A stretch of DNA of 64,000 nt from Candidatus Pacearchaeota archaeon (GTDB taxonomy: Archaea; Nanobdellota; Nanobdellia; Pacearchaeales; GW2011-AR1). Shown piece by piece: positions 1 to 64,000 of this stretch; position 1 is the stretch's first letter, and each line of letters opens with the position of its first letter. The translations under genes and the position numbers were made by a program. Location of the stretch: positions 558,449 through 622,448 of the forward strand of contig JBAZJQ010000001.1 of assembly GCA_041651235.1 (NCBI GenBank). Direction: 5' to 3'. The notes beneath the pieces were generated by a model. That model was not told where the DNA came from. It made no database searches and saw only the letters and a program-made list of their open reading frames with translations.

Positions 1-68
1 AAAAATAGATTTTTTATGTAATTCTATTATATTCTCAATATTTTTATTATCTAATTTTAATTGCTGTA

Positions 69-1022
69 TCATTTTTTCCTCATCTTGCAAACAAAAAAAC
101 CTTCCATGTTGTTATCATGGTGATAAATTCTTTTGGCTTTTGCAATATTTTTATTTAATTCTTGATTTTTCCAACTCGTTATTCCATTTCTTGTTTTTAT
201 TGGCAAATTGAAATCTAGGATTTCAATTTCATCTTGAAATTTGTCTAATAAATGCTGAATAACTAGTTCGTTTTCTTCTGGAGAATGAGTACAAGTTGAG
301 TAAACCATTATTCCATTGGGTTTTAGTAATTCAAATGCTGATTCTGCTAATTTTTTTTGTTTTGAGCTTAGACTTTTTAGTAATCCTTCTGACCATTCTA
401 AAAAAGTTCTAGGAGATAGTCTTATGTTTCCTTCACCTGAACAAGGAACATCTGCAAGTATTTTATCAAATTGAAAATTAAGTTTTTTTAGTTTCTCGCA
501 TAATTCAACTCCATTATGTCTTGTTACAATTGTATTTGTTATTCCCATTCTTTCTAAATTTGCAGATAAAATAGATATTCTTGACATTGATAAGTCATTT
601 GCAATTATTGTTCCTTGATTATTCATTTTAGCTGCTAGCTGAGTTGTTTTGCTTCCAGGAGAGGCGCATAAATCTAGGATAGTATCATCAATCTGCGGTT
701 GAAGGGCGATTATTGGCATCATTGATGTAATTTCTTGAGAATAATAATATCCTAAAATATGCTCTTTTGTTTTTCCTAATTCTCCTGGCTGTAATTCTGA
801 TATTATTTGAATTATTTCGGGATGATTTTCTATTTGCTTGATTTTCCAGCCCTTTTCTATTAATCTTGATTTTAATTCTTCTGGAGAGATTTTTAGAGTA
901 TTAACTCTAATTGATTTTGAGGGTTTTGTTTTGCAGCATTCAAAGAATTCATTTACATCTTCTTCATTTTCAAGAAGAGCTTTTATTCTTTCAATAAATT
1001 TGGGTTTTGGTTCGTAATTCAT
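69..1022 (-). CDS. NOL1/NOP2/Sun-family RNA (cytosine-C5)-methyltransferase
   Basis: 317-aa ORF; SAM-binding DLCASPGSKTTQLA, catalytic DVPCSGEG (motif IV) and YSTCT (motif VI). Confidence 0.85.
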   Translation of the reverse strand: MNYEPKPKFIERIKALLENEEDVNEFFECCKTKPSKSIRVNTLKISPEELKSRLIEKGWKIKQIENHPEIIQIISELQPGELGKTKEHILGYYYSQEITSMMPIIALQPQIDDTILDLCASPGSKTTQLAAKMNNQGTIIANDLSMSRISILSANLERMGITNTIVTRHNGVELCEKLKKLNFQFDKILADVPCSGEGNIRLSPRTFLEWSEGLLKSLSSKQKKLAESAFELLKPNGIMVYSTCTHSPEENELVIQHLLDKFQDEIEILDFNLPIKTRNGITSWKNQELNKNIAKAKRIYHHDNNMEGFFVCKMRKK

Positions 1023-1141
1023 ATTTTTAGTTGTTTAAGATAATTATTAAAGTTAATGAATTTGAATCTCTCACAATCTTTATAAACTCATTTTATCTAA
1101 AAATATTTCTCCAAAATTTAAATTTTAACTTAAATATAAAA

Positions 1142-1438
1142 ATGGTAAAAAAATATATTAGAAATGATGAAAAATATCCTCTTTTTAGGCTTGTAAAGAA
1201 TGATTTATATCAGGTAATTGAAGGAGATGGGAGATTTAGTGGTTTGATAGATAAAATACAAAAAGAAGCTAGTGCAGACAAGTTGAAAATTAAAGAAAAA
1301 GATATTAAGAGATATATTGCCTGGATAATGTTTCATGATTATAAGATGAATAGAGAGTTATTTTTTAAATCAGTTGGAAGTCATACTTATGCTCCTAAAG
1401 TTATTTATGGAGATTTAAAGATTTTTTCTGATAATTAA
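1142..1438 (+). CDS. hypothetical protein (orphan)
   Basis: ORF 1031..1438 trimmed to first ATG (MVKKYIRN...); no motif recognised. Confidence 0.35.
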   Translation: MVKKYIRNDEKYPLFRLVKNDLYQVIEGDGRFSGLIDKIQKEASADKLKIKEKDIKRYIAWIMFHDYKMNRELFFKSVGSHTYAPKVIYGDLKIFSDN

Positions 1439-1493
1439 AATATATTTTGATTTGAACAAATGTTTTTAAGGTTAATTTTTATTTTTTATTATA

Positions 1494-1916
1494 ATGAAAA
1501 GACCTGAAATTGGAGTATCAATAATTTTAATGAAAGAAAATAAAGTATTGATGGGCAAAAGAAAAAATTCTCATGGAAATGGAACCTGGAGTTTTCCTGG
1601 TGGACATTTAAAGATGTTTGAGAATTTAAGATATTGTGCTTTAAGAGAGCTTGAAGAAGAAACGGGATTTAGACAAAATAGACATCATTACTTAATGGAT
1701 TTTTCTCCGTGTGTTTTAACAGAGGATTTTTTTGAAGAAGAAAAAAAGCATTATCTTACTCACTATTTTAGAGCTAAACATATTAATGGAGCTCCTAGAG
1801 TTATGGAACCAAACAAATGCGATCAGTGGAAATGGTATGAATGGAATAAAATGCCTAGTAATTTATTTCTTCCTATTAAAAACTTAAAAAGTAAAGGATA
1901 TGATCCTTTTAGGTAG
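1494..1916 (+). CDS. NUDIX hydrolase
   Basis: Nudix box GGHLKMFENLRYCALRELEEETG (GX5EX7REUXEEXGU). Confidence 0.8.
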   Translation: MKRPEIGVSIILMKENKVLMGKRKNSHGNGTWSFPGGHLKMFENLRYCALRELEEETGFRQNRHHYLMDFSPCVLTEDFFEEEKKHYLTHYFRAKHINGAPRVMEPNKCDQWKWYEWNKMPSNLFLPIKNLKSKGYDPFR

Positions 1917-1923
1917 TTATAAA

Positions 1924-3195
1924 ATGAAAATAGGCATAATTGGTGGAAGCGGATTAGATGATCCAAAACTTTTAACTGATTATCAGGAGAAATATACAGA
2001 TACTCCTTTTGGAAAACCTAGTTGCGCTTTGGTTTGTGGGAAATTAAATGGAGTTGAAGTTGTTATTTTAGCTAGACATGGAAAAGAACATACGATTTCT
2101 CCTGGAAATATAAATTACAGAGCAAATATTTATGCTTTAAAGCAAGAAGGCTGTGATTATATTCTTGCTACTTCTGCTGTTGGGAGTTTGAAAGAAGAAA
2201 TTGAACCTGGGAATCTTGTTTTTCCTAATCAGTTTTTGGATTTTACAAAAAACAGAAAAAATACTTTTTTTGAAGATGAAGTTAAGCATACTCCCATGGC
2301 AGAACCTTATAATAATAAGTTAAGAAGTTTATTGTGCGATTGTTGTAATAAACTTGGTTTGGAATATCATAATGAAGTTACAATGGTTGTTATTGAAGGC
2401 CCTAGATTTTCTACAAAAGCAGAAAGTTTTATGTTTAGACATTTAGGAGCAGATATTATTGGAATGACAGGATGTCCTGAATGCAGTTTAGCTAATGAAC
2501 TTGGTGTTCCTTATCAGACAATTGCAATGTCAACTGATTATGACTGCTGGAAAGAAGATGAAGAACCAGTTAGTTTTGAGATTGTTTTAAAGAGAATGAA
2601 AGAAAATGCAGATAAAGTTAAACAATTATTAATTGATGTTGTTCCTAAAATTGCTAGTGTAGATAGTGATTTTATTAAAAGTAAAATAAGAACAATTCCT
2701 GATTTTCCAAAACCAGGAATTATGTTTAGAGACATTACTACTTTAATAAAAGATAGTGAAGGAATGAATAGAGTTATTGAAATGTTTTATAATAAATATA
2801 AAGATAAAGAAATTGATGTTGTTGCTGGAATTGAATCAAGAGGATTTATTTTTGGAAGTATCTTAGCTAATAAGCTTGGAGTTGGTTTTGTTCCTATAAG
2901 AAAACCTGGAAAACTTCCAGGGGAAACTATTAAACAAGAATATTCTTTAGAATATGGAAAAGATGCAGTTGAAATTCATAAAGATGCAATTGAATCTGGA
3001 AAAAGAGTTTTGCTAATTGATGATTTGCTAGCTACTTCGGGCACCATGGGAGCAACTTGCAGTCTTATTGAACGAATAGGGGGAGAGATTATCGAATGTG
3101 CTTTTGTAATAGAATTAGAAGATTTAGGTGGAAGAAAAAAGCTTGAAGATAAAGGATATAGTGTGTTTAGTATTGTTAAGTTTGAAGGAGAATAA
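1924..3195 (+). CDS. fusion protein: 5'-methylthioadenosine/purine nucleoside phosphorylase (N-terminal) + adenine phosphoribosyltransferase (C-terminal)
   Basis: N-terminal MKIGIIGGSGL...ARHGKEHTISPGNINYRANIYALK...ATSAVGSL is MTAP/PNP-like. C-terminal IRTIPDFPKPGIMFRDITTL...GIESRGFIFG...VLLIDDLLATSGTMGA is the APRT PRPP-binding signature. Start trimmed to ATG 1924. Confidence 0.85.
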   Translation: MKIGIIGGSGLDDPKLLTDYQEKYTDTPFGKPSCALVCGKLNGVEVVILARHGKEHTISPGNINYRANIYALKQEGCDYILATSAVGSLKEEIEPGNLVFPNQFLDFTKNRKNTFFEDEVKHTPMAEPYNNKLRSLLCDCCNKLGLEYHNEVTMVVIEGPRFSTKAESFMFRHLGADIIGMTGCPECSLANELGVPYQTIAMSTDYDCWKEDEEPVSFEIVLKRMKENADKVKQLLIDVVPKIASVDSDFIKSKIRTIPDFPKPGIMFRDITTLIKDSEGMNRVIEMFYNKYKDKEIDVVAGIESRGFIFGSILANKLGVGFVPIRKPGKLPGETIKQEYSLEYGKDAVEIHKDAIESGKRVLLIDDLLATSGTMGATCSLIERIGGEIIECAFVIELEDLGGRKKLEDKGYSVFSIVKFEGE

Positions 3196-3366
3196 ATTTT
3201 TTTGTTGTTTTACTATTTTATTTATAATATACTAAACTGATGATATGTTTTATTGTGATTGTGCAGCTTCTTATAATTATAGTTTTTTATTTATATTTAG
3301 GAGTTTATTTATTTGCTTAAATGTTTTTCCAAAAACATTTAAAAACCATGTTTTCTTTTATATGAT

Positions 3367-4143
3367 ATGGGATTTGGTGATATCTTTTCAAAATCATGGG
3401 GTGAATATAAAAATAAATTTTGGGTTTTTACTCAGATATTCTTGTTATTTGGATTTCTTCCATCAATAATTTTATTTTTAGCTAATAAATCTTATTTAGA
3501 AAATTTTAATAATTTAATTGTTTCTGCAATCCAAAATAATTCTGGAGTGTTTAATAGCATAATCTCTTATATTTTTGTTGATAATCTAAGTTATACTTTG
3601 TTCCTGGCATTTTTAGGAATTTTAGTTTTTGCATTAGGAATATTAATGGGAGCTAGTTTTATTGTTAATGCTTTTTCAGGAAAAAAACTTGGATTTAAAG
3701 AATCTCTTAAAGGAGGAAAAAAATATTTTTGGAAATATTTTTGGTTTTCAGTTGTTTATAGTATATTTATTATATTATTATTTTTGTTATTAGTTGTTCC
3801 GGGTATAATTTTCATGATTTACTGGATTTTTGGAGCTTATATCTTAATTAATGAAAATAAAGGAATTTTAGCTTCATTAAAAGAAAGTAGAAAATTAATA
3901 AAAGGAAAATGGTGGAAGACATTTGGTTATTTTATCTTATTTAGTTTAATAATAATTGTTATTTCATGGATAGCTTCTCTTATTGGTTTTGGTTTAGAAA
4001 AAACTTTTTTATGGATATTGGGAAAACCTTTATGTTTTGAAGGATTTACTAATAGTATTTTTGTACAGCTAGCAAGTGTTGTAATTGCTCCTTTAAGTGT
4101 ATTATTTTTTAAGAATTTTTATTTAAGTATGAAAAAGAGATAA
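3367..4143 (+). CDS. polytopic membrane protein, unknown function
   Basis: 258 aa with about six hydrophobic helices. Confidence 0.55.
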   Translation: MGFGDIFSKSWGEYKNKFWVFTQIFLLFGFLPSIILFLANKSYLENFNNLIVSAIQNNSGVFNSIISYIFVDNLSYTLFLAFLGILVFALGILMGASFIVNAFSGKKLGFKESLKGGKKYFWKYFWFSVVYSIFIILLFLLLVVPGIIFMIYWIFGAYILINENKGILASLKESRKLIKGKWWKTFGYFILFSLIIIVISWIASLIGFGLEKTFLWILGKPLCFEGFTNSIFVQLASVVIAPLSVLFFKNFYLSMKKR

Positions 4144-4155
4144 TTCTGAAGAAAA

Positions 4156-4512
4156 TTATCCTGTGGGTTTTTCTCTTGATTTTATAAGATGTGTAAAAAA
4201 CAAATTTAAGGAGTTATTATCATCACTTTTCCTTTTTAGATGATATTTGCATCCACCATAATCAAATGAAACATCTCCTTCTTTATTACTTTTAATATTA
4301 TTTGAACTATTGGGTAATTTGAATTCATTTTGATATTCCCTTTCATTTATTTCTAAATAAAGAGGATTTAAGCAAAATTCATCTTTATCATTTCCAGGAC
4401 GTATACTAAAACAAATATTTCCATAAGGATTTTCTGGTAGTTGTTCAACTGCCCCTACTATTTCTTCTAAATAGATTCCAGGGCAGTTAAAAATAACTTT
4501 ATTTTTATCCAT
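4156..4512 (-). CDS. hypothetical protein (orphan), third gene of an SD-led minus-strand cluster
   Basis: 118-aa ORF; GGGAGG 13 nt upstream of the ATG, inside the end of the upstream gene. Confidence 0.45.
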   Translation of the reverse strand: MDKNKVIFNCPGIYLEEIVGAVEQLPENPYGNICFSIRPGNDKDEFCLNPLYLEINEREYQNEFKLPNSSNNIKSNKEGDVSFDYGGCKYHLKRKSDDNNSLNLFFTHLIKSREKPTG

Positions 4513-4520
4513 TTTGTTTC

Positions 4521-5084
4521 TTATTGCAAACCTCCCGCTTTATACATTCTTTTCATAGCTTTTTTCCAAAATTCATTTGTTTCATTACATTGTCTATTAA
4601 AGATATTAGCTGTCCAATTTTCTCCATCATCAATTAATTCCTTTGCTCTTCCATAAAGAAGTTTAGCATCCTCGTAATCATGATTAAGTTCAGCTAATTT
4701 TCCCCCATATAAGCAGGCATCGATGTAATTAAGAATAAAGTCATAATTTCCTGTCCAATTTTCTCCATAACCTTCATGGCATTTAAAGTTACAATCATTA
4801 AAATGAGTTACTTGCTTTGTTAATTTTTTAATTTCTCTAATTGCTTTTCGAGACTTTCCAGATGCAGCAAGTCTGCATAATCTTGCAAGACCGCCTTCTA
4901 ACCCATAAATAACTGAATTTTCTAATTGCTCTTTAATCGTTTTTTCAAAACCCAATATTGCTTTTTCTCCTTTACCATAACTAGGGTTATTCAAATCAGT
5001 TTTTAATCCGATTATATCTCTATAATCTATTCTCTTGCTTTTCTTAAATATCGATAGTATATTGTATTTCATTTTATTCATCAC
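4521..5084 (-). CDS. hypothetical protein (orphan) with conserved leader
   Basis: 187-aa ORF preceded by GAAAGGAGGTGATGAATAAAATG. True start is probably ATG 5081 or 5072, not GTG 5084. Confidence 0.5.
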   Translation of the reverse strand: MMNKMKYNILSIFKKSKRIDYRDIIGLKTDLNNPSYGKGEKAILGFEKTIKEQLENSVIYGLEGGLARLCRLAASGKSRKAIREIKKLTKQVTHFNDCNFKCHEGYGENWTGNYDFILNYIDACLYGGKLAELNHDYEDAKLLYGRAKELIDDGENWTANIFNRQCNETNEFWKKAMKRMYKAGGLQ

Positions 5085-5149
5085 CTCCTTTCAGAGGTTT
5101 TGTTTCAATTTTGTTTTTTGTTTGTGTTTTCATTTTGTTTGTTTTTATG
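5085..5149 (-). promoter_or_regulatory. conserved A/C-rich leader + strong SD, copy 1
   Basis: Minus-strand reading: AAACAAACAAAATGAAAACACAAACAAAAAACAAAATTGAAAC...GAAAGGAGGTG. Core shared with copies at 5714..5820 and 25960..26085. Confidence 0.55.
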
Positions 5150-5200
5150 ATGTATATTTATCTTCATATAATTAAAAAATTTAAAATAAAATTTGTATTA

Positions 5201-5713
5201 TTATCTCTGGACAGTATATTTTATCTTAGATATATGGTACCAATCCCCATAGCCTTCAAGCTTGCCATCTCTTTCTTCCGCATCCTGTATACCCAGAGTA
5301 ATATAATGTTTTTCTTGCTTGGTTCTAGCGTTTACAACTACCTTTTCATGTGCCACAAAAGCTGAATCCTTCCTCTTAAATTCATCGCATTTCCATACAG
5401 GATATTCATGATTCACAAACTGGGAAGCCTTAAATAAATCCCCTTTGCAGTAATAATCAGTAAGAGCTTCCTTGTTACAATAAAGTTTATCAAAATGTCC
5501 CCGAATAGTAACAGGAATTTCTTCCGGATCCCCCCAGGGCACACGATAAAACTTACCCAAATACTTAACAATAGATTTCTTATTATCTTTTTCATTAGAA
5601 GCTTGCCAGTAAGCATAAAGATTATCTGCTAAGTTCTCCGCGTTAATTGGTTCATCAAGAACAACACGCTTTCCAGTTAGTCTTTCTTTTAATGTCGCCA
5701 CCATTTTATTCAT
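5201..5713 (-). CDS. hypothetical protein (orphan) with conserved leader
   Basis: 170-aa ORF preceded by TTGAAAGGAGGTAATGAATAAAATG; visibly higher G+C than its neighbours. Confidence 0.5.
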   Translation of the reverse strand: MNKMVATLKERLTGKRVVLDEPINAENLADNLYAYWQASNEKDNKKSIVKYLGKFYRVPWGDPEEIPVTIRGHFDKLYCNKEALTDYYCKGDLFKASQFVNHEYPVWKCDEFKRKDSAFVAHEKVVVNARTKQEKHYITLGIQDAEERDGKLEGYGDWYHISKIKYTVQR

Positions 5714-5820
5714 TACCTCCTTTCAACTCTTTATTAAATTGAGTCTCAACTAAGCTTATTTTATTCTCATTTTTTTGTGTTATTTTATTTGTCATTTTGT
5801 TTTTTATTTGTATTTTATTA
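5714..5820 (-). promoter_or_regulatory. conserved A/C-rich leader + strong SD, copy 2
   Basis: Minus-strand reading: AAAAAACAAAATGACAAATAAAATAACACAAAAAAATG...TTTAATAAAGAGTTGAAAGGAGGTAATG. Confidence 0.5.
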
Positions 5821-5920
5821 TTTATTGTTATTATATAATGGTAACACTACTATATCAATGTTATTAGCTTAAAATTGTTCAAAACGCAAGATTTAAATAT
5901 ATTATTGCTTTTTAATTAAA

Positions 5921-6880
5921 ATGATTAGTTTAGATTTAAAAGATAGGAAGATATTATATGAATTAGATAAAGACTGCAGGCAGAGTTCTTCTGAGATAGG
6001 TAAAAAAATTAGATTAAATAAGAATACGATTAATTACAAAATTAAAAGAATGGAAGCTGAAGGGATAATCCAAGGATATTATGCGATAATTGATAGTTCA
6101 AAATTAGGATATTTTAGTTTTAGAGTTTATTTGAAATTTTTTAATACAACTAAAGAAAAAGAACAGGAAATAATAAAATGGTTAAAAGAAAATAAAAAAG
6201 TAGGTGTTGTTTCTAAATTTGATAGTATTTATGATTTGGGTTTTTTTGTATGGGTTAAAACTATTTATGAATTTGATGATTTTTGGGTAGAATTCAAGAA
6301 AAATTTCAGGGAATTTTTTTGGAATGAAAAAGTGCATGTTTTTTCAAAAGTCTATCATTTTAAAAGAAGATATTTATTAGAAGAAAAAAGACAATTAAGT
6401 GAAAAGTATGAAATAATTGGAAGTAATAAGATAGAAGATTATGATAATTTAGATCTAAAAATCCTGATGTTATTAGCTAAAAATTCTAAAATTCCATTAA
6501 TAGATTTAGCTAGTAAGCTTAAATCTCCTCCTAGAACTATTGCGTTTAGGATAAAAAGACTTGAGAAAAAAGAGATTATACAGGGGTATAGAGTAATTAT
6601 TAATATGGAGAAAATTGGCTATGAATATTATAAAATTGATTTTATATTAAATGAAATGCATGATTTTGAGAAATTAATTAATTATGCAAAAAATAATCCT
6701 AATATAATTTATATTGATAGGACTTTAGCTGAACTTGATTTTGAAATCGATGTTGAAGTTAAGAACAGACAAGAGCTGCAAAAATTAATAGAAAATATAA
6801 AAGTTAATTTTAGTATTCGCGATACAGAAGTATTTATTGTAAAAGAATATTATAAGCTTGAGACTTTGCCTCAGGTTTAA
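5921..6880 (+). CDS. tandem (double) Lrp/AsnC-family transcriptional regulator
   Basis: Two HTH_AsnC-like modules: LDLKDRKILYELDKDCRQSSSEIGKKIRLNKNTINYKIKRMEAEGIIQGY and LDLKILMLLAKNSKIPLIDLASKLKSPPRTIAFRIKRLEKKEIIQGY. Confidence 0.8.
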   Translation: MISLDLKDRKILYELDKDCRQSSSEIGKKIRLNKNTINYKIKRMEAEGIIQGYYAIIDSSKLGYFSFRVYLKFFNTTKEKEQEIIKWLKENKKVGVVSKFDSIYDLGFFVWVKTIYEFDDFWVEFKKNFREFFWNEKVHVFSKVYHFKRRYLLEEKRQLSEKYEIIGSNKIEDYDNLDLKILMLLAKNSKIPLIDLASKLKSPPRTIAFRIKRLEKKEIIQGYRVIINMEKIGYEYYKIDFILNEMHDFEKLINYAKNNPNIIYIDRTLAELDFEIDVEVKNRQELQKLIENIKVNFSIRDTEVFIVKEYYKLETLPQV

Positions 6881-6923
6881 AAAAGATAATTCTATATATT
6901 TGACTGCTTATTTATATGTATAT

Positions 6924-7016
6924 TGATAATGTATAAACTCATATCTTATGCAGATGAGATGATTAAAATTTCGATAAACAGATTACTTATTGTTTGTCTT
7001 AAGAAGATAAGATATT
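6924..7016 (+). repeat. intergenic modular repeat, locus 1 (degenerate A + B + C)
   Basis: TGATAATGTATAAACTCAT ... TGCAGATGAGATGATTAAAATTTCGAT ... ACAGATTACTTATTGTTTGTCTTAAGAAGATAAGATAT. Confidence 0.7.
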
Positions 7017-7037
7017 ATGAATTAAATAGCCTTAAAA

Positions 7038-7145
7038 ATGAACAAACAAAAATTAATTGAAAGCTTGAAAGAAAAAGGATTTAATGAGAAAATTATAACT
7101 GCATTTTTAGTGTTAAAAGAGAGGATTTTGTTTTTGTTCATTTAG
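7038..7145 (+). pseudogene. possible remnant of a protein-L-isoaspartate O-methyltransferase N-terminus
   Basis: 35-codon ORF MNKQKLIESLKEKGFNEKIITAFLVLKERILFLFI resembles Pcm N-termini (..L.E.L...G.I....V..AF..VPRE.F) but stops before the methyltransferase fold. Confidence 0.3.
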
Positions 7146-7206
7146 TAGAATAGGAGGTTTGAAGCTATAATTAGATTTATAAGTCGAATGTTTTTATATA
7201 TTTTCT

Positions 7207-7455
7207 ATGAAAACTAATTACCATCCACCTAGTGCAGAAAGTTTAGGATTAACTAGGGAACAATACAGACTTATGAGTCTAAAAGACTTAGTTAGGTACA
7301 GATCAACTAGAAAAATACCTCAAAAAACAGCAAATGATGAAGAAAGAGGCTCTTCTCAAACACCTCACCAGACTCGCTGTCTTTTTTATCATGGATTATT
7401 TCCTGAATTAGATCCTAATGGAGATTTTGACAGCTGGGCTTCTATCTTAGCTTAG
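7207..7455 (+). CDS. hypothetical protein (orphan)
   Basis: 82-aa ORF, no motif. Confidence 0.3.
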   Translation: MKTNYHPPSAESLGLTREQYRLMSLKDLVRYRSTRKIPQKTANDEERGSSQTPHQTRCLFYHGLFPELDPNGDFDSWASILA

Positions 7456-7465
7456 ACAATAATAT

Positions 7466-9829
7466 TTAAAATTCCCCTAATTTCATTTGCTTTTTGCCTT
7501 CTATTAATTGATTAATATCTACATTGAAAACTTCAAAGATGTTTTCAACTGCTGGAAGAATCTGATTGTTTAAATAATAATTAATATCATATTTTCCTGA
7601 TTCATCAATCATCTTAGCTCTGTCTCTTACAAGTGCTTTTTTATTATCTGATTCTGCAATATAATATTGAATTAACATGCCTAAATTAATTGGAATATTT
7701 TTTGCAATCATTTTTCTTGCAATTGCAATATGAGGAGTATTTGCTTTGTATTCATCAATTGATTTTTTTAGCTGAGTTCTTATTACTAATTCAGATAATT
7801 CAATTTTTCTTTCTTTAATTTTCTTAATTGTTTCTTTAATATATTCCAGTGCTTTTTTTTCATTTCCATCTGTAAGAATTAATTTTAGTATTTTGCTTTG
7901 AACTTCTCTTGCTAAATTACACCAGTCTCTTCTTACTGTTTCAAATCCTCTTATTTTTAGTTTATTATCTTCTGTAATAAGTGCATATTTCTTTTTTGCT
8001 CCAAATTCCCCTGTTCTTTTTGTTACCCAGATTCCTCTTTTATAGAAATCTTCCAGTTCCAGCTCCATTATTCCTGGAAGATGTTCATTAATTTGTTTTA
8101 ATAAATCAAGAGCTTGTTTTTTTGATTTGTTATCCAGACTTACTGCAATACTATCGGTATCACTATAAATTGGCTGAAAATTTGATTGTTCAAATTTTTT
8201 AATTGCTGATTTTATGTTTTCTCTTGCAAAATAAGCTGTTGATGCAGCTGCTTCTAAACAATAATATCTTGCTCCGAAAAATCCTTGATAACCATAAGCT
8301 GCATTTGCTATTAGCTTAAATGCATTGCTTCTTGCTTTTAAAATTGGATTGGGATTTTTATTATATTCTTTTTTAAATTCTCTTCTTTTTTCAATAATCT
8401 GCTTTAGAAGTTCAGGAAAAAATCCTGGTTTTTTTGAAAAATAAACTTTTTTATTATTTATTTCTGAAATTATATTTGTTTTTTCTTTGGATAGAGTTGA
8501 TAGACTGAGATTATAAGACACAATAACACTTGCATACATACTTGAGAAATCAAACATAGCAATATCATTGTATAATCCTGGTTTGGGCTGGAAAACAAAA
8601 GCTCCTTCATATTTTTCTCTTTCAATTCTATTTGAAATTTCTTCATGACTTGCTTTGTGCTTTGCTATTTCATTGAATTTATGGAGATTATGAAGAATAT
8701 AGTTTTCAACATTTTGAGACATTGAATCTCTAGATACATCATAAGGAGGTTCTTGAAGAACTCTTGAAAATTCTAAAATATCTGGCCAAACCTTTTCAAA
8801 TAATTTATATGTTAAAACTGAATCTTGAAGATTATATTCAAAAAAATCTTCCCAATGCTTTTGTGTATGTTCTGTTTTATTCATATCAATATGAGAAATA
8901 TCATTCTTTTTTTCTCCAATAAGTTCATTTGCAACTTCATTTAAAGAAAGAGTTTCTGACTGGAGATACTGGCTGTATGCTACTTGTATAAATCTAAATA
9001 AATCTACATGAGTTATTCCTTTTATTTTTCCTGATAAAACTCTTCCTCTGGAAAAAATAGGAGCAGAATTATCTAATCCTAGTGATAATTTTACTTTGTT
9101 ATGCTCTGCTCTTGCTCTTAAATAAGGCAAATCAAAACCATCTGAAAAATAACCTACTAAAAAATCTGGGGAATATTCTTTTATATATTTTACAAAAGCT
9201 TCTAGCATTTCTGCTTCATCTTTAAAATATTCAACAAAGGATTTTTTTGATTGTTTTTTCCAGGTAAGAACTTTTTTGAAATTATTACCTACTAATGAAA
9301 TCATTAAGATTTCTCCTTTTCCTATTTCAAATTCATTTGTTTCAATATCATAAGCTAGAAATTTCGGATGAAATTGAATATCTGATTGTGATTGTGTTAT
9401 TTTCTCTGCTTTAATTACAAAATCTACTTCTAAATTAGAACATTCATTATTTGATGCAAGTTCTCCTTCAATTTCCCATAACGTTAAAGGTGTTAGCTTA
9501 TTTTCAATTAAGAATTTAGTTATTATATTGATATCATTTTCATAAACTTCAAACTTTTCTGCAATTTCTTTTGTTTGTTTTGATGAGGAGGTATAAACTT
9601 TTAGTGCTTTAACTGGTTTTCCTAAGAAATTTTTGGATTCTTCTTGTATCTTGATTGTATCTAGTTTTTTCTTTGCCTTTTCTATATCTTTAATTATATA
9701 GCACCAGTCATTAAATTGCTTTAAGATACATAATCTCTTGCCTTTCTCATTTCTCCCATATACTTGAATATAGGTTTGATTATTTAGTTCAAAGGATTCA
9801 AAATTAATAGGGATAAATGTGAATTTCAT
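7466..9829 (-). CDS. polB: family-B DNA polymerase
   Basis: Exo I YDIETN, Exo II YNLQDS, Pol A DFSSMYASVIVSYNLS, Pol B KLIANAAYGY, Pol C YSDTDSI; 787 aa, no intein. Confidence 0.95.
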   Translation of the reverse strand: MKFTFIPINFESFELNNQTYIQVYGRNEKGKRLCILKQFNDWCYIIKDIEKAKKKLDTIKIQEESKNFLGKPVKALKVYTSSSKQTKEIAEKFEVYENDINIITKFLIENKLTPLTLWEIEGELASNNECSNLEVDFVIKAEKITQSQSDIQFHPKFLAYDIETNEFEIGKGEILMISLVGNNFKKVLTWKKQSKKSFVEYFKDEAEMLEAFVKYIKEYSPDFLVGYFSDGFDLPYLRARAEHNKVKLSLGLDNSAPIFSRGRVLSGKIKGITHVDLFRFIQVAYSQYLQSETLSLNEVANELIGEKKNDISHIDMNKTEHTQKHWEDFFEYNLQDSVLTYKLFEKVWPDILEFSRVLQEPPYDVSRDSMSQNVENYILHNLHKFNEIAKHKASHEEISNRIEREKYEGAFVFQPKPGLYNDIAMFDFSSMYASVIVSYNLSLSTLSKEKTNIISEINNKKVYFSKKPGFFPELLKQIIEKRREFKKEYNKNPNPILKARSNAFKLIANAAYGYQGFFGARYYCLEAAASTAYFARENIKSAIKKFEQSNFQPIYSDTDSIAVSLDNKSKKQALDLLKQINEHLPGIMELELEDFYKRGIWVTKRTGEFGAKKKYALITEDNKLKIRGFETVRRDWCNLAREVQSKILKLILTDGNEKKALEYIKETIKKIKERKIELSELVIRTQLKKSIDEYKANTPHIAIARKMIAKNIPINLGMLIQYYIAESDNKKALVRDRAKMIDESGKYDINYYLNNQILPAVENIFEVFNVDINQLIEGKKQMKLGEF

Positions 9830-9867
9830 GATTTTAAGAATAGAAACAGATATTTAAGGATTGGGGT

Positions 9868-10137
9868 TTATTTTTTATAGATATTATCGTGATGATCAAA
9901 ATCATCAAAATTAATTGTATCTGTTGACTTAATATATTGGAATATTAATACAAAATGTCCAATGTGAACTCTCTTTGAATCTTTCATATTATATCTTAAA
10001 TTTTTATAATGTTCAATATCATAAGAATTAACAATTTCATTTATTTTTTTAATAAGCTGTTCGTGAATATTAGGATTTTTCTTTGATAGTTTTTTGATTT
10101 TATCATTAAGATGCTCACTAATCTGAAAATTATGCAT
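9868..10137 (-). CDS. RelE/ParE-superfamily toxin-like protein
   Basis: 89 aa; KNLRYNMKDSKRVHIGHFVLIFQY...HHDNIYKK resembles the RelE/YafQ core and C-terminal H..Y. A small antitoxin-like gene lies immediately upstream. Confidence 0.5.
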   Translation of the reverse strand: MHNFQISEHLNDKIKKLSKKNPNIHEQLIKKINEIVNSYDIEHYKNLRYNMKDSKRVHIGHFVLIFQYIKSTDTINFDDFDHHDNIYKK

Positions 10138-10156
10138 TTTTACCTCTTTTGAATTT

Positions 10157-10393
10157 TTAGTCTGTAGATTTTCTTAAATCTTCAATAGAATTATACTTAA
10201 TATATTTTCCTTTTCTTATTTTCTCAAGTTTTTCTAAGTATTCTGGTCTTAATTCTGGTTCAAGAAAACTTTCTTCATAAGCTCTTGCTATAAAAGCAAC
10301 TGCTTCACTTTTGTTTTTTAATCCAAATTTTGCTTTAATAATATTTAATATTCTATCTTCTCTTTCATTAATGTCAATTATATTCTGAACCAT
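10157..10393 (-). CDS. antitoxin-like small protein (DUF2683-like)
   Basis: Trimmed to ATG 10393: MVQNIIDINEREDRILNIIKAKFGLKNKSEAVAFIARAYEE...EPELRPEYLEKL. Gap to the toxin-like gene is 19 nt. Confidence 0.45.
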   Translation of the reverse strand: MVQNIIDINEREDRILNIIKAKFGLKNKSEAVAFIARAYEESFLEPELRPEYLEKLEKIRKGKYIKYNSIEDLRKSTD

Positions 10394-10517
10394 TTTATAA
10401 TATATTATAATAAAATATAATGTTTTATTATATTTAAATGTTACTATTTTATATCTGTATTTACTTCTAAATGGTAACAATAATAATGTTTATATACTAG
10501 TTTTGCTTATAAATAAT

Positions 10518-10730
10518 ATGGAAATTAATGGTATAAGAATTGGATCTGGAAGACAGGTTATACCTGTTCAAAGCGTTGAAAATAGAGGAAATTATGGCCA
10601 TGGAAGTTATGATGAGCAAAGAAATAGAAGACCTTTGGTTAGCTCAAGGTTTGATTTTGGATATGATTATAAAGGCAGGAAATGGATATTTAGAGATAAT
10701 GAAAATAATGAGGTTGATTTAAAAGCATAA
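10518..10730 (+). CDS. hypothetical small protein, gene 1 of a 3-gene operon
   Basis: 70 aa from ATG 10518; stop lies 1 nt before the next start. Confidence 0.4.
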   Translation: MEINGIRIGSGRQVIPVQSVENRGNYGHGSYDEQRNRRPLVSSRFDFGYDYKGRKWIFRDNENNEVDLKA

Positions 10731-10731
10731 A

Positions 10732-11277
10732 ATGAGCAGACAAGGATTATTATTTGGAGAATTACCACAGGAAGAACGAGAATCACATTTAGAAGAAATT
10801 ACATATGTACCTGGAAATGCAAGAATAGCATCTGTACAGAGGGGAGATAATCTTACTTTCTATAGGTTATGTAATGAACAAGGATTAGAGCCTGAAGAAT
10901 GCTATAGAAGTCAATATGAACAAGGAAGATTGGATTTTGAAAAACTCGTTTTAGAAAATAATTTGGGGGAAGTTGTTGGAAATATTGGTCCGACATCTTA
11001 TAAAAAACAAGAAAGAATATCAAGAAAAACTTCTAGTAGAAAAAGTAAAAATCAAGATAAATATCCTTTGCTTTTAGCTGCTGCTAGGCAAGAAGGAGTT
11101 AGATCTGATGATGTTTATGAAGATATAGAGACTAAAAGAAAGCATTTAAAACAAATAATGGGATATAGGAATTTAATAGGCTCAAAAGGAGTAAGAATCA
11201 GAATTGAGGATGTTAATGCTGAAAGAATCGGAAAAGCATATCAAGAACATATTAATATGGCTAGGAAATATGAATGA
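10732..11277 (+). CDS. hypothetical protein, gene 2 of a 3-gene operon
   Basis: 181 aa; ATGA overlap with gene 3. Confidence 0.5.
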   Translation: MSRQGLLFGELPQEERESHLEEITYVPGNARIASVQRGDNLTFYRLCNEQGLEPEECYRSQYEQGRLDFEKLVLENNLGEVVGNIGPTSYKKQERISRKTSSRKSKNQDKYPLLLAAARQEGVRSDDVYEDIETKRKHLKQIMGYRNLIGSKGVRIRIEDVNAERIGKAYQEHINMARKYE

Positions 11278-11921
11278 TGGAATCTATAGATCAACAAAAA
11301 TTAGAACAAATTCTTGAAGAGTTGAATAGAAAGGGGATTAGTAAAAAATATATAAGTTCTATTGGCAAGGATATTTCATCTAGGCGAAGGTATCATCCTC
11401 TTTTTTCTGGAGATTTTAAAGAGATTCAAGAAGTTCATCAAATGGATTGTTTTTTTTCAACACCAGAAAAACCAATTTTAGCAACATATGGATTAGCTAA
11501 TTGTTTGGGAGTTTTAGCATATGACCCCCTAAAGAAAATAGCATTTTTAGGACATTCTGATGCTTTTTCTTATAAGTATAAAGGAGAAGATAAACTAGGA
11601 CATCCTTCAGTAAATGCACATGTATCAAGATTCTTCTGGGATTTAAGAGATAGAAAAGATAATTATTTACTTGATGCTTGGATTGTTATTGGGAGTAATC
11701 CAGATAATAAGGCTATAGAGACAACTGAAAATACATTCAAGGATTTAAATAATAGCCCATATTTTTCAGGTGTTAGAATAAGAAAACTTGAAAGATTAAA
11801 TGTTAAGGATGATGGAAGTATAGGGATTGACTCAAGGACAGGTAGATTATTTTCTTATGATCCTAAATTAAATCCTCTTCCTAGACAAGAGGGATTTTGG
11901 AGCCAAGTTAAACTATTTTAA
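11274..11921 (+). CDS. CheD-like (Cys/His deamidase-fold) protein, gene 3 of the operon
   Basis: YGLANCLGVLAYDPLKKIAFLGHS matches the CheD catalytic core pattern GLGSCV.V...D...K.....H (nucleophile Cys, His about 17 residues later). Confidence 0.45.
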   Translation: MMESIDQQKLEQILEELNRKGISKKYISSIGKDISSRRRYHPLFSGDFKEIQEVHQMDCFFSTPEKPILATYGLANCLGVLAYDPLKKIAFLGHSDAFSYKYKGEDKLGHPSVNAHVSRFFWDLRDRKDNYLLDAWIVIGSNPDNKAIETTENTFKDLNNSPYFSGVRIRKLERLNVKDDGSIGIDSRTGRLFSYDPKLNPLPRQEGFWSQVKLF

Positions 11922-11982
11922 AGAAATATTTCATATAAGATTTAATGCAAATTTTTATTAATACTTATTTATTATATTTTTC

Positions 11983-13008
11983 ATGGGATTACAAATAGGT
12001 GAGATTATAACCAAAAATGAAATTAAGTTTTCTGATTTAAAGGGAAAGATAATTGCTGTTGATGCATTTAATGCAATTTATCAGTTTCTTACTACAATAA
12101 GACAGCCAGATGGAACTCCTTTAAAAGATTCTAGTGGAAATGTAACTAGTCATATATCTGGGTTGTTTTATAGAAATATGAGCTTAATTTTAGAAGGAGT
12201 TAAGTTAATTTATGTTTTTGATGGTGAAGCTCCTGAGCTAAAGAAAAAAACAAGAGAAAATAGAGAAGGTATCAAAGAGCAGTATAAAGAGAAATACAAA
12301 AAAGCTGTTGAAGACGAAGATGTTGAAGCAATGGGAAAATATGCAAGATTTGAAACTAGATTAGATAAAGAAAAAATTGAAGAGAGCAAGGAATTATTAG
12401 AAGCAATGGGTATTGCTGTTGTACAAGCTCCTTCAGAAGGAGAAGCTCAAGCTAGTTATTTAGCTAAAAATAAAACAGCTTATGCTGTTGCTAGCCAGGA
12501 TTATGACTGCTTGATGTTTAAATGCCCTTTATTAATTCAGAATTTAAGTTTAGCTAGAAAGAGAAAAACTATTTCAGGTTATAAAGAAGTTTTTCCGCAG
12601 GTTATTCAGTTAGATAGTGTGCTTGCTGAATTAGAAATTAATCAAGAGCAATTAATTTGTCTAGGAATTTTATGTGGAACTGATTATAATCCTGGAGGTG
12701 TAAAAGGATTAGGGCCTAAAAAATCTTTGAAAATAGTAAGAGAATATAAAACAAAAGAAAAGATTTTTGATGCTATTGAGAATGATGAGAAATTTGAAAA
12801 ATATGAATTAGACTTTGACTGGAAAGAAATATATGAAGAAATTGAAAATCCAAAAGTTAAAGATGTCAAAATTGAATTTCCTAAAATAAATAAGGAAAAA
12901 ATAAGAGAGATATTAAGAAGCCATGATTTTTCAGAAGAAAGAATAAATAATCAGTTAGAGAAAATTGATGAGTTGAAAAAACAGAAATCGCAAAAAACAC
13001 TTTTCTGA
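11983..13008 (+). CDS. fen: flap endonuclease 1
   Basis: MGLQIGEII...GKIIAVDAFNAIYQFL, SEGEAQASYL, SQDYDCLMF, LGILCGTDYNPGGVKGLGPKKSL (H3TH). Confidence 0.95.
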   Translation: MGLQIGEIITKNEIKFSDLKGKIIAVDAFNAIYQFLTTIRQPDGTPLKDSSGNVTSHISGLFYRNMSLILEGVKLIYVFDGEAPELKKKTRENREGIKEQYKEKYKKAVEDEDVEAMGKYARFETRLDKEKIEESKELLEAMGIAVVQAPSEGEAQASYLAKNKTAYAVASQDYDCLMFKCPLLIQNLSLARKRKTISGYKEVFPQVIQLDSVLAELEINQEQLICLGILCGTDYNPGGVKGLGPKKSLKIVREYKTKEKIFDAIENDEKFEKYELDFDWKEIYEEIENPKVKDVKIEFPKINKEKIREILRSHDFSEERINNQLEKIDELKKQKSQKTLF

Positions 13009-13023
13009 ATTTATGGAATATCG

Positions 13024-13126
13024 GTAATGTATTAAGACATGAGATGAGTTGATGAGAAGATTAAGCTTTGTTTGATATCTTTTAAGAATAAATGATTTGT
13101 TATTTGTTTTATTAAGATATTAATAT
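13024..13126 (+). repeat. intergenic modular repeat, locus 2 (A+B+C)
   Basis: GTAATGTATTAAGACAT / GTTGATGAGAAGATTAAGCTTTGTTTGAT / AATGATTTGTTATTTGTTTTATTAAGATATTAATAT; begins 16 nt after the fen stop. Confidence 0.75.
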
Positions 13127-13136
13127 TATTTAAGAA

Positions 13137-13886
13137 TCAATCTTCTCCTAAAACAAAATTAGGATTATCATCACTTATAGTTTTTGTGAACTTTCCTGCT
13201 AGTTCAACTTCTGCTTTTAGTTTTTCTCTATTAAGTTCTTCTTCTTGTTTTGCTTTTTTTTCTTTATTAGATTTAAATAAATCTGCAAGATTTTTAGAAA
13301 AAATAGAACCTAAGACAAAAAGAATTATTATAATCCCTGCTCCTATTAATTGCATCCACCAAGTATTAAAAACAGCAATTGCACTGATTATAAGTTCGGC
13401 TAATTTTTTTATTATTCCTATTAGTGAGATAATTATTATTGTTCCCAGTGAGATTGCTATTTGAGTAAAATCAGATACAGGCAAAAATTCTGAAGCTCTA
13501 TAAATATACATGAAGATAGTTATCCATAGAGTTAAAGATAGTAAAAATAACCAGCTTAGACTCGGTTCTATCCCTAAAAAGAATTTAAAAATAGGATCGG
13601 TATATGGGGATATCTTATTATATCTATTTATTACTGGTCCAATATAAGTGTTATTCGCAAGAATTTTTCCCCATTCTTGTTTCAGATATTGAGTCTTGTC
13701 ATTTTCATTTTGGAATTTTCCTCCAATTGTTTGTATTTTTTCTAATTCAATTGGAAGTCCTGAATCTGGATTTACTTCTCCTAATCCTAAATCAGGCAAG
13801 GGAGGAGATTCTTCTGCTTTAATAGAAATTGCTAATATATTTAAGAGTAATAATGATATTAATAAAAATACAAATCTCTTTTTCAT
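13137..13886 (-). CDS. signal-peptide membrane protein, unknown function
   Basis: N-terminal signal/anchor, several TM helices, K/E-rich C-terminal tail. Confidence 0.55.
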   Translation of the reverse strand: MKKRFVFLLISLLLLNILAISIKAEESPPLPDLGLGEVNPDSGLPIELEKIQTIGGKFQNENDKTQYLKQEWGKILANNTYIGPVINRYNKISPYTDPIFKFFLGIEPSLSWLFLLSLTLWITIFMYIYRASEFLPVSDFTQIAISLGTIIIISLIGIIKKLAELIISAIAVFNTWWMQLIGAGIIIILFVLGSIFSKNLADLFKSNKEKKAKQEEELNREKLKAEVELAGKFTKTISDDNPNFVLGED

Positions 13887-13926
13887 AAATTAATTAAGAA
13901 GATGGTGTTTTTAAAACTAATTAATT

Positions 13927-14571
13927 TTAAGATCTATAACGTAAATTTTGTGCTTCAGTATTTAATGCACTTACATCTGCAGCAGCTTTATATGCTTTTG
14001 AAGTCTTTTTGCTTAATTCTTTATTAAATCTTATTTTATCTATCCATCTATGTAGTGGAGCAGAACCTGTAAATATTGCTACAGCTAAAACAACAAATAT
14101 TACTCCAATCATAATCATTCCAATCATTCCTCCTGCCCCGACCATTACCGCAATAAAATACATTAATCCTCCAACTATTTTTCTTGTTCCCCCGGATAAA
14201 ACTAAAATTATTAATGCTCCTATTCCTATAACTAAATTTGTAAAAGTACTAAGAGGTAATAAATTAGCTAACTCTAAAATAATTAAGCTAAAAACAATAA
14301 ATCCTATTACTGAAACCACTAACCACATATTGGCTGGTTGATCTGATCCTGTCTTTTGGTCTGGAACAATATATTTTTCAAGGATATTTGTGTTTATCCA
14401 GCTCCAAACCTTTGTATTTGTTGAATCGTAGGTATTTGAATCATATAAAGGATTATTGGTTGCAGGTGCAGTAGTATCATCTGCACTACTTATCATGATT
14501 AAATTAATAGTTAGTAATGTTAGAATTAAAACTGGCAAAATGAATACTTTCTTATTTATCCTCTTTTCCAT
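13927..14571 (-). CDS. signal-peptide membrane protein, unknown function
   Basis: N-terminal signal/anchor and about four TM helices. Confidence 0.55.
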   Translation of the reverse strand: MEKRINKKVFILPVLILTLLTINLIMISSADDTTAPATNNPLYDSNTYDSTNTKVWSWINTNILEKYIVPDQKTGSDQPANMWLVVSVIGFIVFSLIILELANLLPLSTFTNLVIGIGALIILVLSGGTRKIVGGLMYFIAVMVGAGGMIGMIMIGVIFVVLAVAIFTGSAPLHRWIDKIRFNKELSKKTSKAYKAAADVSALNTEAQNLRYRS

Positions 14572-14647
14572 GTTATTTTATGTTGTTTATTGTTTAAAAA
14601 TGTTTTTATAATTCGATATAGTATAAGTGATTATTGTTCTTTATTAA

Positions 14648-14860
14648 TTATCTTCTTTCTTGATATTTTGGTTTTGGTTTCCAGATTAATAAGATTCCTA
14701 AAACAATAATTACAATTTGATAGATAATTTCTCCTGGTGTTAAAACACTTAGAAATTTATATGTTGAAAAAAAAGTATTTACTGAAGATATTTTTAATAA
14801 GAAAGGCCAAGCTCCTAAGATTATTATAATCAAGCCAATTATTTTTTCTTTTGCACCCAT
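14648..14860 (-). CDS. small two-TM membrane protein
   Basis: 70 aa, two hydrophobic helices, basic tail. Confidence 0.4.
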   Translation of the reverse strand: MGAKEKIIGLIIIILGAWPFLLKISSVNTFFSTYKFLSVLTPGEIIYQIVIIVLGILLIWKPKPKYQERR

Positions 14861-14914
14861 TTTCTAATTATTTTAAGATGAGATTATTTATAAATCCTTT
14901 GATTTATTTAATTT

Positions 14915-15088
14915 ATAATCTATTAAGACATAAGATGTGCAGATGATGGCTTATTGGTAATATAAAATCTTAATAGCTGAGTTGATGAGCAGATTAAGCT
15001 TTGTTCGATGTTAATTATTATGGATTAAATATAATTTAAATTTTAATAGACAGATGTTTTGTTGTTTGTTTTAAGAAGAGATGGATAT
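14915..15088 (+). repeat. intergenic modular repeat, locus 3 (A+B+B+C)
   Basis: ATAATCTATTAAGACAT / GTGCAGATGATGG / GAGTTGATGAGCAGATTAAGCTTTGTTCGAT / GACAGATGTTTTGTTGTTTGTTTTAAGAAGAGATGGATAT. Confidence 0.75.
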
Positions 15089-15132
15089 TAATTTAGAATA
15101 AAATATTAATTATAAGGATTTGCACGGCCTCC

Positions 15133-15780
15133 TTAAGGAGTAGGTTTGTTTCTTCCTGCAATTGCCCAAGCTATTCCAGCTATAATAACAAGGATTATTA
15201 CTGGATAACTAATGATTATTTCATAAAGGTTTTGTATATCATACGGCAAAGTATATGCTGTTAATTCATTTAAATTAATTGTTTTTAATAAAATCCAGAC
15301 ACTAATTCCTACAATTATTAATGCAATTCCATTTCCTGTATATTGGCTCAGTTTTCTATGAAATGGAATAGACAATACAATTACAAAGATAATTGCAATT
15401 AGAGTTATCCAGGTAGTTAAAGTATTTCCTAAATATCCTGAAATAAATCCTTGTCTTGTTACTGCTGCAGCAGCAAGCAATGCAACAGCTCCTGCAATTA
15501 CTGCAATAGCCCCCTTGTTTTGTTCAGATTCATGAAGCCAGGGATGATATTTGTCTTTTATATTCCGTCTAAACATTCCTGATAAAGATAAATAAACAAA
15601 TGCAAAAACAATTAAAAATATTATAAAAAATACAAACCATTCATTGTCTAACAATTGAGAAGGAGTATAATACCCCCAAGAATTAAATGGACTCCAGCTG
15701 TAAGAATATGCTAAAATAGTCGGCAACACACTAAGTATGATTATTGATGATACTAGAATCAAAGATAGTCCTCTTTTCAT
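15133..15780 (-). CDS. polytopic membrane protein, unknown function
   Basis: 215 aa, signal/anchor plus about five TM helices. Confidence 0.55.
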   Translation of the reverse strand: MKRGLSLILVSSIIILSVLPTILAYSYSWSPFNSWGYYTPSQLLDNEWFVFFIIFLIVFAFVYLSLSGMFRRNIKDKYHPWLHESEQNKGAIAVIAGAVALLAAAAVTRQGFISGYLGNTLTTWITLIAIIFVIVLSIPFHRKLSQYTGNGIALIIVGISVWILLKTINLNELTAYTLPYDIQNLYEIIISYPVIILVIIAGIAWAIAGRNKPTP

Positions 15781-15880
15781 ATTATATTTAGAAAAAACAG
15801 ATTTAAATATCTTATTGTATTTGCAATTATTGATTTTATATTGAGATTTTAATTATTAATAATGTTAATGACTGATGCTT

Positions 15881-16068
15881 TTTGTAGATGATAAGATTAA
15901 GATGCTGATGATTTATATTTAAAATTATTTATCGATAACTTATTAAGGCATTCGTTGAGTTGATGATAAGATAGCAAGTTCATTAGATTGATTAATGAAA
16001 AATCAAAGATTGCTTATTTCTTTTTTATCTCAGATGACTTGTTGTTTGTTTTGTTAAATTATTGATAT
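15881..16068 (+). repeat. intergenic modular repeat, locus 4 (B+A+B+C)
   Basis: TTTGTAGATGATAAGATTAAGATGCTGATGAT / ATAACTTATTAAGGCAT / GAGTTGATGATAAGATAGCAAG / TCAGATGACTTGTTGTTTGTTTTGTTAAATTATTGATAT. Confidence 0.7.
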
Positions 16069-16121
16069 ATTCAATTAATGTTTTTAGATAGTATTAAAAA
16101 TATATCTTACTTAATTGTTTT

Positions 16122-16898
16122 ATGGCAGATTATGATCTATTGGGGAATATTGCAGTTATAAAGTCAGAAGAAAAAGGAAGAAAAAAAACAAAATCTGAAA
16201 AATTAAAGCAAGCAAAAGAGTTATTGAAAAAACCTGGAATAAGAACTGTTTTGGAAAAAGCAAGTGATGTTAAAGGAAGATTAAGAACAATAAGAGCAAA
16301 GCATGTTTTAGGTGAGAAAAATAAAATAGCTTTAATAAAAGAAAATGACTGCTCATTTAAATTTAATGTTGAAACATGTTATTTTTCTCCTAGATTATCT
16401 AATGAAAGAAAATTGATTGCAGATAAGATAAAAAACAGAGAGAGAGTTTTAGTTATGTTTGCAGGGGTTGGTGTTTATCCAATTGTTATTTATAAAAAAT
16501 CCCAGGCAGAGGTTGTGGGGGTTGAATTGGGGAAAGATTGCTGTAATTATTTTAAAGAAAATTTGAAATTAAATAAAATTCCTGAAGGAAAAATAAAAAT
16601 TATTCAGGGAGATGTTAAGAAAAAAATAAATATTAAGCTAGGTAAATTTGATGTTATTTTAATGCCTCGCCCGAATCTAAAAGAAAGTTTTTTGAAACCT
16701 GCTTTAATTGTTTCAAAAAAAGGAACAAGAATTTATTATAATGCTTTTTGTCATGTAAATGAGATAAAGAAAGTTTCTAAAGATTTAGTTAGTGAAGCTA
16801 AAAGTTTGGGTAAGAAAATCAAAATATTAAAAATTGTAAAAGCAGGAGATATTGCTCCATATAAATATAGATATCGAATTGAGATGAAAGTTATTTAA
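16122..16898 (+). CDS. Trm5/Taw2-type (Met-10+ like) tRNA methyltransferase
   Basis: DLLGNIAVI start, FKFNVETCYFSPRLSNER, SAM motif VLVMFAGVGVY, FDVILMPRP. Confidence 0.8.
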   Translation: MADYDLLGNIAVIKSEEKGRKKTKSEKLKQAKELLKKPGIRTVLEKASDVKGRLRTIRAKHVLGEKNKIALIKENDCSFKFNVETCYFSPRLSNERKLIADKIKNRERVLVMFAGVGVYPIVIYKKSQAEVVGVELGKDCCNYFKENLKLNKIPEGKIKIIQGDVKKKINIKLGKFDVILMPRPNLKESFLKPALIVSKKGTRIYYNAFCHVNEIKKVSKDLVSEAKSLGKKIKILKIVKAGDIAPYKYRYRIEMKVI

Positions 16899-17235
16899 AC
16901 CGGGGTGGTTGTTTTGAAAGATATTGATCTTGTTGGGGATAGCTAGGATTTTCTGGAGGAGAATAAACATCATCGCAAAATAATTTTCCATCACCTAATT
17001 TAGCATCGCTTAATAGTTTATATGTATTAAAAATAGGATCCATTGAACTAATTGTTCCACCATCTTTTATTGGAAAATCAGGATCTATTGCTAATTTTTG
17101 GATTAAAGTTCCATGATTTATTCCTCTTTCAGGATCATGTATATCTGCCATAAAGTCCATATTTAGAAATATTGTTTTTCTTTTTTCTTCGGGATTACTT
17201 TTGTCTTTTTTAGGATCACTATCTTTATTACTCAT
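16891..17235 (-). CDS. hypothetical protein (orphan)
   Basis: 114-aa ORF, no motif. Confidence 0.35.
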   Translation of the reverse strand: MSNKDSDPKKDKSNPEEKRKTIFLNMDFMADIHDPERGINHGTLIQKLAIDPDFPIKDGGTISSMDPIFNTYKLLSDAKLGDGKLFCDDVYSPPENPSYPQQDQYLSKQPPRFK

Positions 17236-17506
17236 TTGTATAAATTATTTTTTAGGTTTATAAATTTGATTGTATAAAACAATTAATATTATAAATAAAA
17301 GATTTTTTGGTAATACATGGGAAAGGAAAATGATTGTGGGTATAAAGATAAGAGATTTAAAATAATTGGAGTTTTTGGAAATTCTAATTTATGCGAACAA
17401 CTTAGTTGCCCTGATTGTTATGGAAACTATAATTATTCTGGAGAAGGTGCTGATTTCGGGATATGTGCAAGTGGATTAGAAGGTTATGTTGATAAGTCTA
17501 CAACAA

Positions 17507-18802
17507 CTACTCCGAAAAGCTAGTTTTTAATGCACTTGGAGCTTCTCCACCATGCCAGGTGAATCTTGGCCTTACTCTTATTGGATATAATCTTTCTGAA
17601 TTATCATCTAAGATTACTGCAGAACCTTTTGAAGAAGGAAGCTGATTCATTGTTTTTTGAATGTTTTCTAATAAATAACTTTGCATAATTTCATTTAGCG
17701 CTTCTCTGTCTTTTTTGTTTGTAAGTTTATGAGACATTACAATATCTGATTGAGTCATAACATCTCTGTGAATTACTCCGGGTTGCTGGGTTGCAAGAAC
17801 CATTGATATTCCGGGCTGTCTCCCTTCCCTTAATAATTGAACAAGAGCATTTGTTGCAGGAGTTTTTTCATTCATTGGAAGAAATTCATGAGCTTCATCA
17901 ATAAAAAGCCAAATCATTGGCATCTCATTTATTTTTTTTGTTGAAAATCCTCTTTGAATCGAATCAATTTCTTCTTTTTTTCTTGCTAGTATTCTTTGAT
18001 TGAATAGCTTCTTTGAAATTAATCCTATTAATAATGCTCTTACATTGAAGGTTGATGTTGAAGAATAAACAGATAAGTCTAATATAGTTGTTATTCCAGG
18101 ATTAACAAGATCTTCTATTTTTGTTGCTTGTTCATTTTTGTTTGCAAACACTTTCCAGGATTTTGCTGCTTCAAATAAAGAAATAGCTGCTTTTCTAGTA
18201 TCTTCTGTTGATTCATTGTCTTTTTTAATCTCTTGAATTATCTCTTCTAAATCGAAATTTTCTTTTAAGTTATAAATTATTTTTTGAATTAAAACTGAAA
18301 TAGGTTCAGTCATACTTAGATTAAAAATAGAAAGCCAATCTTCAATATCTAACTCAGATACGGCTAGTGCAAGTTTTTTATCAACAGGAATTTGTCTTTT
18401 TTCATATTCTTTGAAATATCCTGCAGGGGCCCACACAACAACTGGAAGATTTTTTGATTTTAACTGCCAGTCAGCTAGTAGTTCTTGTTCTTTTTCATTT
18501 TTGTATTTCATTGTCCAGAAGATCCCCATTGTATCAAAAATTATTGGAGCAATATTATTTTTTACTTCATTTGGCAAATCAGAAATTTCTTCTGCAATTA
18601 CTCCTATTGTATATGATTTACCTGAGCCTCTTTTTCCTGCAATCAAAACTACATGGCTTCTTATAACATCCATCCAAATTAAATTAGAAAGAGAGGTATA
18701 ATTTCCCATTGTAACATAACCTTTTCCAAGATAAACTAACCCTTTATCACCAAATTTTTCTTTATCAGATTTAGTTCTTCCTATTATAATATCATATGCC
18801 AT
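17507..18802 (-). CDS. HerA/FtsK-superfamily (DUF87-like) P-loop ATPase
   Basis: Walker A AGKRGSGKSYT, Walker B WLFIDEAHEFLP, 431 aa. Confidence 0.7.
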   Translation of the reverse strand: MAYDIIIGRTKSDKEKFGDKGLVYLGKGYVTMGNYTSLSNLIWMDVIRSHVVLIAGKRGSGKSYTIGVIAEEISDLPNEVKNNIAPIIFDTMGIFWTMKYKNEKEQELLADWQLKSKNLPVVVWAPAGYFKEYEKRQIPVDKKLALAVSELDIEDWLSIFNLSMTEPISVLIQKIIYNLKENFDLEEIIQEIKKDNESTEDTRKAAISLFEAAKSWKVFANKNEQATKIEDLVNPGITTILDLSVYSSTSTFNVRALLIGLISKKLFNQRILARKKEEIDSIQRGFSTKKINEMPMIWLFIDEAHEFLPMNEKTPATNALVQLLREGRQPGISMVLATQQPGVIHRDVMTQSDIVMSHKLTNKKDREALNEIMQSYLLENIQKTMNQLPSSKGSAVILDDNSERLYPIRVRPRFTWHGGEAPSALKTSFSE

Positions 18803-18932
18803 CTTTTTGTTTGTTAATGATTTAATTAAACAATTTGTCTTTTTAATTTTATTGTATTTTTCTATTATATATATTGCAAAAGATGGACTTATAGTGCGAA
18901 AGGTTTTTAAATGCTGGAAAATTAAAAGGAAA

Positions 18933-19955
18933 ATGGAAGAAGGTATGAGCGATAAAACAGAGATGATGATTGATAATAATCCTGATAAGATGAATATTTC
19001 TAAGATGACTAATAAAATGAAAAAAAATCCCTGGATGGTTTCTAGTATTGTTTTAGGGATTATTGCTATTGTGTTATTAATAATTGTTATGAGGGGAGGA
19101 ATTACTGGAAATGTTATTGGAGGAAGTGATGCTGGTGCTAATTTAGTTGATTATCTTAATGAAAAGACAGGCGGAGGAGTTGAATATGTTTCTAATGAAG
19201 ATTTAGGAAACATATATCAAGTTACTGTTTCTTATCAAGGACAGGAATTACCTGTTTATGTTACTAAAGATGGAAAGTATTTTGTTCAGGGGGCTATTCC
19301 TATAACTGGGGATGTTGTGGATGAAACTACAACTGAAACACCTACCGAAGTTGTTAAATCTGACAAGCCTGTTGTTGAAGCTTATATTTTCTCATACTGC
19401 CCTTATGGATTGCAATTTGAAAAAGCATTATTCCCTGTTTATGATTTATTAAAAGATAAAGCAGATATTAATATTGTTGCAATTGGAGCAATGCATGGGG
19501 AATTTGAAAAAATTGAATCTTTAAGACAAATAAGTATAGAACAATTATATGGAAAAGATAAATTATTTGCGTACTTAAAAGAATTTGATGTTAATGAAGA
19601 TATTGGTGCTTGTAATGGAGATGATACTTGCTTGAATAAATATCTTCCTGCAATATATACTAAACTAGGAATAGATAAGACTAAAGTTGAAAATTATATG
19701 GATACAAGTGCAGAAGCAATTTATAATACACAAGGAGAAAAAGCAAGTTCACTTGGAATTTCTGGATCTCCGACATTTGTAATAAATGGAGCTCAAGTTC
19801 AAGTTGGAAGAACTCCTGAAGCAATAAAAGCAGCAGTATGCGATGCTTTCACAACTGCTCCTAGTGAATGTTCACAGACTTTATCTTCAACATCAGCTAG
19901 TGCAGGATTTGGAGCTTCTGCTGGAAGTTCTGCAAGCAGCACTGCGAGTTGCTAA
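18933..19955 (+). CDS. membrane-anchored DsbA/thioredoxin-fold protein with CPYG in place of CxxC
   Basis: Trimmed to ATG 18933. One TM helix, then IFSYCPYGLQFEKAL and C-terminal LGISGSPTFVINGAQV (DsbA-family cis-Pro loop region), then a Ser/Ala-rich tail. Confidence 0.55.
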   Translation: MEEGMSDKTEMMIDNNPDKMNISKMTNKMKKNPWMVSSIVLGIIAIVLLIIVMRGGITGNVIGGSDAGANLVDYLNEKTGGGVEYVSNEDLGNIYQVTVSYQGQELPVYVTKDGKYFVQGAIPITGDVVDETTTETPTEVVKSDKPVVEAYIFSYCPYGLQFEKALFPVYDLLKDKADINIVAIGAMHGEFEKIESLRQISIEQLYGKDKLFAYLKEFDVNEDIGACNGDDTCLNKYLPAIYTKLGIDKTKVENYMDTSAEAIYNTQGEKASSLGISGSPTFVINGAQVQVGRTPEAIKAAVCDAFTTAPSECSQTLSSTSASAGFGASAGSSASSTASC

Positions 19956-19968
19956 TGGAGAATTTATT

Positions 19969-20334
19969 ATGAAGATTTCTGAATTAAAAACAAATCAAGG
20001 GAATGTTGAAGTAGAAGGGACAATTAAAGAAATTGGTGAAATAAGGACTTTTAATAAATTTGGAAGAGAATTAAGAGTTGCTAATGCTATTTTAAGTGAT
20101 GATTCTGGAAGTGTTAAATTAACTTTATGGAATGATGATGCAACTAGATTCAGCCAAGGAGATAAAATCAAGATAAGCAATGGTTATGTTGGAGAATTTC
20201 AAGGTGAAAAGCAATTATCTTCTGGAAAGTTTGGAAAAATAGAAAAATTAGGCTCAGGTCCTAAATCTAAAGATGATACAGATGAGATAATTGAAGAGTT
20301 AGGTGAAGTTGAAGAAGAATCTGGAGATTATTAA
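19969..20334 (+). CDS. OB-fold single-stranded nucleic-acid-binding protein (SSB/RPA-like)
   Basis: Trimmed to ATG 19969. VEVEGTIKEIGEIRTF..FGRELRVANAILSDDSGSVKLTLWND OB-fold pattern plus an acidic C-terminal tail DDTDEIIEELGEVEEESGDY. Confidence 0.55.
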   Translation: MKISELKTNQGNVEVEGTIKEIGEIRTFNKFGRELRVANAILSDDSGSVKLTLWNDDATRFSQGDKIKISNGYVGEFQGEKQLSSGKFGKIEKLGSGPKSKDDTDEIIEELGEVEEESGDY

Positions 20335-20344
20335 TAAATTATTG

Positions 20345-20403
20345 GATGAATTTTTTATAATATAAAATTTAAATGCTGAATTGATGATTAAGATGTTTAT
20401 GAT
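20345..20403 (+). repeat. intergenic modular repeat, locus 5 (D+B)
   Basis: GATGAATTTTTTATAATATAAAATTTAAATGCTGAATTGATGATTAAGATGTTTATGAT; begins 11 nt after the stop. Confidence 0.7.
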
Positions 20404-20455
20404 TTTGTTATTGATTTATGATTATTAATTGAATGATATTTTAATTATTATATAT

Positions 20456-21958
20456 TCATATTACTCTTCTTTCTCTTTCTGGTATTTGTTTTGAAGTTCT
20501 TTTTTTACGTTTATATTCAATATATCTTGATTTTGCATCTAAATATACTTCAGGAATATTTCCATGCATATAAAAATCTCTATTTAATCCTTTATAATTA
20601 AATACACATTTTCCATGTGAACTGGAAAGTCTCATTAATGTCATAGGACTTCTATTTAATAAATCTCCTAAATCTGAATAAGAGAGACTATGTCTATTTT
20701 TTAATACAAATCCAAGGATAAATCTCGCTTTCATACCATTTTCATCTCTTGAATCTGATAAAATTTCTTGTTTCTGGAGCTTTAAGTCTTGATATGCAAA
20801 ATCATATAATTTATTCAAATCTAATTCAATTTGTTTTTCATCTTTTTTATTTTTTAAATAATTTTTATCTTCTTTATTTTGCTGTGGATATAGCCCCCAG
20901 ATTTTTTTAAAATCTTCTTCAGGGTTTCCTGTTGGAATAAATTCATTCCCATTTAAATAACTCTTCACTTTTCTACAAGCTAATATAACTGTTGCATGAT
21001 TTTTGTCTCCCATTATTCTTCCTATGTTTGGATAGCTTCCAATATGATCTCCATTAATTGTAGGGCTGTCTTGAAAATTTTCTCTTAATAAAAACATTAC
21101 TAATTGTCGTATTTTGCTTATTTCTCTTGTTTTTTTACTTCCCTCTATATCCTCTCTAGTGATTCCTTTTTCTTGTATTATTTCATATAATCTGCCTAAA
21201 TATCCATCAAAGTTTGTTTGAGTAATTGTTTCTTTTGTTTTTTCTTCAAGGTTTGTTCCTTGTTGGGTGAGATAGTCAGTTACATCAGGATCATTGGTAT
21301 ACCATACTCCTGCTTTTAAGGCATTAGTAATTACTCTTTTCATTTTTGCTTGTTGTTCAAAAAAAGTTTGTTCTTGATATTTTGGTTTAGGTCTAAATCT
21401 TATTTCTGCATAGTATTGATCAGGTGTTCCTATTTTTCTTTTAGTTAATATTTCTCCTATAGTTGTTAGTTGTTCTAAAAATGATTCTATTTTGTTATCT
21501 CTTTCTGGGTCAGTTACAGGTGCTGCAATTCTTAATTTGTATAAGTTATTTTCTTCAGGTTCAAAAACAAGATTTAATATAACTTTTTCTTCAGAATTTG
21601 CTAATTGTTCTAAATCTGGGTCTGAAATTCTTAGTTTTCTTTGTAGTGTAAGCTGATGCATTACTGCTAGAGGGGTTGTTTTTATTCTTGTAACTTGATA
21701 TCCTTCAATTAAATTATCTATTATTGGTTGGAAAGCTTGCAAATCTTCTTCTTGAGTTTTTCTTGGAATTAACTGATTCTCTCTTTTTACATATAATGGA
21801 GGAATAGGATAATCTTTTAATTGGTCTGTTCTAACAACAAAAATTTGTTCTTTTGGAGGTATGACTTCAACAATAGATGCATTAGAAGAAAGAGTTATTA
21901 TTTGAGATTTTTGACTATTTGGAATATCTGTTGTTTCTTCTTTGATATCTTGTATCAT
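20456..21958 (-). CDS. protein with two DnaA domain-IV-like (Bac_DnaA_C) HTH modules, third gene of the RFC operon
   Basis: KKTREISKIRQLVMFLLRE...IGRIMGDKNHATVILACRKV parallels E. coli DnaA [19 protein letters not shown]...[20 protein letters not shown]. A weaker second copy is SRDENGMKARFILGFVLKN..SYSDLGDLLNRSPMTLMRL. ATGA overlap with the rfcL stop. Confidence 0.6.
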   Translation of the reverse strand: MIQDIKEETTDIPNSQKSQIITLSSNASIVEVIPPKEQIFVVRTDQLKDYPIPPLYVKRENQLIPRKTQEEDLQAFQPIIDNLIEGYQVTRIKTTPLAVMHQLTLQRKLRISDPDLEQLANSEEKVILNLVFEPEENNLYKLRIAAPVTDPERDNKIESFLEQLTTIGEILTKRKIGTPDQYYAEIRFRPKPKYQEQTFFEQQAKMKRVITNALKAGVWYTNDPDVTDYLTQQGTNLEEKTKETITQTNFDGYLGRLYEIIQEKGITREDIEGSKKTREISKIRQLVMFLLRENFQDSPTINGDHIGSYPNIGRIMGDKNHATVILACRKVKSYLNGNEFIPTGNPEEDFKKIWGLYPQQNKEDKNYLKNKKDEKQIELDLNKLYDFAYQDLKLQKQEILSDSRDENGMKARFILGFVLKNRHSLSYSDLGDLLNRSPMTLMRLSSSHGKCVFNYKGLNRDFYMHGNIPEVYLDAKSRYIEYKRKKRTSKQIPERERRVI

Positions 21959-23154
21959 TTTATCTCTGATAATAATTCCTGCTTTTTCTCTTTTAAATAT
22001 TCCTGTTCTTTATCATCTAGATCTAATGACTCATAATCTTTTTGAGAGAATATTAAAGGGAACAAAAAGCTTTCTTTCATCGCTTTCTTCTTAGATATAT
22101 GATTAAATTGAGCATATTTTGATACTATTGATTTCTTTTTTGCATTTTTCTGGTTTGAGAGCCAAATTTTTAGTATTCTTGAAGGTCTTTTATATCCTGT
22201 GAATTTTTTGTATTTAATTTTAGTTGCAGAAGATATTCCTGCTGATAAAAAGAAGTTCTCATAAACTAAAAATCTCCAGTATTGCTGTCTATATATTCTT
22301 CCTTTAAATAAATCTGCTTTGCTTAAACTATCATAAGCTTTTGCTAATGCCTGCCCTTGATATTCCATAGGAATATTTTCTTCTACCCATAGAATTATCT
22401 CATCTAGTTCCATCTGAGTTTCATCTAATATAGAAAGTGTTTTTTTGTTTGGAGATTCTTGGAATATTTTTTTTAATGCATTGAAAATGCTTTCTTCTTT
22501 TTCTCTTTCACTTATTTCTTCAATAAATGCATCTTCACCAAGGGAAAGAACTGATTGCAAGTCATTTAATGCTGCTCTTATATCCCCTCTTGATTTACTT
22601 GAGATTAAATTTAATGTTTCTGGCTTCAAAGTCCTATTTTCTTTTTGAAGAACTGCATGAAGAATATCTAATACAATCTCTTGTTTTAGCTCTTTTAAGC
22701 TAACTAGCTGGCATTTTTTTCTTAGTAGACTGAATTTTTGCTGCCAAATATCATTTGCAGTTATAATAATTGGGTGGGGTGTTTTGTCAATTAGCGCGAT
22801 TAATTCTGGAAGTCCTCCTCTGTCCGAGGCTGTTATTCCATCTGCTTCATCCATTAAAATTAGCTTTCCTTTTTTAAATAAAGATTGCTGTTTTATTGCA
22901 GGAGATAAAACTTCTTCTAATTTTGAACGATTTCTCAAATCACTTGCATTTAGTTCAAATAATTCTAAATTTAATTCATTTGCAAGTGCAATTGCAATTG
23001 ATGTTTTTCCTGTTCCAACAGGACCGCTTAGTATTAAGGCTCTTTTTAATGGAAATTTTTTGAAAAATATTTGAACTTCCTGGATAACTGAGTCTTGTCC
23101 CTTTATTTCTGAGAATTTTTTTACACGATATTTTTCAATTAATGGAAGAGTCAT
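21955..23154 (-). CDS. rfcL: replication factor C large subunit
   Basis: Walker A LSGPVGTGKTS, Walker B LILMDEADGI; overlaps rfcS by 4 nt. Confidence 0.85.
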   Translation of the reverse strand: MTLPLIEKYRVKKFSEIKGQDSVIQEVQIFFKKFPLKRALILSGPVGTGKTSIAIALANELNLELFELNASDLRNRSKLEEVLSPAIKQQSLFKKGKLILMDEADGITASDRGGLPELIALIDKTPHPIIITANDIWQQKFSLLRKKCQLVSLKELKQEIVLDILHAVLQKENRTLKPETLNLISSKSRGDIRAALNDLQSVLSLGEDAFIEEISEREKEESIFNALKKIFQESPNKKTLSILDETQMELDEIILWVEENIPMEYQGQALAKAYDSLSKADLFKGRIYRQQYWRFLVYENFFLSAGISSATKIKYKKFTGYKRPSRILKIWLSNQKNAKKKSIVSKYAQFNHISKKKAMKESFLFPLIFSQKDYESLDLDDKEQEYLKEKKQELLSEIK

Positions 23155-24125
23155 TTTATAATGCCTTTGCCAGCAAGAACAAATCCTGCTAAAAGAGCTT
23201 CTAATTGAATAAATTCATCACTGCCTTCAACTAATCTAAATTCAACTTCCCCTGTTTTCTCTGTTAACCGAACTTTAAGCTCATCATCAATCTGAAGATT
23301 CCATATTTCTTTTTGAATTGATTTTATAATATCTGTTCCTGAAACAGATTCTTTAAGCATAACCTCTAATAATTTTTCTTTTGATTTAATAAAATCTCCT
23401 GAAAGAGCATATTCTAGAACAATTTTAATGTCTGCTGGTTTTGCACTTGAAGCTAAGGTATTAATTAAATCAGGGGTTATTGAAGGAGAAATTGATGCAG
23501 ATGCTTGCAATAAGTTAATAACTCTTCTGCAGTCTCCTTCTGAAGCTTCATATAATGATTCTATTGTTACATCTGAAATTTGAAGTTTTTCTTTTTCTGC
23601 AATTAATCTTATTCTTTTTTCTATATCTTTTTTTTCTAATAGTTTAAATCTAAAAATAGCACATCTTGACTGAATAGGGTCTATTATTTTTGAAGAGTAG
23701 TTGCAGGACATAATAAATCTGCAGGTTGAAGTGTAGTTTTCCATTGTTCTTCTTAAAGCCTGTTGAGCTTCTCTTGTTAATGCATCTGCTTCATCTAAAA
23801 AAATAACTTTAAAAGGGACATTTCCAATTGCTTTTGTTCTTGCAAAATCCTTTACTTTTTGCCTTACAACATCAATTCCTCTTTCATCAGAAGCATTTAA
23901 TTCTAAGTAATTTTCTTTCCAATTAATCCCAAATAATTCCCTTACAATTATTAGAGCTAGTGTTGATTTTCCTGTTCCAGCAGGACCTGCAAATAGTAAA
24001 TGAGGTATATTAAGAGATTTAGTTAGATTTTTTGTCTTTTTTATTATTTCATCCTGCCCTACAACTTCTTCAAATTTTTTAGGTCTATATTTTTCAGTCC
24101 AAATAGCAGTATTGTTATTATCCAT
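23151..24125 (-). CDS. rfcS: replication factor C small subunit
   Basis: WTEKYRPKKF, FAGPAGTGKST, VIFLDEADALT, SRC motif PIQSRCAIFRF. Confidence 0.95.
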   Translation of the reverse strand: MDNNNTAIWTEKYRPKKFEEVVGQDEIIKKTKNLTKSLNIPHLLFAGPAGTGKSTLALIIVRELFGINWKENYLELNASDERGIDVVRQKVKDFARTKAIGNVPFKVIFLDEADALTREAQQALRRTMENYTSTCRFIMSCNYSSKIIDPIQSRCAIFRFKLLEKKDIEKRIRLIAEKEKLQISDVTIESLYEASEGDCRRVINLLQASASISPSITPDLINTLASSAKPADIKIVLEYALSGDFIKSKEKLLEVMLKESVSGTDIIKSIQKEIWNLQIDDELKVRLTEKTGEVEFRLVEGSDEFIQLEALLAGFVLAGKGIIK

Positions 24126-24148
24126 CTTTTAGTAAAAATCGGAAAGTC

Positions 24149-24158
24149 TTTTTATAAA
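24149..24158 (-). promoter_or_regulatory. TATA-box-like element upstream of rfcS (suggests a leaderless transcript)
   Basis: Minus-strand TTTATAAAAA ends 24 nt upstream of the rfcS ATG; no SD in between. Confidence 0.35.
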
Positions 24159-24250
24159 GATTGTTATAATGGGATGTATGGTAGATAAAAAGGTATTAAT
24201 AATATAAAAAATATACAATAAGATATCTGTTATTTAGCTTAATGTCCGTA

Positions 24251-24560
24251 GTTAAGATGTTTGTTCTATAAGATATTGATATTTATAATTTATTAAGACA
24301 TATGTTATGCATAGGATATTAAGATGTTGATGATGATTTTTACTGAATTTTTTATAATCTTATAGAACAAACATTTTGTAGATGAGAAGATTAAAATGTT
24401 TTTGACATTTATTATTAATTGATAATTATTTTAATATTAATGAGAGTATTTTGATGAATAGATGTTTTGTTGTTTGTCTTAAGAAGATATAGATATATTA
24501 CTATATTTGGAATGTTAAGGTCTTATACTTTATACAGAAGAGGGTTAAGATGTTTATAAT
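24251..24560 (+). repeat. intergenic modular repeat, locus 6 (densest cluster; several A/B/C/D modules plus an internal inverted repeat)
   Basis: ATAATTTATTAAGACAT, GCATAGGATATTAAGATGTTGATGAT, TACTGAATTTTTTATAATC, TTGTAGATGAGAAGATTAAAATGTTTTTGAC, AATAGATGTTTTGTTGTTTGTCTTAAGAAGATATAGATAT, ACAGAAGAGGGTTAAGATGTTTATAAT. Also an imperfect (18/19) inverted repeat AAGATGTTTGTTCTATAAG (24254) / CTTATAGAACAAACATTTT (24359). Confidence 0.75.
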
Positions 24561-24613
24561 TAATCTGATAAATATATATTAATATAATTTTATTAAAATA
24601 TTAAGAATTAAGC

Positions 24614-24724
24614 TTATTCTCCTCTTCTTTGCTTTCTTTTCTTCTTTACACGTCTAAGTCTTTTTCTCTGCCATTTCCATCTCATTTGGTTTTTCTTTTT
24701 CCAACGTCTTGAGCTTCTTTTCAT
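24614..24724 (-). CDS. very basic 36-aa peptide, probable ribosomal protein L41e
   Basis: Below the ORF-track cutoff. MKRSSRRWKKKNQMRWKWQRKRLRRVKKKRKQRRGE resembles the K/R-rich L41e pattern (..RWKKKRMRRLKRKRRK..). Confidence 0.45.
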   Translation of the reverse strand: MKRSSRRWKKKNQMRWKWQRKRLRRVKKKRKQRRGE

Positions 24725-24800
24725 AGAATTTAATTGAAATTTTGGTTTATAAATCTTTAGATTGAAAGTTTTTTAAAGGTATTATACTAGGATATTTTGA

Positions 24801-24873
24801 AGCCCTGTAGTCTAGCGGTCAAGGATCCGGCCCTCTGGAGGCTGGGACCCAGGTTCGAATCCTGGCGGGGCTA
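24801..24873 (+). tRNA. tRNA-Gln (anticodon CUG)
   Basis: Hand-folded cloverleaf: acceptor AGCCCTG/CGGGGCT, anticodon stem CGGCC/GGCTG, loop CTCTGGA, T arm CCAGG-TTCGAAT-CCTGG; no encoded CCA. Confidence 0.9.
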
Positions 24874-24874
24874 T

Positions 24875-25861
24875 TTAGTTATAATTATTCTTGAATAAAT
24901 TACCAAATCCTGGAGTCCACTCATCAGTTATCATTAAAACTGAATCTACTGTCCTTATTACTTCAGGAAATTCTTTTTTTAAATTTTCTATGATTTTGTA
25001 ATATTCTTGATAATTGTTTACAATTAATTCGGGTTCTATCTGAGATAGGTTTCTAATAAAGTATTGAACATTCGGCAGAGATGAAATATAACTTAAAAGT
25101 CTTTTTTCATCTTCTTTTGTGTATTTTTCTAATTTTATTATAGCTTTATATAACTCTAACCCTAACTTGTTAAGATCAACCCCGATTCTATATTGAGTTA
25201 TTACTTCCTTTTCTTTTAATTTTTTTAGTCTATTTTTGATAATAATTTCTGTAGACCTAATTCTTTTAGCCAGTTCTGTCAGAGAAATTCTTCCGTTATT
25301 TACTATTTGAGCAAGAATAGCATAATCTTTCTGGTCAAGATCATTATTTACAACTTCGCCAGCAAACATTGTAGGCTGGGTTATTTCATTTGTAAAATAC
25401 ATTTTTGAATATTGCTTAACATCAACAAGAATGCCATCTTCTTGATCAACGATTATTTTATTAAATTGAGACATAAAGTCATTTTTTATTTCATAAAATT
25501 CATAATCTGTTTTTGCAAAAATGGAGATTATTAAATCCCAGCTCCCAGAACATTCTCCCATCCAATAAACTCTCCCTAATGAACGCAAATATTTAAACAA
25601 CTTATCTTTTTCTAAGGGGATATTCTTTAGTTTGACATAAATTTTATAGGCTTTAAATCCCATTTTATTAGGATTAATTGCTGTTTGAAATCCAGTGATT
25701 ATCCCTCTTTTGATTAATTGATTAATTCTATATTCAACTGCTTGGCGAGATTTTCTAATTTTCTTAGCTAAAATTGTTGAAGGAACCCTACAATTTTTAT
25801 CTAGTTCTGCAAGAAGTTTTTTATCGGCCTTGTCTAATAAAAGCTTGTTTATTTCAACCAT
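24875..25861 (-). CDS. tandem (double) Lrp/AsnC-family transcriptional regulator, paralog of 5921..6880
   Basis: Trimmed to ATG 25861. LDKADKKLLAELDKNCRVPSTILAKKIRKSRQAVEYRINQLIKRGIITGF and LDQKDYAILAQIVNNGRISLTELAKRIRSTEIIIKNRLKKLKEKEVITQY. Confidence 0.8.
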   Translation of the reverse strand: MVEINKLLLDKADKKLLAELDKNCRVPSTILAKKIRKSRQAVEYRINQLIKRGIITGFQTAINPNKMGFKAYKIYVKLKNIPLEKDKLFKYLRSLGRVYWMGECSGSWDLIISIFAKTDYEFYEIKNDFMSQFNKIIVDQEDGILVDVKQYSKMYFTNEITQPTMFAGEVVNNDLDQKDYAILAQIVNNGRISLTELAKRIRSTEIIIKNRLKKLKEKEVITQYRIGVDLNKLGLELYKAIIKLEKYTKEDEKRLLSYISSLPNVQYFIRNLSQIEPELIVNNYQEYYKIIENLKKEFPEVIRTVDSVLMITDEWTPGFGNLFKNNYN

Positions 25862-25959
25862 ATTTAGCATAAGAGATATATAGTTTATAAATATTATCAT
25901 TTATGCTTAAATATTAAAAGAAAGTTTAATATGCTTTATAATCTTGTGATGAATAACTA

Positions 25960-26085
25960 AACAGCAGAAATAAACAAACAAAATGAAAAACAAAAAACAA
26001 CATAAGATTTGCATAAGAAATTCAAGTGCAGAACTTGAACTAGGTTATACTTTAATAAACAAATTGAAAGGGGGTAAACAACAAA
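25960..26085 (+). promoter_or_regulatory. conserved A/C-rich leader + SD, copy 3
   Basis: AAATAAACAAACAAAATGAAAAACAAAAAACAACATAAG ... TTTAATAAACAAATTGAAAGGGGGTAAACAACAAAATG. Confidence 0.5.
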
Positions 26086-26883
26086 ATGGCTAAAAGGATA
26101 GTAACAAATAAACGATTTGATGCTTATTTGGATAAATTGTGTAACAAAATAAACACTGCAAGTAGGATTCATGGAAATATAAATCAATTAAATAAACAAT
26201 CGAATCTTGAAAATAGAATAGGTATTTTAAACGGCAAAATAGCAGAGAGAGTAGCTTCTGAATGTAAAGAAGAACCAGTTTGCGAAAGTCTTCCTTACGT
26301 AATATTATGGGGCTATCGGGATTTATTAAAAGAAAAACAGTGTCCTGAAATTGATTTTTATTCTAGAATGCAAGGTATTTTAGATTATGCCCAAAATAAA
26401 ATAAAGATTGCACAAGAAAAGTCAGGAGAAAATATTGATGTAGAACATAAGCTTTACGAAAAGAATCAAAATTTTGGACTTAGTGATTTGGATATACAAG
26501 AATTAACTAGGATTGAAGATGAACATCGTGAATGTTCCAATGCAGTGAATAATTATATAATTGTTGGAAACCAATTACTAGGACATCAAATAATCCATAG
26601 TTTTCATCAATTAGCTGAAAGCAAAGAAAAACCAATTGCTAGATTTTATGAAAGAAGATTGACAGAAAAAGAATATAATTTATTTATAAATTCTTCATAT
26701 GAAGAAATAATGGATTATCTTTTGATTGAGTGGGAGATGAAAGATTTTGATGAAGATAGGAGGAAATATCATTCTTTTGGTGTATATAATTGGACTGAGA
26801 TGCCTAAGGAGAATTCTATGTTCAGTATTCAGAAGAAAATCGCTAAATGGAATAAAAAAGAAACTTCTGAAGAAGAATTTTAA
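26086..26883 (+). CDS. hypothetical protein (orphan) with conserved leader
   Basis: 265-aa ORF, no motif; divergent from the tandem-Lrp gene. Confidence 0.5.
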   Translation: MAKRIVTNKRFDAYLDKLCNKINTASRIHGNINQLNKQSNLENRIGILNGKIAERVASECKEEPVCESLPYVILWGYRDLLKEKQCPEIDFYSRMQGILDYAQNKIKIAQEKSGENIDVEHKLYEKNQNFGLSDLDIQELTRIEDEHRECSNAVNNYIIVGNQLLGHQIIHSFHQLAESKEKPIARFYERRLTEKEYNLFINSSYEEIMDYLLIEWEMKDFDEDRRKYHSFGVYNWTEMPKENSMFSIQKKIAKWNKKETSEEEF

Positions 26884-26942
26884 TTTTTTTCTATTTTTTA
26901 TTATTTCAAAAACTTTAAATATTAGTTAAACTTATATATTTC

Positions 26943-27194
26943 ATGGAAGGTAAGCTAATTGGAGAGGTAAGTAATTTCTTTGAACACGTTAGTGTTGCTG
27001 CTATAAAGCTAACTGGAAATGTAAAATTAGGAGCTACAATAAGAATTGTTGGGGGAGATAAGGATTTTACAGAAATTGTTGATAGCATGCAATTACAGCA
27101 TAAAAATGTCACTTCTGCAAAAAAAGGTGATGAAATTGGAATTAGAATAAGTGATAAAGCAAGAAAAGGATATAAGGTTTATTTAGTTAAGTGA
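26943..27194 (+). CDS. small beta-barrel protein resembling EF-Tu/IF2 domain II
   Basis: 83 aa; VAAIKLTGNVKLGATIRIVG...VTSAKKGDEIGIRI pattern. Confidence 0.4.
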   Translation: MEGKLIGEVSNFFEHVSVAAIKLTGNVKLGATIRIVGGDKDFTEIVDSMQLQHKNVTSAKKGDEIGIRISDKARKGYKVYLVK

Positions 27195-27209
27195 TTCTGT
27201 TGGATTGGG

Positions 27210-27259
27210 ATAGTCTATTAAGATAAATGCGTTGTTTGATATGATAAGATGTTAATGAG
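27210..27259 (+). repeat. intergenic modular repeat, locus 7 (A + B-like)
   Basis: ATAGTCTATTAAGATAA ATGCGTTGTTTGATATGATAAGATGTTAATGAG; begins 16 nt after the stop. Confidence 0.6.
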
Positions 27260-27359
27260 ATAATTAAATATGAATTTCTGATGATTGAGTTTATCTGCTG
27301 ATTTTTATTGTTCTTCGAATAATAAACATTTAAAAAGAATCCGAAAGTTAACTAATTAT

Positions 27360-27432
27360 GCCCCTTTCATCTAGAGGCCAAGGATCCAGCCTTCTCAAGG
27401 CTGTAACCCGGGTTCAAATCCCGGAGGGGGCA
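27360..27432 (+). tRNA. tRNA-Glu (anticodon CUC)
   Basis: Acceptor GCCCCTT/AGGGGGC, anticodon stem CAGCC/GGCTG, loop TTCTCAA, T arm CCGGG-TTCAAAT-CCCGG. Confidence 0.9.
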
Positions 27433-27473
27433 TAATTCAAAATACTTATAAATAAAGTTTTTGTATAATATGT

Positions 27474-28016
27474 ATGAAAGAGGTAAGATTAATTCGAAAA
27501 GAGGATCTGAAAGCAAAAGAAAATATAATTCTTGATTTAGATTCTTATGGAGATATATTCTCTGATTTTGATTTAAGGGATTATAGTGTTAAGGCGTTAT
27601 CTGATGATTTTTTATCTGAATGCAAAAAAGCTTCTTTAGATAAAGAAGATAATGTAAAACTTATTTTAGTTCTAGGAAAATCAAAAAGAAATGTTAAAGA
27701 AGAAATTAAAATTAAAAAAAGACTTAAAGAACATTTTATTAAGCATTTTCATAAAAACAAAAAGGAAATAAATCGAGTAAGGAATCAAGGGTTTATTTGG
27801 TTTTTAATAGGGACTATGCTTATGTTTGTTGCAACTTTTGTATATGAAAAAACTGGATTTTTCTTTAAATTAATTGAAGTAATGTCTGAACCTGCTGCCT
27901 GGTTTATGTTTTGGGAAGGATTAGACAAAGTGTTTATTTATTCAAGAGATAAAAAGCCTAATTTTGAATTTTATAAAAAAATGGCTCACTCAAGTATAAT
28001 TTTTGCAAGTCATTAA
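27474..28016 (+). CDS. hypothetical membrane protein
   Basis: 180 aa, two TM helices in the C-terminal half. Confidence 0.45.
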   Translation: MKEVRLIRKEDLKAKENIILDLDSYGDIFSDFDLRDYSVKALSDDFLSECKKASLDKEDNVKLILVLGKSKRNVKEEIKIKKRLKEHFIKHFHKNKKEINRVRNQGFIWFLIGTMLMFVATFVYEKTGFFFKLIEVMSEPAAWFMFWEGLDKVFIYSRDKKPNFEFYKKMAHSSIIFASH

Positions 28017-28031
28017 CTTAGAATTTTCACT

Positions 28032-28152
28032 TTTTTATAATTTATTATGACAAATGTTTTGCAGATGAAAGGATTAAAATATTTAAGATATATGCAAATT
28101 TTTATTAATTAAAGATTTATTATTTAATTTGACAGATAGAGAGATATAAGAA
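28032..28152 (+). repeat. intergenic modular repeat, locus 8 (D/A + B + C-like)
   Basis: TTTTTTATAATTTATTATGACAA / TTTTGCAGATGAAAGGATTAAAATATTTAAGAT / GACAGATAGAGAGATATAAGAA; begins 16 nt after the stop. Confidence 0.65.
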
Positions 28153-28195
28153 AATTTCTAGTTAAATTTAAAAACAAATAAGAAGAAAGAATTTT

Positions 28196-29311
28196 ATGCA
28201 CTATCATTTAATTTTAACTGAATTATGCAATTCTAACTGCAAGTATTGCTATGAAAAATCAATGAGGGAAGCAGAATTAGGGATTAAATCAAATTTTGAA
28301 TTTGAAATGAACCCTGCTGTTTCCGAAGTTGATATAAATAAATTAAAGGAATTTTTGGAGAGAGATAAGAACCCTGTTTTGATTTTTTATGGAGGAGAGC
28401 CTTTGTTAGAGATAGAAAAAATAAAAAAGATTATTGATAATGGAAACATTAAGAATCTTAAATTTAGAATGCAGACAAATGGAAAACTTCTTGATAAAAT
28501 TCCTACTGAATATTTGAATAAAATAGATAAGATTTTAATTTCAATTGATGGAAATAAAAAAAGAACTGACTTTAACAGGGGAGATGGAACTTATGATAAA
28601 TTAGTTGAAAATATAAATTTGATTAGAAGAAATGGATATAAAGGTGAAATTGTTGCTAGAATGACAATAGGTTTTTCAGATATTTATGAACAGGTTTTGC
28701 ATCTTATTGATTTAACTAAAGAGCGGTTGTTTGATTCTATACATTGGCAGTTAGATGCTGGTTTTTACAGCCATGATTTTAATGAAAAAGAGTTTTCTAG
28801 ATTTGTTGAAGAATATAATTCGGGGGTTAAAAATTTAGTTGATTTTTGGATTGAGGAGATGTATTGTGGAAATGTTTTGAAATTATATCCTTTTATGGGG
28901 ATTATGGAAAGTATTTTGAATAATGAAAAAACTTTGCTTAGATGTGGGGGAGGACATTCTGGTTTTGCAATAACAACGAATGGAATGATAAGCGCATGCC
29001 CTATTATGAATTCAATAAAAGATTTTTATGTAGGAGATATAAACTGCAATGTGGATAAATTAAAAAAAATAGAAATTTCTGAATGCAATAGTTGTAATTA
29101 TCTTAATTTATGCGGGGGAAGATGCTTGTATTGGAGAAAAGCAAAATTATGGCCTGAAAAAGGAGATGAAATGATTTGCAATACAATTAAATTTTTAATT
29201 AATTTATTAAAAGAAAAGGAAAATGAAATAAAACAATTAATTGATAAGAAAATTATAAAAAAAAGTGATTTTTTTTATGAAAAATATTTTGGGCCTGAAA
29301 TAATTCCCTAA
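28196..29311 (+). CDS. radical SAM / SPASM-domain protein (peptide- or protein-modifying type)
   Basis: CNSNCKYCY (CX3CX2C) at the N-terminus. C-terminal Cys clusters CGGGHSGFAITTNGMISACP and CNSCNYLNLCGGRC. Confidence 0.85.
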   Translation: MHYHLILTELCNSNCKYCYEKSMREAELGIKSNFEFEMNPAVSEVDINKLKEFLERDKNPVLIFYGGEPLLEIEKIKKIIDNGNIKNLKFRMQTNGKLLDKIPTEYLNKIDKILISIDGNKKRTDFNRGDGTYDKLVENINLIRRNGYKGEIVARMTIGFSDIYEQVLHLIDLTKERLFDSIHWQLDAGFYSHDFNEKEFSRFVEEYNSGVKNLVDFWIEEMYCGNVLKLYPFMGIMESILNNEKTLLRCGGGHSGFAITTNGMISACPIMNSIKDFYVGDINCNVDKLKKIEISECNSCNYLNLCGGRCLYWRKAKLWPEKGDEMICNTIKFLINLLKEKENEIKQLIDKKIIKKSDFFYEKYFGPEIIP

Positions 29312-29386
29312 TAGAATAACAAAAGATTTATAATATGCTTTTTCTTAATTTAATTATAAGTTTTAAACTTAAAAAGGAGGTAAAAA

Positions 29387-29596
29387 ATGGCAAAAGAAGG
29401 CAATGCAGTAGGAAAATTAATGAGCTTAGCTGCTTGGTTAACTGGGATTCTAGTTTCTTTAGCAGTTGGTTTCGGAATGATTGACGGAGTATTACCAATT
29501 AGATGGATTCCAAATATCATTACTGTGATTGCAGGTTGGGTTGTTGTTATATTAACAATAGTTAGCCTGGTATTAGCAATAGCTAATAAATTCTAA
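29387..29596 (+). CDS. small two-TM membrane protein
   Basis: 69 aa; strong SD AAGGAGGT 7 nt upstream. Confidence 0.55.
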   Translation: MAKEGNAVGKLMSLAAWLTGILVSLAVGFGMIDGVLPIRWIPNIITVIAGWVVVILTIVSLVLAIANKF

Positions 29597-29670
29597 TTTT
29601 TTGTTCTATTTTTTATCTTTATCTTTTTTATTTTTTAATCGCTTAATCAGAGTTCTAATTTTAATATACT

Positions 29671-29724
29671 GATAATTTATTAGGGCATAATTTGTGCAGA
29701 TGAGAAGATTAAGAGGTTTATAGG
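29671..29724 (+). repeat. intergenic modular repeat, locus 9 (A+B)
   Basis: GATAATTTATTAGGGCAT / TTTGTGCAGATGAGAAGATTAAGAGGTTTATAGG. Confidence 0.7.
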
Positions 29725-29782
29725 ATTATCAAAAATTTTTATTTTAAGAAAGTTTTATAAATGTTTATTTCTTTAAAGTTTT

Positions 29783-30436
29783 ATGAAAAAGAGTTTAATG
29801 ATATTTGTTTTAGGAGTTTTATTAATTGGATTAGTCTTAGCTGCTCAAGGAAATGGTAATTCTGTTGTTAGTGGAAATAACGCAGTTCAGAATAATGAAG
29901 AAAACCAAGAAAGTAATCTGGGAGAAAATAATCAAATACAAGATATGATTTCAAATAAACTTATGGCTGGAGAATATGAGACTGAAAATGGAAAAAAACT
30001 TAAAATTCAATTGAAGGATAACAATAAAATTCAGTTAAGAGTGAGAAATGTTTCTGCTGACTGTGATTGTAATCTAACTCAGGAGAAAGTCCAGAATAAA
30101 ACTAAATTAAAAATGCAGTTAAGTAATGGTATAAATTCAGAAATTAAAATTATGCCTGATGTTGCAAGTGAAACTGCATTAGCTAGATTAAGATTAAGGG
30201 TCTGTAATGAATCTAATAATTGCACCCTGCAGTTAAAAGAGGTTGGAAATGGAGAAAAAACCAAAGCTATATATGAAATTCAAATTGAGAGACATTCAAG
30301 AATTTTGGGGATATTCCAAGCTAAAATGCAGAATAGAGTCCAGGTAGATGCTGAAAATGGAGAAGTTATTCAAGCTAAAAAACCTTGGTGGGCTTTTTTA
30401 GCAACTGAACCAGAAGAAGAAATCTCTGTTGATTAA
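29783..30436 (+). CDS. secreted protein, unknown function
   Basis: Signal peptide MKKSLMIFVLGVLLIGLVLAAQG; C-terminal KKPWWAFLA motif. Confidence 0.5.
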   Translation: MKKSLMIFVLGVLLIGLVLAAQGNGNSVVSGNNAVQNNEENQESNLGENNQIQDMISNKLMAGEYETENGKKLKIQLKDNNKIQLRVRNVSADCDCNLTQEKVQNKTKLKMQLSNGINSEIKIMPDVASETALARLRLRVCNESNNCTLQLKEVGNGEKTKAIYEIQIERHSRILGIFQAKMQNRVQVDAENGEVIQAKKPWWAFLATEPEEEISVD

Positions 30437-30552
30437 AAGAATTATAATCTATTAGATAATTTATGAAGACATTCATTTCTTTGAGGAGAGGGAGACATTA
30501 ATAAAACTTGATTTTTCGTTAGTTTTATTAATATGCATATTTTATTCATAAT

Positions 30553-33171
30553 ATGGATTGGCATGCATTATCTGAAAAAGAGGTATTTGAAGAACTGAAT
30601 TCTAGTTTAAAAGGTCTTAATGAAGAAGAAGTGGATAAAAGACTTCATCAATATGGGCACAATGTTTTGAAAAAAACAAAGCACTTTGATGCACTTAAAA
30701 TATTTTTAAATCAATTTAAATCCTTTTTAATTTTAATTTTAATTTTTGCAGCTATATTATCTATTTTTATGAAATCTCTTGTAGATTCTATTGTTATTTT
30801 TGCTATTTTGATTTTAAATGCAGGCTTAGGTTTTACTCAGGAGTACAAAGCAGAAAAGGCAATTGAGCAACTAAAAAAGATGATGGTTTCTGAAGCAAAA
30901 ATTATTCGAGGAGGAAAAATAATGAAGATCGATTCTAAGTATCTTGTTCCAGGAGATATTCTTGTTTTAGATGAAGGAGATAAGATTATGGCAGATGCAA
31001 GAGTAATCGAATCAGACGGGTTAAATGTCAATGAATCTGCTTTGACAGGAGAAAGTGTGCCTATATTAAAAATCAGCAAAAAGATCAGCTTAAAGACTGC
31101 TTTAGCAGAAAGAATAGATATGGTTTATCAAGGAACTTCTGTTGTTTCTGGTTCTGGAAAAGCGGTTGTTGTAAATACTGGAATGACGAGTGAATTTGGA
31201 AGGATTTCTGAGCTTGTTCAAGAGATTAAATCTGAAGAGAATCCATTTAAAGAAAAATTAGATAATTTTGCAAAGAAAATAGGAATTATTATTTTATTTT
31301 TATCTGCATTAATTGTTGTATTATTAGTCTGGAATGGAATTGAAGTCTTTCAATCACTTTTAGTTGCAGTTAGTTTAGCTGTTGCCGCAATACCTGAAGG
31401 ATTGCCTGCTGTTGTTTCTTTAGGACTCGCTTTTGCAACAAAAAGAATGCTTGCACATAAGGTTTTAGTTAGAAAACTTCCTGCTTCTGAAACTTTAGGG
31501 AGAGTAACTGTTATTTGTACAGATAAAACAGGGACTTTAACACAAGAGAGAATGAGAGTAACTGAGATTTATTCGAATGGAGATTTTAATTCTAAAAAAG
31601 GAAGCGAATTACTTTTTAAAATAGGAATCTTATGCAATAAAGCTAGACAGGAGATAAATGGAAAAGAAGAATATCTTATTGGAGACCCTACTGAACAATC
31701 TTTAATTATTGCTGCTAAAGAGAATTTTTTAAATAAAAAAGAGTTAACTGAAAAAAATCCTAAGTTTAAAGAATTTCCATTTAATTCAACCAGAAAAATG
31801 ATGTCAGTAATCAGAAAAACAGATAATAAATTAATAAGTTATGTTAAAGGGGCTCCTGAAAAAATTTTATCCAAATCTAATTATGAGTTTATTAATGATC
31901 GGACAATAAGATTAACTGAAGATAGAAGAAAGGAATTAACAGAATCTTATGAGAAAATGGCTAAAAAAGGACTTAGAGTATTAGGTTTTTCTTATAAAGT
32001 TGTTGGAAAAGAAAACATTTCAGAAGAAGAAGCAGAAAGTAATTTAATTTTTGTGGGTTTTCAAGGAATGATTGATCCTCCAAGACAAGAAGTAGAAAAT
32101 GCAATAAAATTATGCAAGGATGCAGGAATTAAAGTTTTAATGATTACTGGAGATAATAAGTTAACTGCAACTGCAGTTGCAAGTGAAATTGGATTGCATG
32201 GAAAAACAATTGATTCAAAAGAACTTGCAGAAATGAGTGATTATCAGTTATTTAATGAAATTAATAATATAGCTGTTTTTTCAAGAAGTTCTCCTGAAAG
32301 CAAATTGAGAATTATTAATATTCTGAAAAAGAAAAATGAAATTGTTGCAATGACTGGGGATGGGGTTAATGATGTTTTGGCTTTGAAAAGAGCAGATATT
32401 GGTATCGCAATGGGGATAAGAGGAACAGATGTTGCCAGAGACTCTTCAGATATTGTGCTTTTAGATGATAATTTTGCCTCAATTGTTAATGGGATTAAAG
32501 AAGGAAGAGGAATTTATGATAATACTAAGAAATTTATTAAACTTCTTTTAGCTGTTAATTTTTCAGAGTTATTGCTGGTTTTATTTGTTATGCTTGCTTT
32601 TAGAAATCCTGCATTTTTACCATTATTACCTTTGCAGATATTATGGATAAATTTAATTACAGATAGCTTGCCTGCTTTAGCACTGACTGTTGAACCTACT
32701 GAAAAAGATGTTATGAAGAGAAAACCTAATCGGGAGGGGATATTGTATGGAATAACTGGATTTTTATTGTTAGGAGGAATTATCGCATTTATAATTAATG
32801 TATTAGCTTTTTCTTATTATGGAATAACTTTAGAGAATATGGATAAAGCAAGGACTTTGGCTGTTACAAGCTCCATATTATTCCAGATCATTTTTGCATT
32901 TAACTGCAAGAGTAATGGGCCTGTGTTTAAATCTGCTAAGAATAAATATTTAATTTATGCTGTTTTGGCTTCTTTAGGAATACATTTAGTTGCATTATAT
33001 ACTCCTTTAAGCAAAGTATTTTCTTTTGTTAAATTAGGTGTTCTGGATTGGATTATTCTTTTTAGTATGTGTCTTCTTGGTTTTGCTATTATTGAATTAA
33101 GCAAATATACTATTCATAAGCGCAATGTTTTTAAGGAACCTAAGATTAGTATAAATGTAAAAGAAAGGTAA
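30553..33171 (+). CDS. P-type cation-transporting ATPase (type II, Ca2+/cation family)
   Basis: TGES, phosphorylation site CTDKTGTLT, MITGDN, hinge TGDGVNDVLALKRADIGIAMG; about ten TM helices. Confidence 0.95.
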   Translation: MDWHALSEKEVFEELNSSLKGLNEEEVDKRLHQYGHNVLKKTKHFDALKIFLNQFKSFLILILIFAAILSIFMKSLVDSIVIFAILILNAGLGFTQEYKAEKAIEQLKKMMVSEAKIIRGGKIMKIDSKYLVPGDILVLDEGDKIMADARVIESDGLNVNESALTGESVPILKISKKISLKTALAERIDMVYQGTSVVSGSGKAVVVNTGMTSEFGRISELVQEIKSEENPFKEKLDNFAKKIGIIILFLSALIVVLLVWNGIEVFQSLLVAVSLAVAAIPEGLPAVVSLGLAFATKRMLAHKVLVRKLPASETLGRVTVICTDKTGTLTQERMRVTEIYSNGDFNSKKGSELLFKIGILCNKARQEINGKEEYLIGDPTEQSLIIAAKENFLNKKELTEKNPKFKEFPFNSTRKMMSVIRKTDNKLISYVKGAPEKILSKSNYEFINDRTIRLTEDRRKELTESYEKMAKKGLRVLGFSYKVVGKENISEEEAESNLIFVGFQGMIDPPRQEVENAIKLCKDAGIKVLMITGDNKLTATAVASEIGLHGKTIDSKELAEMSDYQLFNEINNIAVFSRSSPESKLRIINILKKKNEIVAMTGDGVNDVLALKRADIGIAMGIRGTDVARDSSDIVLLDDNFASIVNGIKEGRGIYDNTKKFIKLLLAVNFSELLLVLFVMLAFRNPAFLPLLPLQILWINLITDSLPALALTVEPTEKDVMKRKPNREGILYGITGFLLLGGIIAFIINVLAFSYYGITLENMDKARTLAVTSSILFQIIFAFNCKSNGPVFKSAKNKYLIYAVLASLGIHLVALYTPLSKVFSFVKLGVLDWIILFSMCLLGFAIIELSKYTIHKRNVFKEPKISINVKER

Positions 33172-33172
33172 A

Positions 33173-33481
33173 ATGATAAGCTGGATAATTATTGCAATAC
33201 TAGGAATTTTTGCATATATGGTAATGAAGGCAGTGCATATAAGACATAGAGCTACTTTGCTTATAATTATTGTATTAGCTATATTTTTAGTAATAACCAT
33301 GGGAATTGTTTCTCAGAATAATTCTTTGGATTTAAGCACAACCAAGGGATTTTTTGATGCAGTTAAAGTTTATATGGGTTGGTTAGGAAACGGATTTCAA
33401 AATATGAAACATCTTACTGGTAATGCAGTTAAAATGGATTGGACATCAATTAATGGAAGTTTTGTAAATAAAACGGGATAA
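33173..33481 (+). CDS. small membrane protein
   Basis: 102 aa, two TM helices; starts 1 nt after the ATPase stop. Confidence 0.45.
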   Translation: MISWIIIAILGIFAYMVMKAVHIRHRATLLIIIVLAIFLVITMGIVSQNNSLDLSTTKGFFDAVKVYMGWLGNGFQNMKHLTGNAVKMDWTSINGSFVNKTG

Positions 33482-33489
33482 TCTATAAC

Positions 33490-33699
33490 ATGAAAACTTT
33501 AATTTTAATAATCGTGTTTTTGCTTATAGGGGCTTTTTTTATTATTTCAAATGAAAACATCAAAATGAATAGCAAGGAGAATGTTTATCATTTTTTTGGA
33601 TTGTATGCTGATTGGTTTGATAAATTAATTGGTAATGGAAAAACAGCAAGTGGTTATGTTGTTAAAATGGAATGGTTACCTGGTGAAGGGAAGGTTTGA
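33490..33699 (+). CDS. small membrane protein
   Basis: 69 aa, one TM helix; shares the C-terminal motif KMDW/KMEW with the preceding ORF. Confidence 0.4.
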   Translation: MKTLILIIVFLLIGAFFIISNENIKMNSKENVYHFFGLYADWFDKLIGNGKTASGYVVKMEWLPGEGKV

Positions 33700-33899
33700 T
33701 TAGGAAGAAGAGATGTTAAATCTTTTTTGAAAAGCTCATTATCGCAGGAACTGCATTGATATATTGGTTCGCAATATCCATTAACTCTTTGATATCTTGT
33801 ATGGATATGTAGGGAATTCTCTTCACATATTCTGCAATATGCAGTTATATTATCTCTTTTATCCTCTTTTGGCCCTTTCATTAAATTGGGTATTAACAT
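33654..33899 (-). CDS. possible zinc-ribbon protein
   Basis: CRIC...CSSC pairs; overlaps the convergent ORF by 46 nt, so uncertain. Confidence 0.3.
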   Translation of the reverse strand: MLIPNLMKGPKEDKRDNITAYCRICEENSLHIHTRYQRVNGYCEPIYQCSSCDNELFKKDLTSLLPNQTFPSPGNHSILTT

Positions 33900-33917
33900 T
33901 GATTTAAAAGTGTTATG

Positions 33918-34052
33918 GAGTAAAGATGTTTATTAGATACGATTAATGTATTAATAATTTATTAAGACATCAGTTTTGTTTGAGATAGTTAAGATATGTT
34001 TGATTAGCTTTATGAACAAATGATTGTTTGTGTGTTTTATTATAATACTGAT
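33918..34052 (+). repeat. intergenic modular repeat, locus 10 (A+B+C)
   Basis: AATAATTTATTAAGACAT / GTTTTGTTTGAGATAGTTAAGATATGTTTGAT / GAACAAATGATTGTTTGTGTGTTTTATTATAATACTGAT. Confidence 0.7.
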
Positions 34053-34071
34053 TTTTGTATATTTGTATAAA

Positions 34072-34638
34072 TCAATTACAAACTTCTTTTTTCGGAATAA
34101 TTAATGTTTGATAAGAACAAGTTACATCTTCATAAGTTTCAAATTCTGCTTTGAATGTTTGATTTGATAAAGCTTCTATTGTTTTTTTAACATAAATCTC
34201 TTCTAGTTCTGAATTATCCAGTGAAAATTCTATTTCAAATTCTCCTGTTGTTGTTTCATCAAGATTATACAAATCTAAAGAACAAATTATTAAATTATCC
34301 TCTCTTTCTTGCTTGAAATTTTTTATTCCATATGAGATTTGTTTTAAAATGCAATTTGCATCTGAAGGAATTTCTGGTGTTGAAGTAGTTCCATCACTGC
34401 TACTTCCTCCCCTTCCTCCACCAGAACCTCCGCTTCCTGAACTGCTAGAACCGCTACTTCCAGATATTGTATTTGAATTAATATCTTCTGTATTAGTATT
34501 TATGTTTTCGTTGTTTTGATTATTATTTTCATCATCTATAATTGCATTTCCTGTTTGATTTGGATTTTTCATAATAAAAAATATTCCTGTTCCTACAATT
34601 AATACTATAAATAATATCAAGAATATTTGCAATTTCAT
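34072..34638 (-). CDS. membrane-anchored or secreted protein with an N-rich and Gly/Ser-rich linker
   Basis: N-terminal TM/signal, SGSSGSSSSGSGGSGGGRGGSS linker, Cys-containing C-terminal domain. Confidence 0.5.
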   Translation of the reverse strand: MKLQIFLILFIVLIVGTGIFFIMKNPNQTGNAIIDDENNNQNNENINTNTEDINSNTISGSSGSSSSGSGGSGGGRGGSSSDGTTSTPEIPSDANCILKQISYGIKNFKQEREDNLIICSLDLYNLDETTTGEFEIEFSLDNSELEEIYVKKTIEALSNQTFKAEFETYEDVTCSYQTLIIPKKEVCN

Positions 34639-34687
34639 ACAATAAAAAGATATTTAATGCTTATAAATATTCTTGAATAAGCTGGAT

Positions 34688-34746
34688 TGTGTTTTATTAA
34701 TGTTAAAAATAAACGCTTGAGCAACAGAAGATTAAGCGGATTAAAT
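34688..34746 (+). repeat. intergenic modular repeat, locus 11 (B, degenerate)
   Basis: GCTTGAGCAACAGAAGATTAAGCGGATTAAAT. Confidence 0.5.
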
Positions 34747-34795
34747 TAGAGATTATTGGTGAATTTAATTATTTATGAGATATACTTTTTTAATA

Positions 34796-34871
34796 AGCCA
34801 CAGCCGGGAGTCGAACCCGGGACCTTTACATTACCAATGTAACGCTACTACCAAAACTGAGCTACTGCGGC
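34796..34871 (-). tRNA. tRNA-Thr (anticodon GGU)
   Basis: Minus strand GCCGCAGTAGCTCAGTTTTGGTAGTAGCGTTACATTGGTAATGTAAAGGTCCCGGGTTCGACTCCCGGCTGTGGCT. Anticodon stem TTACA/TGTAA, loop TTGGTAA. Confidence 0.9.
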
Positions 34872-34985
34872 ATATTTATTTTTTATTAGCTAAGTATTTA
34901 TAATTTATTAAAAATGCTTGTATTTCTATGTAAGTAAATGTATTTCTATAGAAATATTTAAAAAGGGAGAAAACTTCTTTCTTTT

Positions 34986-35135
34986 ATGCAAAAAAAGGTG
35001 ACTCTTAGCTTAGATTCTGAAACATATCAAAAATTCCAGGAATTTTGTGAAGAAAATGATATTATGCTTTCTAAAAGAATTGAGAGATTAATTAACAAAC
35101 ATTTAGAAGAAAATAAAAAAGGAGGAAAAAAATGA
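34986..35135 (+). CDS. ribbon-helix-helix (CopG-like) small protein
   Basis: Below the ORF-track cutoff. MQKKVTLSLDSETYQKFQEFCEENDIMLSKRIERLINKHLEE has an RHH pattern (beta strand VTLSLD plus two helices). Its stop overlaps the next start (ATGA). Confidence 0.5.
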   Translation: MQKKVTLSLDSETYQKFQEFCEENDIMLSKRIERLINKHLEENKKGGKK

Positions 35136-37666
35136 AAATAAAATACTTGAGTTTAATTTGTATTAGTTTTATTTTAATGCTAGTTTTAATTACTAATTTA
35201 TCTGCTGTTTGTACAGTTACTTTTGATAAAGATATTTATCATAATCAGGAAACAGTGACTGCAGCTATGTCTTGTTCAGAAGCAACTGAAAAATCAAAGA
35301 GTTATACTCTGAACTGGACAAATTCTTCTGGTTATCAATTAGAATTAGATACAGGAACAACCCCTGCTATCAGTGATACTCAATTTTTTAAAACATATGT
35401 TTTATCTCCTACATATAGTTCAGTTTATGGAGGAATTATTAATGCTACTTTAATTGGTTCTAATTTAGAAGGAAATGACTGGGCAAATGTAACTAATGCT
35501 GGTGCAAGTGATTTAGTTATTACTAATGCTAGTTTTACTTCAATTGTTTTACTTGGAAAAAGAATAGGGATAAAATTTGATATAAAAGACGAGAATAACA
35601 AAAAGATAAGTAATGCAAAATGCTCTGTTAATATCTTAGACAGTGGGAATAACCCAATAGACTCCTCTATCAGAGAATTTTATAGTTTTGATGGAAGAGC
35701 TAGTTTTACTCAAGAAATAACTAAAGATAGTTTTAATGAAGGAAGTGAATATAGAGCAGAAATTAGATGCACTTGTGGGGGAAACAACACAAATGAAGCT
35801 TGTTTTGATGAAGAGGGAACTGTAGTTATAAACAGCAAAGGAACTGCTTCTGGTCCTTTTGTTACAAATACTTGGCTGACTGTTAATACTTTAACTGATA
35901 AATCTATTTATCATATGAAAGACGAAATCTTTATTTGTGTTAATGTCACGAATGTAGATTCAAATTCTAGAGTCCCTATGCATATTTATAATCAAGTGAG
36001 ATGTAGCCGGGATTTAGACAATAATAGTGATTTAGATAGGGTTTTGATAATTTCAGATGATGAAGAACCTGATGAAAGGGGGATTTCAGTTAATACAACT
36101 CAAATGCAATGCAAAAGATTTGTTATTCCTGAATCGTCTTATTTGCAAGGGAGAAATTCACAATGTTATGCATCTACTACTGTTTGGGTTTTAGACCAAA
36201 ATAGAGAAAAAATTGTAAGCTATGCTACAACAAGTCCTGCATTTAATATAACTAGTGATGAACTAAATATAATTCCTGATTGGGAAAGAATCTCAGAATA
36301 TGTTTTTAATTCCATAATTAATTTAAGTGATTCTAATTTTGCTAATGTTAATGGAACTGGCATAGGCAATATAGATCTTAAATTACATAAAGTTTCCTCT
36401 ACAATTAAATCTTCTGAACAATATGGAGAAACAGAAATTGGTTTAGATAGTTTCGTTAACACTAAATATATAAAAAATATCACCGGGTATAACTTAACTG
36501 GTACTTTTACTCCTTATTTAGAAATTTTAGAAGATGGAAGTGTTGAAATTGAATTAAGAGATGTTGATATTTCTTCTAATGGATGGTACAATATAACTCT
36601 TGAATTTAATAGCTTTGAGGAAAGGCAAAGTTCTGCATTAGAAGGCATAGAAAACAAAACTGGAACCTTCCATTTAGATGTTAGCTGTCCTTCAACAGGA
36701 ACAATTGGAAATGATATGGATTGTGTAATTACTGCTTATGTTGAAGATTCTCAGTTAATGGAAAAAGAAGCTGATTTCACTTGTTATATTTCAGATGGGG
36801 TCTTTAGTTACAGTTCTGTTAATTTTAATCAAATGATTACAAGAACTCCTCTCTCTTTAACAAGAAGTTTTTCTGTTCCTTCTAGTTTTGTTTCTGGACA
36901 AAATTATATATTGCAGTGTTATGCAGATTATTATAATCTCGGAAGCAGAAGAGACAGCTTTTATGATACATTTATTGCTTCAACACCTGCAGAAGGAGGT
37001 GGAAGTTCAAGTGAAGGAGGTTCAGATAAAGGAATAAATGATAGTGGAAAAGCTCCAATAACTGGAGGAGTAGTTGATGAAGGAGATAATGAAACTCCTA
37101 TAAATATTATTGATTTGTTTAACGAAAAGCCTTATGTTGTTTATTTTGTCTTATTAATAGTTATACTAACTATAATTATTTTATTAATCAGGCATAGAAA
37201 ATGCAAAGATAGTTATCATGTTTCAAGCAAAACTAACTGGAAAGGTATTGTTGTTAGCATATTAAAATTCTTATTAGTTGTTATTATTTTTGCAGTTATA
37301 ATTATAGCTTTGGTTTATGGTTATCCAGCTCTTAAGAATAATTCAATACAATTGACAAGTAGTTCATATTCAATTTTGCAAGATAGCTTATTTAGAAATA
37401 TAATTTTAATAGGTTTTATTGTATTAATGATAATTATTTTGTTTAAAGCATTGAATTTAAGAGGAGAGATAAGATTTGGAGATAGCCCAAAATCTTATGA
37501 AGATAAGCAGTATTCTAAAATGCAGAATAATATTAATAAGATGGTATTAAAAAGAGAAATTGAAAGAGAAAAAGAAAGAATTAAAGATTCTTATAAAACA
37601 AGAAAAGTTTCTCCAGGAGAATTTAGCAGATTTCTTAATAAAATAGAAGATAAGATTGAAAAATAG
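35132..37666 (+). CDS. large Cys-rich surface protein with signal peptide and C-terminal TM helices
   Basis: 844 aa; signal MKIKYLSLICISFILMLVLITNLSAV; many N-x-S/T sequons; Gly/Ser linker; three C-terminal TM helices; SD AAGGAGG. Confidence 0.7.
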   Translation: MKIKYLSLICISFILMLVLITNLSAVCTVTFDKDIYHNQETVTAAMSCSEATEKSKSYTLNWTNSSGYQLELDTGTTPAISDTQFFKTYVLSPTYSSVYGGIINATLIGSNLEGNDWANVTNAGASDLVITNASFTSIVLLGKRIGIKFDIKDENNKKISNAKCSVNILDSGNNPIDSSIREFYSFDGRASFTQEITKDSFNEGSEYRAEIRCTCGGNNTNEACFDEEGTVVINSKGTASGPFVTNTWLTVNTLTDKSIYHMKDEIFICVNVTNVDSNSRVPMHIYNQVRCSRDLDNNSDLDRVLIISDDEEPDERGISVNTTQMQCKRFVIPESSYLQGRNSQCYASTTVWVLDQNREKIVSYATTSPAFNITSDELNIIPDWERISEYVFNSIINLSDSNFANVNGTGIGNIDLKLHKVSSTIKSSEQYGETEIGLDSFVNTKYIKNITGYNLTGTFTPYLEILEDGSVEIELRDVDISSNGWYNITLEFNSFEERQSSALEGIENKTGTFHLDVSCPSTGTIGNDMDCVITAYVEDSQLMEKEADFTCYISDGVFSYSSVNFNQMITRTPLSLTRSFSVPSSFVSGQNYILQCYADYYNLGSRRDSFYDTFIASTPAEGGGSSSEGGSDKGINDSGKAPITGGVVDEGDNETPINIIDLFNEKPYVVYFVLLIVILTIIILLIRHRKCKDSYHVSSKTNWKGIVVSILKFLLVVIIFAVIIIALVYGYPALKNNSIQLTSSSYSILQDSLFRNIILIGFIVLMIIILFKALNLRGEIRFGDSPKSYEDKQYSKMQNNINKMVLKREIEREKERIKDSYKTRKVSPGEFSRFLNKIEDKIEK

Positions 37667-37707
37667 GCTATAGATAATTTTTTAAAGACCTAATTTATAG
37701 GGCTTTT

Positions 37708-38187
37708 ATGGAAGAATCAGGTTTAGATAAATTAAAACAAGGTTATGAAATTCTTAAAAATAAATATAATCTGCCTAGTTTTGATGAAATGAATAAGTTA
37801 TTTGAAATAGAAGAATTATGTGATTGTGAAACTGATTTTTTAATTAGAAGAATAAGAAGAACTATTTCTGAAAGAGTTTCTGGACATTTGAGATTTGTTG
37901 AAACTTTGCTTAATCCCAGCAATGCACCAATTTTCTTTTTTAAATTAATTAAAAAACTTGATTCAGATGATAAAGAAAAGTTAAATAATATTTTAGAAGA
38001 GTTGGGCATGTTTGAGATAGACTTGGTTAAATTAGATTTGGAGTTTAATGAAGAAAAAGAAGCTGAGTTTGTTAATAATATATTTAATAGATTTTCTGAA
38101 ATAAAAAAACAGCTTTTAGAAATTGTTGATAAATTAGAAAACGGAGATAATAAAAAAGAAGATAATGAGAGAAGCTATTTTGGATGA
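37708..38187 (+). CDS. hypothetical acidic protein
   Basis: 159-aa ORF, no motif. Confidence 0.45.
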   Translation: MEESGLDKLKQGYEILKNKYNLPSFDEMNKLFEIEELCDCETDFLIRRIRRTISERVSGHLRFVETLLNPSNAPIFFFKLIKKLDSDDKEKLNNILEELGMFEIDLVKLDLEFNEEKEAEFVNNIFNRFSEIKKQLLEIVDKLENGDNKKEDNERSYFG

Positions 38188-38478
38188 TTGGGATTGATTA
38201 ACATCGGGATTAAGAGAAGTTGTTTGCAGTAACTTTAATCAATAAAATGGGCAAACAATTTGAGTTAATTTCAGGTTTTCACTAAGAAAATTGCAGATAG
38301 GCAAAAGAAATTACCTCTTAATCGCTGTTCAGGGATTTTTCAACATAAAAACATGAGTGGCGAACTAAGAGCCCTCGAGAGTCACAGATGAGTGGATGGT
38401 GGGAATGTTTGTCTAAAACCAATAGAATGAGAGAAATCACCTTTTTTGTTTCTTTTTTCCTAAAAAAGAAGTTTGTCT

Positions 38479-39104
38479 TTATCTCTTTTTTCTAAAGATT
38501 AAAAGTAAAACAATGATTAAAATCAATACTGCTAGACCATAAAATAAATACATCCCGTAACCTTCAAAATCCTAATTTGAACTTTCTTCAAAACTTAGGG
38601 CGGTAAGTGAACTATAATCTGGAATCTGTCTTTCTACAGAGCCAGTCATACCTTCTGGAGCAGAACCTCCTCCAAGAAGCAAACCAGGAGTTAGCTGCTC
38701 TTCAATATTCACTAAATCTTCATCACTAGCCCCAACAATAATGCCTTTAGCAGACAACATCTTTAAGGCTGTTGGAAGAAACTCAACTGCAGTATCTGCA
38801 TAATCTGGAGTGGTAAAAACTGAAAGATAATATTTATTTAAATCCTCGTCATATCTAACCTGGAAACCATTTCCACGACCACCTTCATCAGATAACTTAA
38901 AGATGATTGATCTCCAAGTGCTTCCATCATCAAAGATACAGGAGCCTTCTGAACAAAAACTTTCAATAGCATCCATATCTATCTTTATTTTATACCTTCA
39001 TTCAATTCAGCAAATCCAGTATTTCCTGGAACTAATGCAGAAGCCAAGTTAATTGAAAGCAAAGCTAAAAATAAAAATGTAGTAATTGAATATATATTTT
39101 TCAT
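38479..39104 (-). pseudogene. disrupted gene for a small secreted, C-terminally anchored protein (three pieces)
   Basis: Piece 1 is a 39-aa signal-peptide ORF 39104..38985 (MKNIYSITTFLFLALLSINLASA...). Piece 2 is a 134-aa body 38976..38572 in another frame; one extra A in the AAAA run would fuse them. Piece 3 follows an in-frame TAG at 38572-38574: DFEGYGMYLFYGLAVLILIIVLLLIFRKKR, a TM anchor ending at 38479. Confidence 0.5.
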
Positions 39105-39289
39105 GAAATAAATAGGTTTAAGGTATTTATAAATGTTTTTTTAACTTCAATGCTATTTGAAGTTAGTTTCATTCTATGAAATAAGAAAAATTTGGGAGAG
39201 CAATAGCGAATCTCTTAACCTTTGTTAGAAAAAGTGCGAAGCATTTTTTGAGTTTGTTTTGATTGGATAAAAGAAGTTTTTTCCTGTTT

Positions 39290-39560
39290 AGTTAGGCTAC
39301 AATCTGCTATCTAGGCGCGGGTGGTCGGGGGATGGCCTAAAGGATATTTTGCATTTTTAGTTTAGAACTTTCTTCTTCTGGGGCGGGGAATTCATTAGTT
39401 AAGCCAGATTCGAATTTGGGCGTAAGTCTGTGAACGTTTGCGCATAAGGAAAGTGCGAATGAAATGAGCATTTGGGTGAGTGAGTGCGCGAGCGAACTCT
39501 TTATGCGCTGTTCAACGAGGTGAGGACTAAGTCCGAAAGTGCAACGTCCCTTTAGCGTTT
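39290..39560. ncRNA. GC-rich non-coding island, candidate structured RNA (family not assigned)
   Basis: About 47% G+C by my count over 39301-39540, against a much lower background. No ORF of 60 aa or more in any frame. Stems GCGCATAA(39440)/TTATGCGC(39501) and GGAC-TAA-GTCC (39524-39534). GAAAGTGC[GA]A occurs three times (39230, 39449, 39535). Confidence 0.4.
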
Positions 39561-39571
39561 AGTTTGGAGCT
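39558..39571. repeat. left arm of a perfect 14-bp inverted repeat bracketing ORF 39609..39887
   Basis: TTTAGTTTGGAGCT; exact reverse complement at 39887..39900. Confidence 0.9.
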
Positions 39572-39608
39572 ACAAAAGATTAATAAGGTTGGAAATTATG
39601 AAATAATT

Positions 39609-39887
39609 ATGAAATCAATAAAAGAACTAAAGAATCCAGATATTATTACAATTAATAAAGAAAAATTTCAAGTTATTGAGAATTCAAGTGTCTGGTATCA
39701 TACAGATAGAAATGAATTAGAAATGGGAGTCGGATTAATTAAGATTGGAGAAAAAAGTATGACTCCCACACATGCCCTGCATTATATTTATGAAAAACCA
39801 GACAATATAAAATTATGGAAATTTTTCGCTTACAGTAAAGATAAAAAAGAGATGGAAGAGACTAATCTGGATTCTCATAATTTCTAA
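39609..39887 (+). CDS. hypothetical protein enclosed by the inverted repeat
   Basis: ORF-track start 39564 is a TTG inside the repeat arm; first ATG is 39609 (MKSIKELKNPD...); no motif. Confidence 0.35.
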   Translation: MKSIKELKNPDIITINKEKFQVIENSSVWYHTDRNELEMGVGLIKIGEKSMTPTHALHYIYEKPDNIKLWKFFAYSKDKKEMEETNLDSHNF

Positions 39888-39900
39888 GCTCCAAACTAAA
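39887..39900. repeat. right arm of the perfect 14-bp inverted repeat
   Basis: AGCTCCAAACTAAA, overlapping the ORF stop codon. Confidence 0.9.
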
Positions 39901-39914
39901 TGTCGATGAACATA

Positions 39915-39944
39915 ATCATATCATAACTTTAGTGATGATATGAT
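39915..39944. terminator. 10-bp perfect hairpin between convergent genes (terminator-like)
   Basis: ATCATATCAT-aactttagtg-ATGATATGAT. Confidence 0.35.
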
Positions 39945-39997
39945 ATCACTGGGAGATGTTAGTATAACTTCTAAGGGTATTTTATTTTAAAAAATAT

Positions 39998-41668
39998 TTA
40001 CATTAAATCTTCAATGTTTAGCTCTAATGTTGCAACTGGCATCTTAATTTTATTGTTCTTTAGAACATTAGGATTGGTTTCTCCTAAAATCCCAATTGAT
40101 TCCTGCTTTTTATCTTTATTAACTATTATCTCTCCTACTCTGCCTTCAATAAAACTTGAGTTTTCTGTTTCTCTTATTTCATATGTTTTATTTAGCATTT
40201 TCATTAAATAATCTAGAATTTGTTTTATTTCTGTAAAATTAGCTTTATCTGAACATATGGAAATACATAATTTTTCAGTTTCTTTTATCTGAGTTTCTGA
40301 ATTCTTGTAATCATTATCATTTTCAAATACTTTTCCTAATTCAAATAATTTTTGAGGATATTCTGCATTTGAATTTTCACTTAATATTTGAATTGATTGA
40401 GCTATTAATGAATTTCTTAAAATATTGTTTTCTGTTTTAGAATCAAGAACTTCAATTACTTTATGATTAAATTCTTTTATTGAAAGATTTTTGTATTGTT
40501 TTTCTTTTGTTGATAAATGGAATGTTGAAATTTCTTGTAATTTTAATCCAATTAAAATTTCTGATATTTTTCTCTTTAAGATAGCAAGAGGATTTTCTTC
40601 TCCAATTGTTGAAATTGCAGGGATTTCTTCTTTGAAATTGTCATAACCATATGCAATTGCTATTTCTTCTGTTAAATCAATTTCGTGAAGAATATCAGTT
40701 CTGTAGGCAGGAATTAAAGCAATAGCCTTTGTTTTTTGTTTTTCAAATCCAATACCCATTTTTTCCAATAATTTTATTATCTCTTTTTCAGTTAAGTTTA
40801 ATCCAAGTGTTTTGTTAATTGTTTCAATTGTAAATTCTAATTTTTCTGGTTCTAGGTTTGGGGATAACTCTGTTTTAGAGTCTTTTATCTCCATTTGATA
40901 GATTTTACCTTCCATATCTGCCAGAGAAGTTACAATCATGTTGAGGGTCTTTTGAAGATATTCTTTGTTAAATCCAGAGCATTCAATAAAAATATCTTTT
41001 GTATTTTCTGTTATTTTACCTGTTTTATGAGAGTTTATTATAGGGGGCATAGATAAGACTTCATTATTTGCATCTTGGAAAATTGGGAATAATTCATAAT
41101 CTTTTAGTAAATTTCCATATTCTCTTCCTGCTGGATGTTGAGATAAAATCTGTTTTCCTGTTATTTCTTTTGGAAATTCTAGTGGCTGGAATTTAATTTC
41201 TTCTGGTTTTTTAGCTAAAAAAGTAATTGGAAGTTTTATTGATTCTAATGGATAAATTCCAATTGCTAGTTTTTTTCTGTTTCTTCCATAACTTGCATGA
41301 AGTTTTTCTTGAATATCAATTATGTTTTTTATTTTTTCATCATTTAGTTTTAATCCCCTTACAATAGCACAAGCTGTAAATGGCCTTACATTTTTAACTG
41401 ATTTATCTATTGTTACTTTGAAATCTTTTTCTGGTTTTTCTAGTTTATATTTTTTAATTTCTGGTTTTTTTAAGAAACAACTTAGTGCTCTTGCAAATCC
41501 CTGAAAAGACAATAAATCTGGCCTGTTTGGGAAAACTTCGACACTTATTTCACTTTCACTTATTTCTTCAACAGGAGTTCCAAACATAGTTATTTTGTTT
41601 TCAATTTCAGATGTTATTTTTCCTATTTCTTTTTCAAGTTCTTTTTTGTTTAGTGTTAAGATTGTCAT
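39998..41668 (-). CDS. pheT: phenylalanyl-tRNA synthetase beta subunit (archaeal type)
   Basis: MTILTLNKKELEK...VEVFPNRPDLLSFQGFARAL (B3_4/B5 region), 556 aa. Confidence 0.9.
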   Translation of the reverse strand: MTILTLNKKELEKEIGKITSEIENKITMFGTPVEEISESEISVEVFPNRPDLLSFQGFARALSCFLKKPEIKKYKLEKPEKDFKVTIDKSVKNVRPFTACAIVRGLKLNDEKIKNIIDIQEKLHASYGRNRKKLAIGIYPLESIKLPITFLAKKPEEIKFQPLEFPKEITGKQILSQHPAGREYGNLLKDYELFPIFQDANNEVLSMPPIINSHKTGKITENTKDIFIECSGFNKEYLQKTLNMIVTSLADMEGKIYQMEIKDSKTELSPNLEPEKLEFTIETINKTLGLNLTEKEIIKLLEKMGIGFEKQKTKAIALIPAYRTDILHEIDLTEEIAIAYGYDNFKEEIPAISTIGEENPLAILKRKISEILIGLKLQEISTFHLSTKEKQYKNLSIKEFNHKVIEVLDSKTENNILRNSLIAQSIQILSENSNAEYPQKLFELGKVFENDNDYKNSETQIKETEKLCISICSDKANFTEIKQILDYLMKMLNKTYEIRETENSSFIEGRVGEIIVNKDKKQESIGILGETNPNVLKNNKIKMPVATLELNIEDLM

Positions 41669-41988
41669 TTTTTCTTAATTAAATTTTCAATATTATTTAA
41701 TTTATTGTCTATTATATTAAATTTATAATTAATATTTTTTAATTCCCCTTTAATTCTTTCAAATCCAACAGCAGTATGTTTATCAATTGAAAATAATTTT
41801 TTCCATAATAATAGTTCTGAAGATCCTGCAAAAGTGATTATTCCAATTATGGCTCCTGTTTCTGTTGGTGAGCCATGAAGGAGCCATAAAGCTATGCTTA
41901 TCATTCCAATTATAATTAACCAGAATATTATATCTTCAAATTTTATTGTTGCTTTTTTATTTTCCATTTTACCTAAATAATAATGCAT
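41665..41988 (-). CDS. small membrane protein
   Basis: 107 aa, two TM helices; overlaps the pheT start by 4 nt. Confidence 0.4.
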   Translation of the reverse strand: MHYYLGKMENKKATIKFEDIIFWLIIIGMISIALWLLHGSPTETGAIIGIITFAGSSELLLWKKLFSIDKHTAVGFERIKGELKNINYKFNIIDNKLNNIENLIKKK

Positions 41989-42151
41989 ATATGCCTAATG
42001 CTATTAGGGCAAATATTAATATCCAAAATAATATATCTGTTATTTTCATTTTTCCTTTATAGCAGCTATTAGCTCATCAAACTTGTTATTTATTGTTTCT
42101 TCTAAACTTTCTAAAACATCTCTTATTTCTTCAAGTTCTGTTTTTGTTTCT

Positions 42152-42520
42152 TCAGTCATTTTTATTGTCAATACCTCCTGCTAATTTATTTGCATGCCCT
42201 ACTTTTTTCATTACTTCTGGAGGCATTCTTTTTTCATATTCTTCTAATGTGTTTGCAATTGCTTTTTCTGCATCAACTCCTGTTTGGTTTGCTATTTTTA
42301 ATAATAAAAATAAAGTATCTCCAATATAATCTGAAACTTCCTCTTGTTTTTCATTTAATATTTGTTTTTGTTTTTCATCATTAATCCATTTTATTAAATT
42401 CCATAACTCTCCTCCTTCTTCAGTTATGTTTAATAATAAATCTTTAATATTCCAATCATCTTCCCAACCTCTTGCTTTATCAAATTCTTTTATTTTGTCT
42501 TGAGCTTCTTTTAATTCCAT
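42152..42520 (-). CDS. MazG-like nucleotide pyrophosphohydrolase
   Basis: FDKARGWEDDWNIKDLLLNITEEGGELWN...EEVSDYIGDTLFLLLKIANQTGVD (EExxE/D metal motifs). Confidence 0.7.
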   Translation of the reverse strand: MELKEAQDKIKEFDKARGWEDDWNIKDLLLNITEEGGELWNLIKWINDEKQKQILNEKQEEVSDYIGDTLFLLLKIANQTGVDAEKAIANTLEEYEKRMPPEVMKKVGHANKLAGGIDNKND

Positions 42521-44037
42521 TATTTCCTCCAGATTTTTTGGGTTCTTAATTTATTTAAATCATTTCCATACATTTCTCTTAAATCAGTTATATTAAAGAA
42601 TTCCATTATTATTCTATCAAAGCCAGGGCCCCAAGCTAATACTGGAATATGTTTTCCAAAAAATGGAATTGTAACTTCTGGCCTGAACATTCCTGCTCCT
42701 CCAAATTCAACCCATTTTTTATGAATTGGATGGAAAACATCAATTTCCAAGCTAGGTTCTGTATATGGGAAATATCCTGGACGAATTCTTATTTTTTCAT
42801 AACCCATTTTTTCAAAGAATTCCTTTAAATAACCTAATAACTGCCTGAAATTTGCATTTTCATCAACTACAATTCCTTCTGTTTGATTAAATTCAAATCC
42901 ATGGGACCAGTCAACTGTTTCATTTCTAAAGCATTTTCCTAATGCAAAATATTTAGCTGGAAATTCTTTATTTTCTGCTATTTTCTTTAAAGTTTGAGCA
43001 GATAAACAAGTTGTATGAGTCCTCATTACTACTTTTTTTGCATCTTGTTCATTCCATTCATAATTCCAGCCTTTGCTTCCTTTTATTTTTCCTTCATGAG
43101 CTGCTTTAATTTCTTCTATTAGTTTTTTTTCAGGAAGTTTAGCTTCTTTATTTTTAATAAAAAAAGTATCTTGCATTTCTCTTACTGGATGATCTTGAGC
43201 TGTAAATAAAGAATCAAAATTCCAAAATCCTGATTGAATTAAATTACCTGTCATTTCTTTGAAACCCATTTCTAACCAGATTTTTTTTGCATAATCTGTT
43301 GCTTGATTAACAAAATGTTTTTTTCCACCATAGATTCTTGGAACAGGACTTTGAATATCATATCTTCTGAATTTTTTACCTTTACACCCATTGGATTTAA
43401 GCATTTGAGGTGTAACAGCTTCTATTAAATCATCTTTTTTTAAATCTTGACTCATTAGTTCTTCTCCTAATTTTGTTAGATTTATTTCAGTTGTTTTTTT
43501 ATCCTGCATATCAATTATATTTTTTCTTGATTTTAAATTTTCAAATGCAAATTTTTCTTCTGGTTTTAAATCATTTAGATTTCTAGGAAGGGATTCTAAG
43601 AATTGCTCTTCAAATGATTTTTTAGAAATTTCTTCTTTTGTTCCTGAAAGCATTAAATTTCCATTTATAACATTGACAAGTGCTTTTCTTTTTAAAACTC
43701 CTAAAGCTGCTTTAAATTCATTATCATTAAGCTTTGTTTGTTTTTGAGCTTCTTGCAATGAAATAGAATTTTTTTCAGAAATTATATTCATAAGATTTCT
43801 TTCTGGAAGTCCCTTTTTTACATACAAAAGTCCATTTATTCCTAATTCAATTAGTTTTTCTTGTTTTGAGCTTATTTCAACTATCTTTTTATTAGATAAG
43901 AATTCTAATGCTCTTAGTATAGCTACTTCCTCTAAATTAGTCTCTTCCTTTATTTTATCTAAACTCTCTTTTAAATAAGGTATTATTTTTCTTTCATTAG
44001 GGGATAAAGATTCAATAAGCTTGTTTAAATTATCCAT
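42520..44037 (-). CDS. pheS: phenylalanyl-tRNA synthetase alpha subunit (archaeal type)
   Basis: Class II motifs: HPVREMQDTFF, MRTHTTCLS, GKCFRNE, GFEFNQTEG, AWGPGFDRI. Confidence 0.9.
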   Translation of the reverse strand: MDNLNKLIESLSPNERKIIPYLKESLDKIKEETNLEEVAILRALEFLSNKKIVEISSKQEKLIELGINGLLYVKKGLPERNLMNIISEKNSISLQEAQKQTKLNDNEFKAALGVLKRKALVNVINGNLMLSGTKEEISKKSFEEQFLESLPRNLNDLKPEEKFAFENLKSRKNIIDMQDKKTTEINLTKLGEELMSQDLKKDDLIEAVTPQMLKSNGCKGKKFRRYDIQSPVPRIYGGKKHFVNQATDYAKKIWLEMGFKEMTGNLIQSGFWNFDSLFTAQDHPVREMQDTFFIKNKEAKLPEKKLIEEIKAAHEGKIKGSKGWNYEWNEQDAKKVVMRTHTTCLSAQTLKKIAENKEFPAKYFALGKCFRNETVDWSHGFEFNQTEGIVVDENANFRQLLGYLKEFFEKMGYEKIRIRPGYFPYTEPSLEIDVFHPIHKKWVEFGGAGMFRPEVTIPFFGKHIPVLAWGPGFDRIIMEFFNITDLREMYGNDLNKLRTQKIWRK

Positions 44038-44144
44038 TTTATTAAATAGATTAAGTGTTTTATAAATTTATTTAGTTGAAATAACTTAAATGATATATAT
44101 AAGTTTATAATAATGTATTTAAATGTAAGTTTGTTAATTAATAT

Positions 44145-44618
44145 ATGGTTATAGCAGTTGAGTTAGCAATGTCTTGTAATAAAAGAAGGGAAGGATTAAC
44201 TGATGAACTAATAGGTGCTGCGATTAAACATGTTAAAACTAGCCGGGACCCAGATATTAGAGGATTAGTTTCTATTATGGCAAAAAAATTGCAAGACTCA
44301 AGAACCTCTTACATACCCAATGTCCTTTCTCATCATTATCTTGGAGGGGAGGCCACAAATATATTTCAATGCACTGAAGATTCCCAAGTTTTTTTGGCTA
44401 GATATTTACTAGAAAAATCTGCTCCTGAAGGATTAACTGTTCAGATTCTGCGGAATTCAAAATCTCCTTTTTTGATTACAGACCAAATCAGAACTAAAGC
44501 ATATGAACTGAGTCAAACTAGTGGAAAAGACGATTTTTCAAATTGGATTCTTGCCCAACATTCTTATGTCTGTGGTGCAGAAGGATTTTTTTATTCTATC
44601 GAAAAACCCCATTTATAA
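44145..44618 (+). CDS. hypothetical protein (orphan)
   Basis: 157-aa ORF, visibly higher G+C, no motif. Confidence 0.35.
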   Translation: MVIAVELAMSCNKRREGLTDELIGAAIKHVKTSRDPDIRGLVSIMAKKLQDSRTSYIPNVLSHHYLGGEATNIFQCTEDSQVFLARYLLEKSAPEGLTVQILRNSKSPFLITDQIRTKAYELSQTSGKDDFSNWILAQHSYVCGAEGFFYSIEKPHL

Positions 44619-44624
44619 ATTTAT

Positions 44625-45074
44625 TTAGTTAAAAAAAGCTTGTTTTGCCTGACTTGTAGAAGCTGTTAGGCTAAGAAATAAACTCATTATGTCTTGTTTT
44701 GATTTTTTATTAAGAATTATGATTTTGGTTCCTGTTCTTTTGCATAAATTAATATTTTGGATTATTCTTGCTAGAACTTCTGCTTTTTCTTTTTTAGGAA
44801 GTTTAGTTATTTCATTTAAATTAATTGCTATCTGAATGTTGTTTTGCTTGGCTAATTTGCATAAAACTTCATTTAAGCCAGAATCTCTTTGCTTTAACTT
44901 GTTTTTTCTATTATGCATCTCGGGACTTAATAACATATTTATATCTTTATTCTCTAGTAGTTTTCTGTTAAATTCATAATCTTGAGCTTTAACTATAATT
45001 GTTCTGTTTTCTTTTTTTAATTTTTGAATTTGCTTTCTAGCTTCATTTAAATTAGTTGTATTAATTATTTCCAT
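44625..45074 (-). CDS. RNase P protein component 3 (Rpp30-like), short form
   Basis: INMLLSPEMH...DSGLNEVLCKLAKQNNIQIAINLNEI...AEVLARIIQNINLCKRTGTKIIILN aligns by eye with Pyrococcus Rpp30 [38 protein letters not shown]...[25 protein letters not shown]. Confidence 0.55.
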   Translation of the reverse strand: MEIINTTNLNEARKQIQKLKKENRTIIVKAQDYEFNRKLLENKDINMLLSPEMHNRKNKLKQRDSGLNEVLCKLAKQNNIQIAINLNEITKLPKKEKAEVLARIIQNINLCKRTGTKIIILNKKSKQDIMSLFLSLTASTSQAKQAFFN

Positions 45075-45131
45075 ATTTATTGTATAATACAAATGTTTTT
45101 AAGCATTAAAAATGTTTTTGAAACCTGAAAA

Positions 45132-45560
45132 ATGGGGAAATATACAGTAGATTATAACGCATTTGTAAAGATAATTAAAAAGGAGAATGAATATGTCGCA
45201 GAAGTAAGGATTCCATTAAGCGCTTCGCTTGTTAAATCTCAACAGATTGATCCGATAAACTGCCTGATTCCTTTAATTTTTGAAAAAGGGAATTATATTT
45301 TTGATATAAAAAATGCAACAGATAAATCTGGAAAGCCTTATGTTATGGGAGGAAATGAGTTTAGAATTTCTAAAGGAAAAAAACTTCTAGAGCTTTTGTG
45401 TAAAGATCCATTTAGTTTTGATGAAGAAGATATTGGGGAGGTAATTACTAAGACTTTGATGTTTAATAAGCAAGAGGGTTCTTCTTCTAATAAAAGAATT
45501 GAGAAGGGGTATAATGGAAGATCTAGACTTCAAAGATCTATAGATAGCCCTCGAAATTAG
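45132..45560 (+). CDS. hypothetical protein (orphan)
   Basis: 142-aa ORF, no motif. Confidence 0.35.
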   Translation: MGKYTVDYNAFVKIIKKENEYVAEVRIPLSASLVKSQQIDPINCLIPLIFEKGNYIFDIKNATDKSGKPYVMGGNEFRISKGKKLLELLCKDPFSFDEEDIGEVITKTLMFNKQEGSSSNKRIEKGYNGRSRLQRSIDSPRN

Positions 45561-46252
45561 CCCTTAATCCTTGAACCAATAAAATACTTGTTGTTTAACA
45601 CCTTATCTAAATTTTCTATATCTGGACCAAGAATATAAGTTGTTATGTTATGCTTTTTAATTATTTTTGCAGCTGTCTGATCTAATACAAAGTTCTGTCC
45701 AGGCTTAAATTTAATTTGATTTGCTATTTTTAAAAAATCTTTGTGATTTATTTCAGGGATAAATTTAGCTGATTTAAATTTTTTTGGATTTTTATCATAA
45801 AGCCCATTTACATTTGTTAGATTAATAAAATCACTATTAAAATAATGAGCTAGTTTTGCTGAAGTAGAATCAGAGGTTTGCTTTTTTGCATATCTTAATG
45901 CACCACAAAAAACAAAATCATTAAATTTTAACATGCTTTCTATTTCTTTCATGTCGTGAGGAATACCTTGATTAGCATCTTTTCCAAAGAAATAAGTTAA
46001 AAATCTTGCATTTAGTCTTGTTACTGAAATTCCAAGCAAACTCTGAAAATATTCCTTGTTTTTTATATTTTCATTATCTAATCCATGAATATATGTTCTT
46101 GCTATACTTCCTCCCCCACAAACAACTACAAATTTGTATTTATTTTTGTTTTTTTCAAGAACTTTTTTAAATTTATTTAGAAATTCATTATTTATCTTAT
46201 CTGGAACAATCATACTTCCACCTAAGCTTAATACAATCACCTTTTTTTCCAT
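45557..46252 (-). CDS. pyrH: amino-acid-kinase-family enzyme, probably archaeal UMP kinase
   Basis: Trimmed to ATG 46252. VIVLSLGGSMIVP, FVVVCGGGSIARTYI, YDKNPKKF. Confidence 0.6.
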   Translation of the reverse strand: MEKKVIVLSLGGSMIVPDKINNEFLNKFKKVLEKNKNKYKFVVVCGGGSIARTYIHGLDNENIKNKEYFQSLLGISVTRLNARFLTYFFGKDANQGIPHDMKEIESMLKFNDFVFCGALRYAKKQTSDSTSAKLAHYFNSDFINLTNVNGLYDKNPKKFKSAKFIPEINHKDFLKIANQIKFKPGQNFVLDQTAAKIIKKHNITTYILGPDIENLDKVLNNKYFIGSRIKG

Positions 46253-46348
46253 ATTATAATTAAGATAAATTTCTGGTTTATTTAAAGGTTTTTGATGTAT
46301 TGTCTGTAGTATAATAATTGTTTTTAAGGACATTTTGCATACTGATTT

Positions 46349-46735
46349 ATGAGCAGTCATGAATATATCTCTGGACAGTATTTTGCTCAGGCATTTAGAG
46401 ATTTTATTATTCATGATAAAGGAGCATTTAGAGTATTAGGTGGAGGGGGAGTAAATCCAGATAAAGTTAGACATTCTGGGAAAACTCTTTCTTTTCCTTA
46501 TCTTAATTTAGACCATCGTTTATTTTTTGAAGATTCTATTGGAGATAAACAAATAGTTACACATGAAATACATTATTCAGAAAATGGCAATGAATGCGAA
46601 GAAGATTATAGTTTAAATTTAGATATTCAAAGAACTAGAACTGGAAGAGCTTCTGAAAATTATTCTAAAAATGTTTTGGAGCTTTTTGTTGGAGATATGA
46701 AAAAGTTCCATAGAAAACATTTAAACAGTAAATAA
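46349..46735 (+). CDS. hypothetical protein (orphan)
   Basis: 128-aa ORF, no motif. Confidence 0.3.
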   Translation: MSSHEYISGQYFAQAFRDFIIHDKGAFRVLGGGGVNPDKVRHSGKTLSFPYLNLDHRLFFEDSIGDKQIVTHEIHYSENGNECEEDYSLNLDIQRTRTGRASENYSKNVLELFVGDMKKFHRKHLNSK

Positions 46736-46999
46736 ATTAGTATCCTGGACATCAAAGATTTTTAATCTTGCTCCGCAATCTAACCAGCCATGAGCATAAT
46801 TTAAGCATCCATAAGCATTTACATAATTCCCTTGCTTTTCAAAATGTTTTGAATCTGATAAATAGCATTCCACCATTTCTATAATTTCTTTTGCTTGTTT
46901 TTCTTTTCCTTTAACAATTGATTTCTTAACTACTGCTAAAGCTTTGCTTGTGAGATTATAGTACTTTTCAATTTTTTCTTTGGTTATTTGTTTTTCCAT
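46721..46999 (-). CDS. DUF357-like small protein
   Basis: YLSDSKHFEKQGNYVNAYGCLNYAHGWLDCGARL pattern. Confidence 0.45.
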   Translation of the reverse strand: MEKQITKEKIEKYYNLTSKALAVVKKSIVKGKEKQAKEIIEMVECYLSDSKHFEKQGNYVNAYGCLNYAHGWLDCGARLKIFDVQDTNLFTV

Positions 47000-47019
47000 T
47001 TTATGTTTTTATTATCTTT

Positions 47020-47057
47020 GGTAATTTATTGTTTGTTTTATTAAGATATTGATATTC
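47020..47057 (+). repeat. intergenic modular repeat, locus 12 (A fused to C)
   Basis: GGTAATTTATTGTTTGTTTTATTAAGATATTGATATTC. Confidence 0.6.
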
Positions 47058-47193
47058 AATTATACTAAATAAAACCCTGTTTAAATATATTTTCAAATAA
47101 GCTTTTGAAAAGCATGTTTCTGATATGGCGGTTTGTCTTGTTTATATTGAATTACCTAAATCATTTAAAAAAGGAAAATATTTGGATAATTGA

Positions 47194-47226
47194 AAAAGAG
47201 AGGGAAGGGAGGGGAGCTCCTCTCTT
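47194..47226. other. GC-rich stem-loop with purine/G-tract loop
   Basis: AAAGAGAGG(47194-47202) pairs with CCTCTCTTT(47218-47226); loop GAAGGGAGGGGAGCT; followed by CTTTT. Confidence 0.4.
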
Positions 47227-47295
47227 TCTTTTAAATTGATATGAAAAATATTTAAAGTATCTTTTCTTAGTTATAATTGAAGGAGGTTAATGAAA

Positions 47296-47469
47296 ATGCA
47301 AAGTAAATGGTATGCTTGGCTGATTTTGATTTTAGGTATCTTGTTAATTTTACCCAAGATAGGAATCACGCAACTTGGAGATTTAACTATCGGAATTACC
47401 TCTTGGTTAGTCCCAATAATAATTCTTGTTGTTGCAATAATTGGCTTGATAAAAAGCTACAAAAAATAA
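47296..47469 (+). CDS. small two-TM membrane protein
   Basis: 57 aa, below the ORF-track cutoff. MQSKWYAWLILILGILLILPKIG...; SD AGGAGGT 8 nt upstream. Confidence 0.4.
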   Translation: MQSKWYAWLILILGILLILPKIGITQLGDLTIGITSWLVPIIILVVAIIGLIKSYKK

Positions 47470-47482
47470 ATCTTTAATTTTT

Positions 47483-48247
47483 TTATCTTATTTTTTGATA
47501 ACCTAAAATCCTATTTATAATAAATCTTGAACCTACAAATTCTGAAATTATTGCAGATATAACTAAATCTCCGACTGCTGCTTTTAAAATCCCCCCAGTT
47601 ATGGGGATTCTTGCTTGTCTTGAAAATTCATTTATAATCTCGGTTATTTCTTCTTGAGTTAGACTAAATTCAGTTGTGTTTACTCTGTTATTCTTTTTTA
47701 CAAGAACATTTTTTCCTGGACCAGAGCATTCAATTGATTGTATTTTTTGATCTTTTAATAACTGCTCCATCTTACCTAAATTAAAATCAGTTGGTCTTGG
47801 TTGGGCTACTGGTTGAATTTCTTTTAAAGTTTGCATTTGAGGACTCATTTCTTTTACCAACTTTTGACTTGGAATCATTGCAGGAGATTTCATGAATTGC
47901 CTGGGTCTTTGGATATCTGGATGAGGGGTAATTGATTGTTTTATCCTATGAAAAATTGGTTTTCTCTTTTCAATTATTGGAGAAGAAATAAATTGTTTTG
48001 GCTCTAATGGTTTTACTGGAATTATAATCTGCGTTTCTAATTGTTTTTTTTCTTGAATTGAAGGCATAAATGCTTTTCCTATTGCTTGTTCAGGAGATTC
48101 TAAAGGAGCTATAAATTTTTGTCTTAATTTTTCTACTTCAATTAATTTTTTTCTTTCTTCTTCGCTTTTAGAATTTAATAATAATGCGGCTGTGAATTTT
48201 CTTAAAAATATAATTCTATCTTCAGGTTTAATTAACTTTAGTGCCAT
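47483..48247 (-). CDS. protein ending in a FlaI/CpaF/VirB11-type N-terminal region but lacking the ATPase core
   Basis: IQSIECSGPGKNVLVKKNNRVNTTEFSLTQEEITEIINEFSRQARIPITGGILKAAVGDLVISAIISEFVGSRFIINRI parallels I.eImvNGp..v.vE..G.......F.....l..ii.ri....gr.i....P..dA.L.DGsRv.a......G..ftIRK. The ORF stops where the Walker A motif would follow. Confidence 0.4.
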   Translation of the reverse strand: MALKLIKPEDRIIFLRKFTAALLLNSKSEEERKKLIEVEKLRQKFIAPLESPEQAIGKAFMPSIQEKKQLETQIIIPVKPLEPKQFISSPIIEKRKPIFHRIKQSITPHPDIQRPRQFMKSPAMIPSQKLVKEMSPQMQTLKEIQPVAQPRPTDFNLGKMEQLLKDQKIQSIECSGPGKNVLVKKNNRVNTTEFSLTQEEITEIINEFSRQARIPITGGILKAAVGDLVISAIISEFVGSRFIINRILGYQKIR

Positions 48248-48633
48248 TAAAACTTTGGAAGAGGTTTGGGTCTTGAAGCTTCAAAATTTTCTGGTGAAAG
48301 GGGATGTCTAGGTTCTCTTTGTTTTATTTTGTCTTCCATTAAAATGATCCCCCTCGCAATTGTTTTGTTCTGGTCCAATAAAGAATCTAATTTTTTTAAT
48401 AATTCGTTATCCGATTTATTAATTGAACCTTCTGATTTATCCTCGTATTTTTCAGAAAAACTTTTTGCAGAAATTTCAAATAATTGAAGCATTTTAGAAA
48501 TATTCGTTGAAAGCTCATCGAACCTTACTGCAAGATTAGTAAGAACTTTTTGAAGATTAATAAAGTTGTTGAGTAATGCTTTTTCTATATCTTCTTTATC
48601 CATTATTTTATTTGCACTAGTCTTTTTTGTCAT
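48247..48633 (-). CDS. hypothetical coiled-coil protein, co-transcribed with 47483..48247
   Basis: 128 aa; its stop overlaps the downstream start by 1 nt. Confidence 0.4.
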   Translation of the reverse strand: MTKKTSANKIMDKEDIEKALLNNFINLQKVLTNLAVRFDELSTNISKMLQLFEISAKSFSEKYEDKSEGSINKSDNELLKKLDSLLDQNKTIARGIILMEDKIKQREPRHPLSPENFEASRPKPLPKF

Positions 48634-48726
48634 AATTAGGATAGGAAAAGGTAATTTATAAATTTTGGGTTTATTTATTTTTTATGTTTTAGCAGGATTT
48701 AAATATATATTTTGCTCAGCTATAAT

Positions 48727-49590
48727 ATGAAAAAGGTGGTGATAGGATATATTTTTAGTGAAAAAAGAAAAGGAAGAGATGAAAAACTCTTTTTAAAATT
48801 AGCTAAAAAGAAGAATATAGAGTTATATATGATTAATTCTAGAAAGATATCGAATATTAATGAAATAGGAGAAGTAGAAAATATAGCTAAAAAGTGCGAT
48901 ATTTTTTATAATAATTCTGCAGAAGAATTTGCATTGGAAATAGCTAAAATGATTGAAGAAACAGGAAAAAGGGTTATTGATTCTTCTCGAACTTATTATT
49001 ATAGTGAAGATAAATGGATGTGTTATTTGATTTGCAAGGAAAATAAAATTCCCACATTGAATACAATTCTTTTATCAGAAAATCTTGGTGTTGCCAGAAA
49101 AGAGTTGAAAGATTTTGGCCATTGGCCAGTTATTTTAAAAAGAGTTTACGGTTGTATGGGAGAATATGTTGATAAAGCAGATGATCTTAATGGAGCTGAA
49201 AAGATAATAAAAAAATTTTGGAGAAAAGGAAGCGAGAAGATCCCGGTTATTGCTCAGGAATTTGTTAAATCTTCCAGTTATAGAGTTTTAGTTATTGGGG
49301 GAAAGATAGTTCAGACTGCTTTAAAAGAAAGCAAGAACTGGAAAGCAACAGGAGTTCATGCAACTAAATTCAAGAAATTTCCTGTTGATAAAGAACTTAT
49401 TAAAGTAATCAAGAGATTGACTAATGCCACTAAAATAAATGTTTGTGGTGTTGATTTATTTAAGAAAAACGGAAAATGGATTGTTCTTGAAATTAATGCA
49501 GAACCTGCTTTTGATTTTTTTGAAAATGAAAGAGAAAAGATAATAGGTTTAGTTTTAGATTTAGTTAAGAGTAAAGTTAAGAAAAGATAA
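48727..49590 (+). CDS. ATP-grasp ligase (RimK/LysX-like)
   Basis: Trimmed to ATG 48727. WPVILKRVYGCMGEYV, IAQEFVKSSSYRVLVIGGKIV, VCGVDLFKKNGKWIVLEINAEP. Confidence 0.7.
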   Translation: MKKVVIGYIFSEKRKGRDEKLFLKLAKKKNIELYMINSRKISNINEIGEVENIAKKCDIFYNNSAEEFALEIAKMIEETGKRVIDSSRTYYYSEDKWMCYLICKENKIPTLNTILLSENLGVARKELKDFGHWPVILKRVYGCMGEYVDKADDLNGAEKIIKKFWRKGSEKIPVIAQEFVKSSSYRVLVIGGKIVQTALKESKNWKATGVHATKFKKFPVDKELIKVIKRLTNATKINVCGVDLFKKNGKWIVLEINAEPAFDFFENEREKIIGLVLDLVKSKVKKR

Positions 49591-49600
49591 AGTAGATTAT

Positions 49601-49647
49601 CAATAATTTATTAAGACATAAACTCGGCAGAGGATAAGAGTATCTTT
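49601..49647 (+). repeat. intergenic modular repeat, locus 13 (A + degenerate B)
   Basis: CAATAATTTATTAAGACAT / ACTCGGCAGAGGATAAGAGTATCTTT; begins 11 nt after the stop. Confidence 0.6.
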
Positions 49648-49682
49648 TAATGTTTTTTATTCTCTAAGGATATTTAGAGAAA

Positions 49683-50432
49683 TCAAATTTTATCATAAAG
49701 CTTCTCTGATTTTTCTATTTCCTTTAGGTTGATCTCTGCAACTATTAAATCTTCTTTTTTTATTGCTTCTTTTAAAATCCTGTGAGGAGAAACAATTGCA
49801 GAATAAGAAACTAAATCTTTTTCATTTATTAGTGGGTTGCATATTGCAACGAAAAAGAGATTTTCAAATGCTCTTGCTGAAACCAGTGCTTTTAACAATA
49901 AAGTTTCTCTTTTTTTGTGTTGGTTATCATATGCTTTTTTTTCATAACACCATTGAGCAGGACAAAATATAATTTCTGCCCCTTCTTCTTTCATTTTTTG
50001 AAATAATCTTGGAAATGCCAAATCCCAACATATAACAATTCCGATTGTTGCAAAATCAGTTTTAAAGACTTTTACTCTAGTTCCTGCTTCGGTTTTATCT
50101 CCATATAAATTTATTTTCTTGTAATTTCCTGCTATTTCTCCTTTTCTGTTAATTAGAACTGCGGTATTGTAATCTCTGCCTTTATGATTAATATCTTCTG
50201 TTATAATACACCAAATAGAGTGTTTTTTGCATTCTTCTTGTATTTCCTTTAAAATAGGATTTTTTAATGTTATTACTGCGGTTTTATGGACACAGGATTC
50301 AGGAAAGCAGATTATGTCAGCTCCTTTTTTTGAAGCCATATGGATGTATGCTCTTATTTTTTCTAAATTATCTTTTTCAGAAATATTAAAGTATTTTATT
50401 GGAGCTAGAGCAATAATTGGGTTTTTTTTCAT
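49683..50432 (-). CDS. carbon-nitrogen hydrolase (nitrilase superfamily)
   Basis: Trimmed to ATG 50432. Catalytic triad context ICFPESC (Glu), YKKINLY (Lys), IVICWDLAFP (Cys). Confidence 0.8.
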   Translation of the reverse strand: MKKNPIIALAPIKYFNISEKDNLEKIRAYIHMASKKGADIICFPESCVHKTAVITLKNPILKEIQEECKKHSIWCIITEDINHKGRDYNTAVLINRKGEIAGNYKKINLYGDKTEAGTRVKVFKTDFATIGIVICWDLAFPRLFQKMKEEGAEIIFCPAQWCYEKKAYDNQHKKRETLLLKALVSARAFENLFFVAICNPLINEKDLVSYSAIVSPHRILKEAIKKEDLIVAEINLKEIEKSEKLYDKI

Positions 50433-50505
50433 ATTATAAGGAATCGTGAGAAATATATAAATGTGATGGAGAGTAAATGGGGACAGGGGGAATTTAACCC
50501 CCATC

Positions 50506-50790
50506 TCAAGCTCTGGAGGCTCGAATTCTAACATTGAAATATGTCCCCCTATAATATTTAGGAATTTTATTCAATTCCTTTTGCTCCAATATAATTATTC
50601 TATTTTTACCTATTAAAAACCTATCTTTTTTTGGTTTTTGGTGAGATATGAGTATTCCTGTATTTGAATTAATCTCTTCTAGATATCTATCTAGCTGATT
50701 TATTTTATATATAGATATATCTTTTAATTTGTAATCTTTAATTTTAATTATAATCTTTTTATCTTTTCTTTCTAGAATTCTTAGGTTTTT
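50506..50790 (-). other. 94-codon open frame without ATG/GTG, in the +1 frame relative to the upstream PIN gene
   Basis: KNLRILERKDKKIIIKIKDYKLKDISIYKINQLDRYLEEINSNTGILISHQKPKKDRFLIGKNRIIILEQKELNKIPKYYRGTYFNVRIRASRA. A stop-free run this long is unexpected in AT-rich DNA. Confidence 0.35.
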
Positions 50791-51454
50791 AAAGCCCTTT
50801 CATTTCTTCTATTTCTTCTTCTGAAATAGAGCAGCCTTTATATTTTAAGCCATATAACATTGCTTCATATGCTCTTGGGTCTTTTAAATCAATCAAGCCC
50901 TTTTTATGGGCAATATAAGCAAGTTCAGTTGAACGAATTATTTTATAATCCTTAAAATGCTTGTAATTTTCTCTATTTGCTTTAACAGAGGTTTTTAGTT
51001 TTTTTTGCAATAATTTTCTTAAATTCTCTGGATTTTCGCAAAGCATTTTTGTTGTTCTTTCATCAATAACTAGAGTACATTCATCTTTTAAAATAGAGCA
51101 TAAAGCTAGTGCAGCACATTCACCTTTATCTAATAAATGAATATCCTTCTCATTTGCTCTAAAAGTAGAATTAGCTGTTTGCATTAAAAATTCTCTTATT
51201 TCTCTTAATCTTTGAACTTCGTGTTCATTTATATTTGCATGTTTTATTACTCCTTCTTCAAATAATGCTTTTAACTGGATCGCTCCTAATTCAAATCTTT
51301 TTATATTCAAAGGAGTATCAATTATTTCTTGTTTTACTTCTTTGGTTATAAGAAAATCTCCTTTAAATTCATGTTTTAATTTTCTTAAGATTGGAAGAAT
51401 TCCGTTCATTGAGAAATTAATTAATGGACCCGAATCAAAGATTAGATGTTTCAT
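50789..51454 (-). CDS. PIN-domain-like protein
   Basis: LIFDSGPLINF (first Asp), DKGECAALAL, TLVIDERT acidic residues in PIN order. Confidence 0.5.
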   Translation of the reverse strand: MKHLIFDSGPLINFSMNGILPILRKLKHEFKGDFLITKEVKQEIIDTPLNIKRFELGAIQLKALFEEGVIKHANINEHEVQRLREIREFLMQTANSTFRANEKDIHLLDKGECAALALCSILKDECTLVIDERTTKMLCENPENLRKLLQKKLKTSVKANRENYKHFKDYKIIRSTELAYIAHKKGLIDLKDPRAYEAMLYGLKYKGCSISEEEIEEMKGL

Positions 51455-51708
51455 TTTTTATTTCTTTTTAATTTATTTATTTTATCTTCTAACTTTTTGA
51501 ATCTTGCATCATTATTAACATCAAATATCCATTCTAAAAATAATATTCCTGGAAAAACTATTAAAAAAGTTATTATTATTCCTTCTATACTCAATCTTTT
51601 TATCTGGCTCCAATCTAAACCAAAAAATACCCCATGTACAATCATTGTAATTGATGCAAGTATTGAAAATACTAAGATTATTAATATTTGTTTTTTTAAA
51701 AGTTTCAT
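51451..51708 (-). CDS. small membrane protein
   Basis: 85 aa, two TM helices; 4-nt overlaps on both sides. Confidence 0.4.
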   Translation of the reverse strand: MKLLKKQILIILVFSILASITMIVHGVFFGLDWSQIKRLSIEGIIITFLIVFPGILFLEWIFDVNNDARFKKLEDKINKLKRNKK

Positions 51709-52265
51709 TCAAAAGTTTCCTCTGCTAATTTAATTCTTTTTTTTAATAGCATTGTTATTCCTAAATTAACATCTCCAATACCTACTTTGCCTGCATATTC
51801 AGCTAACTCCCAAACAGAAATCCCTAAAATTTTTGCTGTTTTTTCCATTGAAATACCATGCTCATAAATCTTTGATGCTTTGTTTATTTGAGCTTTTCTA
51901 AATACGTCGCTAATATATGCTTTCAAATTACCTGAAAGGGAATCGATTAATTTTCTTATAAGTTCTATTTCACTTCTAAATCCCCCAATATCATCTTTTC
52001 TCATTAAAATAATTAAATTATTTATGCTTTTTATGTATCTTCCTGAAAAACCAGTCCAGTTTTTTTGTTTTTTATATTCTTCTCTTTCTAAGATTTTGCT
52101 TAGAGAATAAATAATTACTGCTAGAGAAATTATATCGGGATCCTGCTCTATTGAAGCCTGGTGAATAATGGTATTGCTTAGTGCTCTAATTTCACTATAA
52201 TCTTCTCTTTTAAGTGCCTTTTGAACTTCTTCAAGAATATTGATTATATGTTTTCTTTCCCTCAT
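51705..52265 (-). CDS. hypothetical protein with C-terminal HTH-like segment
   Basis: MEKTAKILGISVWELAEYAG near the C-terminus. Confidence 0.4.
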   Translation of the reverse strand: MRERKHIINILEEVQKALKREDYSEIRALSNTIIHQASIEQDPDIISLAVIIYSLSKILEREEYKKQKNWTGFSGRYIKSINNLIILMRKDDIGGFRSEIELIRKLIDSLSGNLKAYISDVFRKAQINKASKIYEHGISMEKTAKILGISVWELAEYAGKVGIGDVNLGITMLLKKRIKLAEETFE

Positions 52266-52320
52266 TTTATTCTTATCATAAGAAGGATAATTATATAAAT
52301 ATTCCTTTAGTTGTTTGTTT

Positions 52321-52707
52321 ATGGAAGTTATACTCGATACTAATTTTCTTATTTATTGTGCAAAAGAAAAATTAGATTATGTTGAAAAAATTAGTAATCT
52401 GCTGAATGAGAATTACGAATTAGTTGTACCTAAGCAAGTTATAAAAGAACTAACTAGTCTAAAAAATGATAAATTCAAGAAGGTTTCTGGAAAAGATAAA
52501 ACTGCTTGCGACTTAGCTTTGAAGTTATTGAAGTTTAATAAAATTAAAATTGTGAGTCCTATTGGAGATAGTGTTGATGACGCAATTATTAATCTTTCTA
52601 AAGAAGATAGTAAAAATATAGTTTGTACTTTAGACAGGGAAATGAGGCATATTTTAGGGAGAGTTATTCTATTGAATAAAGATAAACAGTTGATTTTAAC
52701 GAGATAA
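52321..52707 (+). CDS. PIN-domain endonuclease (Fcf1/Utp24-like)
   Basis: MEVILDTNFLIY, VVPKQVIKEL, DDAIINL..VCTLDREMR; typical position upstream of rpoE'. Confidence 0.7.
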   Translation: MEVILDTNFLIYCAKEKLDYVEKISNLLNENYELVVPKQVIKELTSLKNDKFKKVSGKDKTACDLALKLLKFNKIKIVSPIGDSVDDAIINLSKEDSKNIVCTLDREMRHILGRVILLNKDKQLILTR

Positions 52708-52755
52708 CTGCTTAGGAGTAAGCTTTATAAATATACTTTTTTCTATTATAATACA

Positions 52756-53361
52756 ATGTTCTATGTAGTTGATGTGGAGGATTATGTAAGAGTAGAACCT
52801 AAGTTATTTGGACTTAAAACTAGCGATGCTGTTGCTCAACAACTTCAAGAAACGTATAAAGAATACCATGATAAAGAAATTGGAGAGGTTGTTGGAGTAA
52901 TTTCAGTTGCAGAAGTTGGAGAGGGCATTATAATTCCGGGAGATGGAGCTGCTTATTATAAATCTAAATTTAGGATAGTTGCTTGGAAACCTGAATTACA
53001 GGAATTATGCTTTGGGATTATTGAAGAAATAACTAATTTTGGTGCTTTTATGAATTTAGGGGTTATGAAAGGAATGATTCATATAAGCCAGACAATGGAC
53101 GATTATGTTTCATTTTCATCAACAAATACTTTACTTGGGAAAGATTCAAAGAAAATTTTGAAAAAAGGAGATGCTTGCTTAGCGAGAGTTGTTGCATTAT
53201 CTTATAAAGGAGATAATCCCAAAATAGGATTGACTATGAGACAGCCCGGATTAGGAAAATTAGAATGGATTGAAGAAGAAAAAAGAAAAAATAAAAAATC
53301 AACAAAATCAGAAGAGCCTGCTGTTAAAAAAACATTTAAAGATAAAAAGGAGAAAAAATAA
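52756..53361 (+). CDS. rpoE1: DNA-directed RNA polymerase subunit E' (Rpo7)
   Basis: MFYVVDVEDYVRVEPKLFG N-terminus; S1 domain GIIEEITNFGAFMNLGVMKGMIHISQ; K/E-rich tail. Confidence 0.85.
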   Translation: MFYVVDVEDYVRVEPKLFGLKTSDAVAQQLQETYKEYHDKEIGEVVGVISVAEVGEGIIIPGDGAAYYKSKFRIVAWKPELQELCFGIIEEITNFGAFMNLGVMKGMIHISQTMDDYVSFSSTNTLLGKDSKKILKKGDACLARVVALSYKGDNPKIGLTMRQPGLGKLEWIEEEKRKNKKSTKSEEPAVKKTFKDKKEKK

Positions 53362-53362
53362 A

Positions 53363-53728
53363 ATGGTGGAATATATTTGGGTTGATAAGCTTGGAGAATT
53401 ACCTTTTGTGAGAAGTAAAGCTGATAGGGTAGGTTTGGGAATTCAGAATCTTTCTCAAGATGATGTTTTGGATTTTGGGCAGCATAAAGAAGTTGTTGTT
53501 GATGCATCAAATATTTGTTTTCCAAATCAGAATTCTTTTCATTTACATACTATGAGAAGAGGTTTAGATAATAGTTCAATCGAGTTAATTATAAGGGGGC
53601 AAGTAAGTATGAATAGAGAAGGACCTTATGCAACTATTCATAAGAATGACGACGTTCTTTTAAGAACTCTTAATCATGGGAGAGGATATGATTTTTTAAA
53701 TAAAGTATTATTAGGAGCTGGACTTTAA
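53363..53728 (+). CDS. hypothetical protein (orphan) between rpoE' and spt4
   Basis: Trimmed to ATG 53363, 1 nt after the rpoE' stop; 121 aa; no motif. Confidence 0.4.
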   Translation: MVEYIWVDKLGELPFVRSKADRVGLGIQNLSQDDVLDFGQHKEVVVDASNICFPNQNSFHLHTMRRGLDNSSIELIIRGQVSMNREGPYATIHKNDDVLLRTLNHGRGYDFLNKVLLGAGL

Positions 53729-53729
53729 A

Positions 53730-53915
53730 ATGGCAAAAGAAAAAGCATGCAAGAATTGCAAGAGAATATATGAAGGAGATTTATGCCCTAATTGTGAAAG
53801 AAAAGATACATCAGATACTTTCAAAGGCAAAGTTGAAATTATAAATCCTGAAAAATCAGAATTAGCAAAAGAATTAAAAGTAAATAAAAAAGGAATTTAT
53901 GCTATTAAATTATAA
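53730..53915 (+). CDS. spt4: transcription elongation factor Spt4 / RNAP subunit E''
   Basis: Zinc ribbon CKNC...CPNC followed by F.G.v.IinPe.S..A. Confidence 0.8.
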   Translation: MAKEKACKNCKRIYEGDLCPNCERKDTSDTFKGKVEIINPEKSELAKELKVNKKGIYAIKL

Positions 53916-53916
53916 A

Positions 53917-54090
53917 ATGGAAAATTTAGAAAATACAGCCGTAATTCCAACTGAAGGATGGACTAGAACTATTTGCCCTTTAGCTTTTAAGGGATGTGAA
54001 GGAGCAAGAGATAATTTAAATTATTTTAACAGGATTTGCTCTAATAATTATTATTTATGTCAATTAGTTACTGAAAAGATAGATAAATAA
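53917..54090 (+). CDS. small Cys-rich protein
   Basis: 57 aa from ATG 53917, tightly packed between spt4 and S24e. Confidence 0.35.
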   Translation: MENLENTAVIPTEGWTRTICPLAFKGCEGARDNLNYFNRICSNNYYLCQLVTEKIDK

Positions 54091-54091
54091 A

Positions 54092-54427
54092 ATGGAAATT
54101 AAACAAAATATAAGAAATGATTTAGTGAAAAGAAATGAGATATTTGGGGTTTTGCATAGTGAAGCAAATCCAGGATTTGCTTCTATTAAAAAGTTAGTTT
54201 CTGAGCAAACTAAAAAACCAGAAGAGGCAATTGATGTTTTTAGTATAAAAGGAAGTTTTGGTTCTAAGAAATTTGATATAAAAGCGTATGCTTATGATTC
54301 TGCTGAAGATTTAAAGAAAGCAGAGCAGAAAACGCAAAAGCAATTAATAGCAGAGAAAAAAGCAGAAGAAGAAAAAAAGAAAGCAGAAGCTGAAGCTAAA
54401 AAAGCTGCTGAAACTCCTGCTGCGTAA
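54092..54427 (+). CDS. rps24e: ribosomal protein S24e with K/E/A-rich C-terminal extension
   Basis: NDLVKRNEIFGVLHSEANPGFASIKKLVSEQTKKPEEAIDVFSIKGSFGSKKFDIKAYAYDS. Confidence 0.8.
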   Translation: MEIKQNIRNDLVKRNEIFGVLHSEANPGFASIKKLVSEQTKKPEEAIDVFSIKGSFGSKKFDIKAYAYDSAEDLKKAEQKTQKQLIAEKKAEEEKKKAEAEAKKAAETPAA

Positions 54428-54446
54428 AATTAATTCTTGAATTTAT

Positions 54447-54590
54447 TTATGAATTTTTTATAATATTAATTTTTAGATGATTTGGAGATATAAGATTAAG
54501 CTTTGTTGGATATTTCTAATTGATGAAATTTTTATAATATTAAAATTGAAATGATGAGGTGATGAGGTTATTAAGATGTTTACAATTATT
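54447..54590 (+). repeat. intergenic modular repeat, locus 14: tandem duplication of a ~73-bp D+B unit
   Basis: Unit 1 TTATGAATTTTTTATAATATTAATTTTTAGATGATTTGGAGATATAAGATTAAGCTTTGTTGGAT. Unit 2 TTGATGAAATTTTTATAATATTAAAATTGAAATGATGAGGTGATGAGGTTATTAAGATGTTTACAAT. Confidence 0.7.
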
Positions 54591-54652
54591 GATTAATTAT
54601 TTTTAAAGCATATTTATGAAACATTTAAATAGAATTAATTCTTTTAATACTT

Positions 54653-54865
54653 ATGAAAAGGAAGAGTGTAAGAAAGAGATTGAGTGAGACAAGTGTAGCT
54701 AGATTAATGAATAGTGATTTAAATGATGATGTTAGAGAAATAGAAAGAGAAATCAGGCAAGGAGAAAGATGGGTTATTGAAAGAAGAAAGTTCTTTATTA
54801 AACTAGCAATTCTTACAGGTATGATTTTGATTCTTTTAGTTTTCTCTCATTTTTATTTAGCTTAA
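54653..54865 (+). CDS. small single-TM protein
   Basis: 70 aa, basic N-terminal half, one TM helix. Confidence 0.35.
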   Translation: MKRKSVRKRLSETSVARLMNSDLNDDVREIEREIRQGERWVIERRKFFIKLAILTGMILILLVFSHFYLA

Positions 54866-55103
54866 TAATCTTGGATAAGTTTAAAAATTCTAAAAATATC
54901 TTTTTTTATGGATAAACTTGAAGGAAAAGTTGAAAGAGTAAAACAGGTAACTAATTTTCATTTGGATCTGAATAATTGCATTTATGTTGGTTGTGGGATT
55001 GAAATTGCATTTGCTGGAGCTCATAACTTAGCACAAAGATTTAAAAATGCTTATTATCATCTCTTACATATACCTCATAAACATCAAAGTTATACAATTT
55101 AAA

Positions 55104-55298
55104 ATGGTAAAAAATCTAACTAAAAGAAAGAAGAAAAACAAACCTACTTCAAAGAAATATACAAAATACAAATTTGAAGGAAATAATATAATCAGAGAAA
55201 AAAGCTGTCCAAGATGCGGAGCAGGAGTTTTTTTAATGAAAACTAAAGATAGGCTTTATTGTGGAAGATGTCATTATACAGAATTCTTAAAGCAATAA
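55104..55298 (+). CDS. rps27ae: ribosomal protein S27ae
   Basis: Trimmed to ATG 55104. CPRCGAGVFLMKTKDRLYCGRCHYTEF zinc ribbon after a basic N-terminus. Confidence 0.85.
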   Translation: MVKNLTKRKKKNKPTSKKYTKYKFEGNNIIREKSCPRCGAGVFLMKTKDRLYCGRCHYTEFLKQ

Positions 55299-55332
55299 AA
55301 ATCTTTATAAAGACGGGATTTAGTGTTTTTTT

Positions 55333-56319
55333 ATGAAGTTATTAGATAGATTAAGAGATAAAGAAATTTGGGTTACTGGAAAAGGAGGAACTGGGAAAAC
55401 GACTGTTTCATCTGCATTAGCAATGCATTATGCTAATCAAAAAGAGTGGGTTCTTGCTTTTGATATTGATGGTTATCATTCAATGCCTGATGCTTTTTTA
55501 CCAGAAACAAATGATTTTCAATTTAAGATACCTGAAAATGAAGTATATACTTTATATGATAAATTTGGAGTTGATTTGGATTTGTGTTTAGTTTCTCCTT
55601 CAAAAATCATTGATTATATTAGAATGAATAGAGGAAAAAATCATGAAAATAGAACAAGAGGATTACCCCATTATTTTGGAATATTACATCTCTATGATGT
55701 TCTAGAACAATTAGGTACTTTTGTTGCTAATGAAGATTTAGCTTCTTTATGCTTGATTTGTGCAGAAAGAAATATGAGATTGAATTCCCCTGAAGTAAGA
55801 GATGGAAGAAAAGCTAGATTTATTTATGATAATCAGTCAAGTAACGCAACTATTAATTTATTGAACAGAGCTTCAGGTTGTGTTGAAAGATTAAAAGTTA
55901 TGCAAAATAATAAAAGAAAGTGGAATATTGGAGCAAAAGCAGCTGGCTGGCCAGATATGGCTTCTTTTGTTAATGATGGTTATATTAAAAATTTGCAACA
56001 ATATATAGACTCATTTGTTAGTTTAAATGAAGTAATTAAAGATCCTTTAAGAACCTCTTATGTAATCGTTACTGGAACAGAAAAAAGAGAAATGGTTGAA
56101 ACAATGAGATTATTAGATGAATTAAAAGAAAAAAAATTTCCAGTTGGAGCTATTTTGTTAAATAGATTTCATAATTCTCATAGAGCAAGATTAGAGGGGT
56201 TTGAAAAAGATATGAAGGGAACTCCAGTTTATACAATTCCTAGATTACCTAGTTTAGAATCTTCAGAAAATGATAAAAGAAGATTATTGCATTTTGTTGA
56301 TTCTATAGAAGAATATTAG
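55333..56319 (+). CDS. ArsA/Get3-like (SIMIBI) P-loop ATPase, divergent
   Basis: Deviant Walker A VTGKGGTGKTTVSSALA; FDIDGYHS in place of the StDPAHS motif. Confidence 0.55.
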   Translation: MKLLDRLRDKEIWVTGKGGTGKTTVSSALAMHYANQKEWVLAFDIDGYHSMPDAFLPETNDFQFKIPENEVYTLYDKFGVDLDLCLVSPSKIIDYIRMNRGKNHENRTRGLPHYFGILHLYDVLEQLGTFVANEDLASLCLICAERNMRLNSPEVRDGRKARFIYDNQSSNATINLLNRASGCVERLKVMQNNKRKWNIGAKAAGWPDMASFVNDGYIKNLQQYIDSFVSLNEVIKDPLRTSYVIVTGTEKREMVETMRLLDELKEKKFPVGAILLNRFHNSHRARLEGFEKDMKGTPVYTIPRLPSLESSENDKRRLLHFVDSIEEY

Positions 56320-56637
56320 AATGAATATGAAAAAGTGGAACAGAACTTAAAAAAGTAATGTTATAATCCACTAAAAATCTCTTTTTATTAATTTTTAAGT
56401 ATGAATGTGAAAGGTGAATATCAAACCCCGGAAAAGCCAGTTTCAAGCCAAAAAGGCAAGTCTTTGCTCTTCTGGGGAAAAAGAGGTGATAATAATTATA
56501 GAGGTTTTAAGTATTTAAATCTTTCGGTATGTTGTAACTGACTAATGACATCAGTTGTTCTACACTTTCTTTTTATTTAAATTTAGATAGGAAAAGCATT
56601 TATAAGTTTAGTTATAATTTAATATAGAGAATTAAAA

Positions 56638-57789
56638 ATGGGTTTTGAAGAATTTTTGCCTGAAAGTAATGAAAATGAAGAGGTAGATGATTCATTATCT
56701 GAAGATAATGAAAGAACACGAAAATTGGATAAAATAGGGCAGAACCAGGTTTATGACCTTGTTACTGGAAAGCAACCAGATTGGCAGTCTATTATTTATG
56801 ATTTAATTCATACAGAACAGCTAGATCCTTGGGATGTGGATATTGTTGTTTTGACTAATAAATATTTTGAGAAATTATATGAATTAGAGGAACAAGTTGA
56901 GGGGGAAACTGATTTCTATATCTCAAGCAAAGTTCTTTTAGCTGCTGCTTTGCTTTTAAGAATCAAATCTGAATTTTTACTTAATAAACACATAAAAAGC
57001 ATAGATGAGATTTTATTTGGTAAAAAAGAAACTAAAGCAGTTATTATTGAAAGAATTAATATTGATGAAGATGAACTACCTCTTTTAATTCCTAAAACCC
57101 CCTTACCTAGACAGAGAAAAGTTACTTTAGCTGAATTAATGGAGGCATTAGATAATGCAATTAATACGGAATCTAGAAGAATTAAGAGAGAGGTTGCTGT
57201 TAAAAGAGCTCATAAGCTTTCTCATGTAGATATACCTCAATTTAGGAAAATTGATTTAAAAGATAGAATTAAGCAGTTTTATGCTAGGGTTTTAACCAGT
57301 ATTAAAAAAAAGGCACAAAAACCAGAAAAACATTTGAATAAAGTTAATTATCATAGTTTAATTGGAACTGAAAAAGAAGAAAAATTAGCTTGTTTTCTTC
57401 CTTTGTTGCATTTGAGTAATACCAGGAAATTATGGTTAGAGCAAGAAAAACATTTAGATGATATTTGGATTTATTTGTATGAATATTTTGATAAAAATAA
57501 AGATTCATTTTTTGAAGAACTGGAGAAAGATTTAGTAGGTTCATCTGATAATGAAATAACACAAGAATTAGTTGCAGATTTAGCTTACAAAGCTGCTGAA
57601 GAAGCTGAAGCAGAATCAGAAGCTAGTCCTCTTGATAAAGCAAGAGCAAAAAGAGAAGAGAAAAAGAAAATGGAAGAAGAAATTAAAAGAGAGTTAGAAG
57701 CAGAGTTGGGAATAAAAAGTGAAATAGAAAGAATTAATAAAGAAGAAAAAATTGATGAAATTAGTGGATTTGATGAAGATGAAAATTAA
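56638..57789 (+). CDS. scpA: segregation and condensation protein A (ScpA/kleisin-like) with long acidic tail
   Basis: WQSIIYDLIHTEQLDPWDVDIVVLTNKYFEKL N-terminal pattern; winged-helix-like C-terminal region. Confidence 0.55.
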   Translation: MGFEEFLPESNENEEVDDSLSEDNERTRKLDKIGQNQVYDLVTGKQPDWQSIIYDLIHTEQLDPWDVDIVVLTNKYFEKLYELEEQVEGETDFYISSKVLLAAALLLRIKSEFLLNKHIKSIDEILFGKKETKAVIIERINIDEDELPLLIPKTPLPRQRKVTLAELMEALDNAINTESRRIKREVAVKRAHKLSHVDIPQFRKIDLKDRIKQFYARVLTSIKKKAQKPEKHLNKVNYHSLIGTEKEEKLACFLPLLHLSNTRKLWLEQEKHLDDIWIYLYEYFDKNKDSFFEELEKDLVGSSDNEITQELVADLAYKAAEEAEAESEASPLDKARAKREEKKKMEEEIKRELEAELGIKSEIERINKEEKIDEISGFDEDEN

Positions 57790-58987
57790 ACAAGAATCAA
57801 TAAGAGCATATACATTGAAAAATGCAGTTGAACATGAAGGCAAAGCTGTTAGTGGAAGTGTTATTCCTGGATTATTTAACTGCGGATTACAAAAAGAACA
57901 AATAAAAGAAATAATGCCTTTAGTTGAAGATGTTGTTAAACAAGTTAATAAATTAAGTTTAGATTCACAGAAAAAAGAATTTGATAAATTAAAACATTTA
58001 ATTGGACATCGCCCTGAAAGAGAGGGATTACCTGAATTAGAAAATGCAAAAAAAGGAAAAGTTATAACAAGGATGGCTCCTTCGCCATCTGGACCTTTTC
58101 ATATAGGACATATTCTTACAATAGGGCCTAATTTTCTTTATGCAAGAAAATATAATGGAAAATTTTATCTGAGAATAGAAGATACAAATCCTGAAAATAT
58201 TTATCCTAAAGCATATAAAATGCTTGAAAATGAAATAAAATGGCTTTGCAATAACCAGGTCGAGATAGTTATTCAATCTAATAGAATGAGTCTTTATTAT
58301 AAATATTTAGAAAAATTATTTGATAAAAATGCAGTTTATGTCTGCACTTGTTCTGTTGAAGATTTTAAAAAATATTCTGATAAGAAAAAAGATTGCCCTT
58401 GCAGAAGTTTAACTGAAAGAGAGCAGTTTTTAAGATGGAAAAAAATGCTTGATAAAAATGGATATGGACAAGGGGAAGCTGTTGTTAGATTTAAATCTGG
58501 AATGCAGTTGAGTAATCCTGCTATGAGAGATTTTCCATTAGCAAGGATAAATTTAACTAAACATCCTTTGCAGGGAAATAAATACAGAGTCTGGCCTTTA
58601 ATGAATTTGTCAGTTAGTGTTGATGATATTGAAACAAAGGTAACGCATATTATTAGAGGAAAAGATCATATGGATAATGCAGAAAGGCAGAAAATGATTT
58701 TTAAGGCCTTAGGAAAAAAATATCCCTGGACTGCATTTATTGGAAGATTGAATTTCAAAGATTTAGAATTATCAACAACTCAAATGAGAAAAGATATTGA
58801 AGCTGGAAAGTATTCTGGATGGGATGATTTGAGATTACCTACTGCTGCTTCTTTGAAAAAGCAAGGATATAAACCTGAAGCGTTTTGGAAATTTGTTGAG
58901 CAAAGAGGAATAAGCGAAGTGGATAAAGTAATCAGTAAAGAAGATTTTTACAAAGTCCTTGATGATTTCAACAAAGAAGTGAAATAA
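57779..58987 (+). CDS. gltX: glutamyl-tRNA synthetase catalytic core, lacking the C-terminal anticodon-binding domain
   Basis: Archaeal-type N-terminus IRAYTLKNAVEHEGKAVSGSVIPGLF; HIGH = PSGPFHIGH; RIEDTNPE; LSTTQMRK (KMSKS equivalent); SGWDDLRLPT. The ORF ends about 50 aa after that, where full-length archaeal GluRS continues for about 150-200 aa. Confidence 0.8.
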   Translation: MKIKQESIRAYTLKNAVEHEGKAVSGSVIPGLFNCGLQKEQIKEIMPLVEDVVKQVNKLSLDSQKKEFDKLKHLIGHRPEREGLPELENAKKGKVITRMAPSPSGPFHIGHILTIGPNFLYARKYNGKFYLRIEDTNPENIYPKAYKMLENEIKWLCNNQVEIVIQSNRMSLYYKYLEKLFDKNAVYVCTCSVEDFKKYSDKKKDCPCRSLTEREQFLRWKKMLDKNGYGQGEAVVRFKSGMQLSNPAMRDFPLARINLTKHPLQGNKYRVWPLMNLSVSVDDIETKVTHIIRGKDHMDNAERQKMIFKALGKKYPWTAFIGRLNFKDLELSTTQMRKDIEAGKYSGWDDLRLPTAASLKKQGYKPEAFWKFVEQRGISEVDKVISKEDFYKVLDDFNKEVK

Positions 58988-58988
58988 A

Positions 58989-59113
58989 CTTATAATTTAT
59001 TGATGAATTTTTTAGTAATATAAAATTTTAAACAATGAGGTATCTGTTGATTAAGTTATTCTTATAAACATTTTAATCTTATCATCTTTTTTATTTGTCT
59101 TAATAGATTATAA
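58989..59113 (+). repeat. intergenic modular repeat, locus 15 (A/D + B, then inverted B + A)
   Basis: CTTATAATTTATTGATGAATTTTTTAGTAATATAAAATTTTAAAC / AATGAGGTATCTGTTGATTAAGTTATTCTTAT, then AAACATTTTAATCTTATCATC and TTATTTGTCTTAATAGATTATAA (reverse complements of B and A). Begins 2 nt after the GluRS stop. Confidence 0.7.
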
Positions 59114-59215
59114 AAATGGAGGAATATCTCAAATAATAATATTTATAAAGTGAAAAATCCTCGATATATTGATTAGATTTGTCTAATTAAAAAATATATG
59201 AAAGGAGGTATGAAA

Positions 59216-59680
59216 ATGAAGAATAAAAGAGCACAATCAGAAATCATAACTACTGTTTTAATCATATTATTAGTTCTTGCTGCAATTGTTATTGTATGGC
59301 AGGTAATTAATAGTACTGTTACTGAAGGCGGTAATCAAGTTACAAGTGGCGCGAGTTGTGTTGGAATTGGAATGGAAGTAGCTAAAGGAACTGTAGCCAA
59401 CACATATATAATCAAGAGAACTTCTGCAGGAGAAGTTTTTGAAGGAACTGTAACAGAAACTGTTCTTATTAATGGACAAACTGCAACTAAGGGTGCAACT
59501 ACTGGATGGGGATATACTATAAATCCGACAACTGCTAATTTGTTTAAAGATCCTTTAACAAGTGCAACAATAACTGTAACTGAAGATAATGCAGCACCAA
59601 CAACTGCAATTACAAAGGTTGAAGCAGCATTAAAAGTTGATGGAGATGTTTGTGGTTCAACAGGAACTTTAACAATTTAA
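59216..59680 (+). CDS. archaeal type IV pilin-like protein (class III signal peptide)
   Basis: MKNKRAQSEIITTVLIILLVLAAIVIVW: basic leader, A/Q cleavage context, hydrophobic helix. SD AAAGGAGGT. Confidence 0.6.
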   Translation: MKNKRAQSEIITTVLIILLVLAAIVIVWQVINSTVTEGGNQVTSGASCVGIGMEVAKGTVANTYIIKRTSAGEVFEGTVTETVLINGQTATKGATTGWGYTINPTTANLFKDPLTSATITVTEDNAAPTTAITKVEAALKVDGDVCGSTGTLTI

Positions 59681-59746
59681 TTTTTTATTTTTTTATTTTT
59701 TTAATATATTTTATTTTTTAACTTTAATTGGAATTTTTATATTTTG

Positions 59747-59872
59747 GTAATTTATTAAAACAATCGATTTGCAGATAATTAGATTAAGATGTGTTTGAGA
59801 TTATTTTTTAATTGATATTTTTGATGAACAGATATCTTGTTGTTTGTCTTAATAAGATATCGGCATATTGAT
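59747..59872 (+). repeat. intergenic modular repeat, locus 16 (A+B+C)
   Basis: GGTAATTTATTAAAACAA / ATTTGCAGATAATTAGATTAAGATGTGTTTGAGAT / GAACAGATATCTTGTTGTTTGTCTTAATAAGATATCGGCATATTGAT. Confidence 0.75.
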
Positions 59873-59914
59873 AATTAGGATTAGACTTATAAATGGAAAT
59901 TATTGTGTATTTAT

Positions 59915-61291
59915 ATGAAACCTCCACTTTTAGATGAAGTTAGAAAACCTAGCAAAACTCTTGCTGGAGTTACTCCAATTGCAGTAATGTGCAAGCCTAA
60001 AAAATGCAGGCATGGAACTTGTGTTTATTGTCCTAGCTTGAATGTCCCTCAGAGTTATACCCCTAAGAGTCCTCCTGTACTTAGAGCAGAAAGGCTCGCG
60101 TATGATTCTTATGAGCAGGTTATTTCTAGATTAAATGCATTTGAAGCAATGCACCATCCTACTGATAAAATTGAAATAATTATTATGGGGGGTAATTTTT
60201 TAGAATATCCTGGTTTGTACCAAAATAATTTTATCTTAGGAATTTATAATGCTCTTAATAGAAGTAAGAGCAGGAGTTTAGAAGAAGCTAAGAAGAAAAA
60301 TGAAAAATCTTTGCATAGATGTGTTGCATTGTGTATTGAAACAAGACCAGATAGCTGCTCTTTAGTTAATATTAAAAAAATGCTTTCTTGGGGAACAACA
60401 AGGGTTGAAATTGGTGTTCAATGCTTGGATGATGAAATTTATAAAAAAGTTAATAGGGGGCATAAAGTTAAGGATGTTGTGATAGCAAGCAAAATCTTGC
60501 GAGATTATGGGTTTAAAGTTGGATATCACATGATGTTAGGTCTTCCGGGTTCAGATTCAAAAAAAGATTTGAAAATGTTTAAAGAGCTTTTTGAGGATAG
60601 TAGATTTAAGCCAGACCAATTGAAGATTTATCCTTGCCAGGTTTTACAAGGATCAAGACTTGCTGATTGGCATAAAAAAGGAAAATACAAGCCTTATACA
60701 AAAGAGCAAACAGAAAAATTATTAATTAAAATAATGAAAATTATCCCTAATTATTGCAGAGTTATGAGAATTATGAGAGAGATTCATCCTGATTTTTTAA
60801 TTGAAGGAACCACAAGAATTGATTTAAGAAAAGATGTTGAAGAAAAATTAAAAAAAGAAAATGCAGATATTTCTGAGATAAGATTTAGAGAAGTTGGGTT
60901 TAATTTAAGAGATTTAGAAAAGGGAGAAAAAATAACAAGAAGATTGAATCTTAAGATTACAAAATATAAAGCAAGTAATGGAGAGGAATATTTTTTAGAG
61001 TTTATTAATAAAGAGAATATCTTGTTTGGATTATTAAGATTAAGAGTTTTTGATAATAAGGCTATTGTTCGAGAATTACATGTTTATGGACAAGCATTAG
61101 GTATTGGTGAAAAAGGAAATTTATTTGGACAGCATTTAGGTTTAGGAAAGAAATTGCTTAGCAAAGCAGAAGAAATTGCTAAAAAAGAAAATGCTAACCA
61201 ATTGCAGATTATTTCTGGAGTTGGAGTTAGAGAGTATTATAAGAAGTTAGGGTATAAGTTGAAAGAGGAATATATGGAGAAGAAGCTATGA
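59915..61291 (+). CDS. elp3: Elp3-type radical SAM + GNAT tRNA uridine(34) modification enzyme
   Basis: KPSKTLAGVTPIAVMCKPKKCRHGTCVYCP cluster, IIIMGGNF, C-terminal GNAT VRELHVYGQALGIG...QHLGLGKKLL. Confidence 0.9.
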   Translation: MKPPLLDEVRKPSKTLAGVTPIAVMCKPKKCRHGTCVYCPSLNVPQSYTPKSPPVLRAERLAYDSYEQVISRLNAFEAMHHPTDKIEIIIMGGNFLEYPGLYQNNFILGIYNALNRSKSRSLEEAKKKNEKSLHRCVALCIETRPDSCSLVNIKKMLSWGTTRVEIGVQCLDDEIYKKVNRGHKVKDVVIASKILRDYGFKVGYHMMLGLPGSDSKKDLKMFKELFEDSRFKPDQLKIYPCQVLQGSRLADWHKKGKYKPYTKEQTEKLLIKIMKIIPNYCRVMRIMREIHPDFLIEGTTRIDLRKDVEEKLKKENADISEIRFREVGFNLRDLEKGEKITRRLNLKITKYKASNGEEYFLEFINKENILFGLLRLRVFDNKAIVRELHVYGQALGIGEKGNLFGQHLGLGKKLLSKAEEIAKKENANQLQIISGVGVREYYKKLGYKLKEEYMEKKL

Positions 61292-61968
61292 CAATCCCAA
61301 TTAAGATAATTGATAAAGATAAGTTTGAAGAAAAACCTAATCAGGAAAAGGTTTGGGATGAAATTGCAAGAACCTGGGAAATCTATGTTGTTAAAGAAGT
61401 TCCAATTGTTAAAGAATTTTTAGAAAATAAAAAAGGGCTTGTTCTTGATTTGGGTTGTGGTAATGGGAGAAATATGATTGCTAATAAAAATATTCAATAT
61501 TATGGGGTTGATTTTTCTGAAGAACAATTGAAAAGAGCAAAAGAAGTTATTAAGAAAAGAAAAATCAAAGCTAAATTGTTTAAATCTTCTGCTGATAAAT
61601 TAGATAAAGAGATTTTTAAAAATGAAATATTTGATTATGGGTTGTTTATGGCTACTTTACATTGCCTGGAAAGTGAAGAAAAAAGAAAAAAAGCTATTTC
61701 TGAATTTTATAGAGTTTTAAAGCCAGGAGCTGAAGCTTTGATTTCAGTTTGGCTAAAAGATGATTTTAGATTTAAAGGGCATAAAAAAGATATTTATATG
61801 AGCTGGAGACAAGAAGGAATTCCTATAATGAGATACTATCATTTGTATTCTAAACAAGAATTAATTAAATTATTAAAGGGTGTTGGATTTGAGATTTTGG
61901 AGATATATTCTCCTAGAGAACATGACAGATTTTCAAAGAAAAATCTTGTTTTAAGAGTGAGAAAATGA
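61288..61968 (+). CDS. class I SAM-dependent methyltransferase (Methyltransf_11 type; Trm9-like is a hypothesis)
   Basis: VLDLGCGNGRN motif I, YGVDFSEEQL, RVLKPGAEALISVW; ATGA overlap with elp3. Confidence 0.7.
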   Translation: MTIPIKIIDKDKFEEKPNQEKVWDEIARTWEIYVVKEVPIVKEFLENKKGLVLDLGCGNGRNMIANKNIQYYGVDFSEEQLKRAKEVIKKRKIKAKLFKSSADKLDKEIFKNEIFDYGLFMATLHCLESEEKRKKAISEFYRVLKPGAEALISVWLKDDFRFKGHKKDIYMSWRQEGIPIMRYYHLYSKQELIKLLKGVGFEILEIYSPREHDRFSKKNLVLRVRK

Positions 61969-62306
61969 TAATAGGAAAAGAATTTAGATTTGAAGCAGCA
62001 CATTCACTTGAATGGCATAATGGAAAATGCAAAAATGTTCATGGCCATAGTTATAAGTTCCATGTTTTAGTTAAAGGAGAAGTTGACAAAGCAGGAATGG
62101 TTATTGATTTTTATGAATTAAATGAAATTATAAATGATGAAGTTTTGAGTTTCTTGGATCATTCTAATTTAAATGATATTATTGAAAATCCAACTGCAGA
62201 GAATATTTCTATCTGGATTTGGGATAAACTAAAAAACAAGATAAATGGATTATATGAAATTAAGTTATGGGAAACAGGAGATAGCTTTGTTGTATATAAT
62301 GGATGA
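61965..62306 (+). CDS. queD: 6-carboxy-5,6,7,8-tetrahydropterin synthase
   Basis: FRFEAAHSL...CKNVHGHSYKFHVLVKGEVDKAGMVIDF; 4-nt overlap with the upstream gene. Confidence 0.85.
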   Translation: MIIGKEFRFEAAHSLEWHNGKCKNVHGHSYKFHVLVKGEVDKAGMVIDFYELNEIINDEVLSFLDHSNLNDIIENPTAENISIWIWDKLKNKINGLYEIKLWETGDSFVVYNG

Positions 62307-62356
62307 TTGTTTTTAGATGGCATAATGCTTTTAAAGGAGTTTTTGGTTGCTGAACT

Positions 62357-62848
62357 ATGGCAGGAAAAGCTAATACTTCATCTAATGAATCTGAAAAACC
62401 TAAAATTGTTTATAGGAGGTATTTAATAGAATCTTCAGTTAAAGGAGATGAAATTATTCCTCATCCAGATTTTTATGAACCCATGAATGGTGAGACAAGA
62501 CATTTTAATGGGTGGCATATAGAGGGAAAGAGTGGAGAACAGCCTCTTCTTAGAGCTAGATATTTAGATGTTAATACTGCAGCTGAATTTTATGATAATT
62601 TTATATCTACTGGAGATAATAATGTAAGAAAGGATATTGTTATGAAAGTTTTTAGTCATGAAAATAATTTAGATTATTCTGGCAACAGAGAAGGAAGAAT
62701 TATATATTTAGATTCAAAAAAACAATTTAAAATAAGCAACCCTATTTTTGATATAATCCCCAAGTTTCCAGAAAAAGAAGAATCTTTAATTGTTCAGCCT
62801 ATTGAGAAAAAATTACATAAACCTTTTTTGGGATTTAGAAAACACTAA
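62357..62848 (+). CDS. hypothetical protein (orphan)
   Basis: 163-aa ORF, no motif. Confidence 0.35.
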   Translation: MAGKANTSSNESEKPKIVYRRYLIESSVKGDEIIPHPDFYEPMNGETRHFNGWHIEGKSGEQPLLRARYLDVNTAAEFYDNFISTGDNNVRKDIVMKVFSHENNLDYSGNREGRIIYLDSKKQFKISNPIFDIIPKFPEKEESLIVQPIEKKLHKPFLGFRKH

Positions 62849-62849
62849 T

Positions 62850-63998
62850 TTATTTCAAGATTTTTTTAATTTGAGATTCTGAAATAAAGTTTTCTTTTCC
62901 TGATGCCATATCTTTTAATTTGTATTTTTTCTTTTTTATTTCTTCATCACCTATAAATATTACATATTTTATTTGATAGGAATTTGCATAATCCAAAGCT
63001 TTGCTTGGTTTGTTATACATAATGCTTACAGGAATATTTAGCTTTCTTATTTTATCTGCTAGTGCAATTGCTTTTTTGTCTTGGTTTAAGCTGATTATTA
63101 ATAGTTTTTTATTTGAAATACTAATTTTAGAAATTAGTTCTAATCTATCTAATCCAAAAGAAACTCCTGTTGATTGTATTCCATTGATAGGATAACTTCC
63201 TCCTGCACATATTGTTTCTTTTAAATCTGATTTAACTTCAAATATAGTTCCATTATAGTAAGATAAACCTCTTGCTAAAAATGGCTGGAAATTGAATTTT
63301 ATTTTATAGTTATTGCAGATTTCTCTTAATTCCTGAATTTCTTTATAAGAATCATATTTCTTAAAATAAGATTCTGGTTTTTTTAATAGATTCAGTATCT
63401 TTTCTGCATTATATTTTTTTAGATTTTCTCTAATTTCTTTTTCAGATAATTTATCTAGTTTGTCTATTTCTTTTATAACTTGATTCTTATCTTTTATTTT
63501 TTGCTCTTCTAGAATCTCATTTAATAGTTTTCTATTGTTTAGATTTATTGTAAATTTTATATTTAATTTGTTTAAAATTTCTGAAATTATTTTTAAAATT
63601 TCTGCTTCATCTTTTAGAGAGCTTCCTATTATATCTGCATCACACTGTGTAAATTGTCTCCATCTGTTTCCTGTTACGGGCTCGTCTCTGAACACCTCTC
63701 CTATCTGATATCTTTTATAGGGAAGTTTTTTATTATTAGCCAGCCTTTTTAATTGGAATGTGAATTCATATCTTAAAGCTAATTTTCTCTCTCCTTTATC
63801 TTTTAATTTGAAAATATCGGATATTGTTTCTTCATTTGCATTATTACCTTTTACAAATTCTTCATATTCAATTATTGGAGTTTCAACTGGAATAAAATTA
63901 TAAGATTTGAATATATTTTCAATTATCTGCTTGATTTCATTTCTTTTAGAAGAATCTTCAATGTCTCTGAAGCCTTTTATTGTTTCTGTATTTACCAT
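62850..63998 (-). CDS. hisS: histidyl-tRNA synthetase
   Basis: IKGFRDI, LRYEFTFQLKR, YQIGEVFRDEP, RWRQFTQCDADIIG, GGSY...GVSFGLDRL. Confidence 0.9.
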   Translation of the reverse strand: MVNTETIKGFRDIEDSSKRNEIKQIIENIFKSYNFIPVETPIIEYEEFVKGNNANEETISDIFKLKDKGERKLALRYEFTFQLKRLANNKKLPYKRYQIGEVFRDEPVTGNRWRQFTQCDADIIGSSLKDEAEILKIISEILNKLNIKFTINLNNRKLLNEILEEQKIKDKNQVIKEIDKLDKLSEKEIRENLKKYNAEKILNLLKKPESYFKKYDSYKEIQELREICNNYKIKFNFQPFLARGLSYYNGTIFEVKSDLKETICAGGSYPINGIQSTGVSFGLDRLELISKISISNKKLLIISLNQDKKAIALADKIRKLNIPVSIMYNKPSKALDYANSYQIKYVIFIGDEEIKKKKYKLKDMASGKENFISESQIKKILK

Positions 63999-64000
63999 AG

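What the first reader, a model, noticed from the sequence alone, without database searches (positions are those of the whole stretch)
4156..6880. Divergent cassette copy 1: tandem-Lrp/AsnC regulator facing leader-bearing orphan genes
The double-HTH Lrp/AsnC gene 5921..6880 is divergently transcribed from orphan gene 5201..5713 across a 207-bp region holding the conserved leader.

The same layout recurs 19 kb away. Paralogous double-Lrp gene 24875..25861 is divergent from orphan 26086..26883 across 224 bp holding the same leader.

In copy 1 a second leader-bearing orphan (4521..5084) and an SD-coupled 118-aa gene follow in tandem. The pattern is a duplicated regulator-plus-target architecture in which the regulator and the 5' leader are conserved but the cargo proteins are unrelated. 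That suggests a dedicated regulon or an exchangeable-cargo module of unknown function.
Basis: seen in the sequence. Interest (0 to 1): 0.7.

Follow-up and report, generated by a model that had tools for sequence, protein, structure and literature searches.

The report
Tandem-Lrp regulators with swappable orphan operons
Two related double-Lrp transcription regulators in a Pacearchaeota genome each face a promoter that drives fast-changing genes of unknown function, and the shared 'leader' in front of those genes is a tiny upstream reading frame joined to a generic ribosome-binding junction rather than a special RNA element.

Summary
Two paralogous tandem Lrp/AsnC regulators (5921-6880 +, 24875-25861 -, 31% identical) each face orphan genes. 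The three leaders are the 1st, 2nd and 4th most similar of 1081 upstream-region pairs in the window.

- "Exchangeable cargo" is supported. In four close relatives the regulator, the intergenic region and the first 39 nt of the cargo gene stay 77-95% identical. The rest of the gene is unrelated, and a conserved flank resumes after it. The copy-2 promoter drives four different first genes in four genomes.
- The divergent layout itself is ordinary. About 70 of 80 tandem-Lrp loci have it, with many kinds of neighbour.
- The leader is not a dedicated element. Its 3' half is a generic low-GC archaeal stop/Shine-Dalgarno/start junction, with at least 119 metagenome hits. Its 5' half is an A/C-rich start region whose ATG opens a 19-36-codon mini-ORF that ends at the cargo start codon.

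Best model: a local Lrp-type regulator controls a promoter "slot", and cargo is translated as a second cistron coupled to the mini-ORF.

Cargo function remains unknown: 0-1 homologues each, no family hits, and low-confidence structure models.

It is a new variant of known kinds and of moderate interest.

The parts
5921..6880 (+). Tandem Lrp/AsnC regulator, copy 1 (319 aa). It has two complete HTH + RAM-like units and looks leaderless (TATA 5892-5901).
   Evidence: Pfam HTH_AsnC-type 64.3 bits and HTH_24 74.7 bits, two stretches each. PDB phmmer aligns residues 175-305 and 2-124 each to full-length 150-170-aa Lrp/FFRP chains. Orthologues of 52-63% identity exist in Woese-/Pace-/Nanoarchaeota MAGs.
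5875..5889 (-). Operator-like box TTGCGTTTTGAACAA. It lies between the two divergent TATA boxes (cargo TATA about 5850-5859, regulator TATA 5892-5901).
   Evidence: The core TTGCG(T/C)T(T/A)T is kept in 14 of 15 aligned copy-1-type intergenic regions. It occurs as a single exact copy in the window. From my own knowledge, not checked here, it matches 12 of 15 positions of the Ss-LrpB consensus TTGYAWWWWWTRCAA.
5706..5795 (-). Mini-ORF 1 (29 codons, MTNKITQKNENKISLVETQFNKELKGGNE*). Its stop TAA lies 1 nt before the cargo ATG.
   Evidence: An independent gene caller also called it on a Logan contig. The chance of an ORF this long in dinucleotide shuffles is 0.0095. L170 has a similar mini-ORF next to a tandem Lrp.
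5702..5725 (-). Junction module 1, TGAAAGGAGGTAATGAATAAAATG. It carries stops in all three frames, an SD and the start codon.
5201..5713 (-). Cargo c170, an orphan (170 aa from the first ATG, 167 aa from AAAATG at 5704). A T-rich stretch follows its stop.
   Evidence: It matches only itself among 5.8 billion clustered proteins. It has no Pfam, NCBIfam, PADLOC or PHROG hit.
5074..5133 (-). Mini-ORF 2 (19 codons, MKTQTKNKIETKPLKGGDE*), with its own TATA-like boxes upstream (5150-5175). An anti-SD hairpin CCUCU/AGGAGG lies inside it.
   Evidence: The hairpin folds at -8.9 kcal/mol, z = -3.77. Shuffle p = 0.082.
5070..5093 (-). Junction module 2, TGAAAGGAGGTGATGAATAAAATG.
4521..5072 (-). Cargo c187 (183 aa from AAAATG), predicted all-helical.
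   Evidence: It has one homologue (P0005, 54% identity), which lies after an HTH_10 regulator in another genome. The AF2 model has pLDDT 46.7.
4156..4512 (-). Cargo c118, an orphan. It starts 8 nt after the c187 stop.
   Evidence: It matches only itself in the protein collection. Sequence.
24875..25861 (-). Tandem Lrp/AsnC regulator, copy 2 (328 aa). It abuts tRNA-Gln (24801-24873).
   Evidence: The L110 orthologue is 45% identical. L191 is 79% identical over the first 47 residues seen. The L002 copy-2-type N-terminus is shown.
25863..25910 (.). Inverted repeat TTTAGCATAAGAGATA / TATCATTTATGCTTAA flanking the copy-2 regulator's TATA box (25884-25893). It is a candidate autoregulatory operator.
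   Evidence: It is not conserved in sequence in L110.
25983..26093 (+). Mini-ORF 3 (36 codons, MKNKKQHKICIRNSSAELELGYTLINKLKGGKQQNG*). Its stop overlaps the cargo start (ATGGCTAA).
   Evidence: Shuffle p = 0.014. Its ATG aligns with the start codon of the cargo gene at the orthologous L110 promoter and with the ATPase start in L191.
26065..26088 (+). Junction module 3, TGAAAGGGGGTAAACAACAAAATG.
26086..26883 (+). Cargo c265, predicted all-helical.
   Evidence: It has one homologue among 1.84 billion representatives (P0003, 35% identity). P0003 is also divergent from the orthologous tandem Lrp. The AF2 model has pLDDT 44.1.

Best explanation
Each copy is a local Lrp-type 'divergon'. A tandem (double) Lrp/AsnC regulator is transcribed divergently from a promoter that it most likely controls, through an operator lying between or over the two core promoters. 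That promoter acts as an expression slot. Over evolutionary time the genes behind it are replaced, while the regulator, both promoters and the first few codons stay. In this genome the slots hold lineage-specific orphan proteins.

The shared 'leader' is a two-part translation device.
1. A short, A/C-rich, SD-less 5' end carries an ATG that opens a 19-36-codon mini-ORF.
2. A generic junction module (TGA AAGGAGGT ... TAA A ATG) closes all three frames, provides a Shine-Dalgarno sequence, and places the mini-ORF stop 1 nt before, or overlapping, the cargo ATG.

On this model the cargo is translated as a second cistron. Ribosomes that translated the mini-ORF reinitiate at the cargo ATG (termination-reinitiation) or open the SD.

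Shown: the anatomy, the statistics, cargo turnover between conserved flanks, and the generic nature of the junction.

Inferred: that the regulator acts on this promoter, that the mini-ORF is translated, and that coupling occurs.

The function of the cargo proteins is not known.
For: Regulator identity.

Divergent layout. About 70 of 80 tandem-Lrp loci have a divergent neighbour at a gap of about 105-150 nt. The neighbours are unrelated to each other and include B12-radical-SAM enzymes, polyprenyl synthases, small membrane proteins and orphans.

Operator. The box between the promoters is conserved in 14 of 15 copy-1-type regions.

Cargo turnover, copy 1. In L003/L004/L006/L009 DNA identity is 83-91% in the regulator, 84-93% in the intergenic region and 77-95% in ORF nt 1-39. 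It falls to 58-64% (noise level) in nt 40-240. A conserved 138-238-nt flank lies immediately downstream of the cargo block.

Cargo turnover, copy 2. The orthologous promoter precedes a mini-ORF plus c265 in the window, a c265 homologue in L110, a 48-aa small protein in L002 and a P-loop ATPase in L191.

Cargo proteins are orphans.

Most genes of the window lack an SD and look leaderless.

Junction module. It is generic: at least 119 metagenome stretches, and 30 of 38 long upstream ORFs end in the same ...KGGxx* frame with the stop 1 nt before the ATG.

Mini-ORFs.
- All three are open from the conserved ATG to the junction (shuffle p 0.0095, 0.082, 0.014).
- Similar mini-ORFs precede other cargo in other contigs, several of them next to Lrp-type regulators. 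Examples are L170, L229, L047, L148, L213 and L192, plus 5-8-codon uORFs ending at or just before the cargo ATG in L003/4/6/9.
- The peptide sequence is not conserved. L047 and L053 read the same DNA in different frames, which fits a role for translation itself rather than for the peptide.

Stop-start distances are +1, +1 and -8 nt. This matches the requirement reported for termination-reinitiation in Haloferax and E. coli, where about 20 nt nearly abolishes coupling (PMC10666635). SD motifs contribute variably (PMC6728339).

In leader 2 an anti-SD hairpin lies inside the mini-ORF (z = -3.77).
Against: There are no expression data, so transcription start sites, mini-ORF translation and coupling are all inferred.

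Orthologous loci work without a mini-ORF. L002, L010 and L014 have a leader plus SD only. L015, L110 and L191 start the first gene directly.

Short upstream ORFs ending near a start codon are not rare in this AT-rich window. About 6-8 of 45 genes have one of 13 or more codons, and some are clearly spurious.

Leaders 1 and 2 are related by duplication, so they are not independent cases.

Leaders 1 and 3 show no significant structure.

Operator function is untested, and the copy-2 palindrome is not conserved in L110.

The second promoter (5085-5200) has no copy of the operator box.
Confidence: 0.55

Rival explanations
1. The mini-ORFs are non-functional scars of gene turnover. Cargo genes came from operon-internal positions and brought their generic junction with them. 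The stub of the former first gene and the tail of the cargo's former upstream neighbour form a meaningless ORF. Cargo is translated by ordinary SD-dependent initiation on an unstructured A/C-rich leader.
For: The junction is generic and mostly operon-internal. Orthologues have a leader plus SD without a mini-ORF (L002, L010, L014). The peptide is not conserved, and the frame differs between L047 and L053. In L002 a 133-nt copy (98.5% identical) of the 3' end of a small gene plus its junction sits in front of another cargo gene, which shows that such pieces do move. Chance upstream ORFs are a real background in this window.
Against: All three leaders, and at least 8 leaders in other contigs, keep the frame open exactly to the junction stop. 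The frame stays open even where the DNA is read in another frame. In the relatives the 5-8-codon uORFs are kept in 4 of 4 genomes.
Confidence: 0.3
2. Mini-ORF and cargo are fused by a programmed +1 ribosomal frameshift at the stop. Cargo proteins would then carry a common N-terminal tag, which might act as a targeting or secretion signal for host-interaction effectors.
For: Cargo is in the +1 frame in all three leaders. An SD-like GGAGG lies 4-7 nt upstream of the last sense codon; from memory, this resembles prfB. In relatives a conserved 12-aa N-terminus (MTNETQ[EK]QVERE) is fused in frame to unrelated proteins, including operon-internal ones without a promoter (L002 3093, L006 1692). In L053 the mini-ORF is fused in frame to the cargo, while L047 differs by one A.
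Against: The last sense codons differ (GAA, GGC, ACA in L047), so there is no shared slippery site. Every cargo has its own ATG at the canonical 10-11 nt from the SD. Leaders 1 and 2 are duplicates, so the frame agreement amounts to two independent cases. The KGG ending is simply the SD read in frame, and it also ends 30 of 38 ordinary upstream genes.
Confidence: 0.05
3. The cargo blocks are a defence, anti-defence or toxin-antitoxin-type variable island, and the tandem Lrp acts as its conserved controller. From my own knowledge, this would be analogous to Aca regulators next to variable acr genes.
For: Turnover of small orphan genes next to a conserved HTH regulator is high. Neighbouring genes in related loci include MazE/PIN, ParE and AbiEii, and by my reading of the ORF sequences AbrB-type antitoxin/PIN pairs in L002 and L009. 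A 46-54-aa small protein is often the first cistron.
Against: No cargo protein has a PADLOC or PHROG hit. The small protein has no Pfam family. There is no integrase or viral context. The viral-contig search with the tag pattern returned only unrelated hits. The regulators sit near RFC and PolB in several genomes, which suggests vertical inheritance.
Confidence: 0.1

Closest known systems
Local Lrp/AsnC (feast/famine) regulators transcribed divergently from their target gene. From my own knowledge, examples are E. coli AsnC-asnA, Sulfolobus BarR and Ss-LrpB.
   Same: They share the AsnC-type HTH plus RAM-like domain, the divergent target at about 100-200 bp, and an operator-like box between or over the core promoters.
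   Different: Here two complete Lrp units are fused in one 320-aa chain, and no such tandem chain was found among solved structures. The targets are unrelated orphans that are replaced between genomes rather than an amino-acid metabolism gene.
Translational coupling by termination-reinitiation at overlapping or abutting gene pairs (Huber et al. 2019, PMC6728339; Huber et al. 2023, PMC10666635).
   Same: Stop and start are 1 nt apart or overlapping, and an SD is embedded in the 3' end of the upstream ORF.
   Different: The upstream partner is a 19-36-codon ORF with no conserved peptide, not a gene for a complex subunit. Coupling has not been tested here.
Bacterial leader peptides and regulatory uORFs (attenuation or ribosome-stalling leaders; from my own knowledge).
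   Same: A short translated ORF lies in the 5' leader of a regulated gene. In leader 2 an anti-SD hairpin lies within the uORF.
   Different: There is no terminator/antiterminator alternative and no conserved stalling peptide. The codon bias (Lys/Asn/Thr/Gln) simply mirrors the A-rich sequence.
Replacement-type flexible genomic islands and integron-like cassette slots (from my own knowledge).
   Same: Conserved flanks on both sides hold unrelated genes in close relatives, and a resident promoter drives whatever is inserted.
   Different: No integrase or attC-like repeat was seen. The upstream breakpoint lies about 39 nt inside the ORF. The slot is tied to a dedicated regulator.
Siroheme decarboxylase NirDL / AhbAB (tandem or paired Lrp-like enzymes).
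   Same: Two Lrp/AsnC-like units.
   Different: NCBIfam AhbA and AhbB score 34 and 28 bits against cut-offs of 140 and 125. The best matches are DNA-binding Lrp/FFRP proteins.

Membership tests
Lrp/AsnC (FFRP) transcription regulators | N-terminal AsnC-type winged helix-turn-helix | tested here: met
   Pfam HTH_AsnC-type scores 64.3 and 56.4 bits (cut-off 27). HTH_24 scores 74.7 and 60.7 bits (cut-off 21.9). Both proteins show two stretches each.
Lrp/AsnC (FFRP) transcription regulators | C-terminal RAM (AsnC_trans_reg) effector/oligomerisation domain after the HTH | tested here: inconclusive
   Pfam AsnC_trans_reg scores 20.6 bits, below its cut-off of 25, and only in the second half of copy 1. 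However, phmmer alignments to PDB Lrp/FFRP chains run through the RAM part for both halves of copy 1 (175-305 to 2-135; 2-124 to 10-130).
Lrp/AsnC (FFRP) transcription regulators | Sequence-specific binding to an operator in its own or its target's promoter, modulated by a small ligand | not testable with these tools
   Only candidate operators were found: the conserved box 5875-5889 and the inverted repeat 25863-25910.
Siroheme decarboxylase AhbA/AhbB/NirDL | Match to the AhbA/AhbB equivalog models | tested here: not met
   Scores are 34.3 and 28.3 bits against cut-offs of 140 and 125.
Termination-reinitiation coupled gene pair | Co-directed ORFs whose stop and start overlap or are a few nt apart | tested here: met
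   TAA-A-ATG at 5702-5708 and 5070-5076, and ATGGCTAA at 26086-26093.
Termination-reinitiation coupled gene pair | Downstream translation depends on translation of the upstream ORF | not testable with these tools
   This needs a reporter assay or ribosome profiling.
Double-glycine (GG) leader peptides processed by C39 peptidases | The GG motif is followed by a core peptide in the same ORF | tested here: not met
   Only 2-5 residues follow the GG before the stop. The KGG ending is the SD read in frame, and it also ends 30 of 38 long upstream genes.
prfB-type programmed +1 frameshift | A conserved shift-prone codon before the in-frame stop, with an upstream SD | tested here: not met
   An SD is present, but the last sense codons differ (GAA, GAA, GGC; ACA in L047). 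Every cargo has its own ATG.
Integron-type gene cassettes | Integrase gene and attC-like imperfect palindromes bounding the cassettes | tested here: inconclusive
   No recombinase domain was found in the ORFs scanned around copy 1. No recurring palindrome was found at the cassette ends. The whole window was not scanned for integrases.
Known anti-phage defence or phage protein families | Match of a cargo protein to a PADLOC or PHROG model | tested here: not met
   None of the four cargo proteins has a hit.

The most novel reading that the evidence does not exclude
The tandem-Lrp gene, its promoter, the conserved start stub (about 39 nt, MTNETQ...) and the conserved downstream flank together form a dedicated, integrase-independent cassette-exchange platform. 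DPANN archaea would use it to shuffle fast-evolving orphan proteins, possibly host-interaction factors, under one sensor. The mini-ORF or N-terminal stub would be a functional part of it, acting as a ribosome-delivery cistron or an N-terminal signal, rather than a by-product.
Probability: 0.15. Interest if true: 0.75.

Novelty: new variant of a known kind. Interest (0 to 1): 0.45.

Why it matters
Gene regulation and translation in DPANN archaea are almost unstudied, because these organisms are uncultured.

This locus offers a concrete, testable picture of three things.
- A widespread but uncharacterised regulator type, the tandem Lrp, which is nearly always paired with a divergent target.
- How SD-led genes may be expressed in a genome that otherwise looks leaderless, namely as second cistrons behind a mini-ORF.
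- A recombination-prone 'slot' in which orphan genes are exchanged between precisely conserved flanks.

If the slot is a real exchange platform, it would mark where these reduced genomes keep their most variable, and perhaps host-related, genes. If not, the finding is an ordinary local regulator plus generic translation signals.

Tried and rejected
1. Chance similarity of the leaders. Rejected: the pairs rank 1, 2 and 4 of 1081.

2. Double-glycine leader peptide or ubiquitin-like 'GG' peptide. Rejected: KGG is the SD read in frame and also ends ordinary genes.

3. Programmed +1 frameshift. Judged unlikely because there is no common slippery codon.

4. Mini-ORFs as decayed copies of the 46-54-aa small protein (xTITKRIAKHGxQAxIIxP) that is the first cistron next to tandem Lrp in L002, L061 and L069.
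- A profile of six members gives no significant hit to any window reading frame.
- I took the family for SpoVT/AbrB by eye, but Pfam gives no support. The only PDB hint is 2glw at E = 1.4.

5. Viral origin. A scan of IMG/VR with the tag pattern gave 28 unrelated hits.

6. Structure prediction. c187 (single sequence) gave pLDDT 46.7 and c265 (2-sequence alignment) gave 44.1. These are too poor for fold searches, so none were run.

7. Family searches. Pfam, NCBIfam, PADLOC and PHROGs found nothing for the window cargo, and Pfam found nothing for ten cargo proteins of relatives.

8. RNA searches. Rfam on the window and five related loci, and tRNA scans, found only four tRNAs in the window.

9. 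The GTTAC-N-GTAAC palindrome seen in the L231 promoter is absent from the window.

10. A conserved RNA structure in the leaders. Only leader 2 has a significant hairpin.

11. Literature searches for tandem Lrp in archaea, or for leaderless/SD usage in DPANN, found nothing specific.


Full report
**Source and setting**

The window is a 27% GC archaeal chromosome segment that encodes PolB, RFC and tRNAs. NCBI names the cargo proteins as hypothetical proteins of a 'Candidatus Pacearchaeota archaeon' MAG, on a 647,740-bp contig.

Most genes of the window have a TATA-like box about 30 nt upstream of the ATG and no Shine-Dalgarno (SD) sequence, so they look leaderless. The three cargo genes are exceptions to this pattern.

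**Checking the observation**

*Regulators.*
- Both carry two AsnC-type HTH domains above the Pfam cut-offs.
- For copy 1, each half aligns over the full length of solved 150-170-aa Lrp/FFRP proteins.
- They are therefore true tandem Lrp/AsnC proteins.
- They are 31% identical to each other.
- They score far below the cut-offs for siroheme decarboxylase AhbA/B.

*Leader similarity.*
- In an all-against-all local alignment of 47 upstream regions of the window, the three leader pairs rank 1, 2 and 4 of 1081. Their scores are 54, 50 and 46, against a 99th percentile of 37.
- The 24-nt 3' motif occurs only at the three cargo starts.
- The similarity is therefore real and above the AT-rich background.

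*Other points.*
- The cargo proteins are unrelated to each other.

**The regulator family**

A scan of one genome per species found more than 427 relatives of the tandem Lrp. They occur in Woese-, Pace-, Nano-, Micr- and Iainarchaeota, in Thermoplasmatota and in other groups.

In about 70 of the 80 loci fetched, the upstream neighbour is divergent, usually 105-150 nt away. The neighbours differ widely and include B12-radical-SAM enzymes, polyprenyl synthases, a small membrane protein and orphans. The 'regulator facing a target' layout is therefore the family's normal habit: a local regulator with a divergent target.

The closest copy-1 orthologues (52-63% identity, L002-L015) share two features:
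- an operator-like box, TTGCG(T/C)T(T/A)TGAAC, between the two TATA boxes (14 of 15 regions);
- a conserved cargo-side promoter.

In the window the box is at 5875-5889, and it is the only exact copy in 64 kb.

**Cargo turnover**

*Homologues.*
- c170 and c118 have no homologue in 5.8 billion clustered proteins.
- c187 has one homologue.
- c265 has one homologue among 1.84 billion representatives.

*Family and structure searches.*
- None of the four matches Pfam, NCBIfam, PADLOC or PHROGs.
- Ten cargo proteins from relatives also have no Pfam hit.
- Among relatives the cargo proteins fall into several weakly related or unrelated groups.

*Copy 1.* Four closely related genomes (L003, L004, L006, L009) show a sharp pattern.

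| Segment | Pairwise DNA identity |
|---|---|
| Regulator | 83-91% |
| Intergenic region | 84-93% |
| First 39 nt of the cargo ORF | 77-95% |
| Next 200 nt of the cargo ORF | 58-64% (noise level) |

Immediately after the cargo block, a 138-238-nt segment is again about 80-90% identical in three of the four genomes (L003, L004, L006). The cargo is therefore replaced between two conserved flanks.

*Copy 2.* The orthologous promoter (AAAGTTTAATAT...) precedes a different first gene in each genome:
- a mini-ORF plus c265 in the window;
- a c265 homologue directly in L110 (regulator 45% and cargo 35% identical);
- a 48-aa small protein in L002;
- a P-loop ATPase in L191.

L002 also carries both regulator paralogues about 6.6 kb apart, so the duplicated layout is older than this genome.

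**What the leader is**

*The 3' half.*
- TGAAAGGRGGT..A..AA.AAAATG has stops in all three frames (TGA, GG-TAA, AA-TAA-A), an SD and a start codon.
- Among 38 cases with a long upstream gene, 30 end in the frame ...KGGxx*, with the stop 1 nt before the ATG.
- It is therefore a generic gene-junction module. The 'LKGG' it encodes is a by-product.

*The 5' half.*
- AAACAAAATGA(A/C)AAA is the promoter-proximal start region.
- In L015, L191 and L110 the aligned ATG starts an ordinary protein.
- In all three window leaders this ATG opens an ORF of 29, 19 or 36 codons. Each runs exactly to the junction stop, 1 nt before the cargo ATG or overlapping it.
- Dinucleotide shuffles give ORFs this long with p = 0.0095, 0.082 and 0.014.
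- An independent gene caller also called the 29-codon ORF.

*Mini-ORFs elsewhere.* The same design recurs in other contigs, often beside Lrp-type regulators:
- L170 (MIDKKQTQIEMKGLVETQKKELKGGNK*, compared with ...SLVETQFNKELKGGNE* in the window);
- L229, L047, L148, L213 and L192;
- L230, with only MKGGNK*.

L003/4/6/9 carry a 5-8-codon uORF that ends at or just before the cargo ATG, overlapping it in three of the four.

*The peptide is not conserved.* L047 and L053 share the DNA but read it in different frames. In L053 the mini-ORF is fused to the cargo.

*The long leader arose within this lineage.* The orthologues of c265 (L110) and c187 (L231) have short, SD-less leaders without the module. 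The three window leaders therefore became alike within this lineage.

**Mechanism proposed**

1. The tandem Lrp binds between or over the divergent core promoters and controls the cargo promoter. It probably also controls its own.
2. The transcript begins with a short A/C-rich, SD-less 5' end.
3. Ribosomes start at the mini-ORF and terminate at the junction.
4. They then reinitiate at the cargo ATG, helped by the embedded SD.

Published reporter work in Haloferax and E. coli bears on step 4. Coupling is strict at overlaps or distances of a few nt and is almost lost at about 20 nt. The contribution of the SD varies between gene pairs (PMC6728339, PMC10666635). The distances here (+1, +1, -8) fit that requirement.

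In leader 2 a hairpin that pairs CCUCU with the SD lies inside the mini-ORF (z = -3.77). The other two leaders show no significant structure.

**Caveats**

- There are no expression data.
- Several orthologues work without a mini-ORF.
- Short upstream ORFs ending near start codons occur at roughly 15% of genes in this window, some of them clearly by chance.
- Leaders 1 and 2 are duplicates of each other.
- I therefore give the full model about 0.55 and the 'scar' alternative about 0.3.

**Ideas rejected**

- *GG leader peptide.* Rejected, because KGG is the SD read in frame.
- *Programmed +1 frameshift.* Judged unlikely, because there is no shared shift codon and every cargo has its own ATG.
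- *Mini-ORFs as decayed copies of a 46-54-aa small-protein family.* That family is the first cistron next to tandem Lrp in L002, L061 and L069. A profile of it finds nothing in the window, and Pfam assigns it no family.
- *Viral origin.* Not supported.
- *Structure prediction.* The c187 and c265 models had pLDDT 47 and 44, so no fold search was justified.

**Verdict**

- 'Exchangeable cargo under a conserved regulator' is supported.
- 'A conserved dedicated leader or regulon' is not supported. The leader is a composite of a start-region mini-ORF and a generic junction.
- The finding is a new variant of known kinds: a local Lrp regulator, uORF or translational coupling, and a replacement-type variable locus.
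- Cargo function remains unknown.

Noticed in passing
window 6885-7030, 13010-13135, 14910-15100, 15880-16080, 24250-24505, 28025-28115, 29660-29750, 33919-34031, 59735-59875: A family of repeated intergenic elements of about 120-160 nt. Its consensus is ATTGATAATTTATTAAGACAT..GTGCAGATGAGAAGATTAAG ... TTTTGATGAACAGATGTTTTGTTGTTTGTCTTAAGAAGATAT. There are at least 8 copies. One lies just after each regulator's 3' side. It has no Rfam match. Some copies carry UGAUGA/CUGA-like boxes.
   Followed up: partly
L003 169-306, L004 4907-5140, L006 845-1067: A conserved, relatively GC-rich segment lies immediately downstream of the swapped cargo block (alignment A4). It holds a possible 15-aa ORF, MAKSPPELREILEIQ, with synonymous third-position differences. 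It has no Rfam or tRNA hit.
   Followed up: partly
L002 12446-12589 and 3895-4038; L061 5349-5495; L069 5770-5904; L156 12400-12561; L178 694-831: A conserved 46-54-aa protein family (x-TITKRIAKHG-QA-II-P-LL...L-PG) is the first cistron divergent from tandem-Lrp genes in several genomes. It has no Pfam family. A 133-nt copy (98.5% identical) of its 3' end plus junction is duplicated within L002.
   Followed up: partly
L047 about 1866-1960 and L053 about 5780-5880: Two related loci share the leader DNA, including a GC hairpin CGGCTCAAGCCG, but read it in different frames. One extra A in L053 fuses the mini-ORF in frame with the downstream gene.
   Followed up: no
L002 2464-3890, L003 1246, L004 5867, L006 1692 and 2512, L009 3271 and 3641: Unrelated proteins share a 12-aa N-terminus, MTNETQ[EK]QVERE (about 40 nt of DNA). 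Two of them overlap the end of the preceding gene and have no promoter of their own.
   Followed up: partly
window 24614-24724 (-): A 36-aa, extremely basic ORF, MKRSSRRWKKKNQMRWKWQRKRLRRVKKKRKQRRGE. By eye it resembles ribosomal protein eL41. It lies between RFC and tRNA-Gln.
   Followed up: no
window 34986-35135 (+): A 49-aa ORF ending ...NKKGGKK* overlaps the start of an 844-aa membrane/surface protein gene (35132-37666). It is an in-window example of the generic junction after a real small gene.
   Followed up: no
window 7040-7147 (+): A short ORF, MNKQKLIESLKEKGFNEKIITAFLVLKERILFLFI*. By eye it looks like the truncated N-terminus of a protein-L-isoaspartate methyltransferase. It lies between the copy-1 regulator and PolB.
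   Followed up: no
L231 3575-4186 and 7224-11600: The only homologue of c187 heads a run of five orphan genes behind an HTH_10 regulator. A stand-alone C39-type peptidase lies about 4 kb upstream, and MazE/PIN, ParE and AbiEii genes lie in the same 16-kb locus.
   Followed up: no
window 24801-24873 and 27359-27433: The copy-2 unit (regulator, c265 and an 83-aa ORF) is bracketed by tRNA-Gln and tRNA-Glu. No integrase was seen.
   Followed up: no

Follow-up and report, generated by a model that had tools for sequence, protein, structure and literature searches.

A dispersed intergenic repeat family of a Candidatus Pacearchaeota archaeon that looks most like old, decayed miniature transposons

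What are the short modular repeats that recur between the genes of a tiny uncultured DPANN archaeon, and why do they nearly all point the same way? The DNA analysed here, a stretch of 64 kb called the window in the following, belongs to a 647,740-bp contig of a Candidatus Pacearchaeota MAG. Four modules, A to D, had been predicted to form a dispersed intergenic family in it. De novo repeat finding recovered the families D1-D9 where they had been placed. HMMs for A-B and C were trained on the window copies and used to search the window; they gave 16 A-B matches at E<0.1, 12 of these at E<1e-7, and eight C matches at E<1e-5. All 24 matches lie within the 8.75 kb of intergenic DNA and none in the approximately 55 kb of coding DNA. 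In 10 dinucleotide-type shuffles the A-B model found 0-2 matches and the C model 0-1, and the C pattern with up to three mismatches matched three times in the window as opposed to never in 100 shuffles. The dispersed repeat family is thereby confirmed. Its elements are non-coding and occupy 16 intergenic sites; the repeats measure about 100-190 bp, the elements at the 16 sites span 50-330 bp, and together they take up 1,930 of 8,750 nt, or about 22%, of the intergenic DNA. As to the motifs as originally typed, the 28-nt B consensus had no match at up to three mismatches, whereas its 21-nt core matched ten times on the + strand and once on the - strand. The 11 strong A-B copies contain no indels among them and are on average 61% identical in pairs, compared with 31% for random spacer DNA. 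Young, near-identical copies were not found in the window, where the highest pairwise A-B identity is 77%.

The repeat is built of a 57-nt A-B unit and a C unit of about 45 nt. The left arm A reads TATYGRTAATtTATTAAGACA and the right arm, at the end of C, reads TGTCTTAAGAAGATATnGATA. At the level of the family these arms form an imperfect terminal inverted repeat some 21 nt long, as had been proposed: over the 21 aligned positions 70.1% are standard pairs in register, but only 37-49% when one arm is slid by 1-3 columns. The purine-rich B box (TTnTGcAGATGAGAAGATTAAG) stands at a constant distance from A, behind a 9-nt spacer that is fixed in length and free in sequence, and a variable middle and a G/T-rich stretch also lie between the arms. 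Two points of the proposed anatomy had to be revised. First, D is no module of its own but a form of A in which TTTTTATAAT replaces TATTGATAAT, with gapless and unchanged spacing to B; second, the order is not A-B-(B)-C, instead the A-B sub-unit repeats and is followed by an optional C, (A-B)n-C. Solo A-B units, a solo C or A/C fusion and tandem (A-B)n arrays resemble products of decay.

The copies are given here on the + strand unless stated otherwise. Full A-B-C elements are situated at 6921-7019 between a 319-aa gene (stop 6880) and a broken PCMT gene (A-B 6921-6975, E=1.6e-10; C 6970-7012, E=2.8e-9), at 13019-13129 in a convergent spacer 11 nt past the FEN-1 stop (A-B E=6.5e-13, C E=2.9e-7) and at 59743-59868 upstream of a radical-SAM gene (A-B E=4.6e-11, C E=6.4e-12). 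Another A-B-C element lies between two - strand genes at 33949-34053 (A-B E=7.6e-8; C 34008-34053, E=2.6e-7). Compound copies comprise A-(truncated B)-A-B-C at 14911-15091, likewise between two - strand genes (A-B 14911-14947, E=2.6e-8, and 14952-15008, E=3.3e-9; C 15042-15088, E=1.3e-9), and a solo B followed by A-B-C at 15872-16071 upstream of TYW2, in the only occupied divergent spacer (B 15872-15910, E=3e-4; A-B 15930-15976, E=1.5e-9; C 16026-16069, E=5.9e-8). The cluster at 24233-24560 consists of a B/short-C remnant, A-B (24280-24333, E=2.1e-8), A'-B (24351-24405, E=2.3e-9), a long variable part, C (24450-24498, E=1.6e-10) and a B remnant. Units of A and B are found at 29667-29721, where C is missing (E=1.3e-12), and at 49598-49644 in a convergent spacer 8 nt past the stop at 49590 (E=1.7e-9). 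D-type copies are a D-B unit at 20338-20402, in a convergent spacer directly past the SSB/RPA-like stop at 20334 (D, an exact 19-mer, 20345-20363; B 20375-20395), an A'-B unit lacking C at 28033-28087, about 15 nt past the stop at 28016 (E=3e-10), two tandem D-B units at 54441-54585 past the stop at 54427 (repeat family D18; D at 54448 and 54522 with one mismatch each; B 54548-54583, E=0.097), and a D-type arm with a B-like box at 58990-59060, directly past the GluRS stop at 58987 (repeat family D9). The single inverted A-B unit follows on the - strand at 59064-59115 (E=0.0024). The remaining copies are reduced: a solo C arm or A/C fusion, a deletion derivative, at 47019-47055 (C E=7.9e-6), a weak A-arm remnant upstream of a P-type ATPase gene at 30455-30491 (A-B HMM E=0.016; TAATTTATGAAGACAT, one mismatch to A), and a degenerate A-B copy at 27205-27290, past the stop at 27194 and upstream of tRNA-Glu, which was read by eye and is below the HMM threshold (E=3).

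Copies favour spacers that contain the 3' end of a gene and avoid divergent spacers with promoters: occupied are three of four convergent spacers, eight of 21 between + strand genes, four of 14 between - strand genes and one of nine divergent ones. We therefore considered whether the elements could be 3'-end modules, that is terminators or 3'-UTRs, of upstream + strand genes. Eleven of the 16 sites begin within about 60 nt past a + strand stop, and the D variant places a T6 run directly past the stops at 20334, 28016, 54427 and 58987. The original prediction had named seven stops closely followed by an element; six of them (13008, 20334, 28016, 49590, 54427, 58987) have the element starting 3-15 nt downstream, and at the seventh, 27194, only the degenerate copy is present. 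We nevertheless hold a 3'-end function to be highly improbable. All four sites situated behind - strand ends only carry the element in + orientation too, where its complement is A/C-rich and has no T-run; A-type units have no T5 run; and at 29597 and 59681 strong T-runs are located upstream of the element, so that termination can do without it.

These four sites between - strand genes also demonstrate that the orientation is independent of gene direction, as had been predicted together with its near uniformity and a lone inverted exception near 59066-59113. A-B matches in the window number 15 on the + strand and one on the - strand, C matches eight and none (binomial p = 5e-4 for the + bias), and the A-B units amount to 16+:1- once a flank copy in L101 is counted. 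The orientation of the elements matches the G-rich strand, the GC skew of non-element spacer DNA being +0.17 to +0.27 in every spacer class; the direction of replication in the window is inferred from GC skew.

The inverted arms had led to the proposal of a long hairpin, and we asked whether it is a selected RNA or DNA structure. Arms of the same element pair no better than arms of different elements (14.9 vs 15.0 of 29 positions), and when the A:C partners were shuffled 70.6% instead of 70.1% were paired, with 346 of 500 shuffles as high as the real value; covariation between A and C is thus absent. RNAalifold predicts no pairs in the A-B consensus, C forms only a 7-bp hairpin of -2.5 kcal/mol that shows no compensatory change, and the folding z-scores of whole elements are weak (-0.4 to -2.8). 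The hairpin as a selected structure is thus not supported.

A related possibility is that the elements are small ncRNA genes or transcribed structured RNAs, with A/D as a weak TATA-like promoter, a start in B and an end at the C hairpin and U-tract. The AT-rich A/D boxes keep a fixed distance of 21-23 nt to the purine-rich, conserved B, the 7-bp A-U/G-U hairpin of C is present on the + strand only and precedes a U-rich run, and a GC-rich hairpin and T7 come after one B box in the related locus L109. The genome's own promoter, however, consists of TTTATAAA, 21 nt and ATG (16 of 39 genes). On its PWM real promoters mostly score 9-16 bits, while the A/D arms of the window score -3.5 to +5.6 and those of all five genomes carrying the family (see below) -5.9 to +5.6; for random windows the 90th percentile lies at 4.3. 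In none of the genomes does a copy score as high as a real promoter; the A and D arms are not promoters and score like random DNA against the genome's own profile. Thus, although the AT-rich A/D boxes and the T-runs in D and C look like the promoters and terminators of the host at first sight, neither their PWM scores nor their orientation relative to neighbouring genes bears this out. With the structural results above counting against it as well, we judge the ncRNA reading improbable; about 160 such genes, extrapolated from 16 sites per 64 kb to a 0.65-Mb genome, make it implausible too. Open reading frames starting in B have only 2-17 codons and vary in length.

Rfam gave no match on any element even at E<=5, and CRISPR, tRNA and Rfam searches of the window returned four tRNAs and nothing else. 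No IS match was obtained either, in line with the original statement that the repeat does not behave like a CRISPR, a tRNA or an IS element. An archaeal box C/D sRNA with GATGA-type boxes, or another known RNA class, came into question for the UGAUGA/AGAUGA-like boxes in B and ahead of C and for a symmetric TGATAA-N16-NTGA-GT-TGATGA-N16-TTGA readable in some copies. The boxes are degenerate, though, the spacers have 16 nt rather than about 12, D' and C' are 2 nt apart, in the D-like boxes UUGA or CAGA stands in place of CUGA, and there is neither a complementary terminal stem nor a variable guide-like region, nor an Rfam C/D match; this candidate was rejected as extremely improbable. Integron attC sites do not fit either: the elements contain no GTTRRRY R''/R' core sites, their ends reading TATYGRTAAT and GATAT, and cassette arrays are absent, the neighbours being housekeeping genes (PolB, FEN-1, RFC, aaRS).

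The family was found in five of the seven related Pacearchaeota genomes that were sampled, and its consensus is a different one in each. In a search of 768 kb, mostly unrelated control loci, the cross-genome HMM matched only at Pacearchaeota loci, and pattern scans of genome and metagenome collections yielded isolated chance matches only. The frame common to the five genomes is TATYRRTAAT ... TTTG-nAGATGA-N4-5-GATTAAG. Copies within a genome are 0.63 (window) and 0.59 (L108) identical, compared with 0.49 between genomes, and all 13 copies of the window organism and all four of L108 have their nearest neighbour within their own genome. Pairs at the same site in different genomes are 0.39-0.53 identical, which is no closer than other copies. 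Sites have been gained and lost between the genomes. Some sites without a copy in the window are occupied in L111 and L108, and the converse was also observed; with a protein identity of only 65-80% to the relatives, exact empty sites cannot be aligned. L110, the closest ATPase relative, has almost no copies, and L099 and L096 have none (7-21 kb each). Five position matches with relatives agree in orientation as well, among them the single - copy behind GluRS, for which L108 has a - unit at 5702-5650 (E=3.3e-5), so that inheritance fits as well as re-insertion. At the site downstream of SSB, common to the window and L111, the L111 copy has the opposite orientation. The + bias is real in the window but not general in the clade: with one cross-genome HMM the relatives showed 5+:6- (Fisher p = 0.009 vs the window organism), even though the + strand of the syntenic relatives is G-rich too.

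Could the host keep the repeats as DNA-level cis-elements? A candidate sequence-specific DNA-binding protein would then read the boxes and co-evolve with them, the boxes being a TATCGATA-like palindrome at both ends, TTAAGA and AGATGA-N4-5-GATTA; the copies might serve as polar sites on the replication strand, for instance in organising the chromosome or in a process linked to replication. Conservation varies more strongly from column to column than expected under uniform neutral decay (variance 3.9 vs about 3.0 at the 99th percentile), which together with the free spacer of fixed length hints at constraint on the boxes. The frame kept in five genomes, an orientation that tracks the G-rich strand rather than genes and the agreement at five shared positions would also suit this explanation, and a consensus specific to each genome is expected if sites track a trans factor. 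Against it stand the unbiased relatives and the reversed shared site, the few or no copies in L110, L099 and L096, and the many copies that are truncated or lack one arm. Furthermore, no candidate protein could be tied to the sites; the DnaA-domain HTH gene that neighbours RFC in the window has no counterpart at the same locus of L111, which still has copies. On balance we regard cis-elements as possible, but unlikely.

The best reading, to which we give about an even chance, is an old, lineage-specific family of MITE/BOX-like, non-autonomous elements of one Pacearchaeota clade. A transposase recognising the arms would have spread the copies in trans, and copies would have survived only where they are harmless, close to the 3' ends of genes and at a distance from promoters. 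The A-B sub-unit may have been amplified locally through tandem duplication, later decay may have produced the solo arms and fusions, and each genome of the clade would have amplified its own variant. No transposase or other mobility gene was found among the approximately 28 window proteins scanned, nor in precomputed Pfam annotations of genes in about 150 kb of related loci. The seven full elements show no consistent target-site duplication; candidate direct repeats occur at varying offsets, and short flank matches are meaningless because the flanks are AT-rich.

A single orientation of insertion would not be expected of classical TIR elements, and here the one-way orientation could result from strand-specific, replication-coupled insertion. 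A replication-related, family-specific orientation bias has been reported for many IS families, where selection after insertion is not its source (Gomez et al. 2014, PMC3971601). Replication-linked insertion of this kind would explain a one-way family, although that work concerns autonomous bacterial elements, whereas the repeats studied here are non-coding and archaeal and the replication direction of the window is taken from GC skew. REP/REPIN-RAYT systems and IS200/IS605-derived PATEs form long-lived populations with a genome-specific consensus, and where transposition is single-stranded, the orientation of copies is tied to the replication strand. The present family shares the genome-specific consensus. 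Its 15+:1- orientation on the G-rich strand of the window may be of this kind, but the relatives have no strand bias. Both systems depend on strong hairpins at or close to their ends, unlike the elements described here with their weak predicted structure.

BOX elements of Streptococcus pneumoniae have the layout boxA-boxB(n)-boxC. The likeness is one of layout: both are modular, intergenic and non-coding, with inner modules of varying number and partly complementary end modules, but here (A-B)n precedes one C and the predicted structure is weak. A sequence relation would not be expected, the host being an archaeon.

MITE-like anatomy fits best. Like MITEs, the elements are small, do not code for protein and are dispersed between genes; they have imperfect terminal inverted repeats as well as truncated and fused derivatives, form taxon-specific families and differ in presence between related genomes. 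They depart from MITEs in having no clear target-site duplication, no parent IS or transposase in the window or the related loci scanned, no near-identical copies, a 15:1 orientation bias and inner boxes conserved above the spacer. Their density of about 250 sites per Mb is of the same order as the high densities of 146 and 105 MITEs per Mb reported for two DPANN archaea, a Woesearchaeon and Altiarchaeum (PMC11602168).

The dispersed intergenic repeat family that the original prediction had proposed is real, as a repeat search gave families at the same positions. The consensus of the right unit C had 3 near matches in the window and 0 in shuffles. HMMs were built from the window copies for the A-B unit, i.e. 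the left arm A with the purine-rich box B, and for C. The A-B model found 16 matches in the window at E<0.1, 12 of them at E<1e-7, and the C model found 8 at E<1e-5, whereas shuffled windows gave only 0–2 A-B and 0–1 C matches. Every HMM match in the window is intergenic, in line with the prediction, and the elements total 1,930 nt compared with 8,750 nt of intergenic DNA. DPANN archaea have among the smallest cellular genomes; despite this tiny genome, about a fifth of the window's intergenic DNA is taken up by one repeat family. The 7.9-kb Logan contig L101, from the same organism, extends the window 5.2 kb leftward, and this extension contains one clear extra copy and a weaker second one, oriented as in the window.

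The full unit starts with TATYGRTAAT-tTATTAAGACA, followed by 9 free nt and the B part TTnTG-cAGATGAG-aAGATTAAG-(ATG/CTT)TGTTTGA; after B, a variable stretch of 0–60 nt leads to TTTTGATGAACAGATGTTTTGTTGTTTGTCTTAAGAAGATATnGATAT. The arm pair of the family is TATYGRTAAT...TTAAGACA. The inverted repeat predicted between A and C was recovered: comparing the A arm with the end of C over 21 positions, 70% of the positions pair in register versus 37–49% out of register. Besides the full unit we found derivatives, namely A-B alone, tandem (A-B)n, solo C, and an A/C fusion. Two details of the predicted anatomy had to be revised. The 28-nt string given for B was over-idealised (0 matches at ≤3 mismatches), and D is a variant of A with the same spacing to B instead of a fourth module. 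Strong copies of the 57-nt A-B unit align essentially gap-free, with a mean identity of 61% and a maximum of 77%, compared with 31% for random spacer 57-mers. Identity is unrelated to the distance between copies (Spearman −0.03), and gene conversion between neighbouring copies was rejected on this ground.

The inverted repeat had also been read as a long hairpin, but pairing of A with C between elements was as good as within an element. A structured RNA with a long A:C stem was rejected, since there was no covariation and folds were weak on both strands. Whole-element folds were unremarkable on the + strand and worse on the − strand; RNAalifold predicted nothing in A-B and in C only a 7-bp A-U/G-U hairpin without compensatory change. 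The elements matched no Rfam family, and box C/D sRNA, attC, CRISPR, and tRNA-like elements were excluded on their defining features and Rfam. Micro-ORFs starting in B (MRRL..., MF...) were likewise rejected: they differ in length and stop, and several copies lack the ATG.

A and D were also considered as promoters. In this genome the promoter rule is TTTATAAA, 21 nt, ATG, found in 16 of 39 genes; the mRNAs of these genes are therefore leaderless, as are probably most mRNAs of this organism. Boxes resembling TTTATAAA exactly 21 nt before the ATG precede, for example, 42520-44037 (−), 48247-48633 (−), and 29783-30436 (+). With a PWM trained on these leaderless promoters, real promoters mostly score 9–16 bits, whereas the A and D arms score like background sequence, here in the window as well as in four relatives.

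Within the window the elements occupy 3 of 4 convergent spacers, 8 of 21 ++ spacers, 4 of 14 −− spacers, and 1 of 9 divergent spacers. Spacers with a gene 3′ end are favoured and those with divergent promoters avoided, as expected if the copies are insertions that were tolerated. The prediction that all copies point the same way holds for the window, where A-B is 15+:1− and C 8+:0− (p = 5e-4), the lone − copy lying at 59064-59115 as named, but not for the relatives, which have no bias. The + bias is independent of gene direction; at all four sites lying only behind − strand genes the elements are still +, and a terminator module was rejected for this reason. Outside the elements, the + strand GC skew of the spacers lies between +0.17 and +0.27 for all spacer classes, and the third-codon skew is positive on average. 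The window therefore appears to lie within a single replichore, in which + is the G-rich strand of leading type.

Syntenic loci from seven related genomes (L093, L096, L099, L100, L108, L109, L110, L111), whose FEN-1, GluRS, or ATPase are 65–80% identical to those of the window, were compared. The alignment shows the window's frame in five relatives, each with its own consensus (TATCAATATCTTATAAAACTTAACG in L108, GGTAATTTATTAAACGATTTTAAG in L100). A cross-genome HMM search of 768 kb, mostly unrelated control loci, gave matches confined to these Pacearchaeota loci. Copies group by genome, with an identity of 0.63 and 0.59 within genomes versus 0.49 between genomes; where two genomes have a copy at one site, the pair reaches only 0.39–0.53. 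Place and direction agree at some sites: TYW2 and the radical-SAM gene each have a copy upstream, FEN-1 and GluRS each have one behind the gene (at GluRS a − copy in both genomes), and a further one lies between the 70-aa and 215-aa genes. Other sites are not shared: copies are few or absent in L110, L099, and L096, and downstream of SSB the L111 copy is oriented oppositely to that of the window. Being common to related Pacearchaeota and variant in each genome, the family is usable for marking lineages and for tracing how mobile DNA persists in reduced genomes.

The family is previously undescribed, but it belongs to a known sort of element. The build and placement of the elements, their decay products, their restriction to one clade with a separate consensus in each genome, and the turnover of sites point to an old family of non-autonomous elements resembling MITEs or the BOX repeats of Streptococcus pneumoniae, a reading to which we give about an even chance. 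High MITE densities have been reported for DPANN genomes (PMC11602168). Against this reading, young copies are missing, no transposase domain was detected in about 28 window proteins scanned, and a search for target-site duplications around the copies gave no consistent result. A link to viruses was rejected, as two scans of viral contigs gave 6 and 0 matches, the 6 being isolated and due to chance. When genome and metagenome collections were scanned for the pattern, unrelated bacteria gave single chance matches and nothing else was obtained.

A simple MITE model is insufficient for the near-total one-way orientation, which disregards gene direction and is absent in the relatives. IS elements show family-specific orientation bias tied to replication (PMC3971601), and a similar replication-linked bias would be the simplest mechanism for one-way copies. 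Using one HMM, the relatives have 5+:6− versus 15+:1− here (Fisher p = 0.009); their loci have the same skew sign as the window yet no orientation bias, so the data do not support a strict replication rule across the clade. A flip of the orientation with GC skew would speak for insertion coupled to replication, or for a polar signal of the host, in archaea.

That a host function keeps the elements we consider improbable, although the boxes are conserved beyond what uniform decay permits and orientation in this genome is near-absolute. In a specific and still less probable form, the elements would be strand-polar DNA signposts, bound by a co-evolving sequence-specific protein and marking the leading strand for a machine linked to replication or segregation; extrapolation from the window would give about 160 oriented sites. 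We know of no KOPS- or Chi-like polar system in archaea. A protein with a DnaA-domain helix-turn-helix was considered as binder but found no support, as its gene is missing at the syntenic L111 locus, where copies persist.

This gene, 20456-21958 (−), encodes a 500-aa archaeal protein with a bacterial DnaA C-terminal helix-turn-helix (PF08299, E=1e-18, residues 261–331). It lies head-to-tail with the genes for the RFC large (21955-23154) and small subunits (23151-24125) and adjoins an SSB/RPA-like gene (19843-20334). The genes of the window, whose G+C content is about 28%, are housekeeping ones and also include those for PolB, FEN-1, HerA, several aminoacyl-tRNA synthetases, ScpA, and a P-type ATPase. 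Its HerA/DUF87 ATPase (17507-18802) is 431 aa long and intein-free, whereas that of L093 (17920-20997) has 1025 aa with intein domains. The gene for PCMT (protein-L-isoaspartate methyltransferase) at 7039-7455 (+) is broken and shortened into a fragment (7039-7145) and an ORF (7207-7455), whereas the L093 protein is intact with 198 aa. Below the ORF length cut-off lies a small gene for ribosomal protein L41e at 24611-24722 (−) (MKRSSRRWKKKNQMRWKWQRKRLRRVKKKRKQRRGE).

The stretch at about 39170-39900 (+) is GC-rich for this genome, seemingly non-coding, and has many possible stems; the ORF 39564-39887 within it is probably spurious. Rfam gave nothing here even at E<=1, so the stretch may encode a large RNA that has diverged, RNase P or SRP RNA for instance. 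Upstream of ScpA, a non-coding block is present in four genomes (window 56420-56560, L108 2630-2760, L109 8290-8420, L110 10680-10800) with the conserved sequence CTCTTCTGGGGAAAAAGAGGTGATAATAA.TATA...TTTCGGT; it matches nothing in Rfam and may represent a conserved small RNA or a leader. Finally, 47296-47470 (+) contains an ORF for a hydrophobic 58-aa protein that had not been called; it has a GGAGGT box resembling a Shine-Dalgarno sequence, and a GC-rich hairpin lies before it at about 47195-47230.

Follow-up and report, generated by a model that had tools for sequence, protein, structure and literature searches.

A putative cysteine amidohydrolase remotely related to CheD in a Candidatus Pacearchaeota genome

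We analyzed three closely spaced genes, A, B and C, in a 64,000-nucleotide stretch of a Candidatus Pacearchaeota genome (the window). Profile comparison places the protein encoded by the last gene, C, in an unnamed family that is sister to CheD, NTAN1 and the XopAK/HopK1-C effectors, and outside all three. Judging from its sequence family and by analogy with characterized relatives, C is probably a cytoplasmic cysteine amidohydrolase that acts on Gln or Asn in proteins or peptides, encoded by a lone, lineage-specific gene and distinct from the CheD of chemotaxis. One of two readings offered in the original prediction was a single system, a deamidase-type effector accompanied by partner or immunity proteins, and comparison with related genomes speaks against this interpretation. 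C offers a lead but no surprise: proteins remotely like CheD are plausible, and the three genes do not hold up as a system.

Gene layout and integrity

The features considered here are listed in their order along the window.

7466..9829, minus strand: polB, family B DNA polymerase, a conserved divergent neighbor
9868-10137, minus strand: ParE-like protein (E 6.6e-4; 20.6 bits, just short of the 23-bit cut-off)
10157-10480, minus strand: DUF2683 protein (34.3 bits, cut-off 27)
10489..10496, plus strand: TTTATATA, a TATA-box-like element read from the sequence, its center some 26 nt ahead of gene A's ATG
10518..10730, plus strand: gene A, encoding a 70-aa hydrophilic orphan protein (ORF call)
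10732..11277, plus strand: gene B, encoding a 181-aa protein of a lineage-restricted family with no assigned function (ORF call)
11274..11921, plus strand: gene C, encoding a 215-aa protein whose family, as yet without a name, was placed by profile comparison in the cysteine hydrolase superfamily of CheD, NTAN1 and XopAK (CNF1/YfiH-like)
11484..11555, plus strand: codons Thr71 to His94 of gene C, spanning the putative catalytic triad Thr71/Cys77/His94 (codons checked, family alignment)
11829..11885, plus strand: codons Asp186 to Arg204 of gene C, a family-specific C-terminal motif, D-x-R-T-G ... Y-x-P-x-x-N-P-x-x-R
11983..13008, plus strand: fen, flap endonuclease (XPG_I 93.4 bits, XPG_N 58.1 bits), the downstream neighbor of B in relatives

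The ORF calls reproduced exactly the predicted arrangement of three genes of 70, 181 and 215 aa. Gene A ends in TAA, followed after 1 nt by the ATG of B, and B and C overlap by the 4 nt ATGA, in which TGA closes B and ATG opens C. The ORF of gene A is longer (10503..10730): its product has 70 aa when read from the ATG at 10518 but would have 75 aa if translation began at the TTG at 10503. The predicted location between a toxin-antitoxin pair and fen also held, with the DUF2683 and ParE-like genes upstream (the latter below its Pfam cut-off) and fen downstream. These two upstream genes (9868..10480, minus strand) are likely a toxin-antitoxin pair, and this flank has a GC fraction of 0.207 compared with 0.288 for the genome.

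We trained a codon model on 289 long ORFs taken from the genome itself; these score 0.41 +/- 0.11 in frame and -0.11 +/- 0.08 in the off-frames, and the in-frame scores are 0.57 for A, 0.54 for B and 0.41 for C. The probability that 181 codons or more stay open by chance at this composition is about 2e-7, and together with the native-like codon scores this argues that A, B and C are more than chance ORFs. An 8537-base contig built by a second, independent assembler from run X1, which is probably the source sample and hence no independent sample, covers positions 9980-13100 with 0 differences, showing that the gene order is not an artefact of one assembly. Among sequencing runs, one DNA run and no RNA run was listed as containing the sequence. 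Searches of Rfam yielded 0 matches on either strand between 9800 and 13100, and PADLOC and PHROGs returned nothing meaningful for A, B or C. Based on the distance at which archaeal TATA boxes lie from the start of transcription, TTTATATA may serve as the promoter for an A-B-C transcript without a leader. A scan for sigma-70 promoters, a model inapplicable to archaea, found 11 sites compared to 12.3 in shuffled sequences.

Relationship of gene C to CheD

When 1.84 billion cluster representatives were searched exhaustively, 74 of them, C included, fell into the C family at E <= 1e-3, and 10 of these reach E <= 1e-10. Neither Pfam nor NCBIfam has a separate entry for the family, and we found no description of this prokaryotic family in a search of literature outside most subscription journals. 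No relatives of C were present among phage records or viral contigs. In the family alignment the putative triad is kept in nearly all members (Thr71 in 69/74, Cys77 in 70/74, His94 in 72/74), confirming among homologs the conserved Cys and the His about 17 residues downstream that had been predicted from a motif corresponding to C residues 70-95; the distance from Cys77 to His94 is 17 residues. Pro67, Phe91 and Gly140 are conserved in 69/74 members each. The C-terminal motif is a second conserved block, with D186 in 70/74, R188 in 64/74, G190 in 70/74, Y195 in 69/74, P197 and N200 in 54/74 each, and R204 in 42/74. The last conserved strand of CheD aligns with the D-x-x-T-G part of this motif, and the Y...NP...R tail lies outside the aligned CheD region.

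Searched alone, C matched no Pfam family and, among PDB sequences, gave chance nanobody matches only; the family member P0017 matched nothing in the PDB. The C-family profile matched Thermotoga maritima CheD (PDB 2F9Z chain C) with an E of 6.9e-9, aligning profile positions 55-175 with chain residues 16-143. A second sub-profile matched the same chain with an E of 3.6e-10, and the YfiH-type enzyme 7FBG (purine nucleoside phosphorylase) with an E of 0.14. Comparison by hhalign of the 11-member subgroup containing C with six true archaeal CheDs from the same phylum scored 94 % (E 1.4e-7) over 133 columns, and both methods placed the Cys77 and His94 columns on the Cys and His columns of CheD. Whole-genome searches of the phylum with the C-family profile also retrieved CheDs, which made up 7 of the 22 ORFs scanned and scored 72-113 bits on PF03975. 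Taken together, the profile E values, the hhalign result and the retrieval of CheDs by the same profile indicate that the motif likeness between C and CheD is real remote homology, and the predicted collinearity with the CheD catalytic core stands.

This homology does not make C a CheD. C itself reaches no curated cut-off, and by this measure it is a remote relative within the superfamily. Its best match among the NCBIfam CheD models, which include PRK13490, has an E of 0.18 over residues 64-94 (11.8 bits against a cut-off of 251), and full-length CheD models match up to 31/74 family members weakly, at about 23 bits or less against about 240-250. The Pfam CheD search proposed in the original prediction came back negative (no PF03975 match on C at E <= 1). 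This outcome does not refute the relationship, since PF03975 begins just after the catalytic His and is therefore blind to the motif in C; in an example CheD, residues 52-155 correspond to profile positions 1-107, and the Cys and His lie at 33 and 50.

Residue by residue, C and CheD share a triad spacing of +6/+17, a G-x-G-x-C loop and a D/N-x-x-T-G strand, within a statistically supported homology of about 120-130 residues. The CheD motifs H-x-M-L-P, after the His, and G-G-A-x-M-F, in the Gly-rich strand, are absent from C. Unlike CheD, C is extended at its N-terminus by about 45 aa and carries the family-specific C-terminal motif, and it ends about 22 residues past the CheD-like core. We built a quick tree of 87 rows, comprising 73/74 family rows (P0019, 113 aa, was dropped), the 6 CheDs and 8 phylum ORFs. 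The 6 true CheDs came out as a separate clade (SH-aLRT 99, branch length 3.05). C fell within a different subgroup of 20 rows, and a clade of about 24 rows holds proteins with long N-termini. The triad of T. maritima CheD is given as Cys27/His44/Thr21 in PMC7022378. For B. subtilis CheD, binding as well as catalysis is reported to matter (PMC3513319), so a binding role for C is conceivable too.

CheD deamidates glutamines of chemoreceptors and operates alongside these and CheC in chemotaxis. The original prediction had recognized no chemotaxis genes in the window. We extended this survey to the whole genome (1.0 Mb, 22 contigs, 87.75 % complete) and detected no CheD, MCP signaling domain, CheW, CheC, CheR or archaellin, while the positive controls responded. 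Because the genome is 87.75 % complete, gene absences reported here mean 'not found' only. Its replication genes have an archaeal look, and the family B polymerase, Fen1 and DUF2683 genes suggest that the organism is an archaeon.

Other branches of the superfamily

CNF1 and BLF1 are glutamine-deamidase toxins and form the toxin domains of larger proteins. PMC7022378 names them, together with YfiH-type enzymes, within a superfamily of cysteine hydrolases termed CNF1/YfiH-like; PDB searches with C or the family profiles gave no sequence-level match to CNF1 or BLF1. The ESM Atlas model of C (pTM 0.69) aligned with chordate NTAN1 at a TM of 0.61 over residues 35-215, and with an archaeal CheD at a TM of 0.52 by query and 0.67 by that row. 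The CheD/NTAN1 fold is an alpha-beta-beta sandwich with the Cys/His site, and the evidence on the fold of C consists of this Atlas model and the sequence profiles.

The NCBIfam model of XopAK, NF041406, matched 39/74 C-family members weakly, with a best E of 5.8e-8 and at most 31.1 bits against a cut-off of 150. These matches suggest that the XopAK/HopK1-C effectors share the superfamily and fold of C, and our literature search, with the same coverage as above, found no paper linking HopK1 or XopAK with the CheD/NTAN1 fold. C could by extension be an effector delivered into a host cell, where it would deamidate a host protein in the manner of the XopAK/HopK1-C type III effectors that plant pathogens use. 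Beyond the XopAK matches, the 1.0 Mb genome is small, as in host-dependent archaea, and about 24 of the 87 tree rows are longer at the N-terminus by roughly 100 aa or more, one of them in a Parachlamydiaceae MAG. We nevertheless consider a delivered effector unlikely. C itself gave no NF041406 match at E <= 0.5, and whereas XopAK, HopK1-C and RipBQ are secreted bacterial effectors, C is archaeal and has no recognizable export signal, its N-terminus being hydrophilic by inspection and free of any signal-peptide-like stretch. For XopAK itself, a 2024 minireview (PMC11116571) gives only a predicted 'deaminase' domain and describes no demonstrated biochemical activity or target.

The likeness to NTAN1 raises a different possibility, that C is an amidase of N-terminal Asn (or Gln) that primes proteins for N-terminus-dependent degradation. 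Human NTAN1 (PDB 6A0E) has the superfamily and triad geometry in common with C, with Ser in NTAN1 in place of the Thr in C. In the account of NTAN1 in PMC7022378, the triad is Cys75/His92/Ser69, spaced +6/+17 as in C, and the C75A and H92A variants are inactive, making the Cys and His essential. The Pfam model for this enzyme, PF14736 (N_Asn_amidohyd), matched 14/74 C-family members at E <= 5 and 8/74 at E <= 0.01, and the agreement of the Atlas model with NTAN1 points in the same direction. Several observations argue against this activity, and we regard it as improbable. Only 2/73 relatives reached the PF14736 cut-off of 24 bits, C itself had no match, and the matches span only about positions 8-155 of the 270 in the profile, so that the relatives of C match the catalytic core alone. 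NTAN1 has an appended C-terminal region with the residues that recognize N-terminal Asn (Ser254, Thr255 and Glu260; PMC7022378), which C lacks. In a register taken from the triad spacing and not from a structure, the NTAN1 residues Asp71, Thr73 and Thr74, which precede its Cys, fall on Gly73, Ala75 and Asn76 of C; the residues with which NTAN1 grips N-terminal Asn are not conserved. Among PDB sequences the family profiles match CheD and not NTAN1, and our genome survey detected none of the known N-degron partners of such an amidase, ClpS, arginyl-transferase (ATE_N) and Leu/Phe-transferase (Leu_Phe_trans), with responding positive controls.

The matches far below cut-offs and the separate CheD clade in the tree place C outside CheD, NTAN1 and XopAK, in what appears from these comparisons to be a sister family of its own. 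C is equally far from all three.

Proposed activity

CheD, NTAN1, CNF1 and BLF1 all turn the side-chain amide of Gln or Asn into an acid, and by analogy C would be catalytically active on a protein substrate. We propose that Thr71 would orient His94 and His94 would activate Cys77, which would attack a Gln or Asn of a protein or peptide at its side-chain amide, so that ammonia would leave and Glu or Asp would remain. The tail of C, with Tyr195, Asn200-Pro201 and Arg204 in addition to Pro197, probably shapes the substrate site.

To our knowledge, CheD and NTAN1 are the two characterized non-toxin branches of the cysteine-hydrolase fold. CheD is tied to chemotaxis, and NTAN1 to the eukaryotic N-degron pathway. 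The C family would be a third branch, with 74 representatives, an intact triad and a C-terminal motif of its own, found in archaea and bacteria without chemotaxis or N-degron pathways. The existence of such a branch outside both pathways points to protein deamidation being used for further purposes. A broader conjecture, which we hold to be doubtful, is that the C family comprises widespread protein-deamidating effectors of host-dependent microbes (small-genome archaea, Parachlamydiaceae and others) akin to XopAK/HopK1-C, and that C here modifies a protein of a host or partner cell. If so, a substrate identified here or in the chlamydial subgroup could reveal the roles of XopAK and HopK1.

Distribution and genomic context

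Both proteins encoded upstream of C had been described as orphans, which proved correct for A and incorrect for B. Among 5.8 billion proteins the product of gene A matches itself only; homologs were found in 0/48 same-genus genomes, and the genome encodes no paralog. One candidate relative was an ORF of 62 aa that locus L042 has in the equivalent place, upstream of a B-like gene, and that aligned with A at 31 % over 59 residues (E 0.001). We did not accept this kinship, which is unproven because it consists of one pairwise match that is absent from the genome-wide search.

B, by contrast, has relatives within the taxonomic family. A word-indexed search returned none, but six-frame searches identified B homologs in 9/48 same-genus genomes, in 15/105 further genomes from the taxonomic family and in 1/24 genomes of a second family. 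B has no Pfam or PDB match, and its Atlas model is poor (pTM 0.24) with no usable match. A B-like gene lies upstream of fen at 12/12 loci examined, of which 7 are same-genus loci (fetched from the 9) and 5 come from other genera. At the 7 same-genus loci, the B-like gene and fen are co-stranded with polB near, and one locus has a different 170-aa gene between them; B-to-fen adjacency was found at 5/5 loci of other genera. Homologs of polB were present at 7/7 same-genus loci and at 3/5 of the more distant loci, which are short stretches. The simplest reading is that divergent polB, B and fen form a conserved arrangement. None of the 12 B/fen loci contains a C-family or A-like gene.

C-family genes are distributed differently. 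They occur in 2/48 same-genus genomes (G004, with two copies at other genomic sites, and G006, whose match is weak) and in 0/24 genomes from other families of the order. B and C-family genes co-occur in none of the 48 same-genus genomes, and the two are found together only in the genome of the window. The closest relative of C with genomic context (L031, 48 % identity) stands alone, as does the Parachlamydiaceae homolog. Across 16 C-family loci, several of which reach only about 1.5 kb to each side, we found no recurrent neighbor, except that two chlamydial loci are syntenic with each other and a single other pair has one ORF in common.

These distributions bear on whether A, B and C constitute a functional unit in which a deamidase is joined by a partner, a regulator or an immunity protein. 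In favor of a unit, the 1-nt gap and 4-nt overlap leave no space for internal promoters, and all three genes have native codon usage. However, conservation of the trio in other genomes, the check proposed with the original prediction, was not borne out: A is unique to its own genome, none of the 9/48 same-genus genomes with B has C, B accompanies fen without C at 12/12 loci, and C-family genes occur without A or B at every other locus examined. We consider a functional unit highly improbable. A complex prediction for C with B scored 0.00, which is uninformative either way.

With A an orphan, B and fen lacking C at 12/12 loci and no recurrent neighbor of C, C is most simply read as an additional gene specific to this lineage, lying between B and fen in a variable stretch that extends from polB to fen. 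A, B and C would then probably be co-transcribed and translationally coupled only through the location of C. The arrival of C was not recent, given its native-like GC fraction (0.307, in a genome of 28.8 % GC) and codon score and the lack of a flanking repeat; around C we found no insertion scar, only short AT-rich two-copy repeats. Loss from relatives is possible.

C might instead be a CheD surviving as a relic after chemotaxis was lost, or a protein that binds without catalyzing. We find either scarcely credible. True CheDs are present in the same phylum and the CheD homology of C is real, but C lies apart from them in the tree without their H-x-M-L-P and G-G-A-x-M-F motifs. Its 74-representative family conserves the triad along with a C-terminal motif of its own, and the gene shows no damage and has ordinary codon usage.

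Two further observations concern the gene junctions. The 4-nt overlap between B and C is expected of functionally linked genes and so counts against reading C as a lone gene. The stretch between polB and fen itself varies in content, holding the toxin-antitoxin pair here and FHA-domain genes in two other genomes, and in genome G017 another gene occupies the B/fen junction.

A conserved gene family beside fen

The middle gene of the operon, B, belongs to a family of fast-evolving, uncharacterised small proteins, whose conserved part is a C-terminal domain without a match in Pfam or the PDB. At all 12 related loci (L038-L044 from the same genus and L047-L051 from other genera), the flap endonuclease gene fen lies downstream of a B-like gene, usually with the family B DNA polymerase gene polB divergent nearby. 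Such a constant location, flanked on either side by a replication gene, suggests that the B family has a role linked to replication.

B and example relatives
Window 10732-11277 (+): B, small-protein family member
L038:4026-4553: B-like ORF
L047, about 1531-1983: B-like ORF

In two same-genus genomes, the slot that A, the first gene of the operon, holds in the window is taken by a small FHA-domain gene, located immediately 5' of the B-like gene and overlapping the beginning of that gene. In genome G017, a gene unlike C occupies the junction equivalent to the place of C, the CheD-like third gene. This B/fen junction seems to take up extra genes repeatedly.

Genes in the variable slots
L043:998-1312: FHA-domain protein, 65.6 bits
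L044:3263-3607: FHA-domain protein, 55.3 bits
L039:4504-5013 (G017): 170-aa gene between B-like gene and fen

The ParE-like/DUF2683 pair (window 9868-10480) has a GC content of 0.207 versus 0.288 for the genome. No such pair was found at the equivalent position in any of seven same-genus loci examined, and because of this absence we suggest that it is a mobile addition.

Gene order is kept on the membrane-protein side of fen, and the polB side is variable. In the window, two membrane proteins with signal-peptide-like N-termini are encoded 3' of fen (13137-13886 and 13927-14571); such proteins again lie beside fen in several same-genus loci (L038, L039 and L044).

True and remote CheD proteins

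Several small genomes from the same phylum carry true CheD genes, and therefore some members of the lineage appear to retain chemotaxis parts. One 276-aa ORF is a fusion that combines a response-regulator receiver domain (71.7 bits) and, at 72.2 bits, a true CheD domain.

True CheD genes
L016, L017, L018, L019, L021, L024, L025: PF03975, 72-113 bits
L016:1054-1881 (genome G267): receiver-CheD fusion

In these true CheDs (for example L019:613-1107), the PF03975 match begins C-terminal of the catalytic His, leaving the Cys/His motif outside the model. PF03975 is therefore blind to remote CheD-like proteins recognisable chiefly by that motif.

Within the C family, there is a large subgroup of about 24 related members in which the catalytic core is preceded by an N-terminal extension that is at least roughly 100 aa long. 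Genes of this subgroup stand alone in their loci, and one (L033:4686-5558) comes from a Parachlamydiaceae MAG.
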